Assembly (NCBI GenBank): GCA_965248145.1
Contig: OZ252091.1
Coordinates: forward strand, 2,626,649 to 2,690,648
Direction: 5' to 3'
DNA from: Gammaproteobacteria bacterium
GTDB taxonomy: Bacteria > Pseudomonadota > Gammaproteobacteria > Eutrophobiales > Eutrophobiaceae
Length of the DNA stretch: 64,000 nt
In this document: positions 1 through 64,000 of the stretch, piece after piece
Position numbering within the stretch: the first letter of the stretch is position 1
Layout: every line of letters starts with the position of its first letter
The notes under the pieces: model-generated
Told to the model about the DNA's origin: nothing
The model's input: the letters and a program-made list of their open reading frames with translations, nothing else
Database searches by the model: none
Program-made: the position numbers and the translations under genes

Positions 1-111
1 AGCGTTACATCCAGGCCCGCTGCCGCATAAAAACCGTAGCGTTTGGCGACAAAATGGCAAAGCAGTTCGTGTATATCAAATGCTTTGATGCCGCATTGAA
101 CAGCATTCATT
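1..111 (-). CDS. Partial ORF, N-terminus only (MNAVQCGIKAFDIHELLCHFVAKRYGFYAAAGLDVT...). It runs off the window start. Possibly an NMT1/THI5-like substrate-binding domain protein.
   Basis: Reverse strand from ATG at 109-111 stays open to position 1. Weak resemblance to SsuA/NMT1-type N-termini. Not in the ORF track because it is shorter than 60 aa. Confidence 0.2.
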
Positions 112-203
112 GATAAAAGAGTGAACGATGATCCGGGCAAGCTGCAGAAGCAGCATTTACGCCCGGATCAAAACTTGCATTTCAGATATTTACCGGCGCC
201 TGC

Positions 204-2339
204 TCAGGCTGCACGCTCAACCTGCACCAGGCTGTCAAATACCCTGGGGGCGTGCCCCATGTCGGCAAAATCCGCGGACGATACGACGTTGGCGGTACCA
301 TTGTTCAATTGCCGCCAGTAGCCCAGGGATGACACCACCAGACCCGAATTGACGTCGTCAGTCACTTTGGCAACCACCACGAAGGCGCCCCGGTCATTAA
401 AAACGCGTACCTGGTCTCCTTCACTGATACCCCGTGCCTCGGCATCCGCTTCACTGATCATCACGAACTGGTCGCCCTGCCTCTTGATCTTGTTATCCAT
501 ATTTGCATAACAGGAATTCAGGAAAGCGTGACTCTTGGGAGCGATAATATTCAGAGGGTATTTCTCTGCCAGTTCCGGATTGGTCTCGGGCGCTTCTTTT
601 GACGGCACATAATCAGGCAGGCTGTCTAACGGTTCGCTATTGCCCGGTTGCATATCCTCGTACATCTGCCGGAACGGCGCGATGACAAAATTACCGTTGG
701 ACGCGGTTTCCGAGAAAAATTCACACTTGCCTGATGGCGTCGGGAAATTGCCCTCCTTATGCGGCGCCCGTACATCCGGCTCGCCGATCTTGATGCGTGC
801 ATAACCGTGATCGCGCAGGTAATCCACATTGATGCCCTCACAGGCCGGCGAATCCCAGTCAACAAAATGCTCCAGGCACTCGCTGTCAGACCACTTGAAG
901 CGGTCTTCCTCAAAGCCCATGCGCGCGGCCAGGCGGTTGAAAATATCGTTATTGGACAAAACCTCGCCGGGCGGTTCGGCACACTTGGTATTGTAGGTAA
1001 GATAGTTGTGCCCCCAGGACAGGATGATATCCTCCATTTCCGCCCCCATGGCGGCAGGCAGAACGATATCTGCGTAGGCCGCCGTATCGGAGATAAAGTG
1101 CTCAGCGGAGACCATGAACAAGTCTTCCCGTTCCAGGCCCTTGACGATCTTGTCTGCTTCAGGCGCCTGGGTGACCGGGTTGGAGTTCCAGCACATCATG
1201 GACATGATCGGCGGATCCAGGTCCATCTCGCCGGTAAGCGCCCGGCCGATCTGCAGGTTATTGATGACCCGCGTGCCTTTCGGAATAAGCTGAGGTTGCG
1301 ATATCACGTCCAGCTTGTAGGGATGTTCCCAGAACGTCATCTGGTAAATGCCGCCACCCACTTCGCGCCAGGCGCCGGTCAGGGACGGCAGACAACTGAT
1401 GGCGCGTATCGCCTGACCACCGCCCCAGTTTCTTTCCACGGCAACGCCAATGCGAATAGCGGCCGGGTTGTTGGCTGCATATTCACGCGCCAGGGTACGG
1501 ATATCATTGGCACTGATACCGGTGATCCCGGCAGCCCACTCGGGCGTACGCGTGCTGGCCCTATCTGCCAGTTCCTTAAAGCCGACGGTGTAGTTATCCA
1601 CGTAATCCTGATCAAGCAGGTTCTCTTCAATAATGGTATTGATCATCGCCATGGCCAGGGCGCCGTCAGTACCGGGACGTATTGTTATGTGCCAGTCGGC
1701 CTGTCTGGCGGTGCGTGAACGGTAGGGATCAATCACGATCAGTTTGGCCCCTCTGTCCTTGGCATCTTTAACAAAATGCCAGGCGTGCAGGTTGGTGCTG
1801 ACGCTGTTGCAACCCCATAGAATAATGTATTTGGAATGGGCAAAACTTTCCGGGTCAACGCCGCTGGTGGGGCCGTTGGTCAATACCCAGGCCGTTGCCG
1901 ATCCCTCGCCACAGAAAGTACGCTCACACACCGTAGCGCCCAGCTTGTTGAAAAAGGCGTCTCCGCCGTTCAAGCCATGTATCAGCCCCTGGTGCCCCAG
2001 GTAGCTGTAGGGAGCTATAGCCTGTGTACCATACTCATCGATGATGTCTTTCCAGCGACTGATCACTTCGTTGAGCGCCTCATCCCAGGAGATACGTTCG
2101 AATTGCTTGCTGCCCTTCGGGCCGGTCCGGCGCAAGGGGTGGAGAACGCGATCAGGATGGTAATGGCGTTTCTCATAATCATCGAGCTTTACACACAAAC
2201 CCCCGCGCGTCATGGGATGATCCGGGTTTCCGTGTACTCCGGTTAGTTTTCCGTCCTCAACCTCAAAAACCATGGAACAGGTATCGGGACAATCATGCGG
2301 GCAACCGCCATAATAAGTTTCTTTTAATTGTGCAGACAT
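204..2339 (-). CDS. Molybdopterin-dependent oxidoreductase of the DMSO-reductase / bis-MGD superfamily, with an N-terminal 4Fe-4S cysteine motif.
   Basis: Start placed at MSAQLKETYYGGCPHDCPDTC (a Cx3Cx3C...C Fe-S motif). The following MTRGGLCVK motif, the overall length (~710 aa) and the C-terminal molybdopterin-dinucleotide-binding-like region fit COG0243-type enzymes. Confidence 0.8.
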   Translation of the reverse strand: MSAQLKETYYGGCPHDCPDTCSMVFEVEDGKLTGVHGNPDHPMTRGGLCVKLDDYEKRHYHPDRVLHPLRRTGPKGSKQFERISWDEALNEVISRWKDIIDEYGTQAIAPYSYLGHQGLIHGLNGGDAFFNKLGATVCERTFCGEGSATAWVLTNGPTSGVDPESFAHSKYIILWGCNSVSTNLHAWHFVKDAKDRGAKLIVIDPYRSRTARQADWHITIRPGTDGALAMAMINTIIEENLLDQDYVDNYTVGFKELADRASTRTPEWAAGITGISANDIRTLAREYAANNPAAIRIGVAVERNWGGGQAIRAISCLPSLTGAWREVGGGIYQMTFWEHPYKLDVISQPQLIPKGTRVINNLQIGRALTGEMDLDPPIMSMMCWNSNPVTQAPEADKIVKGLEREDLFMVSAEHFISDTAAYADIVLPAAMGAEMEDIILSWGHNYLTYNTKCAEPPGEVLSNNDIFNRLAARMGFEEDRFKWSDSECLEHFVDWDSPACEGINVDYLRDHGYARIKIGEPDVRAPHKEGNFPTPSGKCEFFSETASNGNFVIAPFRQMYEDMQPGNSEPLDSLPDYVPSKEAPETNPELAEKYPLNIIAPKSHAFLNSCYANMDNKIKRQGDQFVMISEADAEARGISEGDQVRVFNDRGAFVVVAKVTDDVNSGLVVSSLGYWRQLNNGTANVVSSADFADMGHAPRVFDSLVQVERAA

Positions 2340-2506
2340 GGCACTACGCCTCCCCTCGGGACAGTAAGTATTAACACCAAGAGTATAGTACAAGAATTGA
2401 AAAATAAAGGTCAAAAATGCATCAATCGGCAAAATTTTATGGTCTTGCAGGTCGAGCCTCGTAATATATTTGATTTTACCGGGGTTTTGTGAGTACTCTA
2501 ACCTGC

Positions 2507-3076
2507 ATGAAACGAATTATTGTCGGTATGTCCGGCGCCAGCGGCCTGCCCTACGGTATTCGCCTGGTGGAAGTACTGGCCGAGTTGCCGGACATTGAAA
2601 CCCACTTGGTCATGACCAACGCGGCCAAGCTTAATATCGGTATTGAAACGGAACACAGCGTTACCGACATCGAAGCAAAAGCCGACGTGGTCCATAACGT
2701 AAAAGACGTTGCGGCCAACATCTCCAGCGGTTCTTTCAGGACCGAAGGCATGATTGTCGCCCCCTGCTCCATGCGGACACTGTCGGCGATTACTCACTCT
2801 TATGCCGAGAACCTGCTGGTACGGGCTGCCGACGTGGTCCTCAAAGAGCGCCGGCGCCTGGTGATCATGCCCCGCGAGACCCCGTTACACACGGGGCACT
2901 GTAAATTATTCTACGAAGCCTCGCTCCTGGGAGCGATCATGGCGCCGCCTACTCCGGCGTTTTATAATCGCCCCCAAAGCATCGATGATATAGTCAACAC
3001 CAGTATCGGACGGGTACTGGACCTGTTTGATATCGAAACCGGCATCGTAAAGCGCTGGTCAGGCATGAATAACTAG
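2507..3076 (+). CDS. ubiX: Flavin prenyltransferase UbiX / Pad1 family (prFMN synthase).
   Basis: The MKRIIVGMSGASGLPYGIRLVEVL N-terminus is the hallmark flavoprotein fold of UbiX. Length is about 190 aa. It is the partner of the nearby UbiD-family decarboxylase. Confidence 0.85.
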   Translation: MKRIIVGMSGASGLPYGIRLVEVLAELPDIETHLVMTNAAKLNIGIETEHSVTDIEAKADVVHNVKDVAANISSGSFRTEGMIVAPCSMRTLSAITHSYAENLLVRAADVVLKERRRLVIMPRETPLHTGHCKLFYEASLLGAIMAPPTPAFYNRPQSIDDIVNTSIGRVLDLFDIETGIVKRWSGMNN

Positions 3077-3080
3077 ATAT

Positions 3081-3160
3081 TTGGGGTCAGAGTAAAAATA
3101 CGGCTGATTTGGTAGAGGACGCGGGCTTATTGTTGAGTATTTTTACTCTGACCCCAAATA
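3081..3160. repeat. Palindromic hairpin element (type B): TTGGGGTCAGAGTAAAAATA ... TATTTTTACTCTGACCCCAAA.
   Basis: An ~20-bp perfect inverted repeat separated by about 40 bp. A second copy lies at 18896-18978. It sits immediately after the ubiX stop, between convergent genes, so it could act as a bidirectional terminator. Confidence 0.7.
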
Positions 3161-3176
3161 TGAAATCGTCAGTTAA

Positions 3177-3300
3177 GCCACAGAGGACACAGAGATCACA
3201 GAGTAAATCGAGAATCATTTTGAATCATGGGTAACCTTTATGTTTATCGATTTATCTTATCCATTATTCATTTTGTTTTTATCTCTGTGTCCTCTGTGGC
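3177..3300. mobile_element. MITE-like intergenic repeat (type A), full copy.
   Basis: Termini are GCCACAGAGGACACAGAGATCACAGAGT ... TCTCTGTGTCCTCTGTGGC. The same ~125-135 bp element with inverted ends recurs at 4789-4920, 9467-9649 and 40192-40323. Confidence 0.75.
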
Positions 3301-3320
3301 AAGAAAAAAAGCAGGGTTAA

Positions 3321-4754
3321 TCAGGCAAACAGGTTGCCGGGGTCCAGCGCCTGTTTGAGCCTTGTGCGTAATTCGCTCATTCCGGCGTTATCATAGCTTG
3401 CCAATGCCCTGTCCAGGTGGCCGGTGCTGATGTGGCTCACCCCGAATCCCCTGTCCGTCATCGTATCTATCAGCGCGTCAAGACAGGCGATAGCCCTGTC
3501 CTGGGCCGCGTCCTGATACGTGAGGTAAACCCGTTGAATAATGGAGCGCCAACCAACCGCATATTCCGTCAGGTAATCAAATCCTCTTTTTTGCAGCGTG
3601 TCGGTGACCAGTTTATTCATCTTCAATACCTGCCGGCCGTCAACAGGCGCGACAAAACCGGCGTACAAGTGTGAATGACCGGACCAGTTCCCCGGGTTAT
3701 TGAACTCGGTCGATGGTTGCCCGCGCATCATCCTCTCCCGGTTGGAAAACACCGGGTTTGTGGCCTGCGTCTTTAAATCGATGACCCTGGCTCCGCCAAT
3801 GCCGGCAAAAGCGCCCTGCACCATGGGCCATAACACATCGACGTTGGGGGGAGTGTTATACAGCGCGCCGTACAGGGTCCAAAGTCCCAGGCCATAATCC
3901 GTCTTCAGCCTTTCCATATCAACAGTATTACCGTCGGCATAATCCTGCCGGGACCTGAAAGGACTCACGTCGAGAAGCGGATTACTGATAACAACGGTGT
4001 TCGGTATGATCACGTTGACTTTAAATGATCGCAATATCTCAACGGCCTGTGCCATGTCACTGACAGCTTCCAGGGTGACTGCGAAAGGTTGATAAGCAGG
4101 CGGCGCCGGCATCAACCAGACCCCCATTTTGGTCACCACCCCGAGGTTGGATTGCGTAAACAAGCCATCCAGGTAGGGGCCGTAGGCATATTTCGCCAAT
4201 TGCCAGGTATTGCTGTTCGGCATGGCGCCCATACCCAGCCTGACCAACCCGCCGTCTGCCAGCATGACTTCCATCCCACACTGCATCATCGTATGATCGC
4301 CATACGCGGTATAACCAAACTCCCGGGCAGTGATACTGCCGGCAACGGAATTCAATCCATTCCTGTCACAGTCCACCCACAGACCGGTCTTGTTTTCCTC
4401 CAGGTACTCGTTCAGTTGCGCATAACTCACGCCCGGTTCCACCAGGGCATAAGCGCCTTTGGTGTTTACCTCCACGATGTTATTCATCCGGGATTGGTCC
4501 ACAACCAGGACATCCTTATCCGTTGAGGCATTGACCACACCCCCGTTAGCGGCAAGATTGGGCAGTATCCAGAGTGAAACACCTCTTTTGGCAGCGGCCG
4601 ACAATACTGTCCTCAACTGTTCAACGTCTTTGGGAAGAACCGCGCCGACAGGCGTTTTGCCGAAGCTCCCGTAACGCTCGCTGACAACCGAGCCTGACAA
4701 CACGGCGGTTTTACCCAGTTTACGCCTCAGTTCAGTGACTATCCGGTTTGCCAT
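3321..4754 (-). CDS. VAO/PCMH-family FAD-linked oxidase (vanillyl-alcohol oxidase / 4-cresol dehydrogenase flavoprotein-like), with no signal peptide.
   Basis: A 477-aa paralogue of the ORF at 7051-8691, showing the same block order (…GAYALVEPGVSY…, …MPAPPAYQPF…) typical of PCMH-type FAD-binding domains. Confidence 0.75.
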   Translation of the reverse strand: MANRIVTELRRKLGKTAVLSGSVVSERYGSFGKTPVGAVLPKDVEQLRTVLSAAAKRGVSLWILPNLAANGGVVNASTDKDVLVVDQSRMNNIVEVNTKGAYALVEPGVSYAQLNEYLEENKTGLWVDCDRNGLNSVAGSITAREFGYTAYGDHTMMQCGMEVMLADGGLVRLGMGAMPNSNTWQLAKYAYGPYLDGLFTQSNLGVVTKMGVWLMPAPPAYQPFAVTLEAVSDMAQAVEILRSFKVNVIIPNTVVISNPLLDVSPFRSRQDYADGNTVDMERLKTDYGLGLWTLYGALYNTPPNVDVLWPMVQGAFAGIGGARVIDLKTQATNPVFSNRERMMRGQPSTEFNNPGNWSGHSHLYAGFVAPVDGRQVLKMNKLVTDTLQKRGFDYLTEYAVGWRSIIQRVYLTYQDAAQDRAIACLDALIDTMTDRGFGVSHISTGHLDRALASYDNAGMSELRTRLKQALDPGNLFA

Positions 4755-4788
4755 CTACACTCATCCTGTCAGGAAACGGAATTTGTTT

Positions 4789-4920
4789 GCCACAGAGGAC
4801 ACAGAGATCACAGAGTGAATCGAGATTCTTTTTGATACTTGGGCAACCAGAATGGTTAGCAATTTATCTTGATCATCATTCATATTATTTTTTCTCTGTG
4901 TCCTCTGTGTCCTCTGTGGC
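4789..4920. mobile_element. MITE-like intergenic repeat (type A), full copy.
   Basis: Same terminal sequences as 3177-3300, with the 3' end duplicated (TGTCCTCTGTGTCCTCTGTGGC). Confidence 0.75.
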
Positions 4921-4935
4921 GTAAATGTTTAATTT

Positions 4936-5178
4936 TTAATGCACTTCGTCCGTTTTCGCGGGAGGAATATTGTGTTTGTATTCTTCAGGGTGATCCGGGT
5001 CTGCCCGGAACCAGGCTTCCCGTTTCGCATAGTCCGTGGATTCATCGGGCTCGCTGTCGCGCCAGGTAAACGAACAACGCCGGCAGTGAAAAACGGTCCA
5101 GACGATTTCATCCCCTTCCCTGCCCTGGTATTCGACGCGCAGGTGTTCTTCGGCTGAGCGGCAGCGGGGGCAACTCAT
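4936..5178 (-). CDS. Small zinc-ribbon subunit D of a VdcBCD/BsdBCD-type phenolic acid decarboxylase.
   Basis: 80 aa, with the CPRC...WTVFHCRRCSFTWRDSEP pattern characteristic of VdcD/BsdD/EcdD-like subunits. It overlaps the upstream UbiD-family gene by 4 nt. Confidence 0.65.
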   Translation of the reverse strand: MSCPRCRSAEEHLRVEYQGREGDEIVWTVFHCRRCSFTWRDSEPDESTDYAKREAWFRADPDHPEEYKHNIPPAKTDEVH

Positions 5179-6659
5179 TGGCTTTCCGCCTCTTTTTGCA
5201 GTTGTTGGATATATTTTGCCAGGTCATCAATTTCGACGCCCCTGGGTGGCGATACAATCTTCGCGTCACCGCCGATGGGGTCGGGAGGCATGAAACTGGT
5301 GGCGTCAATGATTAAACGATGGCCCTTGCCCGGAATTTCCGCGGCCGGGTCAATGATTACCAGAGGCATATTCGGTATGACGATAATATCGTTGGCGCGA
5401 GTGCGGGTGGACAAGGCCCACATCACCTGGTTGAGGTCAAAGGGATCGACGTCATCATCCACCAGGATAAGATTTTTCAGGTACATCAGGCCATGGGGCG
5501 TTCCCAGGGCGCGCATGGCCACTGACTTGGCAAAACCGGCAAACCGATTCTTCACTGAAATAATCCCGGTCAGGCCATGCTGGTACAAGGCATTCACCGC
5601 GACAACCTCAGGGAAGTTTTCCTTTAACTGGGAATAGATGGGCGCACTAGTGCTCAGCCCGATCAGCGTATCGTGTTCGGTCCAACCTTTGCCGATATAA
5701 ATATTTTCAAAGATCGGGTCGGTACGGTGGGAAACGGCGGTGACCTGGAATAAGGGGACATGCCGGATACCGCTGTAACTGCCCGGAAATTCTCCGAACG
5801 GCCCCTCCAGGCAACGCCGGTTATTCAGCAACTGCGCTTCTATTACCATCTCCGCGCCGGCGAGAATGTCCAGACCGTTGCCGGAGCGGGTCAATTCAAT
5901 GGGACTGCCCATCATCTGCGAGGCATAGGCAAATTCCGATTCATCGTAATTGACGGGCGTGGCGGCAAACATGGCCATGGCCGGGTGGTTGCCGAGCATC
6001 ACGGCGATTTTCAGCGGGACATCATCCTCTTCCGCCATGCGGATCTGTTGCGCCATATCGTGGGACGGGACGGACAACAAGGTGAACTTATCCGGACCTT
6101 GTACCTGGATGCGATAAATTCCCACGTTCTGTTTGGAAAAATTATCCGGGTCACGGGGATCGCGACTGACGATATTGGCCTTGGCAATATAAAAACCACC
6201 GTCCAGGGCATTGATACGATACAGGGGCAGCAGGTCATACAGGTTGACATCGGTCTTGATCCTGTTCTCATTCACCGGTGCGTCTTCCGGTTTCACCCTG
6301 TCTATCAACGGCCGGTCGGAACCCCAGCGACCCGTCAGTTCGTAGAATAATTCCCTGATAGTGGTCCCTTTCTGCCGACCCAGCAGCAAGGCAATATTGG
6401 AAAAACTGCCATGCACCCCTACCACGAGCCGTTTCCCCGGATAGCCGCGGATCTTGTCGAACAGGATGGCCGGCCCGGTCATCGCGTCGCGACCCGCCGC
6501 AACAACAACCTTACGGATATCGGGTTCAGGCATCACGACATCCGGCCAGGTAATACACTGTCCGTGCTCGGCCAGTAATTCGAGATAATCCCTCAAACAG
6601 CGGACCCGTTCGGCTACGGCCCGGGCCTCGGTCGATAAGCTGGAGGTTTCCATATCCAT
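5175..6659 (-). CDS. UbiD-family prFMN-dependent (de)carboxylase (VdcC/BsdC-like hydroxyarylic acid decarboxylase).
   Basis: 494 aa, with UbiD-family conserved blocks. Its start overlaps the stop of the preceding cytochrome c gene, and it is followed by a D-subunit gene with ubiX nearby. Confidence 0.85.
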   Translation of the reverse strand: MDMETSSLSTEARAVAERVRCLRDYLELLAEHGQCITWPDVVMPEPDIRKVVVAAGRDAMTGPAILFDKIRGYPGKRLVVGVHGSFSNIALLLGRQKGTTIRELFYELTGRWGSDRPLIDRVKPEDAPVNENRIKTDVNLYDLLPLYRINALDGGFYIAKANIVSRDPRDPDNFSKQNVGIYRIQVQGPDKFTLLSVPSHDMAQQIRMAEEDDVPLKIAVMLGNHPAMAMFAATPVNYDESEFAYASQMMGSPIELTRSGNGLDILAGAEMVIEAQLLNNRRCLEGPFGEFPGSYSGIRHVPLFQVTAVSHRTDPIFENIYIGKGWTEHDTLIGLSTSAPIYSQLKENFPEVVAVNALYQHGLTGIISVKNRFAGFAKSVAMRALGTPHGLMYLKNLILVDDDVDPFDLNQVMWALSTRTRANDIIVIPNMPLVIIDPAAEIPGKGHRLIIDATSFMPPDPIGGDAKIVSPPRGVEIDDLAKYIQQLQKEAESQ

Positions 6660-7045
6660 CAGTTTACTTCATCCGTAATATAGCTTGCCAGCGCGTCCAA
6701 CTGGCGGTCGGTAATTTCGGTGGGGCGAAACGGCGGCATCAGCTTGAAACCCTCTCTCACTACGGTCTTGATATAGTCGGGCGGTAATTCATCCCGGTTG
6801 AGCAGGACCGCTTGCTGCTCACCCAGTCTTTCCTGTAAGCGCATGGTCCCCGGATGACCCGGCCCCGCGCCATGACAGGCTATGCAATATAACTCAAATA
6901 ACGCTTTTCCGTCATGCGTGCCTGCCATTGCACCGGTCGGTTCAGTTACCTGCCCGGCTTTGCCTGCCCCGGCAGACTGGTCGTCTCCACAGCCCGCCAG
7001 CAAAAACAGGGCTGACAGGAGAACGACACCTCGATAATTCGTCAT
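6659..7045 (-). CDS. Mono-haem cytochrome c lipoprotein, PchC-like subunit of a p-cresol methylhydroxylase-type flavocytochrome.
   Basis: Lipobox LLAGCG and a single CIACH haem motif. It lies immediately downstream of the Tat-exported PCMH-like flavoprotein. Confidence 0.7.
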   Translation of the reverse strand: MTNYRGVVLLSALFLLAGCGDDQSAGAGKAGQVTEPTGAMAGTHDGKALFELYCIACHGAGPGHPGTMRLQERLGEQQAVLLNRDELPPDYIKTVVREGFKLMPPFRPTEITDRQLDALASYITDEVN

Positions 7046-7050
7046 AGCCG

Positions 7051-8691
7051 CTAACCCGGCCAGATACCACTTTTGCCCGGAGATAAAATACCGTCCGGGT
7101 CCAGTGCCTGTTTCAGTCTATGGTGTAATTTCCACAGCGCCCCGTCATTCCAGTTGTAGGTGCCGGCGATCTCGTCCATAAAATCAAGGTGGGTGCGATA
7201 CTCGCCATAACCCTGTTCGGCAAAATCGTTGACAAGGTGGCCAAAACACTCGTGGGCGCGCCGCCGTTCGTCATCATTCAGGCGGTCAAACACGAGTTGG
7301 AAGATATTCAGCAGCTCCCGCCACCCCACCAGAAACTCACCGATATAATCGAAACCATATTCGTTGGCGCGGTCCCTTATCAGCGTGAATTGTTTCATGG
7401 AGTCTTCGCCGGTTACCGGTGAACGCGGCGAGAAATCAATGTGCGCCCCACTGCCTACCCAGTTCATTAAACTGAATTCGGTCATATTCGGCACGCCTTT
7501 CATGAGTTTCACCCGGTAGCGCCAGGCCGGGTCGTTGGGTCGGTCTCCCTCAAAGAAAAACCGGGCGCCGGGTATGCTGCGAAAAGCCTCTTCCAATACT
7601 TTCCAGTTGTTATCCATGATCGGTTCGGGCCCATACAGGGCGCCGTAAAAATTCCACATGCCGATGTCCAGGTCATCCGCCATCTTCCGGCGATGGCGCA
7701 TGGGCATGGGACCTTTACCGCCGTAATACTGCTTTCTTGTCGCTCTCGGGGCCGCTTCCCAGATCAGGCCTACCGTCGTCGCGGCATTGGGTATCAGCAT
7801 ATTAAGCCGCAAGGGACCGACAACTTCCGTGATCTGGTAGAGATCTTCCTCCCGCGGGAAAGTCACCAGGTACGGCCGGTAACCCGGCGGCTCCGGCATC
7901 AACCAGATGCCCACTTTCGTAATAACGCCGAAATTTGACTGGGTAAACATGCCCTCGACCCAGGGACCGCAACCATACTTGTACAGGCCGGACGTAGCGG
8001 AGTTCGATAAAGCGCCCATACCGGTATCGACGACGGTGCCGTCGGCAAGCACCACCTGCATTCCGCAATTCATCAACAGGTGATCGCCATAGGGAGTATA
8101 TCCGGCGCCATGCTCCGACAGGTTGCCCAGTACACTGCCCCAACCCGGCGCCGCGGGATCTATCCATAATTTGCTGCCGCGTTTTTGTAAATAGTTATAC
8201 AACTCAAAATAGCTGACGCCTGGCTCAACCACCGCATAACCGTGGTCTTCATTGACTTCGATGATACGCTTCATACGGTTCAAATCGAGGACAAAATAAC
8301 CGGGTTTTATCGGCGCCGGACCGCCATAGGCAAAGTTCTTGCCGGTGGAAATAGTCCACAGGGGAATCCGGTAACTGCGGGCAATTCTCAGGATTGCCTG
8401 GATTTCTTCAACGGTCCCGGGGGCTACCGCGGCAGCCGGCATGTGCGCCTCGTCCGGCAGCGTGGCATATACGTCCCGATAAGTCCTTACTTCCTGATCA
8501 TCGGTAAATACCCACTTGTCACCAACGGCCTGACGCAGTTCAGCGACGGCATGGTTAAACTGACCGGGAGTCAATGTATCCGGCAGCGGTCGCTCCGGTG
8601 AACTGTCAGGTAATACCTGGCCGGCATGGCTGATGAGGGGCGCGCCCGCCGCCGCAGCTGATGATTTCAGAAATGTTCTTCTTGTTACCAT
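7051..8691 (-). CDS. Tat-exported PCMH/VAO-family flavoprotein (4-cresol dehydrogenase / eugenol hydroxylase flavoprotein-subunit-like).
   Basis: Twin-arginine signal MVTRRTFLKSSAAAAGAPL and an FAD-binding PCMH-type domain. Length (546 aa) and the downstream cytochrome c partner fit PchF or EhyB-type enzymes. Confidence 0.8.
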   Translation of the reverse strand: MVTRRTFLKSSAAAAGAPLISHAGQVLPDSSPERPLPDTLTPGQFNHAVAELRQAVGDKWVFTDDQEVRTYRDVYATLPDEAHMPAAAVAPGTVEEIQAILRIARSYRIPLWTISTGKNFAYGGPAPIKPGYFVLDLNRMKRIIEVNEDHGYAVVEPGVSYFELYNYLQKRGSKLWIDPAAPGWGSVLGNLSEHGAGYTPYGDHLLMNCGMQVVLADGTVVDTGMGALSNSATSGLYKYGCGPWVEGMFTQSNFGVITKVGIWLMPEPPGYRPYLVTFPREEDLYQITEVVGPLRLNMLIPNAATTVGLIWEAAPRATRKQYYGGKGPMPMRHRRKMADDLDIGMWNFYGALYGPEPIMDNNWKVLEEAFRSIPGARFFFEGDRPNDPAWRYRVKLMKGVPNMTEFSLMNWVGSGAHIDFSPRSPVTGEDSMKQFTLIRDRANEYGFDYIGEFLVGWRELLNIFQLVFDRLNDDERRRAHECFGHLVNDFAEQGYGEYRTHLDFMDEIAGTYNWNDGALWKLHHRLKQALDPDGILSPGKSGIWPG

Positions 8692-8702
8692 GACTCAGGA
8701 TT

Positions 8703-9446
8703 CTAGCCCTGGTTGAGTTTCAGATGTGATCCGTCACACCAGGGTTTGGTTTTTGAATACTTGCAACCACACAGCGCCACATGCTGGAATTCCTCCAGTT
8801 TAAATTCCAACGGTACACGCTTTGTTTCCTTATGGGAACCATCACAAAACGGTTGATTGCGGGAGCGACCACAGGCGCACCAGTAATAATCGCCCTTCTC
8901 CAGGTTCATCAAATAAGGGGAATTACGGCTGCCATCCGGGAATTTAGCCTTCACCCAGCCTTCTTTGTATGGACTGACCATATTCAATTTTAATTCCATG
9001 GATTGAAAATACCAGCGTCCGTCCTGTTTTACACATTGGCAGTCATAAGTACCGCCTATCCAGTGGGATTCCGCCTCGTCCGTGTGCGGGTTGGGCACGG
9101 TCGCCGATTCCCACAGGTACCAGAATAGCGTTGCCGTGCTGCCATCCGGAGCAATATCGATAAGTGGGGAGATCATGTAATGCAGCGACCACCAGATCTT
9201 CTCGCCGGCAATCCCATGCAGTCCTTTTGCCAGTTTATCCCGGCCATAATATTTTCCAAACCCCTTGCATTCCCAGGTGGCATCCTCGGCAAAACAGGGA
9301 CCGATAACTTCAGGGTCGTTGCCGCGATCGCAGCCCCTGGCATAGGTAACAATCAGGCGCTGTATCGCATCTACGTCTTCGAGGCGACTCAACTTGGCGT
9401 CCAGTTTTTCCAGCAGTCCCTTTATTTCCTTGAGTTCATTATTCAT
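8703..9446 (-). CDS. Fusion protein: an N-terminal NTF2/SnoaL-like domain (ring-hydroxylating-dioxygenase beta-subunit-like) joined to two C-terminal CDGSH iron-sulfur domains.
   Basis: The N-terminal ~150 aa resemble SnoaL_4 / RHO beta subunits (IQRLIVTYARGCDRGND...). The C-terminus carries two CDGSH motifs (C-x-C-x9-CDGSH twice: CACGRSRNQPFCDGSH and CGCKYSKTKPWCDGSH). Confidence 0.7.
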   Translation of the reverse strand: MNNELKEIKGLLEKLDAKLSRLEDVDAIQRLIVTYARGCDRGNDPEVIGPCFAEDATWECKGFGKYYGRDKLAKGLHGIAGEKIWWSLHYMISPLIDIAPDGSTATLFWYLWESATVPNPHTDEAESHWIGGTYDCQCVKQDGRWYFQSMELKLNMVSPYKEGWVKAKFPDGSRNSPYLMNLEKGDYYWCACGRSRNQPFCDGSHKETKRVPLEFKLEEFQHVALCGCKYSKTKPWCDGSHLKLNQG

Positions 9447-9466
9447 ATCGTTACCTTTATAAATCA

Positions 9467-9649
9467 GCCACAGAGGACACAGAGATCACAGAATCAGGGA
9501 AGAAGCAGGTTGGGATGGCCTTTTTAAGACCGTCGCCAGCCAGGGATGGCTGGCGATGAGCGTACAGGGACGTATTCACAGCGTGTCTTAAAAAGGCCAT
9601 GCCAACCTGCTGGAGTTATTATATTGAATGACTCTGTGTCCTCTGTGGC
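9467..9649. mobile_element. MITE-like repeat (type A ends) with a different internal core containing nested palindromes.
   Basis: It has the same GCCACAGAGGACACAGAGATCACAGA / CTCTGTGTCCTCTGTGGC termini. The interior carries the inverted repeats AGGTTGGGATGGCCTTTTTAAGAC / GTCTTAAAAAGGCCATGCCAACCT and CGCCAGCC-AGGG-ATGGCTGGCG. Confidence 0.7.
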
Positions 9650-9660
9650 TGTTCACTTTG

Positions 9661-10905
9661 TCAGGCCACTCGTTTCGATTTTTGTTTACGCCCTTGAAGC
9701 TCTGCCGCATAGGCCTTGTAACGGGTTATCAACCAGCGGTTGAATTGCGGCAACGTTGCCTCTTTCGGCGCATAACGCCCACGGGGCGCAAAACGCGAGC
9801 GCAGTCCCCTGTGAACGTTGGTATTTGCACCGGTATCCTGATCATTCAGCGTTTCCAGGCCCATGACAACGGCTTTGAATATGATATCGAAATTATCCAT
9901 CCGCAGGGTTGAGTTGGGATAGACAAACCCAACCCGGATGGTCATGGCGTTGGCGCCCTGGGGCAGGATGCAATAATAAAAACAACCGTCCGGAACACAG
10001 CCGAAAAACAGGTTGGGCAGGGCACAGGCGAACATCACCCGCTTGCGTTCTTTTTCAGTCAGACCCTCAATCACCGGGAACAGGCAACTGAAGGCGGAGG
10101 TAAAATTACCGTCCAGTTCCAGGAATCCGGTAGGGTGAAATATGGCGCCGTCATCGAAATCGTCCCATTCGGCAAATGTGGCCAACTTGGAAGGGGCAAA
10201 ATCGTGAGGGCCTTTATGCAGGTACCAGGTGTGATGGGGCTCAATAGCATTCTCGTGCATAAACTTCCAGTTCCATGGACTGGGACCCCAATCCACAGTA
10301 GGAACGGCTCCCATCTCCGCAAGTTTATGATTTTCAATTTCTTTTCCCAGGCGTTTCAAGCGAGGCGCAAGCGGTTTTGCCCTGCCGTCCATGTTAACGA
10401 AGATGAAGCCATTCCATACTTCCGTACGTAATACGGGCAGACAGTATTTCTCCTGCAATTCCTTCAGGCCGGCGTGGGCGTCCATCTCCGGGGCGCTGAT
10501 CAGATTACCCGTTTCATCATAGGACCAGCCATGGAAGGGGCAGGTAAAAACCCGGGTATTTCCTTTTTCCCCACCCAGTATGTGACCGCGATGCCGGCAA
10601 ACCGCGGACATGACGCGCACGCCGCCATCGTCTTTTCGCTGCACCAGCAGCGGGTCTTCATTGATCGTGATGGACACGTAATCACCCGGGTTTGGTATCG
10701 TACCCTGGTGGCCCACGCAGACCCATTCCCGGTCCCAGACTGCTCGCTTCTCAAATTCAAACCAGTCCTCGGAGGTATAGACAGCTGGAGGCATTGAGAT
10801 ACATTCCTCCAATTCAGCATTGGACTCGTCGAGTTGTTCCAGGATTTCAAGGTGACGTTCCGTCAGTGTGACATCAGGTAACGCGTGTGTGACAAAATCA
10901 ATCAT
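9661..10905 (-). CDS. Rieske [2Fe-2S] non-haem iron oxygenase, alpha (catalytic) subunit.
   Basis: Rieske motif CRHRGHILGG...CPFHGW. The catalytic-domain motif NWKFMHENAIEPHHTWYLH (H-x4-H) fits mononuclear-iron ligands. Length is 414 aa. Confidence 0.85.
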   Translation of the reverse strand: MIDFVTHALPDVTLTERHLEILEQLDESNAELEECISMPPAVYTSEDWFEFEKRAVWDREWVCVGHQGTIPNPGDYVSITINEDPLLVQRKDDGGVRVMSAVCRHRGHILGGEKGNTRVFTCPFHGWSYDETGNLISAPEMDAHAGLKELQEKYCLPVLRTEVWNGFIFVNMDGRAKPLAPRLKRLGKEIENHKLAEMGAVPTVDWGPSPWNWKFMHENAIEPHHTWYLHKGPHDFAPSKLATFAEWDDFDDGAIFHPTGFLELDGNFTSAFSCLFPVIEGLTEKERKRVMFACALPNLFFGCVPDGCFYYCILPQGANAMTIRVGFVYPNSTLRMDNFDIIFKAVVMGLETLNDQDTGANTNVHRGLRSRFAPRGRYAPKEATLPQFNRWLITRYKAYAAELQGRKQKSKRVA

Positions 10906-11069
10906 AATAACTCCCCCAGGCTTTATAATAAGAAGTAAAGTGATTTAATTGTACGTTTGATCCTTTTTCCTTGCCAATTTTACATTAAAAAAAATAGTAT
11001 GAAAGAGAACAGCATGATTAAATTTGAACGCCCCCCTGCCCTCTTTCAACCACTCACCTGGAGAAAACC

Positions 11070-11297
11070 ATGACCAGTACGGCGGAAAAGAAAAAAATCA
11101 TCAGCGATTTCATCAGCAGGTGTAATGACTATGCAGACGGCCAAATCAGGAAATACCAGGTCCGACTGGCAGACGTTGACGCCATGGAAGCCCTGGATAT
11201 CGAGACAAAAATCTATCACTGGAAGATTTACCGGGCATTCAACGTCTATACCATTGAAGAACTCAAAACCAACGAACTGGATCCCTGGTTTGATTAG
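11070..11297 (+). CDS. Small hypothetical protein (75 aa).
   Basis: An ORF only. It is divergent from the Rieske oxygenase gene, and I recognise no family. Confidence 0.3.
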   Translation: MTSTAEKKKIISDFISRCNDYADGQIRKYQVRLADVDAMEALDIETKIYHWKIYRAFNVYTIEELKTNELDPWFD

Positions 11298-11368
11298 CTA
11301 CAAAAGACACAGAGATTAGAGCGTCGCCTCCGGCGACACCTTATCACACGCGCAAGCGGGGTCAGGTT

Positions 11369-11920
11369 TTAGTGAAACACCCTGGGTCGAAAGTCTGCCT
11401 CGTTGACGATACTGGCGCTGCTGCCGGTCGCCCGGATGACGTACAAGCCCTGGCGTTGTGCCTGGAGTACCACGTTAGAATCTGCCTTCAGGTATGCCAC
11501 GGCGCCCAGTATCCTGTTCCCCTTGTAGCGCCGTACCCACCCGGTGAAGCGCTCCAGCTTCGACAGAAAATGGGTCACGTCCTCAAGCCGTAACGTGGTC
11601 TTTACTTCCACCACCACTTCCTCGCCGTTCACGGCCAGAATATCAAACTCGTAATGCCGGCCCTCCTGTCCGCCCTTCACATTGGTTGAGGTTTCCTCCA
11701 CCGCAATCCCCTGCGCTTGTAACAGGGGCACCAGGTCACCTTCCACCAGACTCTCCATCAGCTTGCCCCAGCGACTGTTAAATTGCGCATCCGTCTTTTT
11801 TAACTGCCGGTCGGTTTCCTTTATCTGCCGGGATAATTCTTTTTGTTCCTCAGCAATGTCGCGCAGGATGTTCCAGATTTCCTCGGGGGTGGCGGGGGCT
11901 CGTTGTGGTTGGTTTTCCAT
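11369..11920 (-). CDS. Hypothetical protein with an N-terminal coiled coil and a C-terminal PD-(D/E)XK-like nuclease fold.
   Basis: Start chosen at MENQPQR, which is preceded by AAGGAG. The EFDILAVNGEEVVVEVKT segment resembles a D...E-x-K restriction-endonuclease-like core. No specific family recognised. Confidence 0.45.
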   Translation of the reverse strand: MENQPQRAPATPEEIWNILRDIAEEQKELSRQIKETDRQLKKTDAQFNSRWGKLMESLVEGDLVPLLQAQGIAVEETSTNVKGGQEGRHYEFDILAVNGEEVVVEVKTTLRLEDVTHFLSKLERFTGWVRRYKGNRILGAVAYLKADSNVVLQAQRQGLYVIRATGSSASIVNEADFRPRVFH

Positions 11921-12426
11921 GGTGACTTTCTCCTTTTTCATGTTGATGTTGCTAAATAGTAAAAGAGTAACGGGAGCATGTCAAAGTTAACAGTATGTCG
12001 CCAGGAGCGACTTATTGCACACGCAGAGGTTTGTCACACTCATTATCTTTGCGTGTGCAATGTGCGACCTGTCCCCCGTGTCCCCCGGACCCCACTGTCC
12101 CCCGATACGGGACCGTACACATTATATGTTACAGATACTGACAGTTTATCTATTCCTAACATTGATCTATACTGTTCCATACCATATATGATACGCTGTT
12201 TTATAAATACATAACATGCCCGTTTTCGTATCAGCGTACCGGGCAAGCTCTATCATGCCCGGTTTTGGCAGACGCGATGAGACGGGCAGATCATTAGAGG
12301 AGATAACGCGAATGAGATTTGAAAAAGCCTATTATGGTTGGACAGCGCGGCGCTTAACCCGGGAGGCTGCGGCGACAGTTGAGCAACCGGTTTCACACAC
12401 TATCTTCGCGAACCGCTAACAAAGGC

Positions 12427-12456
12427 TTGACATTCCTGATTTTTACTCACTAATAA
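12427..12456 (+). promoter_or_regulatory. Sigma70-like promoter (TTGACA - 17 nt - TAATAA) directly upstream of, and overlapping, the ATG that precedes the heptanucleotide repeat.
   Basis: Read directly: TTGACAttcctgatttttactcacTAATAATG. It marks the sharp boundary between AT-normal DNA and the GC-rich island. Confidence 0.35.
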
Positions 12457-13883
12457 TGTTCGACCGAGAGCCGAGAGCCGAGAGCCGAGAGCCGAGAGCC
12501 GAGAGCCGAGAGCCGAGAGCCGAGAGCCGAGAGCCGAGAGCCGAGAGCCGAGAGCCGAGAGCCGAGAGCCGAGAGCCGAGAGCCGAGAGCCGAGAGCCGA
12601 GAGCCGAGAGCCGAGAGCCGAGAGCCGAGAGCCGAGAGCCGAGAGCCGAGAGCCGAGAGCCGAGAGCCGAGAGCCGAGAGCCGAGAGCCGAGAGCCGAGA
12701 GCCGAGAGCCGAGAGCCGAGAGCCGAGAGCCGAGAGCCGAGAGCCGAGAGCCGAGAGCCGAGAGCCGAGTTGTGTCCGCAATTCGCCGGGGCGCGCCATG
12801 CCCCGGCTGGACGCAGCGTCACGAAGCGCGCCGCCTGAGCCTTCCCGGGCCGCGCGCTTCTTCCGCCCTGCCGATTGTTTCCTCCGCGTCGGGGCGGGGC
12901 TTGCGCGGGCGGGACGCCGTGGCCTCCCGGCGGGGCTGCTTGCAATCGTGTTGCTGGTCTTTCCGGTCGCTGCCGGAGCCGGGGCCGGCAATGCCACCGG
13001 CAGGCCGAGTTTTTCGGGGCAACCGATCCAAACCGGGGTGATTACCGCCATCACCAGCGGGATCGGGGATCCCGACGGGGTGGACACCGGCACTTTCGCA
13101 TACGAATGGCTTCGCTGTGACTCGACCGGCAACAACTGCAATACCACTGCCGGGACGGCCTCGACCTATACGCTGACCAATGCCGATATCGGCTTCAGGT
13201 TCAGGCTGCGGGTGAACTTCGAGGACAGCGATGGCAATGCCGAGTCGCGCACCAGCTTTCCATGGCCATCACGCTCCGGGAATGCGATCTACGCGTACCC
13301 GGCCTGCGCCGAGTCGGACTTGACGAGTCTCGACAGTATGAACCGAACGGCAATCTGGACCGGGACGCTGACGGTGGGGTTCTTCAAACAAGACAACACT
13401 TCCTTCTATGGGCGGGGACGGAGAGCTGGAACTTGGTACGGTCAACTCACCGATTCAGTGTTCTCTATCGATTCGAAAAACTACAGATTGCGCCTCCTCA
13501 ATTCGGAAGACGGCGGGACGGGGGACGGTGACCTTAACGTCGTATTCTACACCGCAACAAATGAAGCCTTGGGAAGCGCACACTACGCCGCACACCGCGC
13601 CGCTCTTGAGGAATATGCTCAAGTGCACATCTGCGACAAGGCGTTTGTCATAAGCGAAGCATCAAATTCGAACAGAAGTACGTATGTTTTTCTCGCTGCT
13701 TTTGAGCCCTTTCTGAGCGGGAGCACCCGGACGATACGCGTGAGCGTGCCGAATTCACTCTTGAACGCCGCACCGGAATCGATGGACAACAGCGTGGCGA
13801 CCAACGAGGACGAGGCCTACACCTTCCAGGTAAGCGACTTCCACTTCACCGACCCCGACATGGGGGCGCGCTCGCGAGCGTGA
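12456..13883 (+). CDS. 5' part of a giant GC-rich surface adhesin-like gene: heptamer repeat, signal/TM-like segment, cadherin/VCBS-like repeat. It is interrupted by a frameshift at about 13862-13866.
   Basis: Hydrophobic LLAIVLLVFPVAAGAGAG segment. Repeat module GVITAITSGIGDPDGVDTGTFAYEWLRCDSTG...YTLTNADIGFRFRLRVNFEDSDGNAES. The C-terminal domain (...YTFQVSDFHFTDPD) continues in the next ORF in another frame. Confidence 0.6.
   Translation: MFDREPRAESREPRAESREPRAESREPRAESREPRAESREPRAESREPRAESREPRAESREPRAESREPRAESREPRAESREPRAESREPRAESREPRAESREPSCVRNSPGRAMPRLDAASRSAPPEPSRAARFFRPADCFLRVGAGLARAGRRGLPAGLLAIVLLVFPVAAGAGAGNATGRPSFSGQPIQTGVITAITSGIGDPDGVDTGTFAYEWLRCDSTGNNCNTTAGTASTYTLTNADIGFRFRLRVNFEDSDGNAESRTSFPWPSRSGNAIYAYPACAESDLTSLDSMNRTAIWTGTLTVGFFKQDNTSFYGRGRRAGTWYGQLTDSVFSIDSKNYRLRLLNSEDGGTGDGDLNVVFYTATNEALGSAHYAAHRAALEEYAQVHICDKAFVISEASNSNRSTYVFLAAFEPFLSGSTRTIRVSVPNSLLNAAPESMDNSVATNEDEAYTFQVSDFHFTDPDMGARSRA
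12464..12769. repeat. Heptanucleotide simple sequence repeat, (CCGAGAG)n equivalent to (GAGAGCC)n, about 43 perfect copies.
   Basis: Perfect 7-bp periodicity over ~305 bp starting 6 nt after ATG 12456. Translated it gives (REPRAES)n in all three frames. Unit length is not a multiple of 3, so copy number sets the reading frame. Confidence 0.95.
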
Positions 13884-16800
13884 AGCTGGTGTCCCTGCCG
13901 GCGAAGGACACGCTCAAGCTCTTAACCGTGGCGGTGACGGCGAACCAGGTGGTGCCGGCGGGCGAGATCGGCAACCTGACCTACACCCCGGCCGAGAACG
14001 GGAACGGACCGGGCTACGACAGCTTCACCTTCAAGGTCAACGACGGCACCGACGATAGCGCGACGCCCAACACCATGACCATCGACGTGGCCTCGGTGAA
14101 CGACGAGCCGACGGGCCTGCCGACCATCACCGGCACGCTGACCGTCGGCCAGACGCTGACGGCGGACACCAGCGCCATCATGGACGTGGACGGGCTGACG
14201 AGCCCCGGCTACGGCTACGAGTGGATGCGGGCGGACCCGGGCCCTGTGAACCAGGAACCCATCGCCGGCGCGACCATGAAGACCTACACCCTGACCGACG
14301 CCGAAGCGGGCAAGGTGATCGCGGTGTCGGTGGCCTTCACCGACGACGGGGGCAGCAAACGGAGGCTGACCAGCGACTACTATCCGACAAGCGACACGGT
14401 GGCGGCCATCGCCCCCGGCAAGCCGAACGAACTCTTGGCGACGCCGGGCAACGCCCAGGTGACGCTGGATTGGATGGAGCCGACGAGCGACGGCGGGGCG
14501 GACATCACGGGCTACGAGTACCGCTGGTCGGAGGGCTCGACGGTGCCGGATAGCACGGCCTGGACCGCGGTGGCGGGCGGCGGCGTGCGGACGGTCGTCG
14601 TGACCGGCCTCGTCAACGACACGCAATACGCCTTCGAGGTGCGCGCGGTGAACAGCGCCGGCCCCGGCCCGGCGTCCGGCCCGGCGACCGCGACGCCGAC
14701 GGTGCAGTGGCGGCTGGTCAACGGGGCCGTGGCGCATGAGGGGCGGCTGGAGCTGCTCCACAACGGCGCGTGGGGGACGGTCTGCGACGACTACTGGACC
14801 GATGTCGAGGCGGACGTGGCGTGCCGGGCGGTGGGCTACTCAGGGGGCGCGGAGCGCTCGGAGCCGGGCGCGGAGCAGTTCCGGCGAGCCTATTTCGGCC
14901 AGGGCACGGGCGCCATCTGGCTCGACGACGTGAACTGTGTGGGCGACGAGGCGAGCCCGCTGATGTGTCTGCACGGGGGGGTCGGGGTGAACAACTGCGA
15001 CCACCGGGAGGATGTCGGGGTGCGGTGCAGGACGACCACGACGCCGCGGGTGGAGTCCATCGAGGTGAGCCCTGCGCCCGGGGGGAACGGGCGCTACGAC
15101 GCGGGCGAGACGCTGGCGGTGACGCTGGTGTGGAGCGAGCCGGTGACGGTGGCGACCCCGGCAGGCGCCCTGGCGCCGAAGGTGTGGGTCGCGTACGGCG
15201 TGGGCGTGGAGGCCAGGGCGGAGTATGCGAGCGGGTCGGGGACGGCGCGCACGGTGTTCGCGCACACGCTGACGCAAGCCGACAAGTTGGTGGATGACGG
15301 CGGACCGGTGTCGTACGAGGAGGTGCAGGTGTACCGCAACAGCCTGCGGCTGCGCGGCGGCGCCATCACGTCGGTGGCGGCCGGGGTGGCGGCGGCGCTC
15401 GGGCACGACGGGTACCCGGACGCGGCGCGCCAGCTCGAGGCGGCGGTGGTGGTGGGGCCGCCCGGCCTGAGCGCGGCGGGCGCCGACGGGGTCTGGGGTG
15501 CGGGCGAGACGGTGGAGGTGACGCTCGCCTTCAGCCGCGCGGTGACGGTGGACACGGCGGGCGGCACGCCGACGGTGGGTCTGCGGCTCGGCGGCTCGGC
15601 CGGGCGCAGCGCCGCCTACCTGCGCGGCAGCGGGACGACGGTGCTGGTGTTCGGTTACACGCTCGCCGGCGACGACGGCGCGCACACTGCGCTGCTGGTG
15701 CCGGAGAACAGCCTGGCGCTGAACGGCGGCGCCATCCGGGGCCGGCTGGCGGGGCTCGACGCGGCGCTCGGCCACGACGGCGCGGGCGAGGTGGTGGCGC
15801 CGCCGCCGCCGGGTGGGGCGTCCGGTCCGACGGCGCGCTTCGAGGGGCTGCCCGCGGCCCACGAGGGATCGGGCGCGTTTTCGTTCGAATTGCACTTCAG
15901 CGAAGAGCCCGAGGGCTTGAGCTACACGACGGTGGGCGGCGGGCTGCTCACGCTGAGCGGCGGCGCGGTGAGCGGCGCGCGGCGCCTCGCGCAGGGCAGC
16001 GATGCGGGCTGGGCGGTGAGCGTCGAGCCGGCCGGGGACGGCGACGTGATCATTAGCCTGCCGGCGCGGGCGTGCGGCGAGACGCACGCGATGTGCTTCG
16101 CCGGGCGGCCGCTGGCGGAAGCGGTCTCGGCGACGGTGCCGGGAGCGTCTTCGACGGCGACGGTGCCGCGGACGCCGTTCACGGCGTCGTTCTCCGGCGT
16201 GCCGCCGGAGCATGACGGCGCGGGCGCGTTCACCCTCACCCTCGCCTTCGGCGCGGAGCCGGCGGGGCTGAGCTACCGGACGGTGCGGGACAGCCTGTTC
16301 ACGGTGACCGGCGGCGCGGTGACGAAGGCGCGGCGGCTCAGCCCCCCATCGAACCGGCGCTACGAGCTCACCGTCGAGCCCGCCGGCGACGCGGCGGTGA
16401 GGCTTGCGCTGGCGGCGCTGCCGGCCTGTGGTGTGGCGGGTTCGGTGTGCACGGCGGACGGACGCGCGCTCTCGGGAGCGCTCTCGGCGACGGTGCCGGG
16501 TCCGGCGGCGCTCTCGGTTGCGGATGCGAACGTGCGCGAGGGGCCGGGGGCGGTGCTGGCGTTCCGGGTCACCCTCGACCGGACGCGCCATGCCGCGGTG
16601 ACGGTGGACTACGACACCTCGGACGGGGCCGGGACCAAGCCCGCGAACGCGGGTACGGACTATACCGCGAAGAGCGGCACGCTTACCTTCGCCAGCGGGG
16701 AGAGCAGCAAGACAGTCTCAGTCGTTGTGCTTGATGACAGCCACGACGAGGGTGCGGAGACAATGTCCTTGACGTTGTCGAACCCGTCCGGCGCCAGCAT

Positions 16801-17305
16801 CGCTGATGCCACGGCAACGGGGACTATCAACAACACCGATGCCATGCCGCTGGCCTGGCTGTCCCGCTTTGGCCGCACCGTAGGGACGCATGTAATGACC
16901 ATGGTGGACGAGCGTATGCTGGCGGCCTCGCAGCAGGCGTCCCACCTGACGTTGAATGGCCGACAGATGCAGTGGGGTACGCCGGGGTCGGCAGATACCA
17001 GTCTGTCCGAACGCACCCGCGCCCTGCTTGGCAACTGGACCCGGGACCGGCAGTCACTGGAGAGCCTGCTGAGCGGCAACGTGGGAGCAAGCCCGCGCGC
17101 AGTCCTGTCCCGCAGTTCGTTCTATTGGACCAATATGCCCGCGGACGGGTCGGATACAGGACAAGGAGTCGCCTCCGGCGACACCTTATTTGATTGGACT
17201 CCGGGTCAAGCCCGGAGTAATGACGGTCGGGGCAGGAATGACAACGGAGGCAACACCGTCACCCCGGGCTTGACCCGGGGTCCAGTTGATAATGTGTCGC
17301 CGTAG
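13880..17305 (+). CDS. 3' part of the giant adhesin-like gene, carrying a cadherin/VCBS-like repeat, a fibronectin type III domain, an SRCR domain, repeated Ala/Gly-rich beta modules and a Calx-beta domain.
   Basis: FN3 at ~14411-14700 (PGKPNELLATPGNAQVTLDWMEPTSDGGADITGYEYRW...). SRCR at ~14707-15030 (WRLVNGAVAHEGRLELLHNGAWGTVCDDYW...CVGDEASPLMCLHGG...VGVRCR). Calx-beta at ~16507-16840 (…DYDTSDGAGTKPANAGTDYTAKSGTLTFASGESSKTVSVVVLDDSHDEGAE…). The GTG 'start' is really the continuation of the upstream ORF. Confidence 0.6.
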   Translation: MKLVSLPAKDTLKLLTVAVTANQVVPAGEIGNLTYTPAENGNGPGYDSFTFKVNDGTDDSATPNTMTIDVASVNDEPTGLPTITGTLTVGQTLTADTSAIMDVDGLTSPGYGYEWMRADPGPVNQEPIAGATMKTYTLTDAEAGKVIAVSVAFTDDGGSKRRLTSDYYPTSDTVAAIAPGKPNELLATPGNAQVTLDWMEPTSDGGADITGYEYRWSEGSTVPDSTAWTAVAGGGVRTVVVTGLVNDTQYAFEVRAVNSAGPGPASGPATATPTVQWRLVNGAVAHEGRLELLHNGAWGTVCDDYWTDVEADVACRAVGYSGGAERSEPGAEQFRRAYFGQGTGAIWLDDVNCVGDEASPLMCLHGGVGVNNCDHREDVGVRCRTTTTPRVESIEVSPAPGGNGRYDAGETLAVTLVWSEPVTVATPAGALAPKVWVAYGVGVEARAEYASGSGTARTVFAHTLTQADKLVDDGGPVSYEEVQVYRNSLRLRGGAITSVAAGVAAALGHDGYPDAARQLEAAVVVGPPGLSAAGADGVWGAGETVEVTLAFSRAVTVDTAGGTPTVGLRLGGSAGRSAAYLRGSGTTVLVFGYTLAGDDGAHTALLVPENSLALNGGAIRGRLAGLDAALGHDGAGEVVAPPPPGGASGPTARFEGLPAAHEGSGAFSFELHFSEEPEGLSYTTVGGGLLTLSGGAVSGARRLAQGSDAGWAVSVEPAGDGDVIISLPARACGETHAMCFAGRPLAEAVSATVPGASSTATVPRTPFTASFSGVPPEHDGAGAFTLTLAFGAEPAGLSYRTVRDSLFTVTGGAVTKARRLSPPSNRRYELTVEPAGDAAVRLALAALPACGVAGSVCTADGRALSGALSATVPGPAALSVADANVREGPGAVLAFRVTLDRTRHAAVTVDYDTSDGAGTKPANAGTDYTAKSGTLTFASGESSKTVSVVVLDDSHDEGAETMSLTLSNPSGASIADATATGTINNTDAMPLAWLSRFGRTVGTHVMTMVDERMLAASQQASHLTLNGRQMQWGTPGSADTSLSERTRALLGNWTRDRQSLESLLSGNVGASPRAVLSRSSFYWTNMPADGSDTGQGVASGDTLFDWTPGQARSNDGRGRNDNGGNTVTPGLTRGPVDNVSP

Positions 17306-17319
17306 GCGACTGCAACGAG

Positions 17320-18744
17320 TTATAACGGTTTTGACAGGAAATCCCAGAAGACTATAAAAAAGATCGTCGACAGCGCCAGCGTCAGAAGCATAACCGGCAG
17401 GCCCTTCCTGAACCAGAGTCCGGGCGTGATGCGCAGGCTCGGATCATTCTCGTTTCTTGCCAAGCGCTCTGAAATCGTCACGATGAACACGTTTGCAGTG
17501 GACCCGATATGAGTCCCGTTGCCGCCCATACCAACCCCTACGGCCAATCCCCACCACAGCGGAGTGACATTAATCCCTGCCGATTCCATACTCAAAATGA
17601 TGGGTATCATCGCTGCCGTAAAAGGAATATTATCGATGGCCGCGGACAGGGCAGCCCCCGCCCACATCAATACGATGGTTGCCATCAGCAGGTCCTGTTG
17701 CACAAACGGTGTAATAAACTGGCCGAGATACATAAGAAACTGGCTGTGTTCCACACCGCCTACCAGCATGAATAATGAAATAAAGAACACCAGCAAGGTG
17801 ATTTCCACGTGTTCAAACGTGTTGTCCATGATGATTTTGCGGGAGGCATACATCAGCGCCACCATTCCTACCGCCGCGACAAACCAGGGCTCCCAGTGCA
17901 GGAGATGATGGAACATGAACAGAACCACCATGATCCCAAGGATGATTAAGGAAGCGTTCCATACTCTCTTGTTTTTCAACTCTACCGAGTAATCAGATAC
18001 GTCTTCAGGGATCTGGGCAAGTTCCTGTTTGAACAGGAATTTCAGCAGGACCAGCACGCCTATCCAGGCGATGAATACCGGTGGGACCATATGGATGGCA
18101 AAATCATTAAACGAGATATTTGCCGCCGAACCTATCATCAGGTTGGGAGGGTCGCCTACCAGGGTGGCAACGCCGCCCGTATCAGACAACAAGGCGGCAG
18201 CCAACAGGTAAGGGATCGGCGTAATCTTTTGCGCCCGGGCAATCAGGATGATAAGAGGGCCGAAAATGACCACTGTCGTGACATTATCCAGCAACAATGA
18301 TAAGACCGTAACGCAGCTGCCTATCAAGGCCAGTAATAAATATAACCGGCCTTTGCTGAAATTGGCGATCCGGTAAGCCAGCATATCGAAACCACCGGTG
18401 GGGATCATGATGGCAACCACGGTCATCATGGCGCCCAACAGGAAAACAACGTTCCAGTCCACGGCCTCTACTGCCAGTTCCGGTGAGTAAAAACCATAAA
18501 TCTGCCCCACAATCACCATGGTGACAGCGCCCCCTGCCGCTATCTTCATCCGTTCCAGACCGTGCAGCATTTCAGTAAAAATGCCGACAAAGGTGAGGGC
18601 CAGTATGATTGCCGACACCAGCATCGCTTCACTAAATACCAACGGGCCATCCACCGTCATTGCCTGTTCCTGCCCGGATACGGCAAGAGCCAGGGCGGGG
18701 AATAATACGGTTGCTAAAATCGTGAAGATAATTCTTATTATCAT
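17320..18744 (-). CDS. ArsB/NhaD-superfamily permease (anion or Na+/H+-type transporter).
   Basis: 474 aa, polytopic, with the LDNVTTVVIFGPLI and GDPPNLMIGS motifs typical of the ArsB/NhaD permease superfamily. Confidence 0.55.
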   Translation of the reverse strand: MIIRIIFTILATVLFPALALAVSGQEQAMTVDGPLVFSEAMLVSAIILALTFVGIFTEMLHGLERMKIAAGGAVTMVIVGQIYGFYSPELAVEAVDWNVVFLLGAMMTVVAIMIPTGGFDMLAYRIANFSKGRLYLLLALIGSCVTVLSLLLDNVTTVVIFGPLIILIARAQKITPIPYLLAAALLSDTGGVATLVGDPPNLMIGSAANISFNDFAIHMVPPVFIAWIGVLVLLKFLFKQELAQIPEDVSDYSVELKNKRVWNASLIILGIMVVLFMFHHLLHWEPWFVAAVGMVALMYASRKIIMDNTFEHVEITLLVFFISLFMLVGGVEHSQFLMYLGQFITPFVQQDLLMATIVLMWAGAALSAAIDNIPFTAAMIPIILSMESAGINVTPLWWGLAVGVGMGGNGTHIGSTANVFIVTISERLARNENDPSLRITPGLWFRKGLPVMLLTLALSTIFFIVFWDFLSKPL

Positions 18745-18895
18745 TATAAGTTCCTGATTTTTAATAAAAATAAACCGGCAATAAATTCAGCCATACTTCC
18801 AGTTAAAGCCAAACCTCGGATTATATCGGAAATAACTTTTGAAGTTTAGATAATCAACGTTACGTTTTTTTTACGTTGTGTCCTCTGTGGACTTG

Positions 18896-18978
18896 ACATT
18901 TGGGGTCAGAGTAAAAATACTCAACAATAAACCAATACCACCTGCCAATATGGCTGTATTTTTACTCTGACCCCAAAT
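18896..18978. repeat. Palindromic hairpin element (type B), second copy, with an adjacent half-site of the type A repeat at ~18877-18890.
   Basis: CATTTGGGGTCAGAGTAAAAATA ... TATTTTTACTCTGACCCCAAATG, preceded by TGTGTCCTCTGTGG. Confidence 0.7.
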
Positions 18979-19027
18979 GTATTTGTCTCCCTGAACCAGG
19001 GACGCCGATAGAGTATAATCGCTGATC

Positions 19028-19864
19028 ATGATGATGTGGGAAACAGTCAATGCAGGCATACAGTTTATCCTGCCTCACCGCCTGCTTTCAAAATTAATGT
19101 TCAAGGCGGCTCGTTGTTCCTGGCGTCCCTTGAAAAACACGTTGATTCGATTATTTATCCGTAAATATAAGGTTGATATGAGCCTGGCAGAGAGGTCTTC
19201 ACCGGAAGAGTTTCAGAGCTTCAACGATTTTTTTACCCGGGGATTGAAACCCGAAGTCCGGCCCATAGCATCCAGCGGTAACGGACTGATCTCTCCCGTT
19301 GACGCTACTATCAGCGCCGTGGGAACGATCGAGGATAACCGGATTTTCCAGGCAAAAGGTAAACAATACTCACTTGAAGGACTGCTTAACGGCGACAGGG
19401 AGCAAATCTCGTATTATCGGGACGGCAACTTCATCACCCTGTATCTCTCCCCCCGGGATTATCATCGAATACATATACCCGCGGATGGAGAGTTGCAATA
19501 CATGGCATACGTCCCTGGTCGATTATTTTCAGTCAACCCGGCAACAACAAATACAATCAATAACTTATTTGCCCGAAATGAACGCGTTATCACCACCTTC
19601 AGTTCACCCGTCGGCATGTTTTCAGTCATACTCGTAGGCGCAATTTTCGTAGGCTCCATGGAAACGGTGTGGCACGGGCAAATCACCCCCGCGGGTAAAC
19701 GGAAATACCACAGATGGCATTATGAACCCGGTACTGTGTTCAAACAGGGAGATGAAATCGGACGGTTTAATATGGGGTCAACGGTGATCATGCTCACACA
19801 GTCGAATAAAATCAATTGGGATATCACCGGGAACTGTGTGACCATGGGGCAGCGGATAGCCTAG
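19028..19864 (+). CDS. psd: Phosphatidylserine decarboxylase proenzyme.
   Basis: The FNMGSTV (LGST-type) self-cleavage motif near the C-terminus, a length of ~278 aa and overall Psd block order. Confidence 0.85.
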   Translation: MMMWETVNAGIQFILPHRLLSKLMFKAARCSWRPLKNTLIRLFIRKYKVDMSLAERSSPEEFQSFNDFFTRGLKPEVRPIASSGNGLISPVDATISAVGTIEDNRIFQAKGKQYSLEGLLNGDREQISYYRDGNFITLYLSPRDYHRIHIPADGELQYMAYVPGRLFSVNPATTNTINNLFARNERVITTFSSPVGMFSVILVGAIFVGSMETVWHGQITPAGKRKYHRWHYEPGTVFKQGDEIGRFNMGSTVIMLTQSNKINWDITGNCVTMGQRIA

Positions 19865-19943
19865 AGACAGATTGTTGCACTTATGACTTGAAACCGCCAG
19901 ACTTAATCTGAGGTTCGTTAAATCATTTTACAGATCTTAAAAT

Positions 19944-20588
19944 ATGTTGAGTTTAAAACCGTATGTATCAGAAATATCTGCCTTATCTCCCGGCACAGCT
20001 ATTCATCCCAAGGGCAAGCAACGCGTACAGGAAATTCTTAACGTTGCTACTGAAGTACTGGCGTTTGATGGTTATAGCGCATTCACAATGCGTAATATTG
20101 CGTCCAAACTGAATATCTCTCTTAGAAATCTCCAATATTATTTCCGAACAAAAAACAGCCTGTTTCAGGCAGTTGTTGAACGTATGATAAACCTTGAATT
20201 GAAAAGCGCTCAAGCAGCCGTAGATCAGCCAGGATTAACCCCTGAGGAACGGTTTAATTCATTTATTGATTACAGTATTCGAGATAATGAAACTCCCCTG
20301 ATACGAGGGTTCCAATTTGAATTGTGGGCGATGGCAACCCGAGATCAGTTTGCAGAAAAATGTCGAGATAATACGACATCTGCCTATTGCGACTTTATAT
20401 TTGATCTAATAAAACCACTTACACCAAATCTTTCGGCCAAAGAGAGAAGTGGAAAATCTGCCATTATTCTTGCGATGCTTCAGGGTATACCGTTAATCCA
20501 TGGCAAAGGTGTCAGCAAAACTCTCAAAATGAAGGGCATAGAGAAGCGAGTCAAGAAAGAAGCCCTGGCAATTTTAAAATCGGACTAA
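19944..20588 (+). CDS. TetR/AcrR-family transcriptional regulator.
   Basis: N-terminal HTH FTMRNIASKLNISLRNLQYYFRTKNSLF, typical of TetR. Length 214 aa. Confidence 0.8.
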   Translation: MLSLKPYVSEISALSPGTAIHPKGKQRVQEILNVATEVLAFDGYSAFTMRNIASKLNISLRNLQYYFRTKNSLFQAVVERMINLELKSAQAAVDQPGLTPEERFNSFIDYSIRDNETPLIRGFQFELWAMATRDQFAEKCRDNTTSAYCDFIFDLIKPLTPNLSAKERSGKSAIILAMLQGIPLIHGKGVSKTLKMKGIEKRVKKEALAILKSD

Positions 20589-20643
20589 ATGAGACTGTCT
20601 TGAGTTGCATTGCGATTGATTTTGTTATCTGTGATGTCGTTAT

Positions 20644-22125
20644 TTAAAAATAAGAATGAAACAGATTGTCCGGGTCGTATTTAGATGACAGCTCATTCAG
20701 CTTAATCCAGCTAGTATCAGAAAATGACTTCATCCTTCTCACAGGATTGGCCACATAGTTACTCTCATTTATATAGTGCCCTTTTGTGTACGGTTCCAAG
20801 AGCTGCATGGTCTTCTTCACCCAGGAATTATTTGTCGCGTCTTCATCGGGATTAGCCCAGATTGCATAGCAGGCCAAATATACATCACCTATCATAGAGA
20901 ATGCCGCATTCGGTAATTCTCCGGTATGTGGCTTCAAGAGCAATAAGATAGAAGAGTATACAGAAGGCATTTCTTTCACGTGAGAAATCAGTTCTGTAAC
21001 CAGTTTACCCACTCCATCATCCGACCAGAGGGCATCGACGTCCCACCGCAATCGCGGATATGCCGTCTCATCCCACATATAAAGGTCGGAAATGGGTGTG
21101 GGAGCATATTCATTTTTTTGCAGATATCCTGCAGGCGTATCTGTACCTGAGAGCGGGCTCAAGGCTGAACGAGCGGTTTCCAAAGTATCTGTAAATGCCG
21201 ATACCTGAGCAATACAAACCTTATCGACTTGTTTTCTCTGTTCAACATCCGGGTTTTCAGCCAGTATCAATAATGCTTCAACGTAAACCGGCATGGATCT
21301 GACTTTGATCTCCAACCAGTCAGCAATCTCTGTTGCGCGATCTACATGCCATATTAATGTCGTCGTCAATATGACTCCCGGATTCTTATATAAATCGAGG
21401 GTATACTGCGTGACAATGCCGAAGAAATCAGGACCTGCGCCCCTCGCAGCCCAGTAATAATCTGCGTTCTGGTTTTCATTTGCGCTGATCAGTTCGCCAT
21501 TTGCAGTAACAACCTCAACCTCGCGAATATTAAAGCAGGAGATACCCCCCCATGCCTCTCCATTCCAGCCCAACCCTCCACCCAGCAAAAACCCACCTAA
21601 TGGGACATTACCACAGTGAGCTGCGGGAAAGCTGAAACCGAATTTCGCAATTTCCGCGATGAAATCCTGTGCACGAATGGCCGGCTGTACCTTCGCCAGT
21701 CTGTTTTCTTTATCAACACTAATATCTTGTAGTAGCGACAGATCCAGCATGATCATGCCATCCTGCAAAAATGAAGAGTAATAACTGTGTCCGCCACAAC
21801 GTATAGATATTTTTTTGTTATTTCCCCTTGCAAACATTACTGTTTCGATCACATCATTGACTGAGCTGGCCTGAACCATTAGCGAAGGGTATTGTTTTGG
21901 TTTGACTTGTTGCCAGACAGAGCCTAATCTCTGAATTTCATAATCCGAGTCGGTTTTTACAATAGCCTTACCTGATATCAAGGTCTTGAATGTCTCTATG
22001 GTGGGTTGTTTGGTGGTCTTGGCCAGCAGGCGCAGCGGCGACAACAGAGCACCGGCAAACAGGCCCTGTAAAATGGTAATCAATCGGTTTAGCAGGTCTC
22101 TCCTTGACAGCCTGAACTTATTCAT
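20644..22125 (-). CDS. Tat-exported FAD-binding oxidoreductase (berberine-bridge-enzyme-like / FAD-linked oxidase).
   Basis: Start chosen at MNKFRLSRRDLL (twin-arginine motif). It carries an FAD-binding PCMH-type domain and a BBE-like C-terminal region. Confidence 0.7.
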   Translation of the reverse strand: MNKFRLSRRDLLNRLITILQGLFAGALLSPLRLLAKTTKQPTIETFKTLISGKAIVKTDSDYEIQRLGSVWQQVKPKQYPSLMVQASSVNDVIETVMFARGNNKKISIRCGGHSYYSSFLQDGMIMLDLSLLQDISVDKENRLAKVQPAIRAQDFIAEIAKFGFSFPAAHCGNVPLGGFLLGGGLGWNGEAWGGISCFNIREVEVVTANGELISANENQNADYYWAARGAGPDFFGIVTQYTLDLYKNPGVILTTTLIWHVDRATEIADWLEIKVRSMPVYVEALLILAENPDVEQRKQVDKVCIAQVSAFTDTLETARSALSPLSGTDTPAGYLQKNEYAPTPISDLYMWDETAYPRLRWDVDALWSDDGVGKLVTELISHVKEMPSVYSSILLLLKPHTGELPNAAFSMIGDVYLACYAIWANPDEDATNNSWVKKTMQLLEPYTKGHYINESNYVANPVRRMKSFSDTSWIKLNELSSKYDPDNLFHSYF

Positions 22126-22651
22126 CGGAAGAAAATGCAGAAACCAAGGCCGCAGTATCGATAAACTCTTCAAACGCGATCACCTGGCCCCCGGCCAGCG
22201 TATACATGTGGATCCAATTTGATTGATATTCCTTACCGGTATTCTTGACCTGCATGTGCTCATAACCTACAACAAGCACTTTGTCGCCACTGGCCTCAAA
22301 GGAAAAGATTTTTTGCTCCAGCACATCTATACGTGCAAAGGCAGTTTCAAAAAATTGAACCACACCTGCCTTACCCTCAAATTTGCCTGCAAAAGGAATT
22401 TGTTCCGAATCCCCTGGATGCAGCCAGACAATGTCTTCATTCATACTATCGAGAATGGCCTTCATATCTCCTGCCGCAAAACCTTTATATATTGCTTCCA
22501 CAATCTCAAGGTTATTCATCTTGCTCATTGTTTCATTCCCATTATTACTGCATCCAGACTGAGAATGTACAAGGAATAAAATAACGATACTGACTGAAAT
22601 CAACTTGTTCAATGAATAAAATCCTGGTCTTGTTGTAATGAAAACGAACAT
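22118..22651 (-). CDS. NTF2/SnoaL-like lipoprotein.
   Basis: Lipobox ...LVHSQSGC followed by a ketosteroid-isomerase-like (NTF2-fold) domain. The start is ambiguous. Confidence 0.45.
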   Translation of the reverse strand: MFVFITTRPGFYSLNKLISVSIVILFLVHSQSGCSNNGNETMSKMNNLEIVEAIYKGFAAGDMKAILDSMNEDIVWLHPGDSEQIPFAGKFEGKAGVVQFFETAFARIDVLEQKIFSFEASGDKVLVVGYEHMQVKNTGKEYQSNWIHMYTLAGGQVIAFEEFIDTAALVSAFSSDE

Positions 22652-22754
22652 GCCAATTACGACAGTCAGCATTAATGATATCAACAACCCGATCCTGCTG
22701 TGCTCTACTTTGCCGCCAGTAGTAGTCAAGATTGACGTCGCCATTGCCTTCCCG

Positions 22755-23897
22755 TCAATGCTGGGTCGTCAGATGATGTCCGTAGGGTTCGGATACCGTA
22801 ACGGGTTCGCGGGCCTTTTGTACCAGTTTACCGTCCTCCACGTTGAAGTATTCCTCCTTGGGTTCCTCCAGGGCGTCCCGGTTCTCCTCCCGGTCCACAC
22901 TGTAGATATCTCCGTTGGGACCTGTGCTTTCGGCCAGGATGACATTGATTTGCTCGTAGTCTTCCTCATCCAGTGAAAAATCGAACACCCTCAGGTTCTC
23001 CTGCATATGCCGGGTATGGCGTGCTCCTACTATGACCGCACCTACCTGTTCCTGCCCCAGCACATAACGTACAGCGACGTTGCCTGTGCTTACGCCGTGT
23101 TTACCACTGATGTCTTTCAAAGTCTGCAGGAGACGCTGGAATAGTGCCCAGCCGCCGAAGTCACAGACGATGCGGTAGTACTTGTCCAGAGATACGTTCT
23201 CGAAGGCCGGCTTGCCCGGATCCGGGACCCCCAACCACTTGTCGCTGAAAAGGCCTCCCCCGAGAGCGCCGTAACACAGGAGTTTCATATCATGGTTTGC
23301 ACAGAGTTCCACCATCCCATTTTCAGGCCGACGGTCCGTCATCGAGTATTGCACCGTATTGGAGACCAGGTCCACACCTGCATCCAGGATTTCTTTTGTG
23401 TGTTTTACATCGTAATTGGTGACAGCCAGCTTGTCTATCTTACCCGCCTGCTGCAGTTTCTGCAGATACAGCGCCATGTCCACGTGGCCCGGGATGGCGA
23501 ATTCCCACCAGTGCATCTGTATAAGGTCGATGCATTCCTGTCCAAGCCGATCCAGGGAACGGTCTATAATCTTCTCAACGTCAGCATAAGTGTGGTTCCT
23601 GAGGTTTTCCCCTTCAAGAAAGTACGGCACATAGGTTGTGAAGACCTTGATACTACCGGCTGCCTCTTCACCGTAGCGGTCTTTATATATCTGGCGGAAT
23701 TTACCCAGCTTTGCCTCCACGCCGGCATAGATATCACCACAGACATAAGTGGTCATGCCGGCTTCGGCAAAGGTGATAAGATCTTCCATCAATTCATTTT
23801 CATCGAACTCCTTGTCACTGTGGTCTTCCGCTATCTGCCAGTTGCCTTTCAACAGGCGGGGAATAGTATAACCAGGTCTTAGTTCTACGGTTTCCAT
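22755..23897 (-). CDS. Aldo/keto reductase family oxidoreductase.
   Basis: AKR signature blocks (…LDTAxxYG-type N-terminus, GxGxxxxxxxLG-like C-terminus). Length 380 aa. Confidence 0.75.
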   Translation of the reverse strand: METVELRPGYTIPRLLKGNWQIAEDHSDKEFDENELMEDLITFAEAGMTTYVCGDIYAGVEAKLGKFRQIYKDRYGEEAAGSIKVFTTYVPYFLEGENLRNHTYADVEKIIDRSLDRLGQECIDLIQMHWWEFAIPGHVDMALYLQKLQQAGKIDKLAVTNYDVKHTKEILDAGVDLVSNTVQYSMTDRRPENGMVELCANHDMKLLCYGALGGGLFSDKWLGVPDPGKPAFENVSLDKYYRIVCDFGGWALFQRLLQTLKDISGKHGVSTGNVAVRYVLGQEQVGAVIVGARHTRHMQENLRVFDFSLDEEDYEQINVILAESTGPNGDIYSVDREENRDALEEPKEEYFNVEDGKLVQKAREPVTVSEPYGHHLTTQH

Positions 23898-23915
23898 ATT
23901 CTGCTTCTTTTATCG

Positions 23916-24272
23916 TTAATCTTCAGGTGTGGGAGTCAGGGTATTCTCACTGTGACGGTAGACGCGTTTCTCACCACGAGTGATGAGAAAGCGTCCACCG
24001 CAGTTGGGGTCCGGGCAAGCAATGATGGCATCGGTACTCATCCAGTCGTATTTTTGTGTTTCACGTTGTTTTGCAGGCAGTAACGGTAATATTGCCGCAA
24101 GGGAATACATGGGGAAACGCACACCTGGAGGGAATTCGATTAGATCATCATCAGTAACGGTGAAATAGTCACCCTCTTTGTGCTGGCAAACCATGGGCTT
24201 GCCAGCATCACCGGCAATCACTTCTACCTTCAAATCATATAACTCGTACTCATCGCTCATAGAATTACCCAT
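23916..24272 (-). CDS. Small conserved protein, TIGR04076-like.
   Basis: About 118 aa with the YELYDLKVEVI...CPDP...FLITR pattern. Weak family recall. Confidence 0.35.
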   Translation of the reverse strand: MGNSMSDEYELYDLKVEVIAGDAGKPMVCQHKEGDYFTVTDDDLIEFPPGVRFPMYSLAAILPLLPAKQRETQKYDWMSTDAIIACPDPNCGGRFLITRGEKRVYRHSENTLTPTPED

Positions 24273-24323
24273 CGAAAAGCAGATATAAAAAAGAGAGAGC
24301 TTTATGCGCTCCTCATGGTAGCC

Positions 24324-26615
24324 TTACCATCGATAACCTACGGTACCGCCAAACCAGCGTGGTGCGGCCACCACAGGCTGCGTTACACCGGTGATTGTTG
24401 TTATGTCAAAATTAGTGTGAAAGTATTCCTCATCGTTAAAATTTTTCACCCATAGTTTTAGTAACCAATGCTCATCCCCGGACATCCATTGTATATGGGC
24501 GTTGGCAACCGTATAGGATTCACCGACCAAAGCGGGGTCGCCAATGGCATTCAGCGGGCGGTCATCCACGTAGTTCATATCGATCTGGGCCGCCATGCGG
24601 CCACCAAAAGCGGCCCATTCATAACGACCCAAGGCATTAAAGCTGACATCCGGCGCATTAGGCATCTGCCGATCAATGACTCCTCCCGCCCCGGCCAGAT
24701 TCTTCTGTTCCGCATCCAGTAGAGACAGGCCAAACAGAAAATCCCAACCTTCCCAAGGGTTCACAGTCAATTCTATTTCAGAACCTAATACTTCCGCATC
24801 CACATTGAACAGAATCAGACTGGGCCCCTGCTGGGTGAAGGTCTGAAAATCGTTGTAATCAGTATAGAAAACTGAAGCGTTCAAACGGGCCTTGCCGTCA
24901 AACAATTCTGACTTGAAACCACCTTCATAGGTTATCGGCAGTTCAGCGTCATAAGTAATATCACTGGCAAGGAAGAAGGAAATTATGCCGCCATTAAAGC
25001 CGCCCGCCTTGTGGCCGCGAGCAATCTTGCCATAAACCAATAAATCCTCATTCACATGCCAGTCCAGCTCCACGTGGCCGGACCAGTCGCCTTCCGTTCG
25101 TTCAGTTTCAGGGAGACCCGTAGCCTGGATAAAAGGATCGAGCACCAGACAGTCGGCAGCATTTAAACCGGCCAAGTCGGGAAGGAAAGTACATCGTGGC
25201 GTAATGGAGAAGTCCTTCTCATCTTCAGTCCAGCGGAATCCGACAATACCGGTTATGCTGTCGTTCAAGTCATATTCACCCTGGCCGAAAAAAGCGTAGG
25301 TGGTGGTCTCAAGAGACCAAAGGTTATCCAGAGCTATTCCCAGGGACCCCGTAGCTTCAACGCCTGTGCGGCCATTACCGTCTATATCCAGGTAGTAAGC
25401 GCCAAGTACCCAACGCACGCGATCCGTCTCGCCGGCCAATCGCAATTCCTGTGAAAACTGATTACTCTCCATATCCTGGAAGAAGTGAAACAGGGTCGCT
25501 GGTGAGCTATCCGAATCTTCGTTATAGCGCTTTTTAAAGTCCTGCCAATCAGTAATAGAGGTAATAATGCCAAAGTCCGTTTCGTATTCAATGGTGCCAG
25601 TAATACCATAGTGATCGCGCTCAAAATACGAATCAAAATTGGTAGAAGCCCGAAATGGGCCGTCACTATTAAAGTTGCCAAAACAGTCAGCAGCGCCCAG
25701 TGCAGGAGTGATAAAGCCCGGTGGCAAACCATTCACTACCGGCAATACATTGGAACAATAATCAAAATGCGAGGTTGGATTGGCCAGTTTGACATAACCA
25801 TCACCGGGCAAACCGGCTATCCCACCGAAGTCCGTTACAGCAGGACGGATATCATAGATATCGGCATTGGTGTCATCCGTCGCCCAACGTCCGGCAACGA
25901 GTACTGATAATCTGTCATTGGGTTCAAACAGCAATTGTGCACGACCGCTGTAGTTGCCCACGTCATGGGAATCAGGCCCGGTGCTGTTCTCAATATAGCC
26001 ATCCGTGTCCTCATGATACATCGACAACCGACCTTTGAGTGATTCTGCCAATGGGCCACTGATAGCACCTTCCGCCTTAATCTGCCCGTATTCCCCTCCG
26101 GTCAGTTCGATATAGCCTTCCTGTTCATCCGTCGGCTTGGCCGAGATAATATGCACCAGGCCAGCGGTTGCATTGCGGCCAAATAATGTACCTTGTGATC
26201 CTCTCAGCACTTCGATACGTTCGAGATCATAGAAGTTAAAACCAACTCCTGCCAGGTAGCTGTTATATGCGCCATCTATGTACACAGCAACCGGACCTTC
26301 CTGTTGATCGTTAAAATCCAGCTGGCCGGCGCCACGCATGGTAAATGCTGTAGTTGTACCGCCTCCAAAATCGGTAACAATCAATCCGGGGGTTTGATTA
26401 TCGATACCCTGTGTGGAGGAAATGCCCAAAGCCTTCATTTGCTCGCCTGTAAACGCGGTAACCGAAATCCCGACATCAGACAGGTTTTGTTCCCTTTTTT
26501 GTGCAGTAACTATCACTTCTTCAAGGACTTGTGCATTGAGACTTGTCGCGATAAACAATACGGACAACAGGAAAAAAATATAAAATTTCAGGTAATAAAA
26601 GTCATATCTTTTCAT
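24324..26615 (-). CDS. TonB-dependent outer-membrane receptor.
   Basis: Signal peptide, plug-domain motifs (EEVIVTAQKREQNL, RGSQGTLFGRNATAG) and a 22-strand barrel length (763 aa). Confidence 0.85.
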   Translation of the reverse strand: MKRYDFYYLKFYIFFLLSVLFIATSLNAQVLEEVIVTAQKREQNLSDVGISVTAFTGEQMKALGISSTQGIDNQTPGLIVTDFGGGTTTAFTMRGAGQLDFNDQQEGPVAVYIDGAYNSYLAGVGFNFYDLERIEVLRGSQGTLFGRNATAGLVHIISAKPTDEQEGYIELTGGEYGQIKAEGAISGPLAESLKGRLSMYHEDTDGYIENSTGPDSHDVGNYSGRAQLLFEPNDRLSVLVAGRWATDDTNADIYDIRPAVTDFGGIAGLPGDGYVKLANPTSHFDYCSNVLPVVNGLPPGFITPALGAADCFGNFNSDGPFRASTNFDSYFERDHYGITGTIEYETDFGIITSITDWQDFKKRYNEDSDSSPATLFHFFQDMESNQFSQELRLAGETDRVRWVLGAYYLDIDGNGRTGVEATGSLGIALDNLWSLETTTYAFFGQGEYDLNDSITGIVGFRWTEDEKDFSITPRCTFLPDLAGLNAADCLVLDPFIQATGLPETERTEGDWSGHVELDWHVNEDLLVYGKIARGHKAGGFNGGIISFFLASDITYDAELPITYEGGFKSELFDGKARLNASVFYTDYNDFQTFTQQGPSLILFNVDAEVLGSEIELTVNPWEGWDFLFGLSLLDAEQKNLAGAGGVIDRQMPNAPDVSFNALGRYEWAAFGGRMAAQIDMNYVDDRPLNAIGDPALVGESYTVANAHIQWMSGDEHWLLKLWVKNFNDEEYFHTNFDITTITGVTQPVVAAPRWFGGTVGYRW

Positions 26616-26935
26616 TTTTCACACTCCCAAAAAATCAGCCGCCGCTACATCCACAAAATTCTTTTATGGATCATTACAATGCTTAAGAAACTCTGATTTA
26701 ATCAGAGTTTCCTGCGACACGTCCTTGTGTTATTACAATTATACGTCAATTGACTAAGTTTAGTCGTATGACGTATTTTTTTGCAAGTAATAATCATAAA
26801 ATAGTTTCCTTAAACAGGCAAAACGCTTCATTCCCGAGGATGAGTTGCGGGCAGGATTCTTTTCAGATTGACTGGACGGGGATCTTAAACGATTATCCGT
26901 AACCAGACGAGATAGCCTGCGGACATCAGCAGGAG

Positions 26936-28384
26936 TTATAAACCCAGTACTCTTGTACAGATTTGGATGAGATCGCCCGGCATAAAGCCAAGCAGCAACA
27001 GGGCCAGTCCATTGAGGCTTATTGCTATTTTCATCGGCCTGTTCGCGTCAAGCGCCGCGCCGGGTTCCGGTTGGTCAAAGTACATGAGTTTGACTATGCG
27101 CAAATAGTAATAAGCGCCGACCACGGAGAAGGTAACAGCCAATACCGCCAGCCAGGTATAGCCGATTGCCACCACTTCCTTGATCACAAACCATTTGGCC
27201 CAGAAACCCAGGAACGGGGGGACGCCCGCCATGGAGAACATGAACACCAGCATGATGAAAGCAAACCAGGGGCTGTACTCGGCATATCCCTTGAAGTCGT
27301 CCAGCCGGTCTGCTTCATAACCCTTGCGTCCCGACAGTATGATAAAGCCGAATGCGCCCATGCTCATGATTACGTAGGCGATGACGTAGAAAAGTGCGCC
27401 GGCATACGTATAGCCCTGGGTTAACTGCAACCCGGGCAAAATACCGAGAATTAAAAACCCGGCGTGGGCGATGGCGGAGTAAGCCAGCATGCGTTTTATG
27501 TTGGTCTGGGATATGGCGATAATGTTCCCTGCCGCCATTGATAATACCGACAGGATGATCAGCATCCCCTGCCAGTCGACGTGCAGGGGTTCCATACCGT
27601 CAATCAGCAAACGGATCGCCATTGCAAAGGCGGCCACCTTCGGCGCCGTAGCCAGGAACAGGGTTACCGCTGTCGGAGAGCCTTCATATACGTCCGGCAG
27701 CCACATGTGAAAAGGAACGGCGCCAAGCTTGAAAGCGATACCGACAACGACGAAGACGACTCCGAAGACGAACATTATGCCGGTTTCAGCCTGTGACGCG
27801 ATGTGCGTGGCAAGTTCAGGCAATATCAAGGTGCCTGAGGCGCCATATAAAATCGAAATCCCGTATAACAACAGGCCTGACGCCAGCGCGCCCAGGACAA
27901 AATACTTCATGGCCGCCTCGGATGCCGTTTCGGATTCCTTATTCATCGCTACCATGGCGTATAGAGATAACGACATGAGTTCCAGGCCCAGGTATATGGT
28001 TAACATGCTATGCGCGGATGCCATGACCAGCATACCCAGCACGGCAAATAACCCGAGCACGAAATATTCACCTTGCAGCAACCCGCGCGCCTTGAAGTAA
28101 TGGTATGAGTAAAAGAACGCCATGATGGACGCGGCGCAAACGGTCACTTTGAGTACGGCGCTCAGCGGGTCCAGGATAAAGTGTTGATGAAACACTGAAA
28201 CGGCGCCATCCGGCGCCAGGTAAATTACGAGAAGCATCACCGCAACCAGAGAAAACTGGGCCAGCAGATAGGTCAGCAACCTGTCCGGATCAGTTGAAAA
28301 CGCATCACACAGCAGGACCAGGCAAGCGAGTATCAATAACGCCAGTTCCGGGATGAGAAATACGATTTCAGCAGTGATTGACAT
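26936..28384 (-). CDS. nuoN: NADH-quinone oxidoreductase subunit N.
   Basis: Last gene of a syntenic nuoA-N operon. Polytopic antiporter-like subunit. Confidence 0.85.
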   Translation of the reverse strand: MSITAEIVFLIPELALLILACLVLLCDAFSTDPDRLLTYLLAQFSLVAVMLLVIYLAPDGAVSVFHQHFILDPLSAVLKVTVCAASIMAFFYSYHYFKARGLLQGEYFVLGLFAVLGMLVMASAHSMLTIYLGLELMSLSLYAMVAMNKESETASEAAMKYFVLGALASGLLLYGISILYGASGTLILPELATHIASQAETGIMFVFGVVFVVVGIAFKLGAVPFHMWLPDVYEGSPTAVTLFLATAPKVAAFAMAIRLLIDGMEPLHVDWQGMLIILSVLSMAAGNIIAISQTNIKRMLAYSAIAHAGFLILGILPGLQLTQGYTYAGALFYVIAYVIMSMGAFGFIILSGRKGYEADRLDDFKGYAEYSPWFAFIMLVFMFSMAGVPPFLGFWAKWFVIKEVVAIGYTWLAVLAVTFSVVGAYYYLRIVKLMYFDQPEPGAALDANRPMKIAISLNGLALLLLGFMPGDLIQICTRVLGL

Positions 28385-28386
28385 GA

Positions 28387-29907
28387 CTATCCGATTTTAG
28401 ATTGTGAAATGTGCTCCACCAGGTGATTGATCGTGGTATCCATAATTTCAAATAACGGCGCCGGCCAGAGGCCCAGGAACAATACGGCGACGGCAAGCAG
28501 GGACAGGAACGCGACTTCACGCCCGGAAATATCCTGCAACTCAGCCACGCGTTCATTGGCTACGTCGCCAAAAATCACCCGTTTATACATCCATAAGGTG
28601 TAAGCGGCGCCCAAAATCAGTACGGTGGCGGCCAAAACGGCAATCCAGACATTAGCCTGGAAACTGCCCAGGATGACCAGAAATTCACCAACAAACCCGG
28701 AGGTGCCGGGCAATCCGGCATTTGCCATGGCAAACAACATCAGAAATGACGCAAATACCGGCATGGTATTCGCTACGCCGCCGTAATCGGCGATTTCCCG
28801 GCTGTGGAGCCGGTCGTACATAACACCGACACACAGGAACAAGGCAGCCGAGATAAGCCCATGCGATATCATCTGCATCATGCCGCCGGCCAATCCCATT
28901 ACCGCGCCATCGACTGCCCCTGTCGAGTTTATGCTGGAAAACACAATAAAGAATCCCAGCGTAACAAACCCCATGTGGGAAACGGATGAGTAGGCAATCA
29001 GTTTTTTCATGTCCTGCTGCACCAGGGCGACAAAGCCGATATAGACGATGGCAATCAATGACAAGATGATCATAAAACCCGCCAGGGCCGCGCTTGCATC
29101 CGGTACTATGGGCAGACTGAAACGGATGAAACCGTACCCCCCCATCTTCAACAGGATCGCCGCCAGGATCACGGAACCGCCCGTCGGCGCCTCAACGTGC
29201 GCGTCCGGCAACCAGGTATGTACGGGCCACATGGGAATTTTCACTGCAAAGGCGAGCAGGAAAGCGATAAATATCCATTTCTGCGCGCTGAGTGACAGCG
29301 GCAACTTGTGCAGGTCGAGGATATAAAAACTACCCATTTTCGAGTACAGGTACAGCAAGGCCACCAGCATGAATACCGACCCCAGGAAGGTATAAAGAAA
29401 AAACTTGATCGTGGCATAAACGCGCTTCGGACCCCCCCATACACCGATGATCAGGAACATGGGTATCAACATGGCTTCCCAGAAAAAATAAAACAAAATG
29501 GCGTCCAGCGATGCAAACACCCCGTTCATTAACCCTTCCAGGATCAGAAAGGACGCCATGTATTGAGAAAGCCTGGTTTTTATCACTTCCCAACCGGCTA
29601 TCACCACCAGGACCGTCGTAAACGTCGTCAACAGGATCAGGGGAACGGAAATACCGTCAACGCCCAGGTGATAATTTATATTGAACGTTTCAATCCACCC
29701 GTCGTATTCGACGAACTGCATCAGGGGGGTTGACGTATCGAACCGGACGTATAACAGGGTTGACAATAAAAAGACCAGAATCGATATGGTCAACGAGAAT
29801 GATTTTACTACCTGCTTTTGCTTGTCTCCGGCATATAAAACAAGCAAGCCGCCCAGGATGGGCGTCCAGATCAATAAGCTCAGAACAGGTAGGGTTTGAT
29901 AATCCAT
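28387..29907 (-). CDS. nuoM: NADH-quinone oxidoreductase subunit M.
   Basis: Position within the operon, length of 506 aa and Mrp-antiporter-like blocks. Confidence 0.85.
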   Translation of the reverse strand: MDYQTLPVLSLLIWTPILGGLLVLYAGDKQKQVVKSFSLTISILVFLLSTLLYVRFDTSTPLMQFVEYDGWIETFNINYHLGVDGISVPLILLTTFTTVLVVIAGWEVIKTRLSQYMASFLILEGLMNGVFASLDAILFYFFWEAMLIPMFLIIGVWGGPKRVYATIKFFLYTFLGSVFMLVALLYLYSKMGSFYILDLHKLPLSLSAQKWIFIAFLLAFAVKIPMWPVHTWLPDAHVEAPTGGSVILAAILLKMGGYGFIRFSLPIVPDASAALAGFMIILSLIAIVYIGFVALVQQDMKKLIAYSSVSHMGFVTLGFFIVFSSINSTGAVDGAVMGLAGGMMQMISHGLISAALFLCVGVMYDRLHSREIADYGGVANTMPVFASFLMLFAMANAGLPGTSGFVGEFLVILGSFQANVWIAVLAATVLILGAAYTLWMYKRVIFGDVANERVAELQDISGREVAFLSLLAVAVLFLGLWPAPLFEIMDTTINHLVEHISQSKIG

Positions 29908-29918
29908 TTATTGCCGGG

Positions 29919-31880
29919 TTAAACGAGATGATGGACAAAAACAGCCAGGAGTAACAACAGGCCGATAATCATGGCAAAGGCATAGTGATACAGGTAACCG
30001 GTTTGCACGGTCCTGATGACACCCGAAAACCAGCGCACTGCACGCGCGGTACCATTTACCAGTACGCCGTCTATTACCTGCACGTCTCCCCATTGCCAGA
30101 GCAGTTTGCCGGCGCCGCGCGCGCCGCCGGCAAAAACAGCCTGGTAAACTTCATCAAAATAGTATTTCCTGACTAGGTACTGGTAGGGATAAGCAAACAA
30201 TCCTGCAATTTTGGCCGGCCAGTGAGGAAACCTGATGTAACACAGCCAGGCGACAAAAATACCCGCAAAAGCCAGCCAGACGGGTGCGTGTCTGAACGCG
30301 CCCAGGGTGAAACCGAACACGCCCGTATAATGTGAAGCCATTTCATTCAGACCGCCGGCATGCTCGGCGGATACGCGGATGGCGCTCATATAATAATCAC
30401 CGAATACCATGGGGCCAACCAGAAAACCGCCGATAACCAGGGATGGAACTGCCAGAATAAGCAGTGGCATGGTGACAACCGCCGGTGATTCTTTTATGCG
30501 CTCCCAGGTATGTTGATCCATCCGCTCTTTGCCATGGAACGTCAGGAAAAACAATCGGAACGAATAGAGCGCCGTAATAAACACGCCGCACAGCACGGCC
30601 AGATAAGCGATACCCGCACCGGGCAGTTGTGAATAATGTACCGCCTCGATAATGGAATCCTTCGAATAAAACCCGGATGTAAACGGAAAGCCGATAAGGG
30701 CGAGTGAACCAATCAGGGCTGTAAACCACGTAACCGGCATGTAACGATACAAACCACCCATCTTGCGCATGTCCTGTTCATGGTGTAACGCGATAATCAC
30801 GGAACCCGCCGCCAGGAACAGCAAGGCTTTAAAAAAGGCATGAGTCACCAGGTGAAAGATCGCCACCGAGTATGCGGACGCGCCAAGCGCCACCGTCATA
30901 TACCCCAACTGGGACAAGGTCGAATAGGCTATGACCCGCTTGATGTCATGCTGGACAACCCCCAGAAGCCCCATGAAAAACGCCGTTACTGCGCCAACCA
31001 GTAAAATACTGCTGAGGGCGACATCAGACAGTTCATATAACGGTGACATGCGCGCCACCATGAAAATACCAGCCGTGACCATGGTCGCCGCGTGAATTAA
31101 CGCTGAAATCGGTGTCGGGCCTTCCATGGAATCGGGCAACCAGACGTGTAAGGGAACCTGCGCGGATTTTCCCATGGCGCCGATAAACAGGCAGATGCAG
31201 ATAAAGGTCAGCGCGGACCATTCAAGGCCGGGGATGAGGGTGATGGTTGAACCCGCCAGTGCCTCCGCCTGGTCGAATACCTGTGCATAATCCAGCGAAT
31301 TGAAATACAGCAGGACTGCGGCAATGCCAATCAGGAAGCCGAAATCACCCACACGATTCACGATAAAAGCCTTCAGGCTGGCGAAAATCGCGGATTCCCG
31401 TTTAAACCAGAAGCCGATCAGCAGGTAAGATACCAGCCCGACGGCCTCCCAGCCGAAAAACAACTGCACGAAGTTATTGGACATCACCAGCATCAGCATG
31501 GCAAAGGTAAACAGGGAAATATAACTGAAAAAACGCTGGTAGCCCGGGTCATCCCGCATGTAGCCGATGGTATAAATATGGATCAGCCAGGAAACAAAAC
31601 TGACAACCACCATCATGGTCACGGTTAGCTGGTCCACCAGGAAACCCATCGTAAAACTCAGCTCTCCCGCCGTGAGCCAGGTATAAACCGTGGCGTTATA
31701 AACTTCACCACCATCAAACATCAGATGTTTGTACGCCACCAGTGAAAGAGCGGTAGAAATGCCCACACCGATAATCGTTACCCAATGCGCCCCGCTCCTG
31801 CCGATGATACGCCCGAACAGACCGGCGATGATCGCCCCGAGCAAAGGAGACAGTGCGACAGTGAGATAGATATATTCCAT
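29919..31880 (-). CDS. nuoL: NADH-quinone oxidoreductase subunit L.
   Basis: Position within the operon and length of ~650 aa. Start chosen at MEYIYLTV. Confidence 0.85.
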   Translation of the reverse strand: MEYIYLTVALSPLLGAIIAGLFGRIIGRSGAHWVTIIGVGISTALSLVAYKHLMFDGGEVYNATVYTWLTAGELSFTMGFLVDQLTVTMMVVVSFVSWLIHIYTIGYMRDDPGYQRFFSYISLFTFAMLMLVMSNNFVQLFFGWEAVGLVSYLLIGFWFKRESAIFASLKAFIVNRVGDFGFLIGIAAVLLYFNSLDYAQVFDQAEALAGSTITLIPGLEWSALTFICICLFIGAMGKSAQVPLHVWLPDSMEGPTPISALIHAATMVTAGIFMVARMSPLYELSDVALSSILLVGAVTAFFMGLLGVVQHDIKRVIAYSTLSQLGYMTVALGASAYSVAIFHLVTHAFFKALLFLAAGSVIIALHHEQDMRKMGGLYRYMPVTWFTALIGSLALIGFPFTSGFYSKDSIIEAVHYSQLPGAGIAYLAVLCGVFITALYSFRLFFLTFHGKERMDQHTWERIKESPAVVTMPLLILAVPSLVIGGFLVGPMVFGDYYMSAIRVSAEHAGGLNEMASHYTGVFGFTLGAFRHAPVWLAFAGIFVAWLCYIRFPHWPAKIAGLFAYPYQYLVRKYYFDEVYQAVFAGGARGAGKLLWQWGDVQVIDGVLVNGTARAVRWFSGVIRTVQTGYLYHYAFAMIIGLLLLLAVFVHHLV

Positions 31881-31894
31881 ATCGGCAGCCATTC

Positions 31895-32200
31895 TCATCC
31901 CCGCATACTGTCAAGGTCCGCCACGTTGATGGTATTCCGGTTGCGAAACAGGACGACCAGGATAGCCAGGCCGATAGCTGATTCGGCCGCGGCGACCGTC
32001 AGGATGAAGAAGACAAAAACCTGGCCATGGATATCACCGAGGAAGTGGGAAAACGCAATAAAGTTCAAATTCACCGACAACAGCATCAGTTCGATGCACA
32101 TCAACAAAATAATGACGTTTTTCCTGTTAATGAAAATGCCTGCCACGCTGATACAGAACAGAGTCGCGGCCAATATCAGGACTTCGGTAAGCTCAATCAC
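31895..32200 (-). CDS. nuoK: NADH-quinone oxidoreductase subunit K.
   Basis: 101 aa with 3 TM segments, at the expected operon position. Confidence 0.85.
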
Positions 32201-32814
32201 TGCTGTTCCCCGTTTTGTCCATCCTGCTTCTCACTCTCCATGTTGACAAGACGCACCCGCGTATCAGGTGTTACGACAACCTGTTTTTCCGGTTTCGGCG
32301 TGCGTTGCGCCCGCGGTTTACGCATGGTCAGACTGATCGCGGCGATAATGGCGACCAGCAGGATTGCGCCGGCGATCTCAAAGGGATAAAGATAGTCGGT
32401 AAACAACGCCTTTCCGAGTAACCGGGTATTATCGGCAGTGGCCGGGAGTTGGCCGGCGGCAGTTGACGTGTCCGGCAGGTCGGAACCGACAATCAATCCC
32501 ATGGAAACCAGCATCAAGATGGCAACCAATATGCCGACGGGTAAAAATCGGGCAAAGCCTTCCCGTATCCGGGCCATGTTGATGTCCAGCATCATCACCA
32601 CGAACAGGAATAACACCATCACCGCACCGACGTAAACCAGCACCAGCAAGATGGCCAGGAACTCCGCCCGTAATAACAACCAGATAGCCGCGCTGCAGAA
32701 GAATGATAAAACAAGAAAAAGTGCGGCGTGTACGGGGTTCCGCGCCGTGATGACCATCCCGGCCGATATCACCAGCAACGTGGCGAAAATATAGAAGATA
32801 GACTGCTCAAGCAT
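32197..32814 (-). CDS. nuoJ: NADH-quinone oxidoreductase subunit J.
   Basis: Operon position. Start chosen at [10 protein letters not shown] to avoid a long overlap with nuoI. Confidence 0.8.
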
Positions 32815-32851
32815 TTTTATTGTAGTTATTCGCTTCCGGTTTGCGCTTTTT

Positions 32852-33337
32852 TTATCTGTATATGGCTTCCGTTGCCCGGTCTTGCGCAATCTGTTCTTCC
32901 GCCAGGTCTCCCACCTCCAATAACCTTTCCTTTGTCATCAGCAGGTCGTCGCGCTGTTCACCGTGATATTCGAATATGCGCGTCTCAACAATGGCATCCA
33001 CCGGGCATGATTCTTCACAAAACCCGCAAAAAATACACTTCGCCAAATCTATATCGTAACGGGTAGTCCGGCGCGTGCCGTCTTCCCGCTGCTCCGAGTC
33101 GATGGTGATAGCCACGGCAGGGCAAACCGCCTCGCATAATTTACAGGCAATACAACGTTCTTCCCCATTCGGATAACGACGCAACGCATGAAGACCCCGA
33201 AAGCGGGGGGACTGGGGCGTCTTCTCCTCCGGATACTGCACGGTGATCTTGCGCTTGAACAGGTAACGCCCGGTCAAACGCAGCCCTTTCAACAATTCCC
33301 ACAACAAAAAAGTCTGAAAATATTTTTTCATATTCAT
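32852..33337 (-). CDS. nuoI: NADH-quinone oxidoreductase subunit I (2x[4Fe-4S] ferredoxin-like).
   Basis: Two CxxCxxCxxxCP motifs ([12 protein letters not shown] and [12 protein letters not shown]). Confidence 0.9.
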
Positions 33338-33352
33338 ATTAACCGTTTGTTT

Positions 33353-34474
33353 TTAAAGACTATCGAACCAGGGTGGCAGCTGTGCGACCACCATGCCGGA
33401 AATCACGACGATCCAGACGATGGTAATAGGCAGGAACACCTTCCAGCCGAGGCGCATGATCTGGTCGTACCTGTAACGGGGGAACGTTGCCCTGAACCAC
33501 AGAAACAGGAATAAAAACGCAGAAGTCTTGATTAACAGCCATATTATATTCGGTTCACTGATGTAAGGCAGGCCACCGAGCAGCGGCAAGCCCTGAAAGG
33601 GGGACAACCAGCCGCCACAGAACAGCACTGCCGTCAGGACGGAAATAAGGACCATATTGGCGTATTCCGCCATAAAGAAAATGGAAAACGCCATACCACC
33701 GTACTCTACGTGGAAACCCGCGACGATTTCGGACTCACCCTCGGCCACGTCAAACGGCGCCCGGTTGGTCTCTGCCACGCCTGAAATAAAATAAACAAAA
33801 AATATCGGCAACAGGGGCAGCCAGAACCAGTGCAGGATGCTACCGTTTTGTGATGTGATAATCTGGCCCAGGTTTAAACTGCCGGCGGCAATCAGCACAC
33901 ACACCAGCGCAAAACCCATGGCAATCTCGTAAGCTACGATTTGTGCGACGGAACGCATGGCGCCCAGGAACGCATACTTGGAATTTGACGCCCAGCCGGC
34001 GATGATAATGCCGTAAATAGCCAGGGACGTCAGGGCCAGGATGTATAACAACCCGGCATTGATGTCGGCCAGCACCATGGTGTCATCAAACGGTATCACG
34101 GCCCACGCGGCCAGGGATGGCGCGATAGCCAACACGGGCGCGATCACGAACAGGCGTTTATTCGCGCCTGTAGGAATAATGATTTCCTTGAAGAGGAGTT
34201 TAGCCGCATCGGCGATTGGTTGACCCAGGCCCCAGAAGCGCATACCAAAAAACCCGACTCTGTTCGGACCAATCCGGCATTGGATATAGCCGATGATTTT
34301 GCGTTCTGCGTAAGTCATATAGGCGACAACGAGCAACAGGGGAAGCAATATGGCAAGGATTTTTACCAGTATTTCGAGGGTGTAAAGCGTGTAATCCACG
34401 TAACCGGCGGGCGCCAGGGCAGCAAGTGGCGCAAGAACAGTATCGCTGATGATATTAAATATGGTTTCGAACAC
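33353..34474 (-). CDS. nuoH: NADH-quinone oxidoreductase subunit H.
   Basis: The ...[20 protein letters not shown] motif characteristic of NuoH/ND1. Confidence 0.9.
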
Positions 34475-34476
34475 GG

Positions 34477-36903
34477 TTAAACCCTGCTAATCGATACCAC
34501 GCCTGATAATGGCCCCAGACTGCCGGTATCGGCGTGCGCGCCATGCACCAGTACGCAATCATCCGCAACAGAGTCATCAAGATGCAACGGCAGTTGCGCA
34601 ACGGCATCCTGGCTTGCAACCCTGACGCTCTCCTGCCCGGCAACGCCCAGTCTGGCCGCCGTGGCTGAGTTGATATGAACGACCCCGTCAGCAACGTCCC
34701 CGGTCTGCTGCAATGCCGGGGCATGACGCACCAGCGCGTCGACGGAATTCATGGGAATGTACCCTATACGCTGCAGGCCATCGGCAGGCGCTATTGTTTC
34801 CGGCGCCGGTATTGTTTCAGTCTCCTGCCAGGCCCCCATATTATCTGCTTGGGTATTTCCAAGAATTTCGGCTAACACGGTTTGAACATCTCCGATCTCC
34901 CGGTAACCGGACTCGGGAAACCTGAATTTATTTACTAGGTTGAATCTATTAGTCCGGCTGAATTTACTTGCCAGGGAGCTGAATATTTTCCAGGCAGGGC
35001 GCGCTTCCCCGGGCGGCGATACCACTGAGTTAAAACATTGTTGCCGGCCTTCCATATTCAGGTATGTACCTGTGTTCTCCGCATACAATGCCATGGGCAA
35101 TAGCACGTCGGCATAGTCATCTGCCGCTTTAGTCTTGTAGCCCGTGATGGCGACTACACAGCTTGCCCTGGAGACCGCATCCCGCGCCAGCCTGCCGTCA
35201 AAACAATCAAGTTCCGGTTCCACGTCCAGCAACAGGTAAGCCGACATTTGTTGCGCCACCATGTCATAAGCATTCAACCCGCCAACACCGGCATTTTCTG
35301 CGTCCGGAGTCCTGTGCGGCACGGCGCCGGCCAGCCAGGCCCCGGCGTTGTTTGCCCCGTCCTCCAAATAACCAAAACTGCCGCCGGCATATTCCGCCAG
35401 GGTCCCGGACAGGTATCGAAGCAAGGATAATTGCGGGTGAGAAATACCCAGGCTGCCGATGAATACGGCTGTTTTATCGGCCTGGATCAGTGAAGCGCCA
35501 ATATTTCTGTGAAGCTTCCCCGGTTTGATTGCCGCCAACAACCGGCTTATGTTCGTACCTCTACCCCTCCTGCCAATGACCACTTTCAAAACGGCCGCCA
35601 ATTCATGTACAAGTTTTGTTGATGAGACAATACGCTTATGGGCAACTGTATAGTTAAAGTCAAAATCGACCGGATTAATCATCGTTACTTTGGCGCCGTT
35701 CAGGACTGCTTTGCGTAACCGGTGATTGATGATGGGTTGGTCCTTGCGGGGGAACCCTCCGATTATCAATGCCGCATCGACCTGCTCGATCTCGGAGATG
35801 GGCATTCCCAGCCCCGGGTATGCCGGCGCCGTATCCTGATCGCTGAAATCCGATTGCCGTAAACGGTGATCGATGTTATTGGAACCCAATCCCCGGATAA
35901 ACTTTTGCGCCAGGTAAAGCTCTTCCGTAGTGGCTGAAGGTGAAACCAGCGCGCCGATTTTATCTGCTCCGTACTGGGTAACCACAGTGCCCAGCTTATC
36001 CGTTACATAGCTGAATGCCGTATCCCAGCCGACTTCCCGCCAGCCGCTGTTATCCCTTATCATAGGCGTGGTAAGACGTTCAGCGGCATACAGTCCTGCA
36101 TAACTGAACCGGTCCCGGTCGGACAGCCAGATCTCGTTGATTGCCTCATTTTCCGCAGGGACCACACGTTTTACCCGATCATCTTTAACATGGAAGTGGA
36201 TATTCGATCCCACGGCATCATGGGCCGCTATACCCGGGTGTTGGGTCATCTCCCAGGTGCGCGCGGAATACCGGAACGGTTTTGAGGTCAGGGCGCCGAC
36301 CGGACACAGGTCGATCACGTTGCCGGACAACTCGGAAGTCATGCTCTTTTCTATATAGGTGCCGATCTCCATGAATTCACTGCGGCCGGTTGCCCCCAGT
36401 TCGCGTAAACCTGCAATTTCCTCACCAAACCGCACGCATCGGGTACAGTGTATACAACGGGTCATGTCCGTCTGTACCAGGGGGCCGATGTTTTTGTCCT
36501 TTACGACCCGTTTCTTTTCCTGGTAGCGGGATACGTCCCTGCCGTAACCCATCGCCAGATCCTGCAATTCGCATTCTCCTCCCTGGTCGCAGATAGGACA
36601 ATCCAGGGGATGGTTGATCAGCAAAAATTCCATGACGGATTTTTGCGCTTCCAGGGCCAGTTCGGATTTCGTATGGACCTTCATGCCGTCCATGACCGGC
36701 GTGGCGCACGCGGGCAAAGGCTTGGGCGCCTTTTCCACCTCCACCAGGCACATCCGGCAATTAGCGGCAACAGACAGTTTATCGTGGTAACAGAACCGCG
36801 GCACGTAGTTGCCGATCCGGTCAGTCACTTCAATCAGCATCTGACCCGGCCTGGCCTCTACCTCTGCGCCGTCAACTTCAATTGTTATGGAATTATCAGA
36901 CAT
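34477..36903 (-). CDS. nuoG: NADH-quinone oxidoreductase subunit G.
   Basis: N-terminal 2Fe-2S and 4Fe-4S cysteine clusters (CRMCLVEV..., [20 protein letters not shown]) plus a molybdopterin-like domain. Confidence 0.9.
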
Positions 36904-38197
36904 TTGCGGCATTAATCATACTGCGGCCCTGGTTTTCTATCATGTACTCAAATTCATGGCGGTAATGTTTGATAAAGCTCTGTACCGGCCATGCCGCGGC
37001 ATCACCGAGCGCGCAGATGGTCCGCCCTTCAATCTTGTTGGCCACGTCAACCAGTTTGTCCAGGTCTTCCAACCGGCCCTGGCCGTCAATGATGCGGGAT
37101 AACATGCGATATAACCAGCCCGTTCCCTCACGGCACGGGGTACACTGGCCACAGGACTCGGCAAAATAAAACCGGGAAATACGCCTCAGCATCCTTACCA
37201 TGCAGGTGGTCTCATCCATCACCACCACGGCGCCGGTACCAACGGATGATCCCACAGCCTGCAAGGAATCGTAATCCATATCGGTTCGCATCATGATCTC
37301 GCCCGGCACCACCTGCACCGATGATCCACCGGGGATCACTGCTTTTAATCCCCGGCCTTTCCACACACCACCGGCCATTTCCAATAAATCTTTAAATGGT
37401 ATGCCCATGGGGACTTCAAAATTACCCGGTTTTTCCACGTGACCGCTCACGGAAAAACACTTGGCGCCGCCACTGTTCCCAACACCGAGGTCGGCAAACC
37501 AGCGCGCCCCTTTCAGTATGATTGTCGGCGCCGAGCAAAAACTTTCCGTGTTGTTAACGGTGGTGGGTTTGCCGTACAAACCGTATTGTGCGGGAAACGG
37601 AGGTTTGAACCGTGGTTTGCCTGTTTTGCCTTCAAGGGATTCCAACAGGGCTGTTTCTTCACCACAGATATAAGCGCCGGCTCCCAGGGTGGCATAAATA
37701 TCGATGTCTATGCCTGAACCGAGAATATTCCCGCCCAGTAAACCCTCATCATAGGCTTCTTTCAAGGCATCTTCAAAACGCCTGTAAGGTTCATCCATGA
37801 ACTCGCCGCGGATATAGTTGTAACCCACCGATGCGCCCATGGCATAACAGGCGATGGCCATGCCTTCAACCAGGGAGTGCGGATTAAAGCGGAGGATGTC
37901 ACGGTCTTTACAGGTGCCCGGTTCACTTTCATCGGAATTGCAGACGACGTATTTCGGATTGGGCACATCGGGGTTCATGAAACTCCATTTCAATCCCATG
38001 GGGAATCCGGCGCCGCCGCGACCCCGCAGACCTGAGCCTTTTATTTCCTCCGTCACGTCTCTCGGTAATATTTTTTCACTGAGGATTTTTTTCCAGGCCT
38101 GGTAGCCATCAACCCGATAATAATTCTCCAGGGTCCAGGGCTGCTCATATTTGAGCGTGGCGAAACAGACCGAATTAATGGCGTCCCGATCCATCAC
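36896..38197 (-). CDS. nuoF: NADH-quinone oxidoreductase subunit F (NADH- and FMN-binding).
   Basis: [13 protein letters not shown] and ...[10 protein letters not shown] motifs. Confidence 0.9.
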
Positions 38198-38691
38198 TTC
38201 AGCCCGTCCAGTACTTTGTCCACTAACTCAAGTGTCAGGTTCTCATAGTATTTATGATCGACCATCATCATGGGCGCCCCGCAGCAGGCGGCCAGGCATT
38301 CTTCTTCCTCCTTCAGGTAAATACGGTCATCCCGGGTGGACTCGCCGGTTTTCACCCCCAGTTTTTTTTCTATATGAGCGACAATATCATCCGCGCCCCG
38401 CAACATACATGAGATATTGGTGCATACGGACACGCTGTGACGACCACAAGGCTCGGTCTCCAACATGGAATAAAAGCTGGCGACTTCATAAACGGCGATA
38501 CGCGGCATCTCCAGGTAGTCGGCCACCGCGTTCATGAGTTCCGTAGTCAGGTAACCCCGATTCACATACTGTACTTCGCGCAAAGCCGCCAGTACGGCAG
38601 ACTGCTTCCAGTCCGCCGGATATTTCGTCAGCCAGACATTGATTTCTTTCCTGACGTGAGTCGATAATTTTTGTTTAGTTAAATTATTCAT
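38194..38691 (-). CDS. nuoE: NADH-quinone oxidoreductase subunit E.
   Basis: Thioredoxin-like 2Fe-2S subunit with the [14 protein letters not shown]...ACCGAP pattern. Confidence 0.85.
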
Positions 38692-38727
38692 GGTGAAAAC
38701 TATACCAGTCACGAAGGACACCGGCAT

Positions 38728-38923
38728 CCGTCATTCCGGGCTTGACCCGGAATCCAGTCAAATAAACCTTCCTTATAAGGAATCATTTAATCCACTGGAT
38801 TCTGGCATTCGCCAGAATGACGGCAGGGGAAAGACGGATGTTTTTGACGCCAGAGCGAGTCGTGCATTGTCTGCCTTATCTGAGTCTGTATTAATCTTTT
38901 TTCTCTGTGTTCTCTGTGGCTGA
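38728..38923. repeat. Intergenic inverted-repeat element between nuoE and nuoD, ending in a half-site of the type A MITE terminus (TTTTCTCTGTGTTCTCTGTGGC).
   Basis: Inverted repeats CCGGCATCCGTCATTCCGGGCTTGACCCGGAATCCAGTC / GACTGGATTCTGGCATTCGCCAGAATGACGGCAGG. Related motifs (CGGGCTTGACCCGG, AATGACGG) recur at 17225-17280. Confidence 0.5.
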
Positions 38924-40177
38924 TCACCTGTCGATCTCGCCGAAAACAATGTCCTGCGTGCCGATCACCGCGACCACGTCGGCCAGCATGTGCCCCTGCA
39001 CCATTTCGTTCATGGCCGATAGGTGGACAAAACCCGGCGGCCGTATCTTCAGGCGATAAGGTTTATTGGCGCCGTCTGAGACCAGGTAAATGCCAAACTC
39101 CCCTTTCGGGTGCTCCACGGCCGCGTATACCTCCCCTTCCGGTATACAGTAACCTTCGGTGAACAGCTTGAAGTGATGTATCAGCGACTCCATGTCGTCT
39201 TTCATCACTTCTCTCCGGGGCGGAACCAGTTTGTAATCATCAATAATGACCGGGCCCGGATTATTTCGCAGCCAATCCACGCATTGTATAATAATGGCAT
39301 TTGACTGGCGCATCTCCTCGACGCGGACCAGGTAGCGATCATAACAGTCTCCGCTGCTGCCCACGGGTATAGCGAAATCCAGTTGTTCATAGACTTCGTA
39401 GGGCTGCTTCCTGCGCAGGTCCCACTCCACGCCCGAGCCGCGCAACATGGGGCCGGTAAAGCCCAGCTCCACCGCTCTTTCCGGGCTGACTACGCCTATC
39501 CCTACCGTACGCTGTTTCCAGATCCGGTTATCGGTCAGCAGGGTTTCATATTCGTCAACGCAGCCGGGGAAGCGTTCCGTAAAATCCTCGATAAAATCCA
39601 GCAATGAACCCTGCCGGGTATCATTTAATTTTCTCACCTCTTTATCCGAACGGTTTACGGTCACCGTGTATTGCGGCATCTGTGCGGGCAAATCACGATA
39701 GACGCCGCCCGGGCGGTAATAGGTTGCGTGCATCCTCGTACCGGATACCGCTTCGTAACAATCAATCAGGTCTTCCCGTTCACGGAAGCAATACAGGAAC
39801 ATGGTCATGGCGCCGATATCCAGGCCATGGGCGCCCAGCCACATGAGGTGGTTAAGGACGCGGGTAATCTCATCGAACATCACCCGTATGTAGCGGGCCC
39901 GAATGGGCGGGGTGACACCCAGTAATCTTTCAATGGCCAGCACGTAAGCGTGTTCATTACACATCATGGACACATAATCGAGCCGGTCCATGTAACCGAT
40001 ACTCTGGTTATAGGGTTTGCTCTCTGCCAGTTTTTCCGTAGCGCGATGCAATAACCCGATGTGCGGGTCGGCGCGTTCAATCACCTCCCCTTCCATCTCC
40101 AGCACCAGGCGCAATACCCCATGAGCCGCCGGGTGTTGCGGACCGAAGTTCATGGTCATGTTCCTGATTTCAGGCAT
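38924..40177 (-). CDS. nuoD: NADH-quinone oxidoreductase subunit D.
   Basis: 49-kDa subunit blocks. Length 417 aa. It is a separate gene from nuoC. Confidence 0.9.
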
Positions 40178-40191
40178 AAATGAAAAAACCT

Positions 40192-40323
40192 GCCACAGAG
40201 GGCACAGAGATCACAGAGTGGATCGAGAATCTTTTTAGTACCTGGATAACCTTCATGTTTATCAATTTATCTTGTCCATTATTCATTTTGTTTCTTCTCT
40301 GTGATCTCTGTGTCCTCTGTGGC
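40192..40323. mobile_element. MITE-like repeat (type A), full copy, inserted in the nuoC-nuoD intergenic region.
   Basis: GCCACAGAGGGCACAGAGATCACAGAGT ... TCTCTGTGATCTCTGTGTCCTCTGTGGC. It abuts the nuoC stop codon at 40324-40326. Confidence 0.75.
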
Positions 40324-41004
40324 TTATATTTTTTTCTCGGGTGCGGCATAACGATTATCGTGCCTGATCGTCTTGGGCACCAGTACGCGGTTTTTGATCG
40401 TGACCGGCTGGTACACGACCCGGCCCTGTTCCGGGTCATAGCGGACTTCCACGTTGCCTTCCAGGGGAAAATCCTTACGGAAAGGGTGTCCGACAAAACC
40501 ATAGTCCGTCAGGATGCGCCGCATGTCCGGATGTTCCGTGAAGAGGATGCCAAACAGGTCAAAGGCCTCCCGTTCAAACCAGTTGGCGCCGGCCCAGATG
40601 GGTGTCACCGAGGCAATCTTGGCCGGTTGGCCGGAGATAAAACTGCGCAGCCTTAAACGCTGGTTGCGTTTTATTGACAACAGGTGATAGACCACTGCAA
40701 ACCGGTCTTCAATATCCTGTGTGTCGATATATACACCCTGGCTGACCCCGCGACTGAAACCCGTCCTGGTCGTCACCTCGGTTTCCCAGTCCGCCTTGCC
40801 GTAGGTCAGGTAATCGACACCGCATAAGTCGGATAATTGCTTGAACGCCAGGGTCTCATCGTCTCGCAGGATCAGGCACACGTCCGTTATATCCTCAGGC
40901 TTGATTTCGATGGTAACCTGGCCTGTCTCCAGCTTGTCCGTGATTATCTTTGCGCCGAGACGCTCGCGCAGGTCTTTGAGAAGCGTAGCCGGGGACGGTG
41001 TCAT
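40324..41004 (-). CDS. nuoC: NADH-quinone oxidoreductase subunit C.
   Basis: 30-kDa subunit blocks, at the expected operon position. Confidence 0.85.
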
Positions 41005-41021
41005 CGTGAGGTAAGGCAGTC

Positions 41022-41507
41022 CTATCTTTTAATTATATTGGCGCTGGTCCGTTTTATCTTTTTTTGTAATTGAATCACTCCGAACAACAGGGCCTCCGCC
41101 GTGGGGGGACAACCCGGCACGTAGATATCCACGGGAACAATCCGGTCACAACCCCGGACAACGGAATAAGAATAATGGTAATAGCCTCCCCCGTTTGCGC
41201 ATGAACCCATGGAGATGACCCACTTGGGTTCCGGCATCTGGTCATACACCTTGCGCAGCGCCGGCGCCATCTTGTTTACCAGCGTACCCGCAACGATCAT
41301 GACATCGGATTGTCTGGGGCTGGCGCGGAATATGACGCCAAACCGGTCCAGGTCATATCGCGAAGCGCCGGCGTGCATCATTTCGACCGCACAACAGGCA
41401 AGGCCGAACGTCATCGGCCACAGGGAACCCGTACGCGCCCAATTCACCAGGTTATCCACGGTGGTAGTGACAATACCCTGGTGGTGTATTTGTTCTTCGG
41501 GATTCAT
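41022..41507 (-). CDS. nuoB: NADH-quinone oxidoreductase subunit B.
   Basis: Conserved cysteines CCAVEMM...GSCANGGG...CPP (N2 cluster). Start ambiguous between 41507, 41522 and 41543. Confidence 0.85.
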
Positions 41508-41512
41508 CTCAG

Positions 41513-41869
41513 TTACTCCCATTCCAGCGCACCTTTCCGCCATTCATAAATGAATCCGACGACCAGGACAGCCAGAAACAGCATCATGGCCCAGAATCCG
41601 ACCATCCCTATCTCCCGCAATGCAACCGCCCAGGGAAAGAAAAAGGCGATTTCAAGATCAAAAATGATAAACAGGATGGCAATAAGATAATAACGCACGT
41701 CGAATTGCATCCTGGCGTCATCAAATGCCTCAAAACCGCATTCATAAGGCGACTGTTTCTCACTGTCAGGCTGCTTCGGACCAAGAAGATAACCGAGGGC
41801 AAATAGTATGACCCCAAACCCCAGCCCGACAACCAGAAAGATCAGTATTGGCAGATAGTTTTCTAACAT
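41513..41869 (-). CDS. nuoA: NADH-quinone oxidoreductase subunit A.
   Basis: About 118 aa with 3 TM segments and the ...YECGF...FDVRYYL... blocks. Start chosen at MLENYLPIL. Confidence 0.8.
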
Positions 41870-42244
41870 GGGGGGCATTATACTCGTATTACTGCACAAA
41901 AAAAGTGCAGACCCTGACTTAATCCATTTACAAGTTATTGTCATTTTATGTCCGGACTGTTACACATCAAACATGCGGCTATTTTCGCACTGCTTATGAG
42001 CGCCTTCTTGTTTGTGTCTCAAGGCTTATATGCAAGCAGCACAAAGCTCAGCGAGGCTGAGACCCAGGCCGTAGAGAAAGCGGCGGTGGATTCGGAAGAG
42101 CAGAAAAAGCAACGGGAAGCCATCGCGGTTTAGCCCGGAGATACAATTATGGCAGGAAGCTGAATATCTGGGCATCTGCATTGGCCGGAGAAAATAGCCT
42201 GTGATGACAGGGAGCGGATTCGATTGATTTAGTGGCTAACTCCT

Positions 42245-42511
42245 TCAAAAAAGATCGGCATGGGTTCCCGTCCGTCGCAGAATCAAGCACTTGTCATCGA
42301 TCTCATAGATCAGAACCCAGTCTGGGCCAACATGCGCGTCCCAAGTATGATCATACTTCCCGGACAATTTGTGGGGTCGGGCTCCCGGTGGCAGCGGCTG
42401 ATCACTGGCCAGCCTCTCGATGAATGCCTCCAGCTTTTGAATATCCCAGCCTCGTTTTTTGATCTGCCTGTAGTCCTTGAGAAAGCGGTTGGTATAAGAA
42501 ATCTCTCGCAT
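42245..42511 (-). CDS. yafQ: Type II toxin YafQ/RelE family (mRNA interferase).
   Basis: 88 aa, with the FLKDYRQIKKRGWDI...HKLSGKYDHTWDAHVGPDWVLIY pattern. It lies immediately downstream of a DinJ-like gene. Confidence 0.75.
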   Translation of the reverse strand: MREISYTNRFLKDYRQIKKRGWDIQKLEAFIERLASDQPLPPGARPHKLSGKYDHTWDAHVGPDWVLIYEIDDKCLILRRTGTHADLF

Positions 42512-42513
42512 TC

Positions 42514-42783
42514 CTACGCTGCGTGACTCCGCGCCTCAAGATCGGCGAAAAGCTCCTTGGTGGAATCAAACCGTCTCAGGCTTTCCGCGGGTTCTTCCAG
42601 GGCTGCGATGGTGTCAGCATTGGGTATGCAAACATCAAATGGCAACCCCTTACGCAGGACCAATTGACTTAGCGCCATACGGATAAACTCTGTGGGTTTC
42701 AGTCCAAGTTGAGAGAGCACGGCTTCGGCTTGGGCTTTCAGTTCCGGTTCGACTCGGATTTGCATCTGTCTGGTTCTGGTCAT
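42514..42783 (-). CDS. dinJ: Type II antitoxin DinJ/RelB family.
   Basis: 89 aa, with a ribbon-helix-helix N-terminus MQIRVEPELKAQAEAVLSQLGL. It is 2 nt from the toxin gene. Confidence 0.75.
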   Translation of the reverse strand: MTRTRQMQIRVEPELKAQAEAVLSQLGLKPTEFIRMALSQLVLRKGLPFDVCIPNADTIAALEEPAESLRRFDSTKELFADLEARSHAA

Positions 42784-42892
42784 AGTGATACCTTGTCTTG
42801 TTTTTGTCTGATTATAGTCTGAACGATTTTGCTACCATTTGCAATACATATTGTCATAAGGTTCTCCCGCGTCCGGCAAAAATAGTATCTTT

Positions 42893-43010
42893 ATTGTTTT
42901 ACCCAGCAAAGAAGGCGATTATTCGCTGGCATGGCATAATCGTGTTGTATATACAGGCCTACTGCATTTGCCAATTGCTCAACGTCTTCAAAGTTCCTGA
43001 TGCCACTTTC
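42893..43010 (-). pseudogene. Duplicated 3'-terminal fragment (~118 bp) of the DUF938 methyltransferase gene.
   Basis: Nearly identical to 44683-44800, which is the real 3' end of CDS 44663-45277. It is flanked by REP sequences. Confidence 0.6.
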
Positions 43011-43323
43011 GGGATGGAGTTCTAGGCACGAGTTCCAGGGACACAATATTTAATTTTGCTATTCTGTCAGTATGATCATCCTGGCATTGAGAGGGCGTTG
43101 GGCCGAGTGGTGATAAAGAAAAAATAGGCGCAATAAAACGAATTAAGTATTGTGTCCCTGGAATTCCGGACCGTTACAGATCGAAGATGTGGTTGTTTCC
43201 GCGTTGCTGTTAAGCGCTTTCGTCGGTTTGGTATTTTATGTACGGTAAGATATTATTGATATATTTGATATATAAGATATCAAATGCTATAATCTTTCCC
43301 AAGTGATATCAGGAGGATGGCTT

Positions 43324-43560
43324 ATGACCGATATTCTAATTCGAAACATTGATAATCAATTAGACAAGGCATTAAAAATCAGGGCAATACAACATGGCCG
43401 AACCCGTGAAGCCGAAATCAAGTTTATCTTGAAGGCCACGGTTTCCCGGAGGCCTGAAAAACGCTCACTGGCTGAGGTCTTAATGGATATTCCCAAGCTG
43501 GATGTCGATGTAGACAATTTGTTTAAACGACCTGCCGGTTCCTCCCGCAATATGGATTAG
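43324..43560 (+). CDS. Ribbon-helix-helix antitoxin (FitA/VapB-like).
   Basis: MTDILIRNIDNQLDKALKIRAIQHGRTREAEI is a typical RHH N-terminus. It lies upstream of, and 7 nt from, a PIN toxin gene. Confidence 0.6.
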   Translation: MTDILIRNIDNQLDKALKIRAIQHGRTREAEIKFILKATVSRRPEKRSLAEVLMDIPKLDVDVDNLFKRPAGSSRNMD

Positions 43561-43567
43561 GTATGCC

Positions 43568-43993
43568 GTGTATTTGTTGGATACCAATGTAATATCGCAA
43601 TTCACCAAACGACAGCCAAATCCCGGCGTCACGGCATTTATAAAGGAAGCTGATGATGCAGAATCTTCTCTCTATTTATCCGTTATAACCATCGGCGAGA
43701 TTAACAAGGGCATTGTCAGGCTGACTCGTTATAACGACCTCCAACAAGCAGAAAAGCTAAGACAATGGTATAAGCAGTTGAAGATCGATTTTGCAGATTT
43801 TTTATTACCGATAGACGTGGACACAACGGTGATATGGGGAGAGGTTCTGGCTGCAACAGACGATACCAATGCTATCGACAAGCTCATTGCGGCAACGGCT
43901 TTACAATATGGTTTAACATTGGTTACACGCAATATTGATCACCTGATTGGTACGGGCGCCAAGTGTGTCAACCCATTTATCCCGGCAGAATAA
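43568..43993 (+). CDS. vapC: PIN-domain ribonuclease toxin (VapC/FitB-like).
   Basis: MYLLDTNVIS...D...TRN blocks of the PIN domain. GTG start. Confidence 0.8.
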   Translation: MYLLDTNVISQFTKRQPNPGVTAFIKEADDAESSLYLSVITIGEINKGIVRLTRYNDLQQAEKLRQWYKQLKIDFADFLLPIDVDTTVIWGEVLAATDDTNAIDKLIAATALQYGLTLVTRNIDHLIGTGAKCVNPFIPAE

Positions 43994-44143
43994 AAGACGC
44001 AGAAACAAAACTCCTTGATATAAAAGAGACTTCTTCTATCTCATTACACGCAATGATTTAACTACCATGAAATACCTCCGTATGCTACCTTCATCTTTGG
44101 AAAAATAACACGCGCATCAATTCACATTATAGGAGTTGGAATC

Positions 44144-44518
44144 ATGAGCAACATACCCGCAGATACAAGTGATAATGACCTGATTGAAAAGACTGTTCAG
44201 TTCTATATTGATGGAGCAAAATCCGGGAAGGGTGATGGTATGAAACCGGCGTTCCACACAGACGCGACGATCTTTGGATACATTGGTGATGACTTATTTG
44301 CCGGACCGATACAGAAACTTTTTGACTGGAACGATGAAAATGGAGCAGCAACAGGACTCGAAGCAAGAATAGCCAACATTGATATAGTTGGCACAGTCGC
44401 AACGGTCCGTCTTGAACTCGACAACTGGACCGGTCATAAATTTACTGACCTCTTTACATTGCTGAAAGTCGATGGTGATTGGAAGATTATGAATAAAGTT
44501 TTTTATCTCCATGCTTAG
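44144..44518 (+). CDS. NTF2-like / putative lumazine-binding family small protein.
   Basis: 124 aa with an NTF2-fold pattern (…TVQFYIDGAKSGKGDGMKPAFHTDATIFGY…GDWKIMNKVFY). Confidence 0.45.
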   Translation: MSNIPADTSDNDLIEKTVQFYIDGAKSGKGDGMKPAFHTDATIFGYIGDDLFAGPIQKLFDWNDENGAATGLEARIANIDIVGTVATVRLELDNWTGHKFTDLFTLLKVDGDWKIMNKVFYLHA

Positions 44519-44662
44519 GGAAACTTTGATTTATTCAGAGTTTCCTACGGTACAAGGAGGTACCGTCAAAATCGATTGGGAGTTCTGGGGAGACAATACT
44601 TAATTCTGTAAATCAATGGAGGCAGACTTGCTAGAATTAAGTATTGTCTCCCCAGGAACTCA

Positions 44663-45277
44663 TCAATTTCGTCGTTTTTGTTTTACCCAGCAAAGAAGGC
44701 GATTATTCGCCGGCATGGCATAATCGTGTTGTATATACAGGCCTGCTGCATTTGCCAGTAGTTCAACGTCTTCAAAGTTCCTGATGCCGCTTTCAGGATT
44801 ACTTTGTTTCAGCCATATATCAAATCTCGCATTGCTGTCGCTGGTATAGGCATTGTTGTAATTGAACGGGCCATAAAGCACGAGCAAACCATTATCGGGT
44901 AGCAGCTGCCCTACTCCGGCGATCATGGCCTTGACTGAGTCCCACCCCATAATATGTATCGCATTGGCGGAAAACACGGCATCTACTTTTAACTTTGACC
45001 AATACGCCTGGGTAACATCCAGTATGAGGGGTAGAGGCGTATTGGCTAAGTTTGCCTCACTCAACCATAATTCGATTCCTGCATGATTCTCCTGCAGGTC
45101 ACTGCTGTGCCAGATCAGGTGCGGTAATTTCTCTGCGAAATAAACAGCGTGCTGCCCGGTACCGCTGCCTATCTCCAGAACTGCCTTACTGCCAGCGAAC
45201 AATACTTCAATAATCTCAAGAATCGGTTGCCGATTGTTATCACAGGCAACGGAATACGGTTTGTTTGACATAAACAA
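44663..45277 (-). CDS. Class I SAM-dependent methyltransferase, DUF938 family.
   Basis: VLEIGSGTGQHAVYFAEKLP glycine-rich SAM motif. Length 204 aa. Confidence 0.7.
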   Translation of the reverse strand: MFMSNKPYSVACDNNRQPILEIIEVLFAGSKAVLEIGSGTGQHAVYFAEKLPHLIWHSSDLQENHAGIELWLSEANLANTPLPLILDVTQAYWSKLKVDAVFSANAIHIMGWDSVKAMIAGVGQLLPDNGLLVLYGPFNYNNAYTSDSNARFDIWLKQSNPESGIRNFEDVELLANAAGLYIQHDYAMPANNRLLCWVKQKRRN

Positions 45278-45309
45278 GCAAAATTGACAGAAGCCGTTTA
45301 GTGCGTGAC

Positions 45310-45705
45310 TTACTCTACCGGCACAGTGGGCGGCGCCTCACTTTCCTTAATAAATAAAACCAGTATTTTCGCGGGCTCGGTATCACTGGCATTTCTTGAG
45401 ACACTATGGATGTCATCCGGATTTTCGTAGAAGGTCTGTCCTGCTGACAAGGTTACCGCTTCGCCTCCCCTGACCTGCATAACGACACTACCTTCAAGAA
45501 CATAGACAAAGGTGTGCGCGTAATGACGATGTTGTCCGGATGCCTCTCCCGGTGCATACGTCACGGTAAGCATCCGGCCTGACTTGCCCGGGATATCCTG
45601 TAATTGCTTATCGAATAAAACATCCACTTCCATCGCCTGTACGCCCAGGGAAAACAGAAAAAACATAGCAAATAGAATTAAGTGTTGTTTCAAAATATTG
45701 CTCAT
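45310..45705 (-). CDS. Secreted cupin-domain protein.
   Basis: Signal peptide plus a cupin two-His motif (GQHRHYAHTFVYVLEG...SAGQTFYENPDDIH). Confidence 0.6.
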   Translation of the reverse strand: MSNILKQHLILFAMFFLFSLGVQAMEVDVLFDKQLQDIPGKSGRMLTVTYAPGEASGQHRHYAHTFVYVLEGSVVMQVRGGEAVTLSAGQTFYENPDDIHSVSRNASDTEPAKILVLFIKESEAPPTVPVE

Positions 45706-45757
45706 ATCTTTCCCCTCTTGTTTATGAGTCATAGAGAGTCATAATAATCCATAATGG

Positions 45758-48088
45758 TTAAAATGAAAGGCGCACGCCGAATATACCGGAACGTCCCGGT
45801 AACGGCGCCAGTTCTTTTACAAAAGACGTATGCCGGCGTATCTCTTCATCAAGCAGGTTGCTGGCGCTGGCAAACAGGGTAACATTATTGCCGGCCTGAC
45901 TTAGTCGGTAGCTGGCATAGAGGTTCAACAAGTCATAACCATCGGTAGGCGTTTCAAACAGCGCGGTGTCATTCTGTTTATTTACACGGGTATAACTCAG
46001 GGTCGCATACCAGGGACCCTGAAAATAAGTCAAGCCGGCGCCAAACCGCCAGGGAGTAATACGCGGCAGGTTGACATTATCAGAACGCTTACCTTCCACA
46101 TAATCTGCCCATAAACGTATATCCAGCGAGCCACTTTCGCCTTCCAGGGCATGTACGACTCCTTCCAGCTCAAAACCCATGAACTCCGCATCGTCCTGGA
46201 CCTGGGCAACGAGCAAGTGGACGCCATCCTCGTCCGGGTCCCGGATACCGGCCAGGTCGCCGGCGAAATCATCATGCACCCAGTCAGCGATGCCATCCTC
46301 GTTCAGGTCCTGCTCCTTCAGGAATATGAAATCATCAATCCGGTTATAGAATAAATTGACCGTGAGGGTGAGCCTCCCCGTCGCTTTCCGCCAGTAGAAA
46401 TCAATATTAGTAGACTTTTCCTTGCTCAGCTCAGTATCGCCATACTCAAACGTCGTTGTCGCGAGATGCGGACCTGCAGTATACAACTCCTCCAGAGACG
46501 GCGCCCGTTGCGCATGGGTGGCGACAAGACCCAGTTCATAACCGTCGCGGTAGTCCCAGTTCAGGCCGCCGGAGATGCTGAACAGGTCATGGCTGGTTTC
46601 CCCGCCGTTATCAGCGCTGGTGTCCTGATATTCATATCTGGCGCCGAATTCCATGTGCCAGTTCCCCATGTCACCTTTTTCCAACAAGAACGCGGCAATG
46701 GACTCCAACTCTGAGGGCGGGACAAAGTCTTCTTCGCCTATCGCGGCAAAATCCTTGTAGTGATACTGCAGACCGACGGCCCCTTGCCAGCCACCGAGGG
46801 GGTGATGCACAATCTCGACGCGGGCTTCCATCTCATTATTGTCAAAGGCCACACCTACGTTGCCGTCGGCTTCCACTTCATCATGATGATAGTCGTTGTA
46901 TGACGAGCGCGTTTTGATCCGGTGTATGCCGATAAAAGGATCATATAAGGACGCCTCGAAGTCATAACGTGTCTGCCCCATGTCTATCCGTGGGCGGCCT
47001 TCTCCTCCATGCCCCCCTTCTTCCTCGTGATGTCCCTCTTCCTCATCATGCCCTTCTTCCTCATGATGTTCCTCTTCATCATCATGATCTTCTCCCTCAT
47101 GGAAATCAATTCCATCCAGCAGATCTGTTTCATCATCATGATGGTGGTCTCCCAGAATGCCATAGTTGTTGTCAAGTCGGCTCACGGAAAAGCCGATGAA
47201 CCCGCGTTCACCGATCCAGGATGCCCCTGCTGCCACACTTTCCGTTTCGATACTGCTGTTTTCCAGTACGCCTTTCTCCATCTCATCATCCGGGTCCCTG
47301 TCCAATTCGGCGAACCCGGGAATTTTGTAGTCGTCGGTATGACGTTTCATACCGTCGATGTGAAAGGCGAAATTCCCTGCTCCGACGCTGAAGCTTCCGC
47401 CGCCGTTCACACCATCGTTGACGGTTTCATATTGTAGCGATATATCGGCCTGCAGGTCTTCCGGGACATATTTGGGAATGCGATCATTAACGACGTTGAC
47501 CACGCCGCCACTGGCGCCACTGCCAAAAAGCAACGTGGCAGGGCCACGAAAAATCTCAATCTGCCGGGCAAACGCAGGCTCCGTAGGTACTGCATGGTCA
47601 GCGCCTATATTGGCCACGTCCATGGTACTGATGCCATTTTCGAGCACGCTTACCCGACTGCCGGCCAGACCGCGAATGACGGGACGTCCTACCGCTGCAC
47701 CGAAATCACCGGAGCTCACGCCCAGCTCATTGGCAACCGCCTCTCCAATATTATGGATGCTACGGCTTTCGAGTTGTTTTTTTGTCAATACCTGGGCAGG
47801 TCGCGCCATGTGTTCATCTATATCACCCAATGGGTCGGCAGTGACGATTATCTCTTCCATATACTCATGACCAGCCGATGTGTGGGTATGACCCCCCGGT
47901 GTAAGCGAACGCTTGGGCGGTGTATGGGTATGACTGGCCGGTGTGTGGGCGTGCTCATCCTCCGCAGGCACGCTGGCAGCCGGGTCGTGCGCATCGCCGG
48001 CAACTTCATCGGCAAATGAAAACGATGCATGGATAACCACGACGATGGTCAACGAGGCTATACCTATTAATCGTAATGAATCAGGCAT
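45758..48088 (-). CDS. TonB-dependent receptor with His-rich N-terminal extension and a His/Glu/Asp-rich surface loop (ZnuD-like metal-uptake receptor).
   Basis: Plug and barrel blocks. N-terminal HAHTPASHTHTPP...GGHTHTSAGHE, and an internal loop HHHDDETDLLDGIDFHEGEDHDDEEEHHEEEGHDEEEGHHEEEGGHGGEG. Confidence 0.8.
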   Translation of the reverse strand: MPDSLRLIGIASLTIVVVIHASFSFADEVAGDAHDPAASVPAEDEHAHTPASHTHTPPKRSLTPGGHTHTSAGHEYMEEIIVTADPLGDIDEHMARPAQVLTKKQLESRSIHNIGEAVANELGVSSGDFGAAVGRPVIRGLAGSRVSVLENGISTMDVANIGADHAVPTEPAFARQIEIFRGPATLLFGSGASGGVVNVVNDRIPKYVPEDLQADISLQYETVNDGVNGGGSFSVGAGNFAFHIDGMKRHTDDYKIPGFAELDRDPDDEMEKGVLENSSIETESVAAGASWIGERGFIGFSVSRLDNNYGILGDHHHDDETDLLDGIDFHEGEDHDDEEEHHEEEGHDEEEGHHEEEGGHGGEGRPRIDMGQTRYDFEASLYDPFIGIHRIKTRSSYNDYHHDEVEADGNVGVAFDNNEMEARVEIVHHPLGGWQGAVGLQYHYKDFAAIGEEDFVPPSELESIAAFLLEKGDMGNWHMEFGARYEYQDTSADNGGETSHDLFSISGGLNWDYRDGYELGLVATHAQRAPSLEELYTAGPHLATTTFEYGDTELSKEKSTNIDFYWRKATGRLTLTVNLFYNRIDDFIFLKEQDLNEDGIADWVHDDFAGDLAGIRDPDEDGVHLLVAQVQDDAEFMGFELEGVVHALEGESGSLDIRLWADYVEGKRSDNVNLPRITPWRFGAGLTYFQGPWYATLSYTRVNKQNDTALFETPTDGYDLLNLYASYRLSQAGNNVTLFASASNLLDEEIRRHTSFVKELAPLPGRSGIFGVRLSF

Positions 48089-48160
48089 TGAACAAAATCC
48101 TCGTCAGTCGAGCGGAGAGATAGTCGAATTTATCTTCTCACAAGCACAAATAGCACGAAT

Positions 48161-49135
48161 TCAGTCGGTCGAGCGCACAGGGGCGACCAGGTGAGCAAAA
48201 TGGTGATCTTCAGTGCATCCCTCCAGTGACTTTTCCACCTGAAGGGTAATATGGCCGATACCGAAATCATGGGAAACAATCTCCCGCAGGCGCAAACGCA
48301 GGTCTTCCATGTCATCCGGGTAGTCCGGATCGATGAGGACGTGCGCGGTGAGCGCCTCGTTGCCTGGAGAGAGTGTCCAGACGTGGATGTCATGGACGAG
48401 GGTGACGCCTTCCACCGCTTCCAGTTTGCTGCAAAGATCATACACGTCAATATGTTCGGGCGTACCCTCGAGCAATACGTGAACGACCTTTGCCAGCAGG
48501 CGCCAACTGCTGATAAGTATGAGAAGAGCAATGATCACACTGGCAATGGGGTCGGCAAGCGTCCAGCCGAAAACCAGGATAAGAGTACCTGAAACAACGA
48601 CGCCCACCGACCCCAGCAGGTCCGCGATAACATGCATAAAGGCACCCTCAACATTGAGGTTATGCTCGGAAGAACCATGGAGGATCCAGGCTGCGGCGAT
48701 ATTGACGCCAAGACCGATGATGCCTATGCTCAGCATCAACTCGCCTTTTACCTCAGGTACGGATGTGAAGCGGTCATAGGCCTCGACTATCACCCAGGCC
48801 GCGATTAGCCAGAGGGCCAGTGCATTCAGCAAGGCTGCCAGTATCTCAAGCCGGTGATAACCAAAGGTGCGTTGCACGGAGAAAGGTCGCTCGGCAAACA
48901 GCATGGCGACCAGGGCCAGTGCAATGGTTGCCGCGTCGGTAAGCATGTGTCCCGCATCAGCGAGCAGCGCCAGACTGCCGGACAGCACACCGCCGATAAC
49001 CTCAACGAACATAAAACCGGCGATCAAAATAAAGGCAGCGATCAGGCTCCGCTTGCCGGCATTGCGCAACTCATGGGAATGATCATGTTTGCCCGGACCA
49101 TGGTGACCATGGTGGCTGTGACTATGACCTTTCAT
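48161..49135 (-). CDS. Cation diffusion facilitator family divalent-metal efflux transporter (CzcD/ZitB-like).
   Basis: His-rich N-terminus MKGHSHSHHGHHG, six TM segments with the CDF signature, and a C-terminal cytoplasmic domain. Confidence 0.85.
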   Translation of the reverse strand: MKGHSHSHHGHHGPGKHDHSHELRNAGKRSLIAAFILIAGFMFVEVIGGVLSGSLALLADAGHMLTDAATIALALVAMLFAERPFSVQRTFGYHRLEILAALLNALALWLIAAWVIVEAYDRFTSVPEVKGELMLSIGIIGLGVNIAAAWILHGSSEHNLNVEGAFMHVIADLLGSVGVVVSGTLILVFGWTLADPIASVIIALLILISSWRLLAKVVHVLLEGTPEHIDVYDLCSKLEAVEGVTLVHDIHVWTLSPGNEALTAHVLIDPDYPDDMEDLRLRLREIVSHDFGIGHITLQVEKSLEGCTEDHHFAHLVAPVRSTD

Positions 49136-49983
49136 ACCCAGATCCCAATCGCTGCCATACTGGCCAGGCCAACGAATATCAGCGCGAACTTGAATATGCG
49201 ATCCGTATCATGCGAAGGCATTGCCACGTCATCGTCCCCGAGTAACGAACTCCGTACGAAATGCGCAATGCGGTCATCGATCCTGGACATCTCAGCATTG
49301 ATGATATCCAGGATGGCTATGTAAATAAAGGTCCCTGCAGCCAGCGCGTTGAAACTCCCTTCGATCAACAACGCGGCTCGCCCTTCAAAAAAGCCGGAGG
49401 CCACCGTACCGAGCACGATCCCCAACGGCGTCATCAGGACAAAGATAGTCAAGACTGTCCATAAGCGTTTCCTGTCAGCGCCTGAGGCATGCACGCTGAC
49501 CATCAGGGCAAAGGCAGCTGATCCCTTGTGGAACAGGATGGCTAGCATGACCAGCAAGGAAGCAGCCACTTCAGCCTCAAGCCCAAGGGCGATGCCGGCG
49601 ATAATGGAGTGGATAGACAGTACCACAAGCAGAATTAAAGGGTAGATGGGCTGGTGAGTCTCCTCGCCCTGCCCCGGATCGAGCGTACGGTTGGTTTCGA
49701 ACAGAACACGGTCGATAAGCAGCAGCACGAGCACGCCGACTGCCGCCAACAACGGCGCAAGCGGGTAGTCGATCAACTCCTCAAGCGCTTCGCCGGCTTC
49801 AGGTAGCAGGTGAATGAACCCGGCGCCGAGAAAGATACCGCCTGCCAGGGCATTGCCCATCGACATAAAGCGGCGGCTTGTGTCGTGACGGGCAACCAGG
49901 AGCGGGATGATACCTCCGACGATACCCATAACGAGAATCGCTAAAGCGGCAACGACCTTGATCGCAAATAATGACGTGATCAT
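49132..49983 (-). CDS. ZIP-family metal cation transporter (ZupT/GufA-like).
   Basis: Eight TM segments with the HSIIAGIALG...HKGSAAFAL ZIP motifs. It overlaps the CDF gene by 4 nt. Confidence 0.7.
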   Translation of the reverse strand: MITSLFAIKVVAALAILVMGIVGGIIPLLVARHDTSRRFMSMGNALAGGIFLGAGFIHLLPEAGEALEELIDYPLAPLLAAVGVLVLLLIDRVLFETNRTLDPGQGEETHQPIYPLILLVVLSIHSIIAGIALGLEAEVAASLLVMLAILFHKGSAAFALMVSVHASGADRKRLWTVLTIFVLMTPLGIVLGTVASGFFEGRAALLIEGSFNALAAGTFIYIAILDIINAEMSRIDDRIAHFVRSSLLGDDDVAMPSHDTDRIFKFALIFVGLASMAAIGIWV

Positions 49984-50049
49984 AGCTACTTCCTAGACAT
50001 CATCTGTGTATTGTATCAGAGTAATTACAGCGGCGCTCTTCTACCCGTA

Positions 50050-50225
50050 TCCGACGCCGCTCGTTAGTTCTGGGTAGTTCTGGGGACACGGGGTAGTTCT
50101 GGGGACACTAGTTCTGGGGACACAATACTTGGGTAGTTCTGGGGACACAATACTTAATTTCCAATTAGTTCTGGGGACACAATACTTAATTTCCAATTAG
50201 TTCTGGGGACACAATACTTAATTTC
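50050..50225. repeat. Array of 6 direct REP-like units (TAGTTCTGGGGACAC[AATACTTAATTTCCAAT]) immediately upstream of the RAYT gene.
   Basis: Direct reading. The same REP consensus (GTTCTGGGGACACAATACTTAATT) occurs singly or in inverted pairs at about 43030, 43140, 44585, 44640, 50910, 51800-51920, 52365, 56000 and 56130. Confidence 0.75.
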
Positions 50226-50239
50226 GGTATACTGTTAAT

Positions 50240-50908
50240 ATGGCAAGACTGACAAGGATCGTTCTACCCGGTTATCCCCACCATGTGACCCAGCGGGGCA
50301 ACCGTCGCCAGGATGTATTTTTTTGTGACGGCGATTTGCAGGCTTATCTGACTCTACTCAAGCAATGGTGCGCCAGGGAGTCGGTGCAGGTCTGGGCGTA
50401 CTGTCTGATGACCAACCACGTCCATCTGATTGTCAAACCGGAAGAAGGTTCCAACCTTAGCCGGGCCATCGGGGAGACACACAGGCGTTACACAAGGATG
50501 ATAAATTTTCGGGAACAATGGCGCGGCTATTTGTGGCAGGGTCGGTTTGCTTCCTTTGTGCTGGATGAACCGTGGTTGCTGCAGGCGGTTGCGTATGTGG
50601 AATATAATCCGGTGGCGGCGGGGATGGTAGCTCGGCCCTGGGATTATCGTTGGAGTAGCGTCCATGCCCATTTGGCTGGGGAGGACTCTCTGGGGATAGT
50701 GGAGGTAGCTCCGTTACTTGATTTAGTTGGGGGCGACTGGCAGGCCTACTTGAGTTCGTACAAGGTAGATGGGGACGGGAACTTTGCAACCCATGAGCGC
50801 ACGGGCAGACCTTTGGGGGATGAGGGATTTATTGACAGGATTGAGAGTGCGTTGAGCCGGGTGGTGAGAAAGAAAAAACCGGGGCCAAAACAACGGCAGG
50901 ATAATTAA
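50240..50908 (+). CDS. REP-associated tyrosine transposase (RAYT, IS200/IS605 Y1 HUH family).
   Basis: The HUH motif MTNHVHLIV and a downstream catalytic-Tyr region. Length 222 aa. It is flanked by REP arrays. Confidence 0.8.
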   Translation: MARLTRIVLPGYPHHVTQRGNRRQDVFFCDGDLQAYLTLLKQWCARESVQVWAYCLMTNHVHLIVKPEEGSNLSRAIGETHRRYTRMINFREQWRGYLWQGRFASFVLDEPWLLQAVAYVEYNPVAAGMVARPWDYRWSSVHAHLAGEDSLGIVEVAPLLDLVGGDWQAYLSSYKVDGDGNFATHERTGRPLGDEGFIDRIESALSRVVRKKKPGPKQRQDN

Positions 50909-50999
50909 GTATTGTGTCCCCTGAATTAATTAAAACTATAGTACCTGATAATACAGAATTTTCTTGAAATTATAACACCTAGTATTATATATTGATTGT

Positions 51000-51416
51000 A
51001 TGAGTAATGGCATGGAAAGCCCAAAAACCAGGATTTTCAAGAACAAGCGGTTTTGTCGCTTCGCCCGGAAGGAGGGAATTGAGGACGCTGACGTGTGTGA
51101 GGCGATCAGCAATGCCGATAAAGGGCTGATAGATGCCGACCTCGGTGGTGGCCTGATCAAGCAAAGGATCGCGGGATCTAACAAAGGAAAGTCAGGTGGA
51201 TACAGGTCGATTATCCTGTTTCGCTCCAGCGATAAGGCTTTCTTCGTGTACGGTTTCGCGAAGAGCGAGCGAGACAACATTAAGAAAGATGAACTGATAG
51301 GCTTCAAGGATCTGGCGGATGAAATGTTTGGTTATGGCGAGTCCGCACTTGCCAAGGCCCTGAAGAGCGGAGCAATCGTAGAGGTAAAATGCAATGAAAA
51401 AGAATTATCGAAGTGA
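51000..51416 (+). CDS. Type II toxin, RelE/HigB-like (toxin-first module).
   Basis: 138 aa with the ...KSGGYRSIILFRSSDKAFFVYGFAKSERDNI... core typical of HigB-2/RelE-fold toxins. It is followed by an overlapping HTH antitoxin gene. Confidence 0.5.
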   Translation: MSNGMESPKTRIFKNKRFCRFARKEGIEDADVCEAISNADKGLIDADLGGGLIKQRIAGSNKGKSGGYRSIILFRSSDKAFFVYGFAKSERDNIKKDELIGFKDLADEMFGYGESALAKALKSGAIVEVKCNEKELSK

Positions 51417-51711
51417 CGTCCTCGGTGCGATCCATGAGACTGCCTTGGATCTCCATGACGCTGGCGTCATGGACAAGCGCACGCTACGTAAATTCGACAA
51501 TATGTGCCTGACCCCGGTGCGTACAATGAATCCGGAGGAAATTCGTGCGCTTCGCAGGCGTGAGCATGTGAGTCAAGCCGTCTTTGCGATATACCTGAAC
51601 GTTTCCAAGGGAGTGGTCAGCCAGTGGGAGCGCGGTGAGAAGCATCCTGCCGGAGCGTCTCTCAAGCTCCTGTCCCTGGTTCAGGAGAAGGGGTTGGATG
51701 CTATCGCATGA
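51394..51711 (+). CDS. HTH XRE-family antitoxin (HigA/NadS-like).
   Basis: 105 aa. The C-terminal HTH VSQAVFAIYLNVSKGVVSQWERGEK is classic for COG2944-type antitoxins. It overlaps the toxin gene by 23 nt. Confidence 0.65.
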   Translation: MKKNYRSDVLGAIHETALDLHDAGVMDKRTLRKFDNMCLTPVRTMNPEEIRALRRREHVSQAVFAIYLNVSKGVVSQWERGEKHPAGASLKLLSLVQEKGLDAIA

Positions 51712-51754
51712 CCTGCCCCCCTACGCTGTTGACGGGCCAATTTACGGGGAGGAG

Positions 51755-51930
51755 GTCACGGGTGGTGAGAAAGAAAAAACCTGGGCCAATACAACGGCAG
51801 GATAATTAAGTATTGTGTCCCCATAATTTTTGCATAATTTTTGACGGCAGGATAATTAAGTATTGTGTCCCCATAATTTTTGGTGTCCCCATAATTGCCA
51901 GTATTGTGTCCCCAGAATTGTTCCAGAATT
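51755..51930. repeat. Degenerate copies of the RAYT 3'-end plus REP units.
   Basis: CGGGTGGTGAGAAAGAAAAAACCTGGGCCAATACAACGGCAGGATAATTAAGTATTGTGTCCCC matches the end of the RAYT CDS (50860-50925) and is then repeated. Confidence 0.6.
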
Positions 51931-52006
51931 GATTTATATCGGCTTCTTAAAACGTATTAACCAAGCCGATTTTTGATGGCTGAGTTCATAGTGCTATTAT
52001 GCAGAT

Positions 52007-52333
52007 ATGTCCGAAATCCTGAAGAATCTACCCGTGGGTAGCTATGCTGTAGTATTCCCGTCGATTAGCAGCGGCGTCGATGAAGGGGGACACGAAAAAA
52101 TGCTTGCTGAATTGTACGGTCGTGTCCAGGATATAGAGGGTTTCCTGGGTCTGGAAGCTGCCTCAGACAGTCCATTCAAACTTGCTGTTGCATATTTTGA
52201 TTCTCTTGAGTCCATAAATACCTGGAGACAAAATAGCGAGCATATTGCTGCCAAGAACAAAGCCCGTTCCACCTGGCTGGAAGACTGGCAGATAAGAATT
52301 TGCAAAATTGAGAATATCTACGGAAAATCGTAA
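52007..52333 (+). CDS. Small ferredoxin-fold protein, possibly antibiotic-biosynthesis-monooxygenase (ABM)-like.
   Basis: 108 aa. Weak similarity to ABM/Dabb-fold stress proteins. Confidence 0.35.
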   Translation: MSEILKNLPVGSYAVVFPSISSGVDEGGHEKMLAELYGRVQDIEGFLGLEAASDSPFKLAVAYFDSLESINTWRQNSEHIAAKNKARSTWLEDWQIRICKIENIYGKS

Positions 52334-52403
52334 CTGTTTTCTGCTCAAGTCGGAGTTTTGGAGTTCTGGGGGAGTTCTGGGGACACAATTATTCATTTCC
52401 AGA

Positions 52404-54671
52404 TCAAAACCTGAATGTATGTCCCAACCTGATTATCGCTTGTGTCCTGTCCGGATCAAAATCACCTGGAAAACTGCTGCTTTCCAGATCTGCAGTTTGA
52501 TCCACGGCCACGAAGATTTCGGTTTGTGGTTGGGGAAACCAGCGAAACCTGCTTGAAAAGGAAAACCTCTCTGAAATATTATCGTACTGCATCTGCGTAT
52601 CAATTTGCATGTCAGGACTGAAATTAATACTACTGTCCAGCGAACCAATGTGAACTGTCAGGTCCCCGGTCGGCAAGTCAAACTTTTCCATGTCATAACC
52701 GGCCGTTAACCGGAGATGTTTTGAAATCCTGAATTCCAGGGAAGAATTCAAGGCAAGATAGTCTCCATCGTATATGCTGCAGCACACCACTCCAAGCTCT
52801 GCAATTACTTTTCTTGAGTCTGTAGAAATCAGCGATGCGTCAAATTGGTTGAAATGGTAATCACCTACAGGTACAGGAAGCTTTCCGGCTATCAGGAAAG
52901 GCTGATTGATTACCTCCCGTAAATTGCTGGCTTTAATTTTAAACTCATCTCCAATTTGATTCTCAAGCGTACTGACTAAAGTCAATTTATGGCTTTCCAT
53001 GTCATTATCCAGATCAGTTATAACATTGCCTATAACGCCGGCTTCCCACCATCGAACCCAGCTGTCTTCAAACCGCTTTCTTCTAATATAATCCCCATGG
53101 TAATCGCGAATGTTGCGACGATTGACAAAACCCAGGGCAGGGTCAAAATGATTTCCTATCTCCTTCCCACTGATAAACCAGCGTAATAAATCATTGGGAT
53201 AACCCACAATAAAACCGAACATATCATCATCTTTTCCTGCAGCAGGACCGTTGAGATCGTCAGAAAAGCTACGTTGGTAGAACACGTCGGCAAGCAAACG
53301 ACCCCCGAAGTAAGGTATATTGGAATTCCTGTACTTGAAGTCAAACCCTGCTACGGTGTTTTTTCCACTCCCATCCGGGTCGCCATTCGTTAATATTGCT
53401 CCCAGGCGCGACTCTTCCAGTACGTCTGCAGATACCCTGGCAACGCTGAGTGTCTTCCCACCGATATTGTCCGTTTTATCCATTCTTACGCTCAGTGCAC
53501 CTACATTCAGGTTCCCGATTCGACCGGACAATTTTCCACCCGCGATGAGATCCACAACCCCCTCATTTACGATACCGATTCTACGGGTAAAGAACGGCAA
53601 TCCATTTGCAACTGTGTTTGGCGGGGTGAGCGCCGCACCGCCAAATTCAAAAATTACTCTATCCTGCAGAAAGAAATCCCTTGTCTCCGGAAAAAACAGT
53701 GAAAATCGACCCGTATTGACCTGCCGTTCATCGAGTGGAGAATCTGAAAAATCCGTATTAAGCGTTACAGTTCCCGTGAGGGATGGCGTTATTTTGTAGA
53801 ATACATTTCCGCTGACCTCCGGAGTAAAACTGTCATCCCGAGGTCGCTGCATCCAGTCTCTCTCATATCTCATCTTTCCAAACGCCTGCACATCCAGACC
53901 AAGGCCCCGATGGGTATCTCGTATTCCGGTCATTAAACCTATTTCTGAAACGTTGAGGGGGTTAAGGGATTGATCAATCTGAGACCATCTTACTGTTTCG
54001 TTTTTGTGCCGGATTTGTCGCATGATCTCGAAACCCCATTCATCGGCTTCAGGATCAAAAGATATACTGCGAAACGGAATTGCCATCTCCGCTACCCAAC
54101 CATCATCCGTACGCCTTGCTTCAACGTCCCAGATTGTGTCCCACTCCGGATAATAGTTGCTGTTATTTTCTAAAAGAACGTCCATTTGTGTACCCAGGGA
54201 ATTGACAATAAACATGAATGCATCCCTGGTGCTGTTGTACGGATCCAGATAAACACGAATATTGTCGTCCTGCCATAATTCGCGGTCCCGTTGCATAACG
54301 GTGGCTAAAACTTGATCAGGTTGAGAATCCTGGCAGTAAAATCCGAAATAAAGATTAGTTTCGTCATACGCCATATAGGCAATGGTGAGTTCGGAAGGCT
54401 GTGCGCCTTCAACTGGTTCCACCTGGTAAAAAGTGTCTATCCTGGTCGCCTTCGACCAGACATGATCGGAAAGATCACCATCAATTGTTGGTGCTTCTTC
54501 CTTGTCTATTCTTGTTATTTCAACCCTGGGCTCATAATTCTGAAGATTGATCGATATATCTTCCGCCATCAAAGGCAGACTTATAAATGCTATGGAAACT
54601 ACGAAATGCCTATTGAGAAGAGAGCTTAAGAACATAATTCGCTTCCGGGTGCTGTCGTTTACCGACAACAT
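52404..54671 (-). CDS. DUF5916-family outer-membrane protein with N-terminal carbohydrate-binding-module-9-like domain.
   Basis: Signal peptide. N-terminal CBM9-like block (…DGDLSDHVWSKATRIDTFYQVEPVEGAQPSELTIAYMAYDETNLYFGF…) followed by ~500 aa of barrel-like sequence. Confidence 0.55.
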   Translation of the reverse strand: MLSVNDSTRKRIMFLSSLLNRHFVVSIAFISLPLMAEDISINLQNYEPRVEITRIDKEEAPTIDGDLSDHVWSKATRIDTFYQVEPVEGAQPSELTIAYMAYDETNLYFGFYCQDSQPDQVLATVMQRDRELWQDDNIRVYLDPYNSTRDAFMFIVNSLGTQMDVLLENNSNYYPEWDTIWDVEARRTDDGWVAEMAIPFRSISFDPEADEWGFEIMRQIRHKNETVRWSQIDQSLNPLNVSEIGLMTGIRDTHRGLGLDVQAFGKMRYERDWMQRPRDDSFTPEVSGNVFYKITPSLTGTVTLNTDFSDSPLDERQVNTGRFSLFFPETRDFFLQDRVIFEFGGAALTPPNTVANGLPFFTRRIGIVNEGVVDLIAGGKLSGRIGNLNVGALSVRMDKTDNIGGKTLSVARVSADVLEESRLGAILTNGDPDGSGKNTVAGFDFKYRNSNIPYFGGRLLADVFYQRSFSDDLNGPAAGKDDDMFGFIVGYPNDLLRWFISGKEIGNHFDPALGFVNRRNIRDYHGDYIRRKRFEDSWVRWWEAGVIGNVITDLDNDMESHKLTLVSTLENQIGDEFKIKASNLREVINQPFLIAGKLPVPVGDYHFNQFDASLISTDSRKVIAELGVVCCSIYDGDYLALNSSLEFRISKHLRLTAGYDMEKFDLPTGDLTVHIGSLDSSINFSPDMQIDTQMQYDNISERFSFSSRFRWFPQPQTEIFVAVDQTADLESSSFPGDFDPDRTQAIIRLGHTFRF

Positions 54672-55028
54672 TTAAGCTTAAGAAGCTATAAGAATATATT
54701 AAAATAGAAAATAGTGCCTGGCTGGAGTAAAATACGTTATGTAACCTACTGATTTTAATCAAATAACCTTTTTGATTATTTTATTTCTCTACGATTTTAC
54801 TAAGGTAATTTTATCGATCAGTAATTGGCTACTTTCCAACCACCGTTGGGCGAGCATACAACCCAGGAGTGGCCCGAAAAATGCGGTGTAGTAATTGATA
54901 AAAGCAACAAAATTTGCACCCTTCGTAATTCAGAACAAAATTAAGTGCAAGCCGTACACCGTTCGACCAGGCTAGGTCCGGCGGGTTTGCACCATAACCA
55001 ATCAAGTCTCTTTCTGACGAGTAAACCA

Positions 55029-55553
55029 TTATGGATCCATCTGCTTATGCTGCTCTGCCGTGTCAGTGGGCAGCACAACTTCAAACGGCGCGTCAATATC
55101 AAGAAACTCTTCGTCACCGCTGCTACCATCGCACCACATTAAAACAGCCATCTCGGTTGTCTCATCGAGTACCGTCATGCCGTGGTGCCAGATACCGCGC
55201 CGATATGTAATACCCTGGTCACCCTCAGCCACAAAGGCCCTGACCCTGGCCAGATCCGGGCTACCATCGCCATTATCCGGTGCGACAACGACAAAATACC
55301 TGGAGGCCTTTAATGGTAAAAACGTCTGGCTTGAAAATGGGTGGCGTTCCATCACAGTCGCATGCAGGGGCAGCTTGTCAACAGGTTTTATCGTGGCGAT
55401 GGAAAGATCAACCCGTGCACCTGTGCGGGCGTTTTCGAGCAGATCATTAAAGAAATGACGGTTGCCTTCCGGCGGACTCTGAATTACTTCTCCAAATTCA
55501 GAAAAAGTGTCCGAATTCAAGGGCTCGGCAATGATTTGCGGTATACCGGTCAT
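55029..55553 (-). CDS. allA: Ureidoglycolate lyase (AllA).
   Basis: 174 aa. Block-by-block similarity to AllA, including ...HATVMERHPFSSQTFLP...FVVVVAP...GITYRRGIWHH.... Confidence 0.7.
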   Translation of the reverse strand: MTGIPQIIAEPLNSDTFSEFGEVIQSPPEGNRHFFNDLLENARTGARVDLSIATIKPVDKLPLHATVMERHPFSSQTFLPLKASRYFVVVAPDNGDGSPDLARVRAFVAEGDQGITYRRGIWHHGMTVLDETTEMAVLMWCDGSSGDEEFLDIDAPFEVVLPTDTAEQHKQMDP

Positions 55554-55562
55554 TTTATGGAT

Positions 55563-55958
55563 TTAGCCTGCCGTACCTCGAATACACTTTGTCTGATCGA
55601 TATCCAGCGTATCCATCGCCGTTATCACCACACCGTATTTATCCTGTGCCTCGCTACGGGAAATATAGCCATCCAGATAATCGTCCAGGACGCGGCTCGC
55701 AGCGCGCTCATAAGGATTACCATAACCGCCACCCGCGCCACCTATAGCAGTGTATCTATCCCCTGCCAATGCAGGCCGTGTTTGTAACATTGATGGTAAG
55801 TCTATTTGTTCGTCGTTTTTTCGTTTCAGGATCAACGCTGATGATACGCCATCGCTTCCACCAGCCCTGCTGGGAATGACCGTCACCTTCGGCGCTGACC
55901 GAGCCATCCAACGGTGTATAAGCCCTGTTAACTGTAAACCATGAATACTGTAGCGCAT
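55563..55958 (-). pseudogene. C-terminal remnant of a hydantoinase B / 5-oxoprolinase (HyuB-type) gene.
   Basis: Contains only the C-terminal signature ...AIGGAGGGYGNPYERAASRVLDDYLDGYISRSEAQDKYGVVI. It has no N-terminal ~450 aa, and the upstream side is replaced by REP / RAYT-3'-end remnants (55990-56100). Confidence 0.5.
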
Positions 55959-56278
55959 TCGGGGCGTAAGCTGAAGTTGAATCCACCTTCATTTATGATA
56001 ATTCATCGAATTCTGGGCGAATTCTGGGGACATAATACTTAATTCGTTTTTCGAGCCTATTTTTTCTTTCTCACACCCGACCCAACGCTCTCTCAAGACC
56101 AGGATGACCATACTGACAGAATGGCAAAATTAAATATTGTGTTCCTAGAACTCTAAAACTACATTAAAACACAATATAATCTATTTTTCTTTCCTTTTTA
56201 TGCTTTTCTTAGTAGTACTATATTAAAATTCATGATATTCTCTAAAAACGTTATCAATCTGAATTTTGATATAGTTAG

Positions 56279-57073
56279 ATGAGTAATCAGCCTTCAAAAA
56301 GACAACAGCGATTAGCGGCACTATTACGCGCAACATCCGGCACAATCCGAGTATCTGATGCTATGCGGATTCTGGGTGCTGACCGGCAACATGCATCCAG
56401 ATTGCTGGCGGGATGGCATAAACAAGGAGTTATCCGGCGCGTTGCACACGGTTTGTACGTTCCTGTCCAGCCATCTGCGCTAGGGCAAACCCAGGTGCTT
56501 GAAGACCCATGGGTGCTGGTGCCGGAGTTATACACGCCAGGCTACATCGGTGGTTGGAGTGCCTTGGAACACTGGGAGCTGACGGAGCAGCTTTTCAGGT
56601 CAATCTGTGTACTTACCAATAAGCGGGTCGCCTATGGTGCAACCACACATCAAGGTGTTAACTTTTTTATCAAATATGTTGCTGAAAGGCATTTGTTTGG
56701 CACAAAAACCATATGGCGAGAAAATGCGAAGATACAGATTTCAGACCCATATAAAACACTGTTAGATTGTATCGATCATTTGGACTTGGGTGCAGGTTTG
56801 CAACATGTAACAGATTGCTTGATCGAATTTACACGGGTGTTCGACAAACCTGGCGATCTTGATGCTTTGCTGAACTACGCTATTCAATTCAATAATGGTG
56901 CGTTGTTTAAAAAACTGGGTTATCTGGCTGAAACGCTTGAGTTCAATCCTTCTTTTATCAATGCATGCCGAGAACGCATAACATCGGGTTATGCCACTCT
57001 CGATAAAAAAGCTGAGAATAATCGATTGGTTACAAGGTGGAATTTATGGGTGCCAGGAGATAGGACGAAATGA
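56279..57073 (+). CDS. Type IV TA antitoxin, AbiEi family (transcriptional regulator).
   Basis: 264 aa with an AbiEi_4-type N-terminal wHTH (...IRVSDAMRILGADRQHASRLLAGWHKQGVIRRVAHGLY...). Confidence 0.65.
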   Translation: MSNQPSKRQQRLAALLRATSGTIRVSDAMRILGADRQHASRLLAGWHKQGVIRRVAHGLYVPVQPSALGQTQVLEDPWVLVPELYTPGYIGGWSALEHWELTEQLFRSICVLTNKRVAYGATTHQGVNFFIKYVAERHLFGTKTIWRENAKIQISDPYKTLLDCIDHLDLGAGLQHVTDCLIEFTRVFDKPGDLDALLNYAIQFNNGALFKKLGYLAETLEFNPSFINACRERITSGYATLDKKAENNRLVTRWNLWVPGDRTK

Positions 57074-57108
57074 TTGGAAAGGATGAAATTCTGGCATTTG
57101 CCGATGAG
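57071..57108 (+). pseudogene. AbiEii-type nucleotidyltransferase toxin gene, first ~13 codons (MIGKDEILAFADE), interrupted by the IS21-family insertion. It resumes at 59710 (TGLTPNVAEKD...) and is then truncated.
   Basis: Joining the two flanks across the IS gives MIGKDEILAFADETGLTPNVAEKD, a typical AbiEii N-terminus. The frame then diverges and runs into the convergent SRAP gene. Confidence 0.45.
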
Positions 57109-57288
57109 TGCATATTCCAGATGAAACCTGCCACTAATTCCATAGCAAGCCTGCCACCCATTCCACGCGAAAGCTGCCACCCATTCCAGAGCAAGTCTGC
57201 CACCCTGTAAAGCAGGATTAGGGAGACCTGTCGACGCAGGATAACATCACGGTATCCTGAGCTTTTCTCAACCAGGGGAGGAGTTCAG

Positions 57289-58830
57289 ATGCCAGCTAAG
57301 AGGTTATCCATGCGCAAGATAAAAGAAGTACTTCGCCTGAAATGGGCAAACCATTGCAGTAACCGCCAGATCGCCAGGATCTGCAGTATCAGCCGTCCCA
57401 CCGTGGCTGAATATTTACTACGGGCACAAACGGCCCAGCTTGGCTGGCCACTAGCGCCAGAGCTGGATGATGGTGAGTTGGAACAACGCTTATTCCCCGC
57501 GACACCCAACCTGCCTGCCAGTGCACGCGGGGTGCCGGATTGGCCCGGCGTCTATCAAGACATGAGAGGCAAGAGCGTCACCCTGTTCCTGTTGTGGCAG
57601 GAGTATCGGGCAGGGTACCCGCAAGGGTATCAGTACAGTTGGTTCTGTCAGCACTATCGCGACTGGTTGAACAAACGGGACCCGGTGATGCGTCAGCACC
57701 ATCGCGCCGGTGAGAAGTTGTTCGTGGACTATGCCGGCCAAACCATCGGCGTGGTTGACAGCAGCACCGGTGAAATCCGTGATGCCCAGGTCTTTGTGGC
57801 CACGCTGGGCGCCTCCAACTATACCTATGCGGAAGCGACCTGGACGCAGACATTACCGGATTGGATAGCTTCCCATCAACGGGCCTTTCAGTTTATTGCG
57901 GGCGTGACCGAGGTCGTGGTCCCCGATAATTTACGCGCCGGGGTATCCAAAGCCCACCGTTACGAGCCGGACATCAATCCGACTTACCAGGACATGGCTG
58001 CGCATTACAACGTCGCCGTGGTACCTGCCCGTGTCAGGCGGCCCAGGGACAAAGCCAAGGTCGAAGTTGCCGTACAGGTAGTGGAACGTTGGATCCTGGC
58101 GGCGCTTCGCCGGCATACATTCTTCTCACTCGGTGAACTCAACCAGTGTATTGGACAACTGCTGACAGAGTTCAATGAACGGCCCTTCCAGAAATTACCG
58201 GGTTGTAGAAAAAGCGTGTTTGAAGCAGTGGATAAACCCGCACTGAAACCACTACCGACCAAACCCTACCAATACGCCGAGTGGAAAAAGGTGCGGGTCC
58301 ACATTGACTACCATGTCGAGGTCGATGGCCATTACTACTCGGTACCTTATACGCTGATCAAACAACAACTCGAGGCACGTATGACCCACTGTACGATTGA
58401 ATGCTTCCATAAAGGCCAGCGGGTGGCCAGTCATCCTCGCTCCCGGATAAAAGGGCGGCATACCACGGTGAACGAACATATGCCGACAACGCACCGGCAA
58501 TATGGTGACTGGTCGCCGCAACGTTTGACTGCCTGGGCAGAGAAGATGGGACCGGCCACTGTCAACGTGGTGACCCACATCCTTTCGGCCAGAGTACACC
58601 CGCAACAGGGTTACCGCGCCTGCTTAGGGATCTTACGTCTGGGTAAGGCCTATGGTGAGGCACGATTGGAAGCCGCCTGCCAACGGGCCGGACAACTCGG
58701 CACCTACCGCTATAGAAGTATTGAATCGATCTTGAAACACCGTCTGGAGAACCAACCCCTCCCGGCACAACAAGAACAGAACCTACCCCAGGACCACGGC
58801 AATATCCGTGGTGCTGATTATTATCAATAA
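57289..58830 (+). CDS. istA: IS21-family transposase IstA.
   Basis: 513 aa with an N-terminal HTH (MRKIKEVLRLKW...) and a DDE integrase core. Confidence 0.9.
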   Translation: MPAKRLSMRKIKEVLRLKWANHCSNRQIARICSISRPTVAEYLLRAQTAQLGWPLAPELDDGELEQRLFPATPNLPASARGVPDWPGVYQDMRGKSVTLFLLWQEYRAGYPQGYQYSWFCQHYRDWLNKRDPVMRQHHRAGEKLFVDYAGQTIGVVDSSTGEIRDAQVFVATLGASNYTYAEATWTQTLPDWIASHQRAFQFIAGVTEVVVPDNLRAGVSKAHRYEPDINPTYQDMAAHYNVAVVPARVRRPRDKAKVEVAVQVVERWILAALRRHTFFSLGELNQCIGQLLTEFNERPFQKLPGCRKSVFEAVDKPALKPLPTKPYQYAEWKKVRVHIDYHVEVDGHYYSVPYTLIKQQLEARMTHCTIECFHKGQRVASHPRSRIKGRHTTVNEHMPTTHRQYGDWSPQRLTAWAEKMGPATVNVVTHILSARVHPQQGYRACLGILRLGKAYGEARLEAACQRAGQLGTYRYRSIESILKHRLENQPLPAQQEQNLPQDHGNIRGADYYQ

Positions 58831-58847
58831 ACCTGAAGGAGAGCGCG

Positions 58848-59579
58848 ATGTTACACCATCCCACCCTGGAGAAATTAACCACCCTGAAATTCACCGGCAT
58901 GGTCAAAGCCCTGACGGAGCAAACAGCCTTACCCGACATTGAGCAACTGAGCTTTGAGGAGCGGTTAGGATTGCTGGTTGACCGGGAACTCACCGAGCGG
59001 TATGACCGCCGCTTGCAGACCCGCTTGCGCAAAGCCCGGTTAAAACAACAGGCCTGCATTGAAGATATTGACTACCGCCATCGCCGCGGTCTGGATAAAT
59101 CACTCTTCACTCGCTTGAGTCAGTGCCAGTGGGTGAAAGAGCGCCTCAATATCCTCATCACCGGTCCGACCGGTGTCGGCAAGACCTGGTTGGCCTGTGC
59201 CCTGGCACAAAAGGCCTGCCGGGAAGGTCATACGGCGCTCTACCTGCGCCTGCCACGCTTACTGCAGGAACTCCCCATTGCCAAAGGTGATGGTAGTTAC
59301 TCTAAACGGATGGCCGCACTGGCCAAAACCGACGTCGTGGTACTGGATGACTGGGGCCTGGCCAAACTTATTCCAGAACAACAGCGTGATTTACTCGAGC
59401 TACTGGAAGACCGACATGGCACCCGCTCTACTTTGGTCACCAGTCAATTACCTGTCGATAAATGGTACGATATCATCGGCGACCCCACCTTGGCAGATGC
59501 CATCATGGACCGACTGATCCATAACGCATACAAAATCAATTTGAAAGGAGAATCCATGCGAAAACAAAAATTAAGTTGA
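58848..59579 (+). CDS. istB: IS21-family helper ATPase IstB.
   Basis: Walker A GPTGVGKTWLA and Walker B VVVLDDWG. Length 243 aa. Confidence 0.9.
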   Translation: MLHHPTLEKLTTLKFTGMVKALTEQTALPDIEQLSFEERLGLLVDRELTERYDRRLQTRLRKARLKQQACIEDIDYRHRRGLDKSLFTRLSQCQWVKERLNILITGPTGVGKTWLACALAQKACREGHTALYLRLPRLLQELPIAKGDGSYSKRMAALAKTDVVVLDDWGLAKLIPEQQRDLLELLEDRHGTRSTLVTSQLPVDKWYDIIGDPTLADAIMDRLIHNAYKINLKGESMRKQKLS

Positions 59580-59763
59580 CGATGAGGACTGAAAGCGAGT
59601 AAAAGTAAAAAACACCCTGCGTCGCTGCGCTCCGATAGGTGGCAGCTTTGCCTTGGTTCAGGTGGCAGGCTTCACGTGGTTTGGGTGGCAGACTTCGCTG
59701 GAATATGCACCGATGAGACGGGTTTAACGCCGAATGTCGCAGAGAAAGACAGGGAAAGCAAAA

Positions 59764-60396
59764 TCAGGAAAGAGGTTGAATTAACCCCTCCCCCTGATGG
59801 CGGGGATTGTTCACCTGATTGCTGACGGGATACGCCGCCATGTCGCCTGCATAGGGTTTGAGCAGCTTCTCACCGCCTTTATGTAGCCATGTATCATAGG
59901 CATCCGGGGCGATAATCACCGGCATTCTGTTATGTATCCCGGTCAGGTAAGAAGTTGCGGCCGTCGTGATGATTGCACAGCTTTCGACTGTTTTGTCCGA
60001 ACCATGCCAGTACGACCAGATCCCTGCAAACGAAAACAGGTCCGTATCAGTCAACCGGATGAAATAAGGCTGCTTCCTGCCGTTCACAACCTGCCATTCG
60101 TAGTAACCGTTTGCGGGGATCAGACACCTGCGCTGCTTGAAGGCTTCCCGAAACCAGGGTTTTTCAGTGATGCTCTCGGCCCGGGCATTAATTGGCTTCA
60201 ACTTGGTATCTTTGGCCCAGTGGGGTATCAGTTCCCAATGACAACTGGCTAAATCTCTGACACCGCGACTGCGGACAATCGGAATATAGCTGGATGGGGC
60301 AATATTGTAGCTATTGCTGACAGCAGGGACATCGGATAATCCGTAATGTGTTGATATCCTGTCTTTACTGTTCCATAAGGCAAACCGGCCGCACAT
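59764..60396 (-). CDS. SOS-response-associated peptidase (SRAP / YedK / HMCES family).
   Basis: N-terminal MCGRF with catalytic Cys2. Length 210 aa. Confidence 0.85.
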   Translation of the reverse strand: MCGRFALWNSKDRISTHYGLSDVPAVSNSYNIAPSSYIPIVRSRGVRDLASCHWELIPHWAKDTKLKPINARAESITEKPWFREAFKQRRCLIPANGYYEWQVVNGRKQPYFIRLTDTDLFSFAGIWSYWHGSDKTVESCAIITTAATSYLTGIHNRMPVIIAPDAYDTWLHKGGEKLLKPYAGDMAAYPVSNQVNNPRHQGEGLIQPLS

Positions 60397-60433
60397 GAGG
60401 ACAGCTCAACGCCTTGCCGGTATCATAGTCCCC

Positions 60434-60850
60434 TCAATCCATCAGACCGATATGATGCGCATGAAACGGATTATCGATTAGAGTTTTCCATGTGCCGTCT
60501 GGTTGCCGTTTGACCACGTTACCGTCATATGACGATACATTAATCTCCTCGCCTTCCGGCGATGTACCCTTTATTTCCCATTTCAAAGTAAAGAATGCCA
60601 CATCATCAACCTCTATGAACTGCAATACTTCCACCTTCAATTTTGGTTTGATTGCCTGAAATTCTTCGATTGCCTTACGAATGTTATCCAGACCGGTTAT
60701 TACCGGTTCACCGGGGGCCTGTACGAAAACGGCATTTTCAGCGTACAAAGACATTGCCTTATCAAGATCACATTCGTTCATCGCCTCCTGAAATATTTCG
60801 TCAACGCGGCGTGCCGTCAGCGGTTTTTCATAGTTGTTTTTTTCGCTCAT
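60434..60850 (-). CDS. NTF2/SnoaL-like small protein.
   Basis: 138 aa with an NTF2-fold pattern. Confidence 0.45.
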   Translation of the reverse strand: MSEKNNYEKPLTARRVDEIFQEAMNECDLDKAMSLYAENAVFVQAPGEPVITGLDNIRKAIEEFQAIKPKLKVEVLQFIEVDDVAFFTLKWEIKGTSPEGEEINVSSYDGNVVKRQPDGTWKTLIDNPFHAHHIGLMD

Positions 60851-60870
60851 AACTCATCTTCAATTTAAAG

Positions 60871-61761
60871 TTATAGCTTCCATGCATGATTCGAAGCCCA
60901 CTCAGAAAAAGTGGTCAATTTGTCGACAGGCAGTTGTTTAAGCACCTTGTCTATGTCGGTCACAAACCCGGGGTCATAGTCCTTATTTTCTATCCACCAT
61001 TGATTAAGTGCTTTTATTTCACGGGCAGGACGTTTACCGGCAAAATTCTCTATGTATCCTGCAAAATTATCGATATCTGCCTGCTCATATCTCAATTCTA
61101 TTCCTGTAATCCCAGAAATTCGCTCCGCTATCTCATTACCATCCAACTGCTCCGGTCCTCCCACGTCAATAAAGGAACCGGCAAGCTCGGGATGTTCCAA
61201 CGCGGAAACACAAAATTTTGCCATATCCCAGGCACTTATCCAGGATACTTTTCGATCTGCCGGATGGACGTATGTGACAACTTGCCTTTGAGAAAGAGGT
61301 TCCATAGTCCAGGGGCCTAACAGATTTTCCATGTAGAAAGTCGGGCGAACGACAATAAACGGCACATCACTCTGTAACAGCCGCCCTTCCATTTTTCGTT
61401 TTAGTTCAAACGGCCATATATTTGTAGGCATTGCCGGTACGCGTGTACTGGAATTAAAAACCAGTAATTTGATTTTCGCCTTTTCTGCCGCATACAGTAC
61501 ATTTTGAAAATAGGGCATAATCAACTCTTCATCATATACAAGCGGCAGCATCAAAAATACTGCGTCCATGCCGGCTGATGCAAAACTCAGGCTGTCGGAG
61601 TCAAGCAGGTCACCGGTGACTACGTCACAGCCTTGTTTCCGAAACTCAGCAACTCTGTTCGGGTCCCTTAAGATGACTCGCACATAATGGTTACTTCGCA
61701 GCAATTGGACAGGCACTGGCGCTCCCTGCACGCCCGTTGCTCCATAACACAATACTTTCAT
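60871..61761 (-). CDS. NmrA-family NAD(P)-binding protein.
   Basis: N-terminal Rossmann motif VLCYGATGVQG. Start chosen at MKVLCYGATG. Confidence 0.7.
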   Translation of the reverse strand: MKVLCYGATGVQGAPVPVQLLRSNHYVRVILRDPNRVAEFRKQGCDVVTGDLLDSDSLSFASAGMDAVFLMLPLVYDEELIMPYFQNVLYAAEKAKIKLLVFNSSTRVPAMPTNIWPFELKRKMEGRLLQSDVPFIVVRPTFYMENLLGPWTMEPLSQRQVVTYVHPADRKVSWISAWDMAKFCVSALEHPELAGSFIDVGGPEQLDGNEIAERISGITGIELRYEQADIDNFAGYIENFAGKRPAREIKALNQWWIENKDYDPGFVTDIDKVLKQLPVDKLTTFSEWASNHAWKL

Positions 61762-61782
61762 TAACAAGATCCCTTGGTAAGA

Positions 61783-62847
61783 CTACTTCACGGTTATTTT
61801 AGGGCGGATGTTGTCAGTAAAATTGCGCATCCCTTCTATATAGTCTTCAAAACAAAACATAAAACCCTCTACTTCGCTTGACTCAGCTATTTCATCGATT
61901 TTTTGTGCAATGGTATCATTTGAACCATAGATAACGGGGAATCCCATAAATATGGTATTCCCATCTTCAGCGGGATTGTTGACGCCTTCGCGAAAGTACT
62001 TTGCAGAGCCCTGGCTGGCCTTATTCTGCATCTGGATTTCAACCATGCGGTCAATGGCTTGCTTATCCGATTTCAGTAGTATTTCTTCAACTCTGTCTTT
62101 AGCATGCTCATCAGTTTCCCCGGGAATTATGTGGAATAAGGCCAGAGTTTCCACTTTACGCTGATGCGAAGCGGCTAAATCCTTGAGCGACTCCGCATGT
62201 TGTAGTAATCGTTGGGGAGCGGCAAAAACAAAGCTGTAATCACAATATTGTGCGGTAAACTCTCTACCGGCCGGTGATGAGCCTGCGTTTACCAACGGTA
62301 TATGATGTTCGGGTTTCATGGGCGCCTGGCAGTCATCCAAAGACCATAAAGGGCTTTCGTAAGAGCAACTTCCCCGTTCCCATAATTCATTAAGGATATG
62401 AACATAGTGTGCTGCGTGTTCGTATCGCTCTGAATAATATGCGTCCCCAGGCCAGGCGCCGAATTGGGTATATTCCGGTTTCCAGCCACCGGTAACGATA
62501 TTCAGGCCTATCCGACCGTCGCTCACATCGTCAATCATTGCCATCATTCTTGCGGCAAATTGTGGGTGAACACTTAATATTCCTGCTGTCGCAAATAACA
62601 TAATCCTGTCAGTGGATTCAGCCAATGCAGACATGAGTGTAAAACTCTCACTGTAGTAGTCCCAGAATTCCGTACTTCCGCCAAATCCCCTGTACTTGAC
62701 CATGGATAATGCAAAATCATAATCCAGCTTTTCCGCTTCCTGCGTTATGGATTTTTGAATTTCATAAGTGGGCAGGTATTGAGGCGCCGCTTCGGAAACA
62801 ATATAACCGTTATTAGCATTAGGTAAAAAAACGCCATATTTTGTCAT
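61783..62847 (-). CDS. LLM-class (luciferase-like) flavin-dependent oxidoreductase.
   Basis: 354 aa with TIM-barrel luciferase-like blocks (…RIGLNIVTGGW…). Confidence 0.7.
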   Translation of the reverse strand: MTKYGVFLPNANNGYIVSEAAPQYLPTYEIQKSITQEAEKLDYDFALSMVKYRGFGGSTEFWDYYSESFTLMSALAESTDRIMLFATAGILSVHPQFAARMMAMIDDVSDGRIGLNIVTGGWKPEYTQFGAWPGDAYYSERYEHAAHYVHILNELWERGSCSYESPLWSLDDCQAPMKPEHHIPLVNAGSSPAGREFTAQYCDYSFVFAAPQRLLQHAESLKDLAASHQRKVETLALFHIIPGETDEHAKDRVEEILLKSDKQAIDRMVEIQMQNKASQGSAKYFREGVNNPAEDGNTIFMGFPVIYGSNDTIAQKIDEIAESSEVEGFMFCFEDYIEGMRNFTDNIRPKITVK

Positions 62848-62874
62848 GGCTATATTCCCTGTTCCCTATATCAA

Positions 62875-63315
62875 CTATGAAGAGGTCTCAATTAAATGTC
62901 GAAGTCGATATACTTCCGTTTGATGAGTCGCGCAAAGCAAGCGCCAGTCATCGTCAGCCCACTCTGCATTACGCCAGGCCATTAAAGACAGCAGGGACGT
63001 TTCGGGATTTCTTCCTATCACCGGCCCTGGAGTTACCCGGATCACGATCCACGGTTGCAATTCTCCCCCGAGGTATCCCACCTCATAATCTATTTGATGT
63101 ATCTGTTCCAGTACCCGAATCCTGAATATGGTTTCCCCACCATCGTAAAGGCTCCTTCCTTTGTAAACGCCATCTTCTAACGGAGTTATTGGTGCCCATG
63201 CTCCGAATGCCCAATCACCTGTTCTTTCTTGATCTTGCAGGAAAGTCATTATTTCCTGTGGAGATGCATTGATAAGAATGCTTGCCGTATAGCAATGTTC
63301 ATCAATCAGATTCAT
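62875..63315 (-). CDS. SRPBCC-superfamily (polyketide-cyclase / START-like) protein.
   Basis: 146 aa. Weak fold-level similarity. Confidence 0.4.
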   Translation of the reverse strand: MNLIDEHCYTASILINASPQEIMTFLQDQERTGDWAFGAWAPITPLEDGVYKGRSLYDGGETIFRIRVLEQIHQIDYEVGYLGGELQPWIVIRVTPGPVIGRNPETSLLSLMAWRNAEWADDDWRLLCATHQTEVYRLRHLIETSS

Positions 63316-63425
63316 GCGCTAATAACCTTCAGTTAAGAGGCGCCGCGTACAACGACCAGCCCCATCGTTATGCTATAGAGTAACGTTCAAAGATTCCTGC
63401 TATCAGGGAGTCTGATGGTTTATGC

Positions 63426-64000
63426 TCAAAAACTGTAATTCAAATTTACATACCACTGACGCCCACGATCAAATACCTCAAGGTACTGCCCGAAGCCGGC
63501 CTGGTAACTACCGGTTATCCGATAATTTTTATCACCAATATTGTCCACACCACCGGCCACGGAAACTCCCGTATTCCTGAAATCCCAGCGTGCGCTGATA
63601 TTGACAAGGTGGTAATCATCCTGAAAAAGCTCCGGTACATTGAAGTTATTATCATTAGTGAAATAATCGGATCGATAAATCCATTCCACTCTTGGTGTCA
63701 GAGTACCCCATTCACCGAGAAAGATATCTTTTTGCACCTGGGCATTTCCTGTCCACTCCGAGATATGCTCAAAACGGCTATCGAGCGTAATATTCGGGAC
63801 GCGGGGGGTACCATCCGGGTTTACCGCCAGTTCTGTAAATTCGGGATCGATATATCCCGCGCTGGCTGTTATCAGCCAACCGTCAGCAGGCCTGGCGGAA
63901 AGCTCCATTTCAAGACCCTTAATTTCAGCTTCACCGGCAGTCTCTATGAATGCGCCGATACGCGGTGGCCCTGACACAAGTAACTGCAGGTCCGTATAAT
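63426..64000 (-). CDS. TonB-dependent receptor, C-terminal part (gene continues beyond the window end).
   Basis: The C-terminal barrel strand ends in ...YVNLNYSF (terminal Phe). The N-terminus lies outside the window. Confidence 0.6.
   Translation of the reverse strand, partial: YTDLQLLVSGPPRIGAFIETAGEAEIKGLEMELSARPADGWLITASAGYIDPEFTELAVNPDGTPRVPNITLDSRFEHISEWTGNAQVQKDIFLGEWGTLTPRVEWIYRSDYFTNDNNFNVPELFQDDYHLVNISARWDFRNTGVSVAGGVDNIGDKNYRITGSYQAGFGQYLEVFDRGRQWYVNLNYSF

What the first reader, a model, noticed from the sequence alone, without database searches (positions are those of the whole stretch)
42245..57108. Dense addiction/defence-module neighbourhood: DinJ-YafQ, RHH-PIN, HigBA-like, and an orphan AbiEi whose AbiEii toxin was destroyed
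Three intact type II TA pairs and one type IV antitoxin occur within 15 kb. They are interleaved with REP/RAYT repeats, an IS21 element and gene remnants (a hydantoinase B C-terminus and the methyltransferase fragment). The AbiEi antitoxin gene is intact, but the downstream AbiEii toxin ORF is cut after codon 13 by the IS and is further deleted after ~24 codons. Surviving antitoxin-only loci are consistent with selection to neutralise the toxin. The whole block looks like a decaying genomic island.
Basis: partly seen in the sequence, partly recalled or inferred. Interest (0 to 1): 0.5.

Follow-up and report, generated by a model that had tools for sequence, protein, structure and literature searches.

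The report
Toxin-antitoxin cluster with IS-broken AbiE toxin
A 17-kb stretch of an uncultured marine gammaproteobacterium carries three apparently intact toxin-antitoxin pairs and one AbiE abortive-infection module whose toxin gene was destroyed by a deletion and a very recent insertion sequence. This is a well-documented but ordinary case of how such modules pile up and decay.

Summary
HMMs confirm DinJ-YafQ (42245-42783), a FitAB-like RHH-PIN pair (43303-43993), a toxin-first RelE(PF06296)/XRE pair (51000-51711) and a full-length AbiEi (56279-57073).

The downstream AbiEii keeps only 24 codons. A 2601-bp IS21 element (57109-59709, 8-bp duplication CCGATGAG) splits them after codon 13. Homology to intact partners stops at 59750, 13 nt before the SRAP gene. 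With the IS removed, 23 of 24 residues match an intact 485-aa AbiEii-WYL protein. All IS copies seen (three in this genome, two elsewhere) are 100% identical, so the insertion is very recent.

REP/RAYT repeats, a DUF938 3' fragment, a hydantoinase-B-family C-terminus and a PuuE N-terminus are also real.

- The block is not one classical island. It has no integrase, tRNA or att site, its composition is mixed, and it contains a syntenic anchor gene.
- An antitoxin cannot be lost before its toxin, and the IS hit is recent. Together these explain the orphan AbiEi without positive selection.
- Among nine related loci with an intact AbiEi, AbiEii is broken or absent in six, so toxin loss is recurrent.

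All families and processes here are known. Interest is low.

The parts
42245..42511 (-). YafQ-family RelE-fold toxin, 88 aa
   Evidence: PF15738 1.7e-29; TIGR02385 78.9 bits. Alignment to E. coli YafQ structures (4ml2, 4q2u; 2e-17) keeps the H..DAHVxPDW..TGTHAxLF motifs.
42514..42783 (-). DinJ/RelB-family antitoxin, 89 aa, 2 nt upstream of YafQ
   Evidence: PF04221 2.7e-11; TIGR02384 64.4 bits, above the cut-off of 45.65.
42891..43015 (-). Remnant of the 3' end of a DUF938 methyltransferase gene, a direct repeat of 44672-44799
   Evidence: PF06080 positions 163-202/202, 3.4e-10. 128 nt at 93% identity to the intact gene.
43030..43166 (.). MITE-like internal-deletion derivative of the REP-RAYT unit, copy 1
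   Evidence: It holds REP, then the RAYT 5' leader and ATG, then the RAYT 3' end, then an inverted REP. It shares the same deletion junction with the copies at 56019-56156 and L001:19816-19957.
43303..43560 (+). FitA-like ribbon-helix-helix antitoxin (the start may be the ATG at 43324)
   Evidence: PF22513 2.5e-11.
43568..43993 (+). PIN-domain (VapC/FitB-like) toxin, 141 aa
   Evidence: PF01850 1.4e-13. Best solved relative is N. gonorrhoeae FitB, 4e-11. D5, E44 and D104 are conserved. The fourth acidic position is N122, with D124 nearby.
44144..44518 (+). Lumazine_bd_2 (NTF2-like) gene that lies with the RHH-PIN pair between the two DUF938 repeats
   Evidence: PF12893 4.3e-27. GC is 43%, like the RHH-PIN pair.
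44580..44655 (.). REP inverted doublet (REPIN-like hairpin)
   Evidence: 23-nt arms, 100% complementary. DNA fold -27 kcal/mol, z -11.
44663..45277 (-). Intact DUF938 methyltransferase
   Evidence: PF06080 1.4e-66, profile covered 1-202/202.
45758..49983 (-). Zinc-homeostasis trio inside the block, not TA-related: ZnuD-like TonB receptor, ZitB-like CDF, ZIP
   Evidence: NF038289 3.6e-139; NF002923 1.1e-83; TIGR00820 5.5e-23. GC is 54-56%, like the nuo genes.
50076..50931 (+). RAYT gene (50240-50908) flanked by at least four direct REP units upstream and an inverted REP downstream
   Evidence: PF01797 1.2e-12. NF047646 REP_Tyr_transpos 70.6 bits, below its cut-off of 80. Repeats.
51000..51416 (+). 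RelE-fold toxin of family PF06296 (HigB2-like), toxin-first order
   Evidence: PF06296 9.7e-46, full profile. Weak match to V. cholerae HigB-2 structures, E 0.004.
51394..51711 (+). XRE/HTH_3 antitoxin candidate overlapping the toxin by 23 nt
   Evidence: PF01381 1.3e-6; MqsA-family HTH region 6e-8; NadS 9e-5.
51759..51930 (.). Second copy of the RAYT 3' end plus REP (94% to 50858-50927), followed by further REP units. Together with the first copy it brackets the RelE/XRE pair.
52404..54671 (-). CBM9/DUF5916-type protein, the only block gene also found near nuoA in the closest available genome
   Evidence: PF06452. 75% identical gene lies 1.8 kb from nuoA in L008.
54829..55958 (-). Decayed ureide-catabolism cluster: PuuE N-terminal remnant (about 54913-55014), intact ureidoglycolate lyase (55029-55553), hydantoinase-B-family C-terminal remnant (55563-55958)
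   Evidence: TIGR03212 positions 2-35/297, 1.4e-8. PF04115 1e-34. PF02538 positions 467-519/519, E 0.015. NF050157 positions 511-568/577, 3.7e-10.
56019..56156 (.). MITE-like REP-RAYT derivative, copy 2, inverted. Its edge is where homology to AbiE cassettes begins.
   Evidence: 80 nt at 89% complementary to 43030-43109. Alignment. Cassette homology starts at 56157.
56279..57073 (+). Intact AbiEi (type IV antitoxin / transcriptional regulator), 264 aa, with about 122 nt of conserved upstream region
   Evidence: PADLOC PDLC02271 7.6e-90, full length; PF13338 1e-7. 92% identical to P0001. Upstream region aligned.
57070..57108 (+). AbiEii remnant, codons 1-13 (ATGA overlap with the AbiEi stop)
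57109..59709 (+). IS21-family element, 2601 bp: IstA 57289-58830, IstB 58848-59579, repeated CTGCCACC motifs in both ends, 8-bp target duplication CCGATGAG at 57101-57108 and 59710-59717
   Evidence: NF033546 7.2e-92; NF038214 5.8e-80. Ends and duplication. Five copies 100% identical. 70.5% to an ISSpu5-family element.
59718..59750 (+). AbiEii remnant, codons 14-24. Homology to intact toxins ends here, 13 nt before the SRAP stop codon.
59764..60396 (-). SRAP (YedK-like) gene that abuts the deletion junction and marks the right border
   Evidence: PF02586 4.7e-68.

Best explanation
This is a patchwork variable region between the nuo operon and an SRAP gene. The host is a mobile-element-rich, uncultured marine gammaproteobacterium, represented by a 3.77-Mb circular MAG.

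Small, independently acquired toxin-antitoxin cassettes have accumulated in intergenic sites marked by REP/RAYT-derived repeats.

Three type II modules are intact at the ORF level. From established knowledge of their families they should work as follows:
- DinJ-YafQ and the RelE(PF06296)/XRE pair: ribosome-dependent mRNA endonucleases held in check by a labile DNA-binding antitoxin.
- The FitAB-like RHH-PIN pair: a PIN RNase held in check the same way.

The fourth module is a copy of a horizontally circulating AbiE cassette (AbiEi, then a 485-aa AbiEii-WYL nucleotidyltransferase).
- Its toxin gene was inactivated by two independent events. One is a deletion that removed everything after codon 24. 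The other is a very recent insertion of an actively transposing IS21 element after codon 13.
- AbiEi survives because an antitoxin cannot be lost before its toxin, and because at least one of the hits is recent.
- AbiEi probably still represses its own promoter, but it has no cognate toxin to counteract.

Shown: gene identities, the anatomy of the disruption, IS activity, cassette mobility, and recurrent toxin loss in relatives.

Inferred: the activities of the intact pairs, the order of the two AbiEii events, and the absence of selection on the orphan.
For: - The HMM assignments, with profile coverage and bit scores, are.
- The YafQ catalytic motifs are conserved against solved structures.
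- The rejoined AbiEii N-terminus matches an intact partner at 23/24 residues.
- Nucleotide homology to intact cassettes (90%) runs exactly 56157-57108 plus 59718-59750.
- The IS21 element has perfect 8-bp target duplications. Five copies, three of them in this genome, are 100% identical over 2601 bp, and three of the four insertion sites have their own target duplication.
- The deletion junction lies 41 nt beyond the IS end, so it is not an IS-adjacent deletion.
- The AbiE cassette (3.6 kb) is 99.4% identical in two unrelated contexts.
- Next to an intact AbiEi of at least 80% identity, AbiEii has these states:
  - intact in L002, L004 and L006;
  - truncated in L003, L005 and L096 (an IS at residue 423);
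  - split by a Y1 transposase in L098/L099;
  - absent in L097;
  - destroyed in the window.
- The closest available genome has 1.8 kb and two unrelated genes between nuoA and the CBM9 gene. The window has 10.5 kb there.
- There is no tRNA in the window and the composition is mixed.
- Orphan type IV antitoxins are reported as enriched among orphan antitoxins in marine MAGs (PMC12654330).
Against: - No strain-level relative was available. Insertion versus deletion polarity for each cassette, and the ancestral state of the region, are therefore inferred.
- The nine compared AbiE loci were found through intact AbiEi proteins. 'AbiEi always intact' is therefore true by construction.
- The low dN/dS of AbiEi (0.07-0.15), including the fully orphan L097 copy, is also what functional retention would give.
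- Activity of the three intact pairs is untested, and the PIN toxin has Asn at the fourth acidic position.
- The rest of the genome could not be scanned, so a distant AbiEii paralogue or genome-wide TA density cannot be assessed.
Confidence: 0.7

Rival explanations
1. The orphan AbiEi is kept by selection. It could act as an anti-addiction or immunity factor that neutralises AbiEii from incoming copies of the circulating AbiE cassette, or it could be a co-opted transcriptional regulator.
For: - AbiEi is full length and about 122 nt of its upstream region is conserved.
- dN/dS is about 0.10 on its own branch.
- L097 carries an intact orphan AbiEi with no detectable toxin trace, and its pairwise dN/dS is similarly low.
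- Near-identical AbiE cassettes occur in different genomic contexts in related metagenomes, so exposure to incoming copies is plausible.
- Type IV antitoxins are over-represented among orphan antitoxins in marine MAGs (PMC12654330).
Against: - The IS21 insertion is extremely recent, and dN/dS averages over history that predates the toxin loss.
- The loci were ascertained through intact AbiEi.
- The order-of-loss constraint alone predicts antitoxin-only remnants.
- From prior knowledge, type IV antitoxins do not bind their toxin, so cross-neutralisation in trans is not established for this subfamily.
Confidence: 0.18
2. The whole 42-60 kb block is one classical horizontally acquired genomic or defence island that integrated once and is now eroding.
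For: - The block contains gene remnants, an IS, MITE-like repeats and four TA modules.
- All 14 REP hits in the window fall inside it.
- Its content differs from the nuoA-CBM9 interval of the closest genome.
- The RHH-PIN/lumazine-binding segment and AbiEi have lower GC.
Against: - There is no tRNA in the window.
- The block genes I scanned against Pfam include no integrase other than the IS21 transposase, and no att-like direct repeats bound the block.
- GC differs cassette by cassette. DinJ-YafQ, the zinc trio and RAYT match the nuo genes, and genes to the right of the block are as AT-rich as the 'foreign' parts.
- The CBM9 gene inside the block is a conserved neighbour of nuoA in L008.
- A further MITE copy lies about 9 kb beyond the block.
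- PADLOC recognises only AbiEi as defence-related.
Confidence: 0.08
3. The arrangement is an assembly artefact of a metagenome-assembled genome, for example repeats collapsed or a chimeric join at the IS or REP sites.
For: The source is a MAG. The region is rich in repeats (an IS in at least three copies, plus REP units), which are typical places for misjoins.
Against: - By its record name, the contig is a circular 3.77-Mb assembly at about 98x coverage.
- The IS has a perfect 8-bp target duplication, and the AbiEii reading frame is restored across it. A misjoin would not produce this.
- Two of the other three IS21 insertion sites have their own target duplications.
Confidence: 0.03

Closest known systems
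AbiE type IV toxin-antitoxin / abortive-infection system (AbiEi wHTH antitoxin plus AbiEii GTP-specific nucleotidyltransferase; Lactococcus and Streptococcus agalactiae prototypes, from prior knowledge)
   Same: AbiEi is full length (PADLOC 7.6e-90). The gene order is antitoxin then toxin, with a 4-nt ATGA overlap. The toxin N-terminus matches AbiEii.
   Different: The toxin is reduced to 24 codons and split by an IS, so the system is non-functional. The intact partner in this subfamily is a 485-aa AbiEii fused to a WYL domain and a C-terminal Zn-ribbon-like tail, not the roughly 270-300-aa prototype.
E. coli DinJ-YafQ (PDB 4ml2, 4q2u)
   Same: Same gene order and sizes. The toxin aligns end to end (2e-17) with the His/Asp catalytic motifs conserved.
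   Different: It scores 67 bits against the strict YafQ model TIGR00053, below the cut-off of 87, so it is a divergent family member. No functional data exist.
Neisseria gonorrhoeae FitAB, a VapBC-class RHH-PIN module (PDB 2h1c, 2bsq)
   Same: FitA-like RHH antitoxin upstream of a PIN toxin. The toxin aligns over 136 residues to FitB (4e-11). Three of the four acidic active-site residues are conserved.
   Different: The fourth acidic residue (FitB D122) is Asn here, with Asp two residues later. Low identity overall.
Vibrio cholerae HigB2-HigA2 and the Pfam PF06296 'RelE' family with XRE antitoxins
   Same: Toxin-first order, overlapping genes, RelE-fold toxin, HTH_3 antitoxin.
   Different: There is only a weak, partial sequence match to HigB-2 structures (E 0.004). 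Family membership is PF06296, not PF05015 HigB.
Decay of chromosomal TA systems by toxin inactivation with antitoxin retention (for example ccdO157 in E. coli, from prior knowledge) and orphan antitoxins in marine MAGs (PMC12654330)
   Same: The toxin is inactivated first and the antitoxin ORF is retained. The pattern recurs independently in related loci.
   Different: Here the module is type IV. The inactivating lesions are documented base by base: an IS21 element, a Y1 transposase, another IS, and deletions.
ISSpu5-group IS21-family insertion sequences
   Same: IstA and IstB genes, multi-repeat terminal inverted repeats, a 7-8-bp target duplication at three of the four insertion sites examined (none at the fourth), about 2.6 kb in length.
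   Different: Only 70.5% nucleotide identity to the nearest annotated element, so it is probably an unnamed isoform.

Membership tests
YafQ/RelE-type type II toxin with DinJ/RelB antitoxin | Toxin matches the YafQ/RelE family model above its curated threshold | tested here: met
   PF15738 102 bits (cut-off 30). TIGR02385 78.9 bits (cut-off 27.9). The strict TIGR00053 model gives 67 bits, below 87.
YafQ/RelE-type type II toxin with DinJ/RelB antitoxin | Catalytic His/Asp/His motifs of YafQ conserved | tested here: met
   Alignment to 4ml2/4q2u keeps the H in 'PHKL', 'DAHVGPDW' and 'TGTHADLF'. Residue roles come from prior knowledge.
YafQ/RelE-type type II toxin with DinJ/RelB antitoxin | Adjacent upstream RelB/DinJ antitoxin in the same operon | tested here: met
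   TIGR02384 64.4 bits, above 45.65. The genes are 2 nt apart.
VapBC/FitAB (RHH-PIN) | PIN domain with four conserved acidic residues | tested here: inconclusive
   PF01850 is above threshold. D5, E44 and D104 are present. The position aligned to FitB D122 is N122, with D124 nearby.
VapBC/FitAB (RHH-PIN) | RHH antitoxin gene immediately upstream | tested here: met
   PF22513 43.8 bits (cut-off 27). The gap between the genes is 7 nt.
RelE (PF06296) / HigB2-like toxin with XRE antitoxin | Full-length match to the family model, toxin-first order, overlapping HTH antitoxin | tested here: met
   PF06296 155 bits, profile covered 1-120/120. HTH_3 28.8 bits (cut-off 23). 23-nt overlap.
RelE (PF06296) / HigB2-like toxin with XRE antitoxin | Toxicity and neutralisation by the partner | not testable with these tools
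   This needs expression assays.
AbiE type IV TA / abortive infection | AbiEi with an N-terminal wHTH and a C-terminal antitoxin domain | tested here: met
   PADLOC PDLC02271 covers residues 6-260. PF13338 covers residues 10-62.
AbiE type IV TA / abortive infection | Intact AbiEii nucleotidyltransferase (PF08843) downstream | tested here: not met
   Only 24 codons remain, split by IS21. There is no tblastn hit to AbiEii anywhere in the window at E 1e-3. The locus is a remnant, not a functional system.
AbiE type IV TA / abortive infection | Negative autoregulation through operator repeats in the promoter | not tested
   The upstream 122 nt are about 90% conserved with intact cassettes. No operator was defined.
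IS21 family insertion sequence | istA and istB genes, terminal inverted repeats with internal repeats, and a target-site duplication | tested here: met
   NF033546 308 bits; NF038214 268 bits.
REP/RAYT system | HUH-Y1 transposase of the RAYT type flanked by inverted repeat units | tested here: inconclusive
   PF01797 is met. NF047646 gives 70.6 bits, below its cut-off of 80. Flanking direct and inverted units are present.
REP/RAYT system | Each REP unit is itself an imperfect palindrome | tested here: not met
   The single 32-nt unit folds no better than shuffles (z 0.68). Only inverted doublets form hairpins (z -11).
Classical genomic island | Integrase, tRNA or other att site, flanking direct repeats, and uniform foreign composition | tested here: not met
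   No tRNA in the window. The block genes scanned against Pfam include no integrase other than the IS21 transposase. No repeats bound the block. Composition is heterogeneous.

The most novel reading that the evidence does not exclude
The REP/RAYT-derived repeats may be more than bystanders. They could be the sites, or even the machinery, through which small cassettes are captured.

- The RHH-PIN/lumazine-binding segment is bracketed by REP elements plus 128-nt direct repeats of the DUF938 3' end (93% identical).
- The RelE/XRE pair is bracketed by 70-nt direct repeats of the RAYT 3' end plus REP (94% identical).
- The AbiE cassette homology begins exactly at the edge of a RAYT-derived MITE.
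- A RAYT fragment plus an identical REP also lies near the AbiE cassette in another genome (L002).

This pattern would fit Campbell-type or RAYT-assisted integration of circular cassette intermediates at REP-marked sites. That would be an integron-like gene-capture role for a REP/RAYT system.
Probability: 0.06. Interest if true: 0.55.

Novelty: new member of a known kind. Interest (0 to 1): 0.2.

Why it matters
The locus is a clean, base-resolved example of how chromosomal toxin-antitoxin and abortive-infection modules decay. The toxin goes first, through IS insertion and deletion, and the antitoxin is left behind.

The same AbiE subfamily shows independent toxin loss in six of nine related loci. 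This helps in interpreting the many 'orphan antitoxins' that automated surveys report in marine metagenome-assembled genomes.

The result does not reveal a new system or mechanism. Its practical value is for annotation:
- AbiEi here should not be scored as a functional defence system.
- The deposited gene model starts 28 codons too late.

Tried and rejected
1. Exact-sequence look-ups of the full-length AbiEi ORF and of NuoD found nothing. The source genome was found only through a 236-aa gene model of AbiEi.

2. Synteny with relatives.
   - The species-representative genome scan gave a nearest relative with only 89% NuoA identity. Of the 28 window genes queried, it shares only nuoA, nuoB and CBM9.
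   - The nearest CBM9 homologues in metagenomes (about 80% identity) sit in an entirely different neighbourhood.
   - Empty-site analysis at strain level was therefore impossible.

3. Composition as an island marker was rejected. GC and GC3 vary gene by gene, and the flanks are no different.

4. Search for a second AbiEii. None of the top 120 homologues (at least 59% identity) comes from a 3,765,412-bp contig, and there is no hit in the window. Distant paralogues cannot be excluded.

5. An Rfam scan of the block for RNA antitoxins or riboswitches found only sub-threshold hits of the REP hairpin to plant miRNA models.

6. The inverted MITE copies at 43 kb and 56 kb as ends of a composite transposon or inversion. 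This was considered and dropped, because inverting the segment restores no gene and a third copy lies outside the block.

7. An IS21-mediated adjacent deletion as the cause of the AbiEii truncation. This was rejected because the junction is 41 nt from the IS end and the target duplication is intact.

8. Pairwise dN/dS as a test of selection on the orphan. It was computed but judged non-decisive, because it averages over history before the toxin loss.

Full report
**1. What is there**

I listed ORFs across 40-64 kb and scanned them against Pfam, NCBIfam and PADLOC. Downstream of the nuo operon (nuoA ends at about 41869 on the minus strand), the block reads in this order:
- YafQ (42245-42511) and DinJ (42514-42783).
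- A 3' fragment of a DUF938 methyltransferase gene (42891-43015).
- A 137-nt REP-RAYT-derived element (43030-43166).
- A FitA-like RHH gene (43303-43560) and a PIN gene (43568-43993).
- A lumazine-binding-fold gene (44144-44518).
- A REP hairpin doublet (44580-44655).
- The intact DUF938 gene (44663-45277).
- A cupin gene.
- A ZnuD-like TonB receptor, a ZitB-like CDF and a ZIP transporter (45758-49983).
- A REP array and a RAYT gene (50076-50931).
- A PF06296 RelE toxin (51000-51416) and an XRE antitoxin (51394-51711).
- A second copy of the RAYT 3' end plus REPs (51759-51930).
- An ABM-like ORF, then further REPs.
- A CBM9 protein (52404-54671).
- A PuuE N-terminal remnant, an intact ureidoglycolate lyase and a hydantoinase-B-family C-terminal remnant (54829-55958).
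- A second, inverted copy of the 137-nt element (56019-56156).
- AbiEi (56279-57073).
- The AbiEii start (57070).
- An IS21 element (57109-59709).
- Eleven more AbiEii codons (59718-59750).
- An SRAP gene (59764-60396).

**2.

All three type II pairs score above curated thresholds for their families.
- The YafQ-like toxin aligns end to end with E. coli YafQ structures, and the catalytic His/Asp motifs are conserved.
- The PIN toxin is closest to FitB. It keeps three of the four acidic residues, and the fourth is Asn122 with Asp124 nearby.
- The PF06296 toxin covers its whole profile and weakly resembles HigB-2.
- AbiEi matches a PADLOC AbiEi model over its full length, at 7.6e-90.

The small non-overlapping ORFs outside the block have no TA-family Pfam hit. 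All recognisable TA modules of the 64-kb window therefore sit in about 15 kb. By my own arithmetic this has p of about 0.04 under uniform placement.

All 14 REP-motif matches also fall between 43037 and 56146. However, a further copy of the 137-nt element lies about 9 kb beyond the block, outside the window.

**3. Anatomy of the AbiEii destruction**

- The IS is 2601 bp long. Its inverted ends begin TGCATATTCCAG, and it is flanked by the 8-bp duplication CCGATGAG.
- With the IS and one duplication copy removed, the reading frame is restored to MIGKDEILAFADETGLTPNVAEKD.
- That peptide is identical at 23 of 24 positions to the N-terminus of the 485-aa AbiEii-WYL protein that follows the closest AbiEi homologue, which is 92% identical.
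- Nucleotide homology to those intact cassettes (90%) runs from 56157, exactly the edge of the REP-derived element, to 59750. It then stops, 13 nt before the SRAP stop codon.
- The deletion junction is 41 nt from the IS end and the duplication is intact, so the two lesions are independent events.

**4. Timing**

- The identical IstA protein occurs at three places in the source genome and on two other contigs.
- All five IS copies are 100% identical over 2601 bp. Three of the four insertion sites have their own target duplication, and two of the five copies (L094, L095) share one site.
- The element is therefore actively transposing, and the AbiEii hit is very recent.
- The age of the deletion is unknown.

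**5. Source and relatives**

- The window comes from a circular 3.77-Mb MAG contig, ENA ERZ25766727 ctg362337_98x_c.
- The closest of these has 89% NuoA and 92% NuoB identity. It places the CBM9 gene 1.8 kb from nuoA with two unrelated genes between. In the window that interval is 10.5 kb.
- CBM9 homologues at about 80% identity sit in a different neighbourhood altogether.
- No strain-level relative exists in the collections, so the polarity of individual insertions could not be established.

**6. Is it one island?**

- There is no tRNA in the window.
- The block genes I scanned against Pfam include no integrase other than the IS21 transposase, and no repeats bound the block.
- GC is heterogeneous. 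DinJ-YafQ, the zinc trio and RAYT are at 52-56%, like the nuo genes. RHH-PIN and the lumazine-binding gene are at 43%, and AbiEi is at 46%. The genes to the right of the block are at 44-47%.
- PADLOC recognises only AbiEi as defence-related.

I read the block as a patchwork of small insertions and deletions in a variable region, not as a single eroding island.

**7. The AbiE cassette is mobile, and its toxin is often lost**

- The identical AbiEi protein P0001 occurs in several contexts. A 3.6-kb unit (AbiEi, AbiEii-WYL and a DUF4145 gene) is 99.4% identical between two unrelated contexts.
- Among loci with an intact AbiEi at least 80% identical to the window copy, AbiEii has these states:
  - intact in three (L002, L004, L006);
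  - internally deleted or scrambled in two (L003, L005);
  - truncated by an IS at residue 423 in one (L096);
  - split by a Y1 transposase in one (L098/L099);
  - absent without trace in one (L097);
  - destroyed in the window.
- These loci were found through intact AbiEi, so the antitoxin's intactness is by construction. The high rate of independent toxin inactivation is real.

**8. Is the orphan under selection?**

- Pairwise Nei-Gojobori dN/dS of AbiEi is 0.07-0.15 for all pairs, whatever the toxin state.
- A three-taxon decomposition gives about 0.10 on the window branch, with dS about 0.24.
- This shows purifying selection over the lineage. It cannot isolate the period after toxin loss, which for the IS event is essentially zero.
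- The upstream 122 nt are about 90% conserved with intact cassettes, so expression is plausible.
- The simplest account is that an antitoxin cannot be lost before its toxin, combined with recency.
- Retention as an anti-addiction factor or regulator remains possible. I give it about 0.18.
- A survey of marine MAGs already reports abundant orphan antitoxins, with type IV over-represented among them (PMC12654330).

**9. Repeats**

- The 25-32-nt unit (core GGGGACACAATACTTAATT) is not palindromic on its own. It forms strong hairpins as inverted doublets.
- It flanks a Y1 transposase that scores just under NCBI's RAYT cut-off.
- A 137-nt derivative joins the REP, the RAYT leader and its ATG to the last 70 or so nt of the RAYT ORF and an inverted REP. 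It occurs in at least three copies that share the same deletion junction, at about 87% identity. It therefore behaves as a MITE.
- RAYTs are usually single-copy and considered domesticated, although some groups are IS-like (PMC5581495).
- Two cassettes are bracketed by direct repeats of neighbouring gene ends:
  - 128 nt of the DUF938 3' end (93%) around the RHH-PIN/lumazine-binding segment;
  - 70 nt of the RAYT 3' end plus REP (94%) around RelE/XRE.
- This would fit Campbell-type integration at short homologies, or recombination at REP sites. I flag it as unexplained rather than as a mechanism.

**10. Verdict**

Every component belongs to a known family and the processes are textbook ones: cassette acquisition, IS disruption, toxin-first decay and orphan antitoxins. 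Novelty is 'new member of a known kind' and interest is 0.2. The most novel reading not excluded is cassette capture linked to REP/RAYT, which I put at about 6%.

Noticed in passing
window 13880-17305 (+): A 1141-aa ORF lies in a 70-77% GC stretch, against a window mean of 52%. By eye it has an SRCR-like module plus fibronectin-III-like and Calx-beta-like repeats. It looks like a eukaryote-like surface protein of strongly foreign composition.
   Followed up: no
window 43030-43166, 56019-56156; L001:19816-19957 (about window 66.2 kb): A 137-nt MITE-like element derived from the REP-RAYT unit by an internal deletion. It occurs in at least three copies that share the same junction, at about 87% identity. 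This implies that a non-autonomous RAYT derivative has multiplied.
   Followed up: partly
window 42888-43015 vs 44672-44799; 50858-50927 vs 51759-51828: Two cassettes are bracketed by direct repeats of the neighbouring gene's 3' end. RHH-PIN plus the lumazine-binding gene sits between 128-nt repeats (93%). RelE/XRE sits between 70-nt repeats (94%). In both cases the repeats lie next to REP units. The mechanism is unexplained.
   Followed up: partly
L002:9751-13343 and L004:9751-13343; L003, L005, L096, L097, L098: A 3.6-kb AbiEi / AbiEii-WYL / DUF4145 cassette is 99.4% identical in two unrelated genomic contexts. In sister loci the toxin is independently deleted, IS-truncated, split by a Y1 transposase, or absent.
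   Followed up: yes
L002:14476-14679: Another genome carrying the 92%-identical AbiEi has a RAYT internal fragment (76% aa identity) fused to an exact copy of the REP core. It lies about 1.1 kb downstream of the AbiE cassette.
   Followed up: partly
L091, L092, L094/L095 (other sites of the same IS21): Other 100%-identical IS21 copies sit next to a RES/Xre_MbcA_ParS TA pair and a giant fn3/Calx-beta protein (L092), inside a DNA-methylase / HATPase_c_3 / Vsr cluster (L094, L095), and in an IS-rich patch near a TIR-domain gene (L091).
   Followed up: no
window 56279-56362: The deposited gene model for AbiEi starts at Met29 (236 aa, P0004). This removes part of the N-terminal winged-helix region, which the Pfam AbiEi_4 model matches at residues 10-62. 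All homologues are 264 aa.
   Followed up: yes
window 45758-49983 (-): A ZnuD-like TonB receptor with a His/Glu/Asp-rich insert (around HEEEGHDEEEGHHEEEG) is followed by a ZitB-like CDF exporter and a ZIP importer. This is a compact zinc-homeostasis cluster sitting between the TA cassettes.
   Followed up: no
window 43568-43993, residue 122: The PIN toxin has Asn where FitB has its fourth catalytic Asp (D122), with an Asp two residues later. The toxin may be attenuated even though its ORF is intact.
   Followed up: partly
window 54829-55958 (-): A ureide/hydantoin catabolic cluster is eroded from both sides. Only the first 35 or so residues of PuuE and the last 60 to 100 or so residues of a hydantoinase-B-family protein remain, around an intact ureidoglycolate lyase.
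   Followed up: yes

What the first reader, a model, noticed from the sequence alone, without database searches (positions are those of the whole stretch)
42893..44800. 118-bp direct duplication of the DUF938-methyltransferase 3' end brackets an inserted VapBC-like TA module plus NTF2-like gene
Positions 42893-43010 and 44683-44800 are about 95% identical. The second copy is the authentic 3' end of CDS 44663-45277, and the first is an orphan fragment. Between them lie REP elements (43030, 43140, 44585, 44640), the RHH antitoxin and PIN toxin pair, and a small NTF2-like gene. This is the footprint of a segmental insertion or duplication, plausibly REP/RAYT-mediated, that delivered a TA cassette next to the DinJ-YafQ pair.
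Basis: seen in the sequence. Interest (0 to 1): 0.5.

Follow-up and report, generated by a model that had tools for sequence, protein, structure and literature searches.

The report
Decayed tandem duplication beside nuoA
The 128-base repeat is real, but it is a leftover of an old local duplication of a small gene block that was later invaded by toxin-antitoxin cassettes and REP elements, not the scar of a VapBC insertion, so it is an ordinary piece of genome decay.

Summary
The repeat exists: 42888-43015 matches 44672-44799 (128 nt, 93%). Copy 2 is the 3' end of an intact DUF938 gene (D). Copy 1 (D') is an orphan stub cut off exactly where a REP element starts. The REPs belong to a real REP/RAYT system, with its RAYT gene at 50240-50908. 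The "REP pair" at 43016-43167 is an internally deleted RAYT.

The insertion story is not supported. A sister genome (L167/L168, nuo genes 98-99% identical) carries the same D'-DinJ-YafQ-miniRAYT block, 99.5% identical. There, D' and D bracket a full-length gene S, a second NTF2-like gene and a restriction-gene remnant. VapBC lies outside the bracket. L167 shows three direct-repeat pairs in the same order (D/D', N1/N2, S/S''). The window also holds a second, unnoticed fragment of S (43167-43226).

The best reading is two tandem units of [D, N, S]. These later decayed, were invaded by VapBC, DinJ-YafQ and REP elements, and were reshuffled by recombination between the repeats.

DinJ-YafQ occurs only in the window genome, its strain variant and the L167/L168 sister genome. 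VapBC and the NTF2-like gene lie near D in many clade members. Interest is low to moderate.

The parts
41513..41869 (-). nuoA, first gene of the nuo operon. It anchors synteny with all relatives.
   Evidence: tblastn shows 88-98% aa identity to L001, L002, L003 and L167. Pfam Oxidored_q4 appears in the called genes.
41870..41947 (.). nuoA promoter region fused to 'Sup', the conserved upstream region of gene S.
   Evidence: 41912-41947 matches the S-D intergenic region of L008 (0/2000 shuffles reach the score). 41870-41927 matches the D-nuoA spacer of L170 (0/2000).
41948..42133 (+). S': the first 61 codons of a conserved ~201-aa gene S, truncated. This is the S copy of the nuoA-proximal unit. 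The final TAG (42131-42133) is probably the relic stop codon of a deleted NTF2-like gene copy.
   Evidence: tblastn of full-length S from L008/L002 matches only residues 1-61. Junction comparison: window ...GCGGTT|TAG|CCCGGAG versus L167 ...CATGCTTAG|CCCGGAG, where the NTF2-like copy N2 is intact.
42245..42511 (-). YafQ/RelE-family toxin.
   Evidence: Pfam YafQ_toxin E=1.7e-29. NCBIfam RelE_StbE.
42514..42783 (-). DinJ/RelB antitoxin.
   Evidence: Pfam RelB E=2.7e-11. TIGR02384 RelB_DinJ.
42888..43015 (-). D': orphan 3' stub (last 128 nt) of a DUF938 gene copy, with its stop codon preserved.
   Evidence: 93% identical to the intact gene's 3' end. 99.2% identical to the D' of L167.
43016..43167 (.). 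Mini-RAYT, made of a partial REP, the left REP, the RAYT 5' leader and start codon fused to the last ~55 nt of RAYT, and the right REP. It sits exactly at the truncated end of D'.
   Evidence: Alignment to the RAYT locus and to a second copy at 56020-56150 (88% over 137 nt). Hairpin of -56.7 kcal/mol, z = -6.5.
42130..43167 (.). Block C (spacer, YafQ, DinJ, spacer, D', mini-RAYT), shared as one piece with the sister genome.
   Evidence: 99.5% identical (5 differences in 1038 nt) to L167 12608-13645. Homology breaks at both ends of the block.
43167..43226 (+). S'': a second, degenerate 5' fragment of gene S (nt 6-63). This is the S copy of the distal unit, cut off by the VapBC cassette.
   Evidence: 39/55 identical to S' nt 5-59, and 0/5000 shuffles reach the score. 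In L167 the same sequence carries its ATG and follows Sup and the nuoA promoter directly.
43227..43993 (+). VapBC cassette: conserved ~95-nt upstream region with a strong promoter-like site (43265-43293), FitA-like RHH antitoxin (43324-43560) and PIN toxin (43568-43993).
   Evidence: Pfam. Promoter scan scores 11/12. The cassette's left boundary is the same (43227-43233) in L002, L008 and L010, although its neighbours differ.
44144..44518 (+). N: Lumazine_bd_2 (NTF2-like fold) gene, convergent with D.
   Evidence: Pfam PF12893 E=4.3e-27. Two copies in L167 (N1 and N2, 97.9% to each other, ~89% to the window copy).
44579..44661 (.). REPIN-like REP doublet (perfect 23-nt arms) lying 1-2 nt from the D stop codon. 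A late insertion.
   Evidence: Hairpin of -52.3 kcal/mol, z = -10.9. Absent at the homologous N1-D junction of L167.
44663..45277 (-). D: intact DUF938 SAM-methyltransferase-like gene (likely start 45271).
   Evidence: Pfam DUF938 E=1.4e-66. 95% aa identity to P0002 (L167), 84-88% to other relatives.
50240..50908 (+). RAYT-like Y1 (HUH) transposase gene, flanked by REP arrays at 50060-50224 (minus orientation) and 50903-50921 (plus orientation). It is the cognate transposase of the REPs in the finding.
   Evidence: Pfam Y1_Tnp E=1.2e-12. NCBIfam REP_Tyr_transpos is the only hit (70.6 bits, cut-off 80). HVH motif and YVEYNP tyrosine region are present.

Best explanation
The two copies of the DUF938 3' end are the D members of an old tandem (segmental) duplication. 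The duplicated unit ran, reading toward nuoA, [D forward, NTF2-like gene N reverse, gene S reverse with its upstream region Sup], and it lies just upstream of nuoA.

The window still shows two units.
- Distal unit: intact D, REPIN, N, VapBC, S'' (a 60-nt relic of S).
- nuoA-proximal unit: mini-RAYT, D' (a 128-nt relic of D), DinJ-YafQ, a TAG relic of N, S' (61 codons), Sup, then the nuoA promoter.

Inferred steps after the duplication:
1. A VapBC cassette replaced most of one S copy.
2. DinJ-YafQ was inserted between D and N of the other unit.
3. That unit's D lost its 5' ~480 nt at the point where an internally deleted RAYT/REP element now sits.
4. In the window lineage, deletions removed the rest of S and N of the proximal unit, and the DNA between the mini-RAYT and S''.
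5. A REPIN later landed between N and D.

Homologous recombination between the repeated S/Sup and N segments has permuted which unit carries VapBC. This is why the sister genome has VapBC on the other side of the D'-DinJ-YafQ block.

Shown directly: the repeat pairs, their order, the shared block and the differing bracketed content. Inferred: the order of events and the recombination pathway.
For: - L167 has three direct-repeat pairs in the same order and orientation: D/D' (94%, spacing 2287), N1/N2 (97%, spacing 2986) and Sup+S 5' end / Sup+S'' (76%, spacing 3249) (gene map).
- L168, from another sample, is 100% identical to L167 over 12.4 kb, so the arrangement is not a misassembly.
- The window holds a second S 5' fragment at 43167-43226, in the same orientation as S' (0/5000 shuffles). 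The window therefore has D/D' and S'/S'' pairs in the same order.
- The window junction S'|TAG|block C matches the L167 junction N2-stop|block C.
- D' and D share 3-4 derived substitutions against 12 outgroup genes, and each has private changes. They are sister copies, not a foreign import.
- D' of the window and D' of L167 are 99.2% identical, while D' versus D is 91-94%. The duplication therefore long predates the split of the two genomes.
- In L167, D' is preceded by a DUF1016/YhcG remnant. Full restriction systems sit at the 5' side of D in L001 and L171. This fits D' having once been a full gene with a normal neighbourhood.
- Outgroups carry a single D: no second D 3' fragment was found within 10 kb in any locus of the two collection scans. 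The simplest, L170, reads S, D, nuoA.
Against: - The three paralogue pairs have very unequal divergence: S'/S'' ~71%, D/D' ~93%, N1/N2 ~98%. A single duplication event then requires faster drift of the S relic and gene conversion between N1 and N2.
- The postulated single-unit ancestor (D, N, S, Sup, nuoA) was not seen in any sampled genome. L170 has S, D, nuoA, so at least one earlier permutation is needed.
- The relic of N in the window is only 3-4 nt.
- Getting from the common structure to the window and to L167 takes several deletions plus one exchange. The path is not unique.
Confidence: 0.6

Rival explanations
1. Block C (mini-RAYT, D', DinJ-YafQ; 42130-43167) is a mobile or portable TA cassette. 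It picked up the 3' end of a DUF938 gene at an earlier site. It was then placed independently, or moved, within this hot spot, using its REP/RAYT end or its homology to resident REP/RAYT sequences.
For: - The block is shared as one discrete piece at 99.5% identity. Homology breaks fall exactly at both of its ends, and its neighbours differ on both sides in the two genomes.
- One end is precisely the end of a REP.
- The same mini-RAYT exists in a second copy at 56020-56150, so it has been copied.
- In the same window, a RelE/HTH module (50928-51758) is bracketed by a 70-nt direct repeat of 'RAYT 3' end + REP', and the sister genome has the empty site. This shows that REP/RAYT-linked TA insertion does occur in this genome.
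Against: - The TA-side junction appears conserved (N stop|block C in L167, TAG|block C in the window). This suggests the block did not move relative to its own unit.
- Its 99.5% identity is not far above neighbouring DNA: nuoC 99.4%, S''+VapBC-upstream 98-99%.
- There is no REP at the other end. No second copy of the whole block exists in the 64-kb window or in any locus.
- From established knowledge, IS200/RAYT-type enzymes are not known to carry cargo of this kind.
Confidence: 0.2
2. A VapBC+NTF2 segment bounded by REPs was inserted into the 3' end of D in an ancestor where D lay directly next to DinJ-YafQ, and it duplicated 128 nt of the target. The mechanism would be Campbell-type integration of a circle carrying the D 3' end, or REP/RAYT action.
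For: - The window on its own fits: direct repeats flank 1.66 kb that carries REP elements at both ends and a TA pair.
- A single crossover within the D 3' end would give exactly the arrangement full D ... insert ... 128-nt stub.
Against: - In L167/L168 the same stub and D bracket other genes, and VapBC lies outside.
- The bracketed DNA contains paralogues of the flanks (S''), so it is local duplicated sequence, not foreign cargo.
- VapBC and N are found next to or near D in many clade members.
- No genome has the predicted empty site.
- There is no recombinase between the repeats.
- The REPIN at one junction is absent from L167, so it is younger than the duplication.
- From established knowledge, IS200/IS605-type Y1 transposition makes no target duplication.
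Confidence: 0.1
3. D' is a small isolated patch copy of 128 nt. It would have been made by template switching or illegitimate recombination during repair at the REP element, unrelated to any larger duplication. The S'/S'' and N1/N2 pairs would have arisen separately.
For: - The very different divergence of the three repeat pairs.
- D' ends exactly at a REP, and short microhomologies are visible at the junctions.
Against: - Three independent local duplications that happen to fall in the same order and orientation are less parsimonious.
- The repeat ends at the natural stop-codon region of D, and D' is followed by an independent 3' flank.
- A DUF1016 remnant lies upstream of D' in L167, as expected for a once-complete gene with its neighbourhood.
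Confidence: 0.1

Closest known systems
Tandem (segmental) gene duplication followed by pseudogenisation and by recombination between the repeats
   Same: Paralogous segments lie in the same order and orientation. One copy of each gene is intact and the other is reduced to a stub. Unit content is permuted between sister genomes, as expected from crossovers between direct repeats.
   Different: The units have been invaded by three kinds of mobile DNA (VapBC cassette, DinJ-YafQ, REP/RAYT elements), so almost nothing of the proximal unit remains. The divergence of the repeat pairs is uneven.
REP / REPIN - RAYT systems (Bertels & Rainey 2011, PMC3116915; Bertels et al. 2017, PMC5581495; GTAG-tagged REPs, PMC3733652)
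   Same: A single Y1/HUH transposase gene is flanked by oppositely oriented REP arrays. REPs are scattered in intergenic DNA. REP doublets form long hairpins. A GTAG lies 5' of the REPs next to the RAYT gene.
   Different: A single REP unit here is not itself palindromic. One element is an internally deleted RAYT gene with both REP ends, and it is present in two copies, which suggests the whole REP-RAYT-REP unit has been copied. RAYTs are described as typically single-copy (PMC5581495 abstract). The RAYT scores below NCBIfam's equivalog cut-off.
Campbell-type integration of islands into the 3' end of a gene, with the gene end duplicated as attL/attR
   Same: A direct repeat of a gene's 3' end flanks accessory DNA that carries TA genes.
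   Different: There is no integrase or recombinase. No empty site exists in any relative. The content between the repeats differs in the sister genome. The repeats are 7% diverged.
Chromosomal type II toxin-antitoxin cassettes in variable defence/TA islets
   Same: VapBC (RHH + PIN), DinJ-YafQ and RelE/HTH occur here. HicAB, HigBA-like pairs, DarTG and type I RM occupy the same D-nuoA neighbourhood in different relatives.
   Different: Nothing unusual about the TA genes themselves was found.

Membership tests
Tandem/segmental duplication relic | Two or more paralogous segments in the same order and orientation | tested here: met
   Window: D/D' and S'/S''. L167: D/D', N1/N2 and Sup+S/Sup+S''.
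Tandem/segmental duplication relic | Single copy in outgroups | tested here: met
   No second D 3' fragment within 10 kb in any locus of the collection scans. The gene lists of L169-L171 show one D each. L170 reads S, D, nuoA.
Tandem/segmental duplication relic | Comparable divergence of all paralogue pairs | tested here: not met
   S'/S'' 71%, D/D' 91-94%, N1/N2 97.9%. Meeting this feature would require gene conversion and unequal drift.
Insertion with target duplication / Campbell-type island at a gene's 3' end | An empty site in a relative: one repeat copy with the outer flanks contiguous | tested here: not met
   No locus has DinJ-YafQ next to an intact D. In L167 the same repeats bracket different DNA.
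Insertion with target duplication / Campbell-type island at a gene's 3' end | A site-specific recombinase encoded in or next to the insert | tested here: not met
   The 1.66 kb between the repeats encodes only VapB, VapC and the Lumazine_bd_2 protein.
REP/RAYT (REPIN) system | Y1/HUH tyrosine transposase gene flanked by REPs in inverted orientation | tested here: met
   ORF 50240-50908: Pfam Y1_Tnp E=1.2e-12, HVH and YVEYNP motifs. REPs at 50141-50224 (minus orientation) and 50903-50921 (plus orientation).
REP/RAYT (REPIN) system | RAYT-specific protein model reached at the curated threshold | tested here: inconclusive
   NCBIfam NF047646 REP_Tyr_transpos is the only hit, E=1.2e-19, but 70.6 bits is below the cut-off of 80.
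REP/RAYT (REPIN) system | Many extragenic REP copies, including inverted doublets that fold into hairpins | tested here: met
   10 matches to the REP 20-mer at up to 3 mismatches, against 0 expected. 14 sites with a looser 19-mer scan, all between 43.0 and 56.2 kb. The doublet 44579-44661 folds at -52 kcal/mol, z = -10.9.
REP/RAYT (REPIN) system | RAYT cleaves or mobilises these REPs, and caused the D duplication or truncation | not testable with these tools
   The evidence is positional only: the mini-RAYT abuts the truncated end of D' in both genomes.
Type II TA, VapBC | RHH/AbrB-type antitoxin gene immediately upstream of a PIN-domain toxin gene | tested here: met
   FitA-like_RHH E=2e-11 and PIN E=1.4e-13, with a 7-nt gap between the genes. 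Activity was not tested.
Type II TA, DinJ-YafQ | RelB/DinJ antitoxin gene upstream of a YafQ/RelE-fold toxin gene | tested here: met
   RelB E=2.7e-11 and YafQ_toxin E=1.7e-29, with a 2-nt gap.
Integron gene cassettes | attC sites at cassette boundaries and an IntI integrase | not tested
   The boundary repeats are REPs of the RAYT family and do not look like attC. No systematic attC or IntI search of the window was made.

The most novel reading that the evidence does not exclude
In this genome, 'RAYT 3' end + REP' segments (mini-RAYTs) may act as portable recombination or mobilisation handles that shuffle toxin-antitoxin cassettes. Three observations point this way. DinJ-YafQ+D' is physically joined to a mini-RAYT. 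A RelE/HTH module is bracketed by a 70-nt repeat of RAYT 3' end + REP, with an empty site in the sister genome. A second mini-RAYT sits just upstream of an AbiEi-type gene. If this holds, a domesticated REP/RAYT system would be moving cargo genes, and the D' stub would be hitch-hiking DNA.
Probability: 0.15. Interest if true: 0.55.

Novelty: new member of a known kind. Interest (0 to 1): 0.28.

Why it matters
The main value is as a correction. A direct repeat that flanks a TA pair looks like an insertion scar, yet one closely related genome shows it is a relic of a local duplication whose units have been scrambled. The locus between the S/DUF938 genes and nuoA is a strong hot spot. Different relatives carry VapBC, DinJ-YafQ, HicAB, a HigBA-like pair, DarTG or type I restriction systems there. 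It could therefore serve as a small natural example of how TA and defence cassettes turn over. The only mildly new element is the internally deleted RAYT, present in two copies and lying next to TA modules.

Tried and rejected
1. Extending the repeat beyond the REPIN. With 44579-44661 removed, the flanks of the two copies show no further homology.
2. A second copy of the S-upstream motif downstream of D', as evidence for site-specific insertion of S'+DinJ-YafQ. The match is only marginal (34/2000 shuffles reach it), so I dropped it.
3. Similarity of the L001 D-nuoA spacer to the S-upstream region. Not significant (152/2000).
4. Homology of 43167-43226 to the VapB-D intergenic region of L002. 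None was found. That segment turned out to be an S 5' fragment.
5. An ancient two-D ancestor for the whole clade. Unlikely, because D and D' share derived substitutions against all 12 outgroups, unless gene conversion occurred.
6. Recent horizontal transfer of block C, inferred from its 99.5% identity. Not convincing, because the nuo genes and the VapBC-upstream region are 98-99.4% identical.
7. Searching for the REP 19-mer in relatives. No exact match in the 160 loci held at the time, and none with up to 3 mismatches in the loci readable by the script then. Related REPs do occur in L167.
8. The metagenome scan with D gave nothing closer than 79%. Exact-protein look-ups of D from the TTG start and of the cupin found nothing.
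9. Short-word BLAST of the five spacers against all loci gave no informative remnants.
Full report
**Observation.** The repeat is real. 42888-43015 and 44672-44799 are a 128-nt ungapped direct repeat with 119/128 identities (93%). Copy 2 is the 3' end of an intact DUF938 gene, here called D (44663-45277 on the minus strand, likely start 45271, Pfam E=1.4e-66). Copy 1, called D', is an orphan stub. Its ORF still hits the last 40 positions of the DUF938 profile (E=3.4e-10).
- two inverted-repeat elements;
- a FitA-like RHH antitoxin and a PIN toxin (VapBC-like, called V);
- a Lumazine_bd_2 (NTF2-like) gene, called N.

To the left are DinJ/RelB and YafQ (called T), a 61-codon ORF, and nuoA.

**The REPs.** The 19-20-nt core AATTAAGTATTGTGTCCCC occurs at 10-14 sites in the window, depending on the mismatches allowed, where none is expected. 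All sites lie between 43.0 and 56.2 kb. An ORF at 50240-50908 is a Y1/HUH transposase:
- Pfam Y1_Tnp E=1.2e-12;
- its only NCBIfam hit is REP-associated tyrosine transposase, at 70.6 bits against a cut-off of 80;
- HVH and YVEYNP motifs are present.

This ORF is flanked by oppositely oriented REP arrays, so the REP/RAYT label is justified. The "REP pair" at 43016-43167 is in fact an internally deleted RAYT. It consists of the left REP, the RAYT leader and ATG, the last ~55 nt of the gene, and the right REP. A second copy with the same deletion junction lies at 56020-56150 (88% identity). The element at 44579-44661 is a REP doublet with perfect 23-nt arms (hairpin -52 kcal/mol). It lies 1-2 nt from the D stop codon.

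**More distant relatives.** Scans with D returned 160 loci.
- The closest species representatives (L001 and L002, 84% aa) are sisters of each other (94% identity in nuo DNA). The window is about equally far from them and from L003 (81-84%).
- None has a second D fragment within 10 kb, and none has DinJ-YafQ or the cupin gene.
- V and N are found beside or near D across the clade: L002 has V divergent from D, L004/L005/L007 have N, and L008/L010 have V plus an N remnant convergent with D.
- Short vapB 3' remnants are fused to restriction-system genes downstream of D in L003 and L009.
- Further relatives found through the protein search show the range of content: L170 has S, D, nuoA with no TA. 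L169 has V, D, N, a HigBA-like pair, nuoA. L171 and L001 have a type I RM, D, nuoA.
- The 61-codon ORF at 41948-42133 is the truncated 5' end (S') of a conserved ~201-aa gene S.

The neighbourhood of D upstream of nuoA is therefore a hot spot for TA and defence cassettes.

**Own genome and strain variant.** The window is 100% identical to a 3.77-Mb circular contig (ENA ERZ25766727). A 4x-coverage contig from the same sample is 99.3% identical over 13.5 kb and has the same structure. It diverges only beyond the cupin gene, where it carries DarTG and a type I RM that is ~85% aa identical to the RM next to D in L001.

**The decisive relative.** A DUF938 protein 95% identical to D (P0002) lies on L167 and L168. 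These are two assemblies from different samples, identical over 12.4 kb. Their nuoCBA genes are 98-99.4% identical to the window. Read with D on the plus strand, L167 has this order:
- cupin, D, N1 (reverse), full-length S (reverse), Sup;
- a DUF1016/YhcG remnant, REP fragments, the mini-RAYT, D', DinJ, YafQ;
- N2 (reverse), VapC and VapB (reverse), a 63-nt S fragment (S'') with its ATG, Sup, the nuoA promoter, nuoA.

Window 42130-43167 (block C: spacer, YafQ, DinJ, D', mini-RAYT) is 99.5% identical to L167 12608-13645 (5 differences). Homology breaks exactly at both ends of the block. In L167, D' and D bracket the RM remnant, S and N1, and VapBC lies outside the bracket. L167 contains three direct-repeat pairs in the same order: D/D' (94%), N1/N2 (97%) and Sup+S/Sup+S'' (76%).

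Guided by this, I found that window 43167-43226, which had looked anonymous, is S'' nt 6-63. It is 71% identical to S', and 0/5000 shuffles reach the alignment score. At the T side of block C the window reads ...GCGGTT|TAG|CCCGGAG, where L167 reads N2 ...CATGCTTAG|CCCGGAG. The window's TAG is therefore most simply the last codon of a deleted N copy. The REPIN is absent from the N1-D junction of L167.

**Interpretation.** Both genomes are two tandem units of [D, N, S+Sup] placed before the nuoA promoter.
- In the window, the distal unit is D, REPIN, N, V, S''.
- In the window, the proximal unit is mini-RAYT, D', T, (N deleted), S', Sup.
- In L167, V+S'' sits in the proximal unit and intact S in the distal one.

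The two forms are interconvertible by recombination between the repeated Sup/S and N segments, for example excision at one repeat and reintegration at the other, plus deletions. N1 and N2 are 97.9% identical to each other but only ~89% identical to the window's N. This fits recent exchange between them.

D and D' share 3-4 derived substitutions against 12 outgroups, and each carries private changes. The D' copies of the two genomes are 99.2% identical, whereas D' versus D is 91-94%. The duplication therefore arose within this lineage but long before the two genomes split.

The D' truncation with the mini-RAYT at its edge is shared, and so is old. Whether the element caused the deletion or merely sits there cannot be decided. 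I put this reading at about 0.6. Its weak points are:
- the unequal divergence of the three repeat pairs;
- the absence of a sampled single-unit ancestor in the right order;
- the number of steps required.

**Rivals.**
- (a) Block C is a portable TA cassette that carries D' as a passenger (0.2). Its discrete boundaries and REP end speak for this. The apparently conserved N-stop junction and the lack of extra copies speak against.
- (c) An isolated 128-nt patch copy (0.1).

**Comparison with known systems.** The feature behaves like an ordinary tandem duplication undergoing degeneration. It is overlaid by a REP/REPIN-RAYT system (PMC3116915, PMC5581495, PMC3733652) and by chromosomal type II TA cassettes. 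It is not an att-flanked island, because it has no recombinase and no empty site. The one slightly unusual item is the two-copy internally deleted RAYT, since RAYTs are described as typically single-copy (PMC5581495 abstract).

**Side observation.** The RelE/HTH pair at 51000-51710 is bracketed by a 70-nt direct repeat made of the RAYT 3' end plus a REP (50858-50927 and 51759-51828, 94% identity). L167 has the uninterrupted site.

**Verdict.** This is a new instance of known processes, of low to moderate interest.

Noticed in passing
window 50858-51828: A RelE toxin (51000-51416, Pfam RelE E=1e-45) and its HTH partner (to ~51710) are bracketed by a 70-nt direct repeat (94% identity). The repeat consists of the last ~45 nt of the RAYT gene plus the adjacent REP. 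The sister genome L167 has a single copy of this sequence and no RelE/HTH, so it shows the empty site. This is a true TA insertion flanked by a duplication.
   Followed up: partly
window 56020-56150: A second copy of the internally deleted RAYT (mini-RAYT), in opposite orientation, 88% identical to 43029-43166. It lies about 130 nt upstream of an AbiEi-antitoxin-like gene (56279-57073). Two copies with the same deletion junction imply that the REP-RAYT-REP unit has been copied.
   Followed up: partly
window 45716 and rightwards; L162/L165: A co-occurring strain (4x contig, 99.3% identical) diverges from the window inside the 5' end of the cupin gene. In place of the TonB receptor, CDF, ZIP and RAYT genes it carries an HATPase_c_4 protein, DarG-like and DarT genes, a UvrD-like helicase and a type I RM. 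This is strain-level replacement of a >5-kb block next to D.
   Followed up: partly
window 45758-49983: A likely zinc-uptake/homeostasis cluster upstream of D and the cupin gene: a TonB-dependent receptor with a long His/Asp/Glu-rich insert (45758-48088), a CDF cation-efflux protein (48161-49135) and a ZIP transporter (49132-49983). D starts only ~38 nt after the cupin stop codon, so it may be co-transcribed with this cluster.
   Followed up: no
window 12394-12853: A perfect tandem array of a 14-nt unit, about 30 copies.
   Followed up: no
window 3176-3318, 4788-4930, 9466-9512, 40191-40333: A second dispersed repeat family, unrelated to the RAYT REPs (core GCCACAGAGGACACAGAGATCACAGAG, up to 143 nt, 64-91% identity). 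One copy lies between nuoC and nuoD.
   Followed up: no
L003 10248-11549 and L009 11377-11799: In several relatives the last ~34 codons of vapB survive as the C-terminal tail of restriction-system genes downstream of D (a DUF1016/YhcG protein in L003, a YgjP-like protein in L009). These appear to be gene fusions left by replacement of the VapBC cassette with RM islands.
   Followed up: partly
window 44520-44547 and 26687-26713: A 27-nt palindromic, terminator-like sequence just after the stop codon of the NTF2-like gene recurs at 26.7 kb (93% identity). It may be another small repeat family or a shared terminator.
   Followed up: no

What the first reader, a model, noticed from the sequence alone, without database searches (positions are those of the whole stretch)
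50050..52400. REP-associated tyrosine transposase (RAYT) embedded in arrays of its cognate REP elements, with a toxin-first HigBA-like module inside the REP field
Six direct REP units (TAGTTCTGGGGACAC...) precede the HUH-motif RAYT gene (50240-50908). Downstream, the last ~65 bp of the RAYT CDS plus a REP is copied at least twice (51755-51875), and a reverse-orientation copy sits at 55990-56100. Single or paired REPs with the same consensus are dispersed from ~43.0 to ~56.2 kb. A RelE/HigB-like toxin gene and an XRE-HTH antitoxin gene sit between the RAYT gene and its duplicated 3'-end/REP units. That placement suggests REP/RAYT activity has shaped this accessory region, and that the TA module may stabilise it.
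Basis: partly seen in the sequence, partly recalled or inferred. Interest (0 to 1): 0.55.

Follow-up and report, generated by a model that had tools for sequence, protein, structure and literature searches.

The report
TIRYT transposase with inverted-repeat arms
The gene is a single-strand-DNA (HUH/tyrosine) transposase of the little-studied TIRYT type, flanked by 25-base inverted "arms" rather than true REP hairpins and accompanied by small gene-less copies of itself; the neighbouring toxin-antitoxin pair looks like an incidental neighbour.

Summary
A 222-aa Y1 HUH transposase gene (50240-50908) is preceded by seven direct repeat units and followed by copies of its own 3' end. A HigB-2/HigA-2-like toxin-antitoxin pair lies between the gene and those copies.

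The label needs correcting.
- The repeat unit is not a palindrome and has no conserved GTAG.
- It is a 25-nt arm (AGTTCTG-GGGACACAATACTTAATT) that flanks the gene in inverted orientation and carries the GGGGWSAS motif.
- The protein is 57% identical to the Geobacter TIRYT GSU2396 and only 23-28% identical to classical RAYTs.

This is therefore a TIRtron (Di Nocera 2013; TnpA_Y1 subclass 2.1; RAYT Group 1), a known but uncharacterised kind.

Other results:
- Three 135-nt internally deleted copies share one deletion breakpoint, so they form a MITE-like family.
- One 23-bp-stem hairpin dimer is present.
- The exact 18-nt arm core occurs in about 90 species assemblies from at least 15 phyla.
- Truncated arm copies anchored at the outer end ("stutter") flank arms in many of those lineages.
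- Homology with other genomes stops exactly at the arms.
- A toxin-antitoxin module lies next to a TIRYT gene in only 4 of 20 contexts, and none shares DNA with this one.

The parts
50065..50133 (+). Four truncated copies of the left arm (10, 19, 15 and 25 nt). All start at the outer boundary TAGTTCTG and end at different inner positions ('stutter').
   Evidence: the same pattern occurs at 20 of 138 arms from other genomes, against 4 of 138 on the inner side
50134..50197 (+). Two identical 32-nt tandem units, each holding a complete 25-nt arm (50135-50159 and 50167-50191)
   Evidence: (family D1, 100% identical)
50199..50223 (+). Gene-proximal left arm, AGTTCTG-GGGACACAATACTTAATT. It ends 16 nt before the ATG.
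   Evidence: homology with L129 and L130 starts at 50198-50201
50206..50233 (+). Promoter-like site GGGACA-16-TATACT. The -35 lies inside the arm and the -10 ends 6 nt before the ATG, which would give a leaderless mRNA. This is an inference.
   Evidence: 9/12 consensus match; an nATACT-like hexamer at the same distance in L119, L017, L068 and the MITE copies
50240..50908 (+). TIRYT gene: 222-aa Y1 HUH endonuclease/transposase (H60-V-H62, W99-Q100, Y119-VEY-N123-P124)
50903..50927 (-). Right arm (reverse complement AATTCAG-GGGACACAATACTTAATT). It overlaps the TAA stop codon.
   Evidence: (I10); homology with L129 and L130 ends at 50921-50927
50964..50993 (+). Promoter-like site of the toxin-antitoxin operon (TTGAAA-18-TATATT, 10/12)
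51000..51416 (+). HigB-2-like RelE-family toxin gene (138 aa from the first ATG; the gene caller starts it at 51012)
   Evidence: PF06296, 1e-45, profile positions 1-120 of 120; HigB-2, E 0.004
51394..51711 (+). HigA-2-like HTH antitoxin gene (105 aa). It overlaps the toxin gene by 23 nt.
   Evidence: (HTH_3), (HigA-2, 3e-6)
51759..51828 (+). 5'-truncated copy of the element's right end: the last 50 nt of the CDS plus the arm. It is 94% identical to 50858-50927, and the arm's outer heptamer is AATTATG.
   Evidence: (D9)
51844..51930 (+). Further right-end copies, all anchored at the outer end: 51844-51882 (15 nt of CDS plus arm), 51883-51896, 51900-51919 and 51923-51930
   Evidence: (D2, D7)
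52352..52397 (+). Solo arm (52373-52397, inner part diverged) preceded by two truncated outer copies
   Evidence: (D14)
43016..43165 (+). MITE-like copy A (43031-43165): left arm, leader, ATG plus 11 nt, last 69 nt of the CDS, right arm. A truncated outer copy precedes it (43016-43029).
   Evidence: I1, I9, D5, D8; -24.8 kcal/mol, z -4.9
44581..44659 (.). Hairpin dimer: two inverted arms with a perfect 23-bp stem and a 25-nt loop. Both arms carry the same C-to-G variant (GGGGAGAC).
   Evidence: I16; -28.7 kcal/mol, z -9.3
56008..56152 (-). MITE-like copy B (56020-56152, reverse orientation) with a truncated outer copy at 56008-56019
   Evidence: (I1, I4)
42888..43015 (+). 128-nt duplicate (93% identical) of the 3' end of the DUF938 gene. 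The other copy is at 44672-44799. The two copies bracket the segment MITE A - FitA/PIN - lumazine-binding gene - hairpin dimer.
   Evidence: (D3)

Best explanation
**What it is (shown).** 50199-50927 is a TIRtron. It is a 729-bp unit made of a TIRYT gene (a Y1 HUH single-strand DNA endonuclease/ligase of the RAYT superfamily) between two 25-nt arms in inverted orientation. The left arm ends 16 nt before the ATG. The right arm overlaps the stop codon. The other repeats in the region derive from this kind of unit:
- a 135-nt internally deleted MITE-like family, with three copies that share one breakpoint;
- a short arm dimer that folds into a long hairpin;
- solo arms;
- truncated copies anchored at the outer end.

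**How it probably works (inferred).** The inference is by analogy with TnpA_REP and IS608 TnpA.
1. On single-stranded DNA, two inverted arms pair into a stem of about 25 bp.
2. TIRYT binds the stem and nicks at its foot, on the 5' side of AATTCYGGGG. Y119 becomes linked to the 5' end of the arm.
3. Strand transfer then moves arm-bounded units, either the gene-carrying unit or the small ones in trans, without a target duplication.
4. If the free 3'-OH is extended for a short distance before the enzyme reseals the nick, a partial arm copy starting at the outer boundary is left outside the full arm. This would explain the seven-unit array at 50065-50223, the nested right-end copies at 51759-51930, and the same pattern in unrelated phyla.

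**The toxin-antitoxin pair.** The HigBA-2-like operon has its own promoter. It is an unrelated accessory module lying between the right arm and older right-end copies. It is not part of the mobile unit.
For: **Identity of the protein**
- Pfam Y1_Tnp hit.
- 57% identity over the full length to TIRYT GSU2396, 40-45% to three other TIRYTs (pca 3049, bbt 5382, aba 2776) and 33-35% to two more (sml 4509, hch 1378) from the Di Nocera alignment, against 23-28% to RAYTs.
- The AlphaFold2 model (pLDDT 84.7) matches 4ER8 TnpA_REP best (E 7.6e-8, TM 0.74), then the IS608 and ISDra2 transposases.
- HUH, WQ and Y-x3-NP are invariant in 40 homologues.
- The arm contains GGGGACAC, which fits the published TIR motif GGGGWSAS.

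**A discrete unit**
- DNA homology with L129 (86%) and L130 (84%) runs from 50198/50201 to 50921/50927 only, and the genomic neighbourhoods are different.
- One identical 222-aa homologue, P0041 (66% identical to the window protein), sits in three different contexts.

**Non-autonomous derivatives**
- The three MITE copies have the same deletion junction, 89% mean identity, unrelated flanks and no target duplication.
- A differently deleted derivative occurs in a related genome, L068.

**Arm pairs**
- 74 of 148 arms have an inverted partner. The gaps cluster at 1-37 nt, 48-203 nt and 729-956 nt.
- The dimers fold strongly; single arms do not.

**Cleavage polarity**
- Outer-anchored partial copies occur at 20 of 138 arms, against 4 of 138 on the inner side, in many taxa. 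They also occur at both ends of L147 and L149.

**Recent activity**
- In 10 contigs (five metagenome assemblies) carrying the 85%-identical homologue at one syntenic locus, the flanking arrays differ. Hairpins are present or absent, and 246-295-nt right-end copies occur in some contigs.

**The toxin-antitoxin pair is separate**
- It has its own promoter-like site.
- It has no DNA homologue in any other locus.
- A TA module is adjacent in 4 of 20 contexts.
Against: - No TIRYT has been tested biochemically. Only two papers in the library mention the name. Cleavage site, polarity and the single-stranded substrate are therefore inference.
- The stutter could come from polymerase slippage at the G runs or from hairpin-stalled replication, with no enzyme involved. 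Many truncated copies end in or just after GGGG.
- The 85%-identical homologue sits at one syntenic locus in at least 10 contigs from five metagenome assemblies. That fits a vertically inherited, largely immobile gene as described for RAYTs.
- In this window the 70-nt right-end copy is 830 bp from the full right arm and has a different outer heptamer. It was therefore not made in place from the resident arm.
- The genome-wide copy number in this genome could not be counted. Arms were seen only at 43.0-56.2 kb and at about +66.2 kb within about 80 kb.
Confidence: 0.8

Rival explanations
1. Classical REPtron. The repeats are REP hairpins with a 5' GTAG, and the gene is a canonical RAYT that multiplies them.
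For: - The fold and catalytic motifs are shared with TnpA_REP.
- The gene is flanked by its repeats in inverted orientation.
- GTAG can be read at three junctions of the left array.
Against: - The unit does not fold.
- GTAG arises only where a copy ending in G abuts TAG. It is absent from the MITE copies, the right arms and the 144-arm consensus.
- NCBIfam REP_Tyr_transpos scores 70.6, below its cutoff of 80.
- Identity to RAYTs is 23-28%, against 57% to a TIRYT.
Confidence: 0.04
2. A domesticated, immobile TIRYT. The gene is a vertically inherited host gene. The arms are structural or regulatory DNA (terminators, recombination hot spots), and their copies spread by recombination and slippage rather than by transposition.
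For: - The close homologue occupies one syntenic locus in at least 10 contigs from five metagenome assemblies.
- Published work finds low copy number and mostly vertical inheritance for RAYT groups.
- Arms lie at junctions of diverged duplicated gene fragments, as expected for recombination break points.
- Homologues are rare on plasmids (27 of 72,556 records) and almost absent from viral contigs.
Against: - An identical protein occurs in three unrelated contexts.
- Homology breaks exactly at the arms in different neighbourhoods.
- A deletion derivative with a single breakpoint is present in three places with unrelated flanks.
- Many homologues sit alone on contigs of about 1 kb, as repeats do in assemblies.
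- Bertels et al. single out Group 1 as one of the two most IS-like RAYT groups.
Confidence: 0.15
3. The toxin-antitoxin pair is functional cargo. The HigBA-2-like operon was captured between two right arms, travels with the element and stabilises it or the island.
For: - The operon lies between the full right arm and right-end copies.
- TA modules also lie next to TIRYT genes in L130 (a truncated 73-aa RelE-like ORF plus an MqsA-type antitoxin, and a BrnTA pair), in Skermanella pSM-2 (MazEF) and in Iodobacter pl1 (HipBA).
- A second TA (FitA/PIN) lies between MITE A and the hairpin dimer.
Against: - The TA families differ between loci, and no locus shares DNA with this TA.
- Sixteen of 20 contexts have no TA within about 2 kb.
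- Homology with other TIRtrons stops at the right arm, before the TA.
- The island also holds an IS21, an AbiEi-like gene and a YafQ/RelB pair, so co-location in an accessory region is enough to explain it.
Confidence: 0.08
4. The stutter arrays come from replication slippage or hairpin-stalled synthesis alone, with no role for the transposase.
For: - Many truncated copies end within or just after the GGGG run, and arms are often preceded by G residues. This gives short direct repeats for slippage.
- Tandem 32-nt units are typical slippage products.
Against: - The partial copies are strongly one-sided: 20 outside against 4 inside.
- They always begin at the same outer nucleotide.
- Their lengths run from 10 to 295 nt, which simple slippage between G runs does not predict.
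- Extra G residues lie at some junctions.
Confidence: 0.3

Closest known systems
TIRYT / TIRtron (Di Nocera, De Gregorio and Rocco 2013, PMC3733652), e.g. Geobacter sulfurreducens GSU2396
   Same: - Y1 HUH protein of about 220 aa with the same N-terminal MARxxRxxxPGxPHHVTQRGN, NHVH, WQGRF and Y-x3-NP motifs and the HERTGRPLG...KKGKPGPK tail; 57% identity.
- The gene lies between long inverted repeats that carry GGGGWSAS, at a fixed short distance and overlapping the gene's 3' end.
- Copies of the repeats occur as singles, dimers and clusters.
   Different: Nothing contradicts membership. Added here:
- the exact 25-nt arm and its boundaries;
- presence of the arm core in at least 15 phyla;
- the deletion-derived MITE family;
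- the outer-anchored stutter.
TnpA_Y1 subclass 2.1 (Quentin et al. 2018, PMC6006769), equivalent to RAYT Group 1 (Bertels et al. 2017, PMC5581495)
   Same: - NHVH, W[EQ] and the Y-x3-NP signature.
- Length close to the subclass median of 238 aa.
- No canonical REPs.
- Wide and patchy taxonomic distribution.
- Group 1 is one of the two most IS-like RAYT groups.
   Different: - The Y motif is YVEYNP, whereas the subclass consensus is YIELNP or Y[IV]HLNP.
- Pfam finds no HTH-like C-terminal domain (Bac_DnaA_C, HTH_23 or HTH_28) in this 222-aa protein.
- Quentin et al. found no REP-like sequences near 2.1 genes by their REP-directed searches, although they cite Di Nocera's TIRs and the GGGGWSAS consensus for this subclass. 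Here the arms and their dimers are obvious.
REP/RAYT and REPIN systems (E. coli TnpA_REP, PDB 4ER8; Pseudomonas REPINs)
   Same: - Same fold and catalytic motifs.
- A single gene flanked by inverted copies of its repeat.
- Short non-autonomous inverted dimers that fold into hairpins and lie between genes.
   Different: - The half-site is not itself a palindrome.
- There is no GTAG foot.
- The stem is about 25 bp, formed only by two arms.
- The gene-carrying unit itself seems to move.
- Derivatives keep pieces of the gene.
- The same core sequence crosses phyla, whereas REPs are lineage-specific.
IS200/IS605 family (IS608, ISDra2)
   Same: - Y1 HUH chemistry.
- No target duplication at the MITE copies.
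- Small size.
   Different: - The Y motif is Y-x3-NP, not Y-x3-Q.
- There are no subterminal hairpins with asymmetric left and right ends.
- The ends are true inverted repeats.
- There is no tnpB.
- The protein is 70 aa longer.
Vibrio cholerae HigBA-2 toxin-antitoxin system (PDB 5JA8, 5JAA)
   Same: - Toxin gene first.
- RelE-fold toxin of Pfam PF06296.
- Antitoxin of about 104 aa with a C-terminal HTH.
- Overlapping genes.
   Different: - Sequence similarity is low (toxin E 0.004, antitoxin E 3e-6).
- Activity was not tested.

Membership tests
TIRYT / TIRtron (Di Nocera 2013) | Y1 HUH protein with a catalytic Tyr that is closer to the published TIRYT sequences than to RAYTs | tested here: met
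   BLASTP against the sequences in Additional file 5 gives 57% to gsu 2396, 45% to bbt 5382, 43% to pca 3049 and 40% to aba 2776, all full length. E. coli b228 gives 23% and pfs 3939 gives 28%, both partial.
TIRYT / TIRtron (Di Nocera 2013) | Gene flanked by long terminal inverted repeats instead of GTAG REPs | tested here: met
   Arms at 50199-50223 (+) and 50903-50927 (-) are 92% complementary over 26 nt (I10). A single arm does not fold.
TIRYT / TIRtron (Di Nocera 2013) | The TIR carries the motif GGGGWSAS at a conserved short distance from the CDS | tested here: met
   GGGGACAC lies at 50205-50212. The arm ends 16 nt before the ATG here and in L119, and 15-16 nt before it in L129 and L130.
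TIRYT / TIRtron (Di Nocera 2013) | TIR copies elsewhere in the genome as singles, dimers or clusters | tested here: met
   Thirteen full arms plus truncated copies lie at 43.0-56.2 kb, and one more element lies 2.2 kb beyond the window. The whole genome could not be counted.
TnpA_Y1 subclass 2.1 (Quentin 2018) | Key motifs NHVH, W[EQ] and YIELNP or Y[IV]HLNP | tested here: inconclusive
   N59-H-V-H62 and W99-Q100 match. The Y motif is Y119-V-E-Y-N-P, which has the class 2 signature but not the exact subclass consensus. No subclass HMM was available.
TnpA_Y1 subclass 2.1 (Quentin 2018) | C-terminal extension with HTH-like similarity (Bac_DnaA_C, HTH_23, HTH_28) | tested here: not met
   Pfam reports only Y1_Tnp at residues 15-122. 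The model shows five short helices at 141-205. Quentin et al. describe this domain as heterogeneous in subgroup 2.1.2.
Classical REP / RAYT (Nunvar 2010; TnpA_REP) | The repeat is a 20-40-nt imperfect palindrome that folds on its own | tested here: not met
   The 32-nt unit gives -0.5 kcal/mol with z +0.68, and 145 of 200 shuffles fold as well or better.
Classical REP / RAYT (Nunvar 2010; TnpA_REP) | Conserved 5' GT[AG]G tetranucleotide at the foot of the hairpin | tested here: not met
   The units begin TTAG, GTAG, GTAG, CTAG, GTAG, TTAG and TTAG. The MITE arms begin GAGT, GAAT or TAGT. The consensus of 144 arms is ggAATTCCG with no GTAG.
Classical REP / RAYT (Nunvar 2010; TnpA_REP) | The protein reaches NCBIfam REP_Tyr_transpos (NF047646) | tested here: not met
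   70.6 bits against a cutoff of 80
Classical REP / RAYT (Nunvar 2010; TnpA_REP) | High copy number of the repeat (more than 100 per genome) | not testable with these tools
   Only about 80 kb of the 3.77-Mb contig could be read.
REPIN (Bertels and Rainey 2011) | Two inverted repeat units separated by a short spacer that form a hairpin, non-coding and multi-copy | tested here: met
   44581-44659 has a 23-bp perfect stem (-28.7 kcal/mol, z -9.3). About 28 such dimers with loops of 1-37 nt occur in other genomes. The units themselves are not REPs, so this is a resemblance in architecture only.
IS200/IS605 | TnpA with Y-x3-Q, subterminal hairpins and no inverted repeats | tested here: not met
   The Y motif is Y-x3-NP. 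The ends are inverted repeats. Foldseek places IS608 and ISDra2 behind TnpA_REP.
HigBA-2-type toxin-antitoxin | Toxin-first operon with a PF06296 RelE-fold toxin and an antitoxin with a C-terminal HTH | tested here: met
   PF06296 at 1e-45 over the full profile; HTH_3; nearest solved structures are HigB-2 and HigA-2. Toxicity and neutralisation were not tested.

The most novel reading that the evidence does not exclude
The outer-anchored partial copies may be footprints of a nick-extend-reseal reaction by TIRYT at the foot of the arm stem. They are 10-32 nt long in the left array, 8-70 nt at the right end here, and 246-295 nt in relatives, and they occur at arms from many phyla. If so, they reveal the enzyme's cleavage site and polarity from sequence alone. 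TIRtrons would then be active single-strand transposons that use one nearly universal 25-nt end across at least 15 bacterial phyla and that also duplicate adjoining DNA, including host gene fragments (128 nt here; 185-298 nt in relatives).
Probability: 0.3. Interest if true: 0.6.

Novelty: new member of a known kind. Interest (0 to 1): 0.4.

Why it matters
TIRYTs (subclass 2.1, Group 1) are the largest branch of the RAYT superfamily. An exhaustive search found 13,061 cluster representatives at E<=1e-10. No member has been studied experimentally.

This locus, read together with its relatives, gives that branch a concrete and testable anatomy:
- a 25-nt arm with defined boundaries;
- a gene-carrying unit whose homology stops exactly at the arms;
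- small derivatives that must be moved in trans;
- a one-sided stutter that points to where the enzyme cuts.

It also warns annotators that "REP-associated tyrosine transposase" is the wrong label for these genes. For this genome in particular, it explains the patchwork of the 43-56 kb accessory region.

Tried and rejected
- **Rfam:** scanning 42.0-57.5 kb gave only two sub-threshold plant microRNA matches on the hairpin dimer. These are artefacts of any long hairpin.
- **Literature:** a search for the arm sequence itself found no paper.
- **GTAG tag:** rejected, because it arises only at junctions.
- **Phage vehicles:** 12 viral contigs hold the 18-mer. Eleven are chance matches inside coding sequence without the outer heptamer. 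Only L142 is a real dimer.
- **Plasmid vehicles:** 27 of 72,556 records have a homologue, all below 60% identity.
- **TA linkage:** I checked 20 TIRYT contexts. These comprised gene tables from the look-up of encoding contigs, three annotated plasmid regions, and Pfam scans of 20 small neighbouring ORFs at five of eight further loci (L047 had no small ORF; the two small ORFs left at L098 and L072 were an arm-encoded ORF and a TIRYT fragment). Four contexts had a TA module, of different families.
- **Composite transposon:** I considered the 13-kb region bounded by the inverted MITE copies A and B as a composite transposon. I did not pursue it, because a third copy lies outside and nothing else marks the pair as a unit.
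- **Mini-hairpin within one arm:** the outer AATT..G could pair with the inner CTTAATT. Five to seven of 7 positions match in most arms, but the predicted stability is nil. This remains unexplained.
- **Genome-wide count:** not possible.

Full report
**1. What is in the sequence**

The window is part of a 3.77-Mb circular contig from a metagenome assembly. At 50240-50908 lies a 222-aa ORF with a Pfam Y1_Tnp hit (E 1.2e-12).

Upstream there are seven direct units that all begin TAGTTCTG. They start at 50065, 50075, 50094, 50109, 50134, 50166 and 50198. Their lengths are 10, 19, 15, 25, 32 and 32 nt, followed by the gene-proximal copy.

The same sequence in reverse complement overlaps the stop codon at 50903-50927 (I10). 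Downstream of a two-gene operon there are right-end copies of decreasing length:
- 51759-51828: 50 nt of the CDS plus the arm, 94% identical;
- 51844-51882: 15 nt of the CDS plus the arm;
- 51883-51896, 51900-51919 and 51923-51930: arm pieces.

The 18-nt core GGGACACAATACTTAATT has 14 matches at <=3 mismatches against 0.04 expected. All lie between 43038 and 56145.

**2. The repeat is an arm, not a REP**

A single 32-nt unit does not fold (-0.5 kcal/mol, z +0.68).

The GTAG that can be read at three junctions arises where a truncated copy ending in G meets TAG. The other units begin TTAG or CTAG, and the dispersed copies begin GAGT, GAAT or TAGT.

Pairs of arms in inverted orientation do fold:
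- 44581-44659 has a perfect 23-bp stem (-28.7 kcal/mol, z -9.3);
- 43025-43171 gives -24.8 kcal/mol (z -4.9).

**3. Derivatives**

The elements at 43031-43165 (+) and 56020-56152 (-) each consist of the left arm, the 16-nt leader, ATG plus 11 nt, the last 69 nt of the CDS, and the right arm.

A third copy lies 2.2 kb beyond the right end of the window (L154 6535-6668). All three share the same internal junction and have 89% mean column identity. Their flanks are unrelated and there is no target duplication. One deletion derivative has therefore multiplied, which is the behaviour of a MITE.

Their ends resemble the arms of a different TIRtron lineage more than those of the resident copy. A related Gammaproteobacteria MAG has a differently deleted derivative (L068) and a TIRYT pseudogene (L017).

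**4. The protein**

- Catalytic motifs: HUH is H60-V61-H62, and the tyrosine motif is Y119-VEY-N123-P124, with W99-Q100. All are invariant in 40 homologues. They align with the HUH and Tyr motifs of E. coli TnpA_REP.
- Fold: the AlphaFold2 model (pLDDT 84.7) matches 4ER8 best (E 7.6e-8, target TM 0.74), followed by the IS608 and ISDra2 transposases.
- RAYT model: NCBIfam's REP_Tyr_transpos scores 70.6, below its cutoff of 80.
- Closest named relatives: against the alignment published by Di Nocera et al. (PMC3733652, Additional file 5), the protein is 57% identical over its full length to TIRYT gsu 2396. It is 40-45% identical to three other TIRYTs (pca 3049, bbt 5382, aba 2776) and 33-35% to two more (sml 4509, hch 1378). 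It is only 23-28% identical, over part of its length, to the RAYTs.
- Published definition: that paper defines TIRYTs as RAYT-like genes flanked by long inverted repeats that share GGGGWSAS. GGGGACAC fits this motif.
- Other classifications: Quentin et al. equate TIRYTs with their subclass 2.1 (NHVH, W[EQ], Y-x3-NP, median 238 aa), which corresponds to Bertels' Group 1.
- Literature: only those two works mention TIRYT in the library searched.

**5. Beyond this genome**

- I count about 90 assemblies from the record titles. They carry at least 15 phylum-level labels: Pseudomonadota, Omnitrophota, Planctomycetota, Thermodesulfobacteriota, Bacillota, Actinomycetota, Acidobacteriota, Hydrogenedentota, Elusimicrobiota, Nitrospirota, Spirochaetota, Bacteroidota/Ignavibacteria, WOR-3, Desantisbacteria, Ratteibacteria and Abditibacteriota.
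- By my arithmetic a uniform-composition chance expectation for the whole collection is about 35 hits. However, 132 of 148 hits also carry the conserved outer heptamer, which chance hits lack.
- The consensus arm is gg-AATT[C/A][C/A/T]G-GGGACACAATACTTAATT. Conservation stops at position -8 on the outside and at +1 on the inside.
- Half of the arms have an inverted partner. The gaps are 1-37 nt (dimers), 48-203 nt (MITE-like) and 729-956 nt (full units).
- Fourteen loci encode a TIRYT homologue that is 34-75% identical to this one, next to the identical core. In this sample the DNA end is therefore more conserved than the protein. The sample was selected for an exact core, so it says nothing about TIRYTs with other ends.

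**6. Evidence that the unit is discrete and mobile**

- DNA homology with L129 (86%) and L130 (84%) covers 50198/50201 to 50921/50927 only, and the neighbours are different.
- One homologue, P0041 (66% identical to the window protein), is encoded with an identical 222-aa sequence in three unrelated contexts. In one of them it directly follows a truncated copy of itself.
- Many close homologues sit alone on contigs of about 1 kb.
- Against this, the 85%-identical homologue occupies one syntenic site, between an OpuAC permease gene and a P450 gene, in at least 10 contigs from five metagenome assemblies. Even there the flanks differ between contigs. Dimers are present or absent between two upstream genes, next to truncated copies of the ABC-transporter gene start. 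Right-end copies of 246-295 nt occur in some contigs. The whole insertion is bracketed by direct duplications of 185-298 nt of the permease 3' end, which are 100% identical in L119 and 79-99% identical elsewhere.
- The window has an analogous structure. A 128-nt copy of the DUF938 gene's 3' end (42888-43015, 93% identical to 44672-44799) brackets the segment MITE A - FitA/PIN - lumazine-binding gene - hairpin dimer.

**7. The stutter**

Truncated arm copies that begin at the outer boundary and end at various inner positions lie just outside 20 of 138 arms in many taxa. The same probe finds 4 of 138 on the inner side. Both ends of L147 and L149 show the pattern. The seven-unit array upstream of the gene and the nested copies at 51844-51930 are the local examples.

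I propose, as an inference, that TIRYT acts as follows:
1. It nicks at the outer foot of the stem formed by two arms on single-stranded DNA.
2. It stays linked to the 5' end of the arm, as IS608 TnpA does at its left end.
3. It reseals the nick after the free 3'-OH has been extended for a variable distance.

This would leave a partial copy that starts at the boundary. Slippage at the G runs is a serious alternative.

**8. Expression**

A promoter-like site, GGGACA-16-TATACT, lies at 50206-50233. Its -35 is inside the arm, and its -10 ends 6 nt before an ATG that has no Shine-Dalgarno sequence. An nATACT-like hexamer sits at the same distance in several relatives. A leaderless transcript and autoregulation through arm binding are plausible but untested.

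**9. The toxin-antitoxin pair**

- Toxin (51000-51416): PF06296 at 1e-45, covering the full profile.
- Antitoxin (51394-51711): HTH_3.
- Nearest solved structures: V. cholerae HigB-2 and HigA-2.
- Own promoter-like site: 50964-50993.
- The 830-bp block has no DNA homologue in any other locus fetched, and homology with other TIRtrons ends before it.
- A TA module lies within about 2 kb of a TIRYT gene in 4 of 20 contexts, and the families differ.
- The right-end copies beyond the TA carry a different outer heptamer (AATTATG against AATTCAG) and four mismatches. They probably came from another lineage, perhaps together with the TA by recombination at an arm.

I see no evidence that the TA belongs to the element or stabilises it.

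**10. Verdict**

The precise identity is a TIRtron, which is a known kind, so this is a new member of it. The accompanying observations are descriptive additions and were obtained mainly from MAGs:
- the exact arm and its boundaries;
- the spread of the arm core across phyla;
- a MITE family derived by a single deletion;
- the one-sided stutter;
- long duplications of flanking DNA.

The mechanism remains inferred.

**Limits**
- The genome-wide copy number in this genome is unknown. Arms were seen only at 43.0-56.2 kb and at about +66.2 kb within about 80 kb.
- The taxon labels are those of the deposited MAGs.

Noticed in passing
window 13880-17305 (+): A 1141-aa ORF with 73.6% G+C at 14-16 kb in a genome of about 50% G+C. 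The gene table lists Cadherin_5, fn3, SRCR and Calx-beta domains. It looks like a recently acquired large surface protein.
   Followed up: partly
window 42888-43015 and 44672-44799: A 128-nt direct duplication (93% identical) of the 3' end of the DUF938 methyltransferase gene. It brackets a 1.66-kb segment that begins with MITE copy A, ends with the hairpin dimer, and carries a FitA/PIN toxin-antitoxin pair and a lumazine-binding gene. How arm-bounded segments come to be flanked by such long duplications is unexplained.
   Followed up: partly
L119 3330-3578 and 4687-4935; also L122, L125, L121 and L120: In contigs carrying the 85%-identical TIRYT, the whole insertion (dimer plus TIRtron) is flanked by direct duplications of 185-298 nt of the upstream permease gene's 3' end. 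Identity is 100% in L119 and falls to 79% in L120. Duplication lengths differ between contigs.
   Followed up: partly
L120 780-1200, L121 1180-1290, L123 780-1470: An arm dimer is present between the aldehyde dehydrogenase and ABC-transporter genes in some contigs and absent in others (L119, L122). Where it is present, it sits between a truncated copy of the ABC gene start and a diverged (about 80% identical) full copy. In L123 the unit 'dimer plus 190-nt upstream region plus gene start' is itself repeated.
   Followed up: partly
window 52007-52333 (+); L017 6277-6620: A 108-aa ORF with only a sub-threshold match to af470-like monooxygenase lies between a right-arm array and a solo arm. Its 94%-identical homologue in a related Gammaproteobacteria MAG also lies next to arms and TIRYT pseudogene pieces, with no toxin-antitoxin pair.
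   Followed up: partly
window 56279-59579: Immediately right of MITE copy B lie an AbiEi-like antitoxin/regulator gene (56279-57073), four 23-nt tandem repeats (57114-57205) and an IS21 element (istA 57289-58830, istB 58848-59579).
   Followed up: no
window 42245-42783 and 43324-43993: Two more toxin-antitoxin pairs lie within 8 kb of the TIRYT gene: YafQ/RelB, and FitA-like RHH/PIN. The region between the nuo operon and the IS21 is an accessory island rich in addiction modules.
   Followed up: no
window 45758-49983 (-): A TonB-dependent receptor gene contains an 18-nt-period repeat (46998-47087, probably His/Glu-rich). It is followed by a CDF cation-efflux gene and a ZIP transporter gene, which suggests a metal (zinc?) uptake and efflux cluster directly upstream of the TIRtron.
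   Followed up: no
144 arms from L002-L118: The outer heptamer (AATTCCG or AATTAAG) is partly complementary to the inner end of the same arm (CTTAATT). Five to seven of 7 positions match in 89 of 144 arms, and 10 arms are fully complementary. Predicted stability is negligible, so it is unclear whether this reflects a mini-hairpin, a dyad-symmetric binding site, or nothing.
   Followed up: partly
L119 1190-1225; L121 1075-1140: The genome carrying the 85%-identical TIRYT also has ordinary GC-rich REP-like palindromes (for example CATTCCCGGGCCAGGCCCGGAATG) in the same intergenic regions. Two unrelated repeat families therefore coexist.
   Followed up: no
one search hit list (for example P0130, P0137, P0141, P0156, P0238): Many cluster representatives closest to this protein are truncated or chimeric: they match only residues 1-130 or 40-170. 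One is a 1067-aa protein with the TIRYT domain at its N terminus. This fits frequent partial copies and possibly gene fusions.
   Followed up: no
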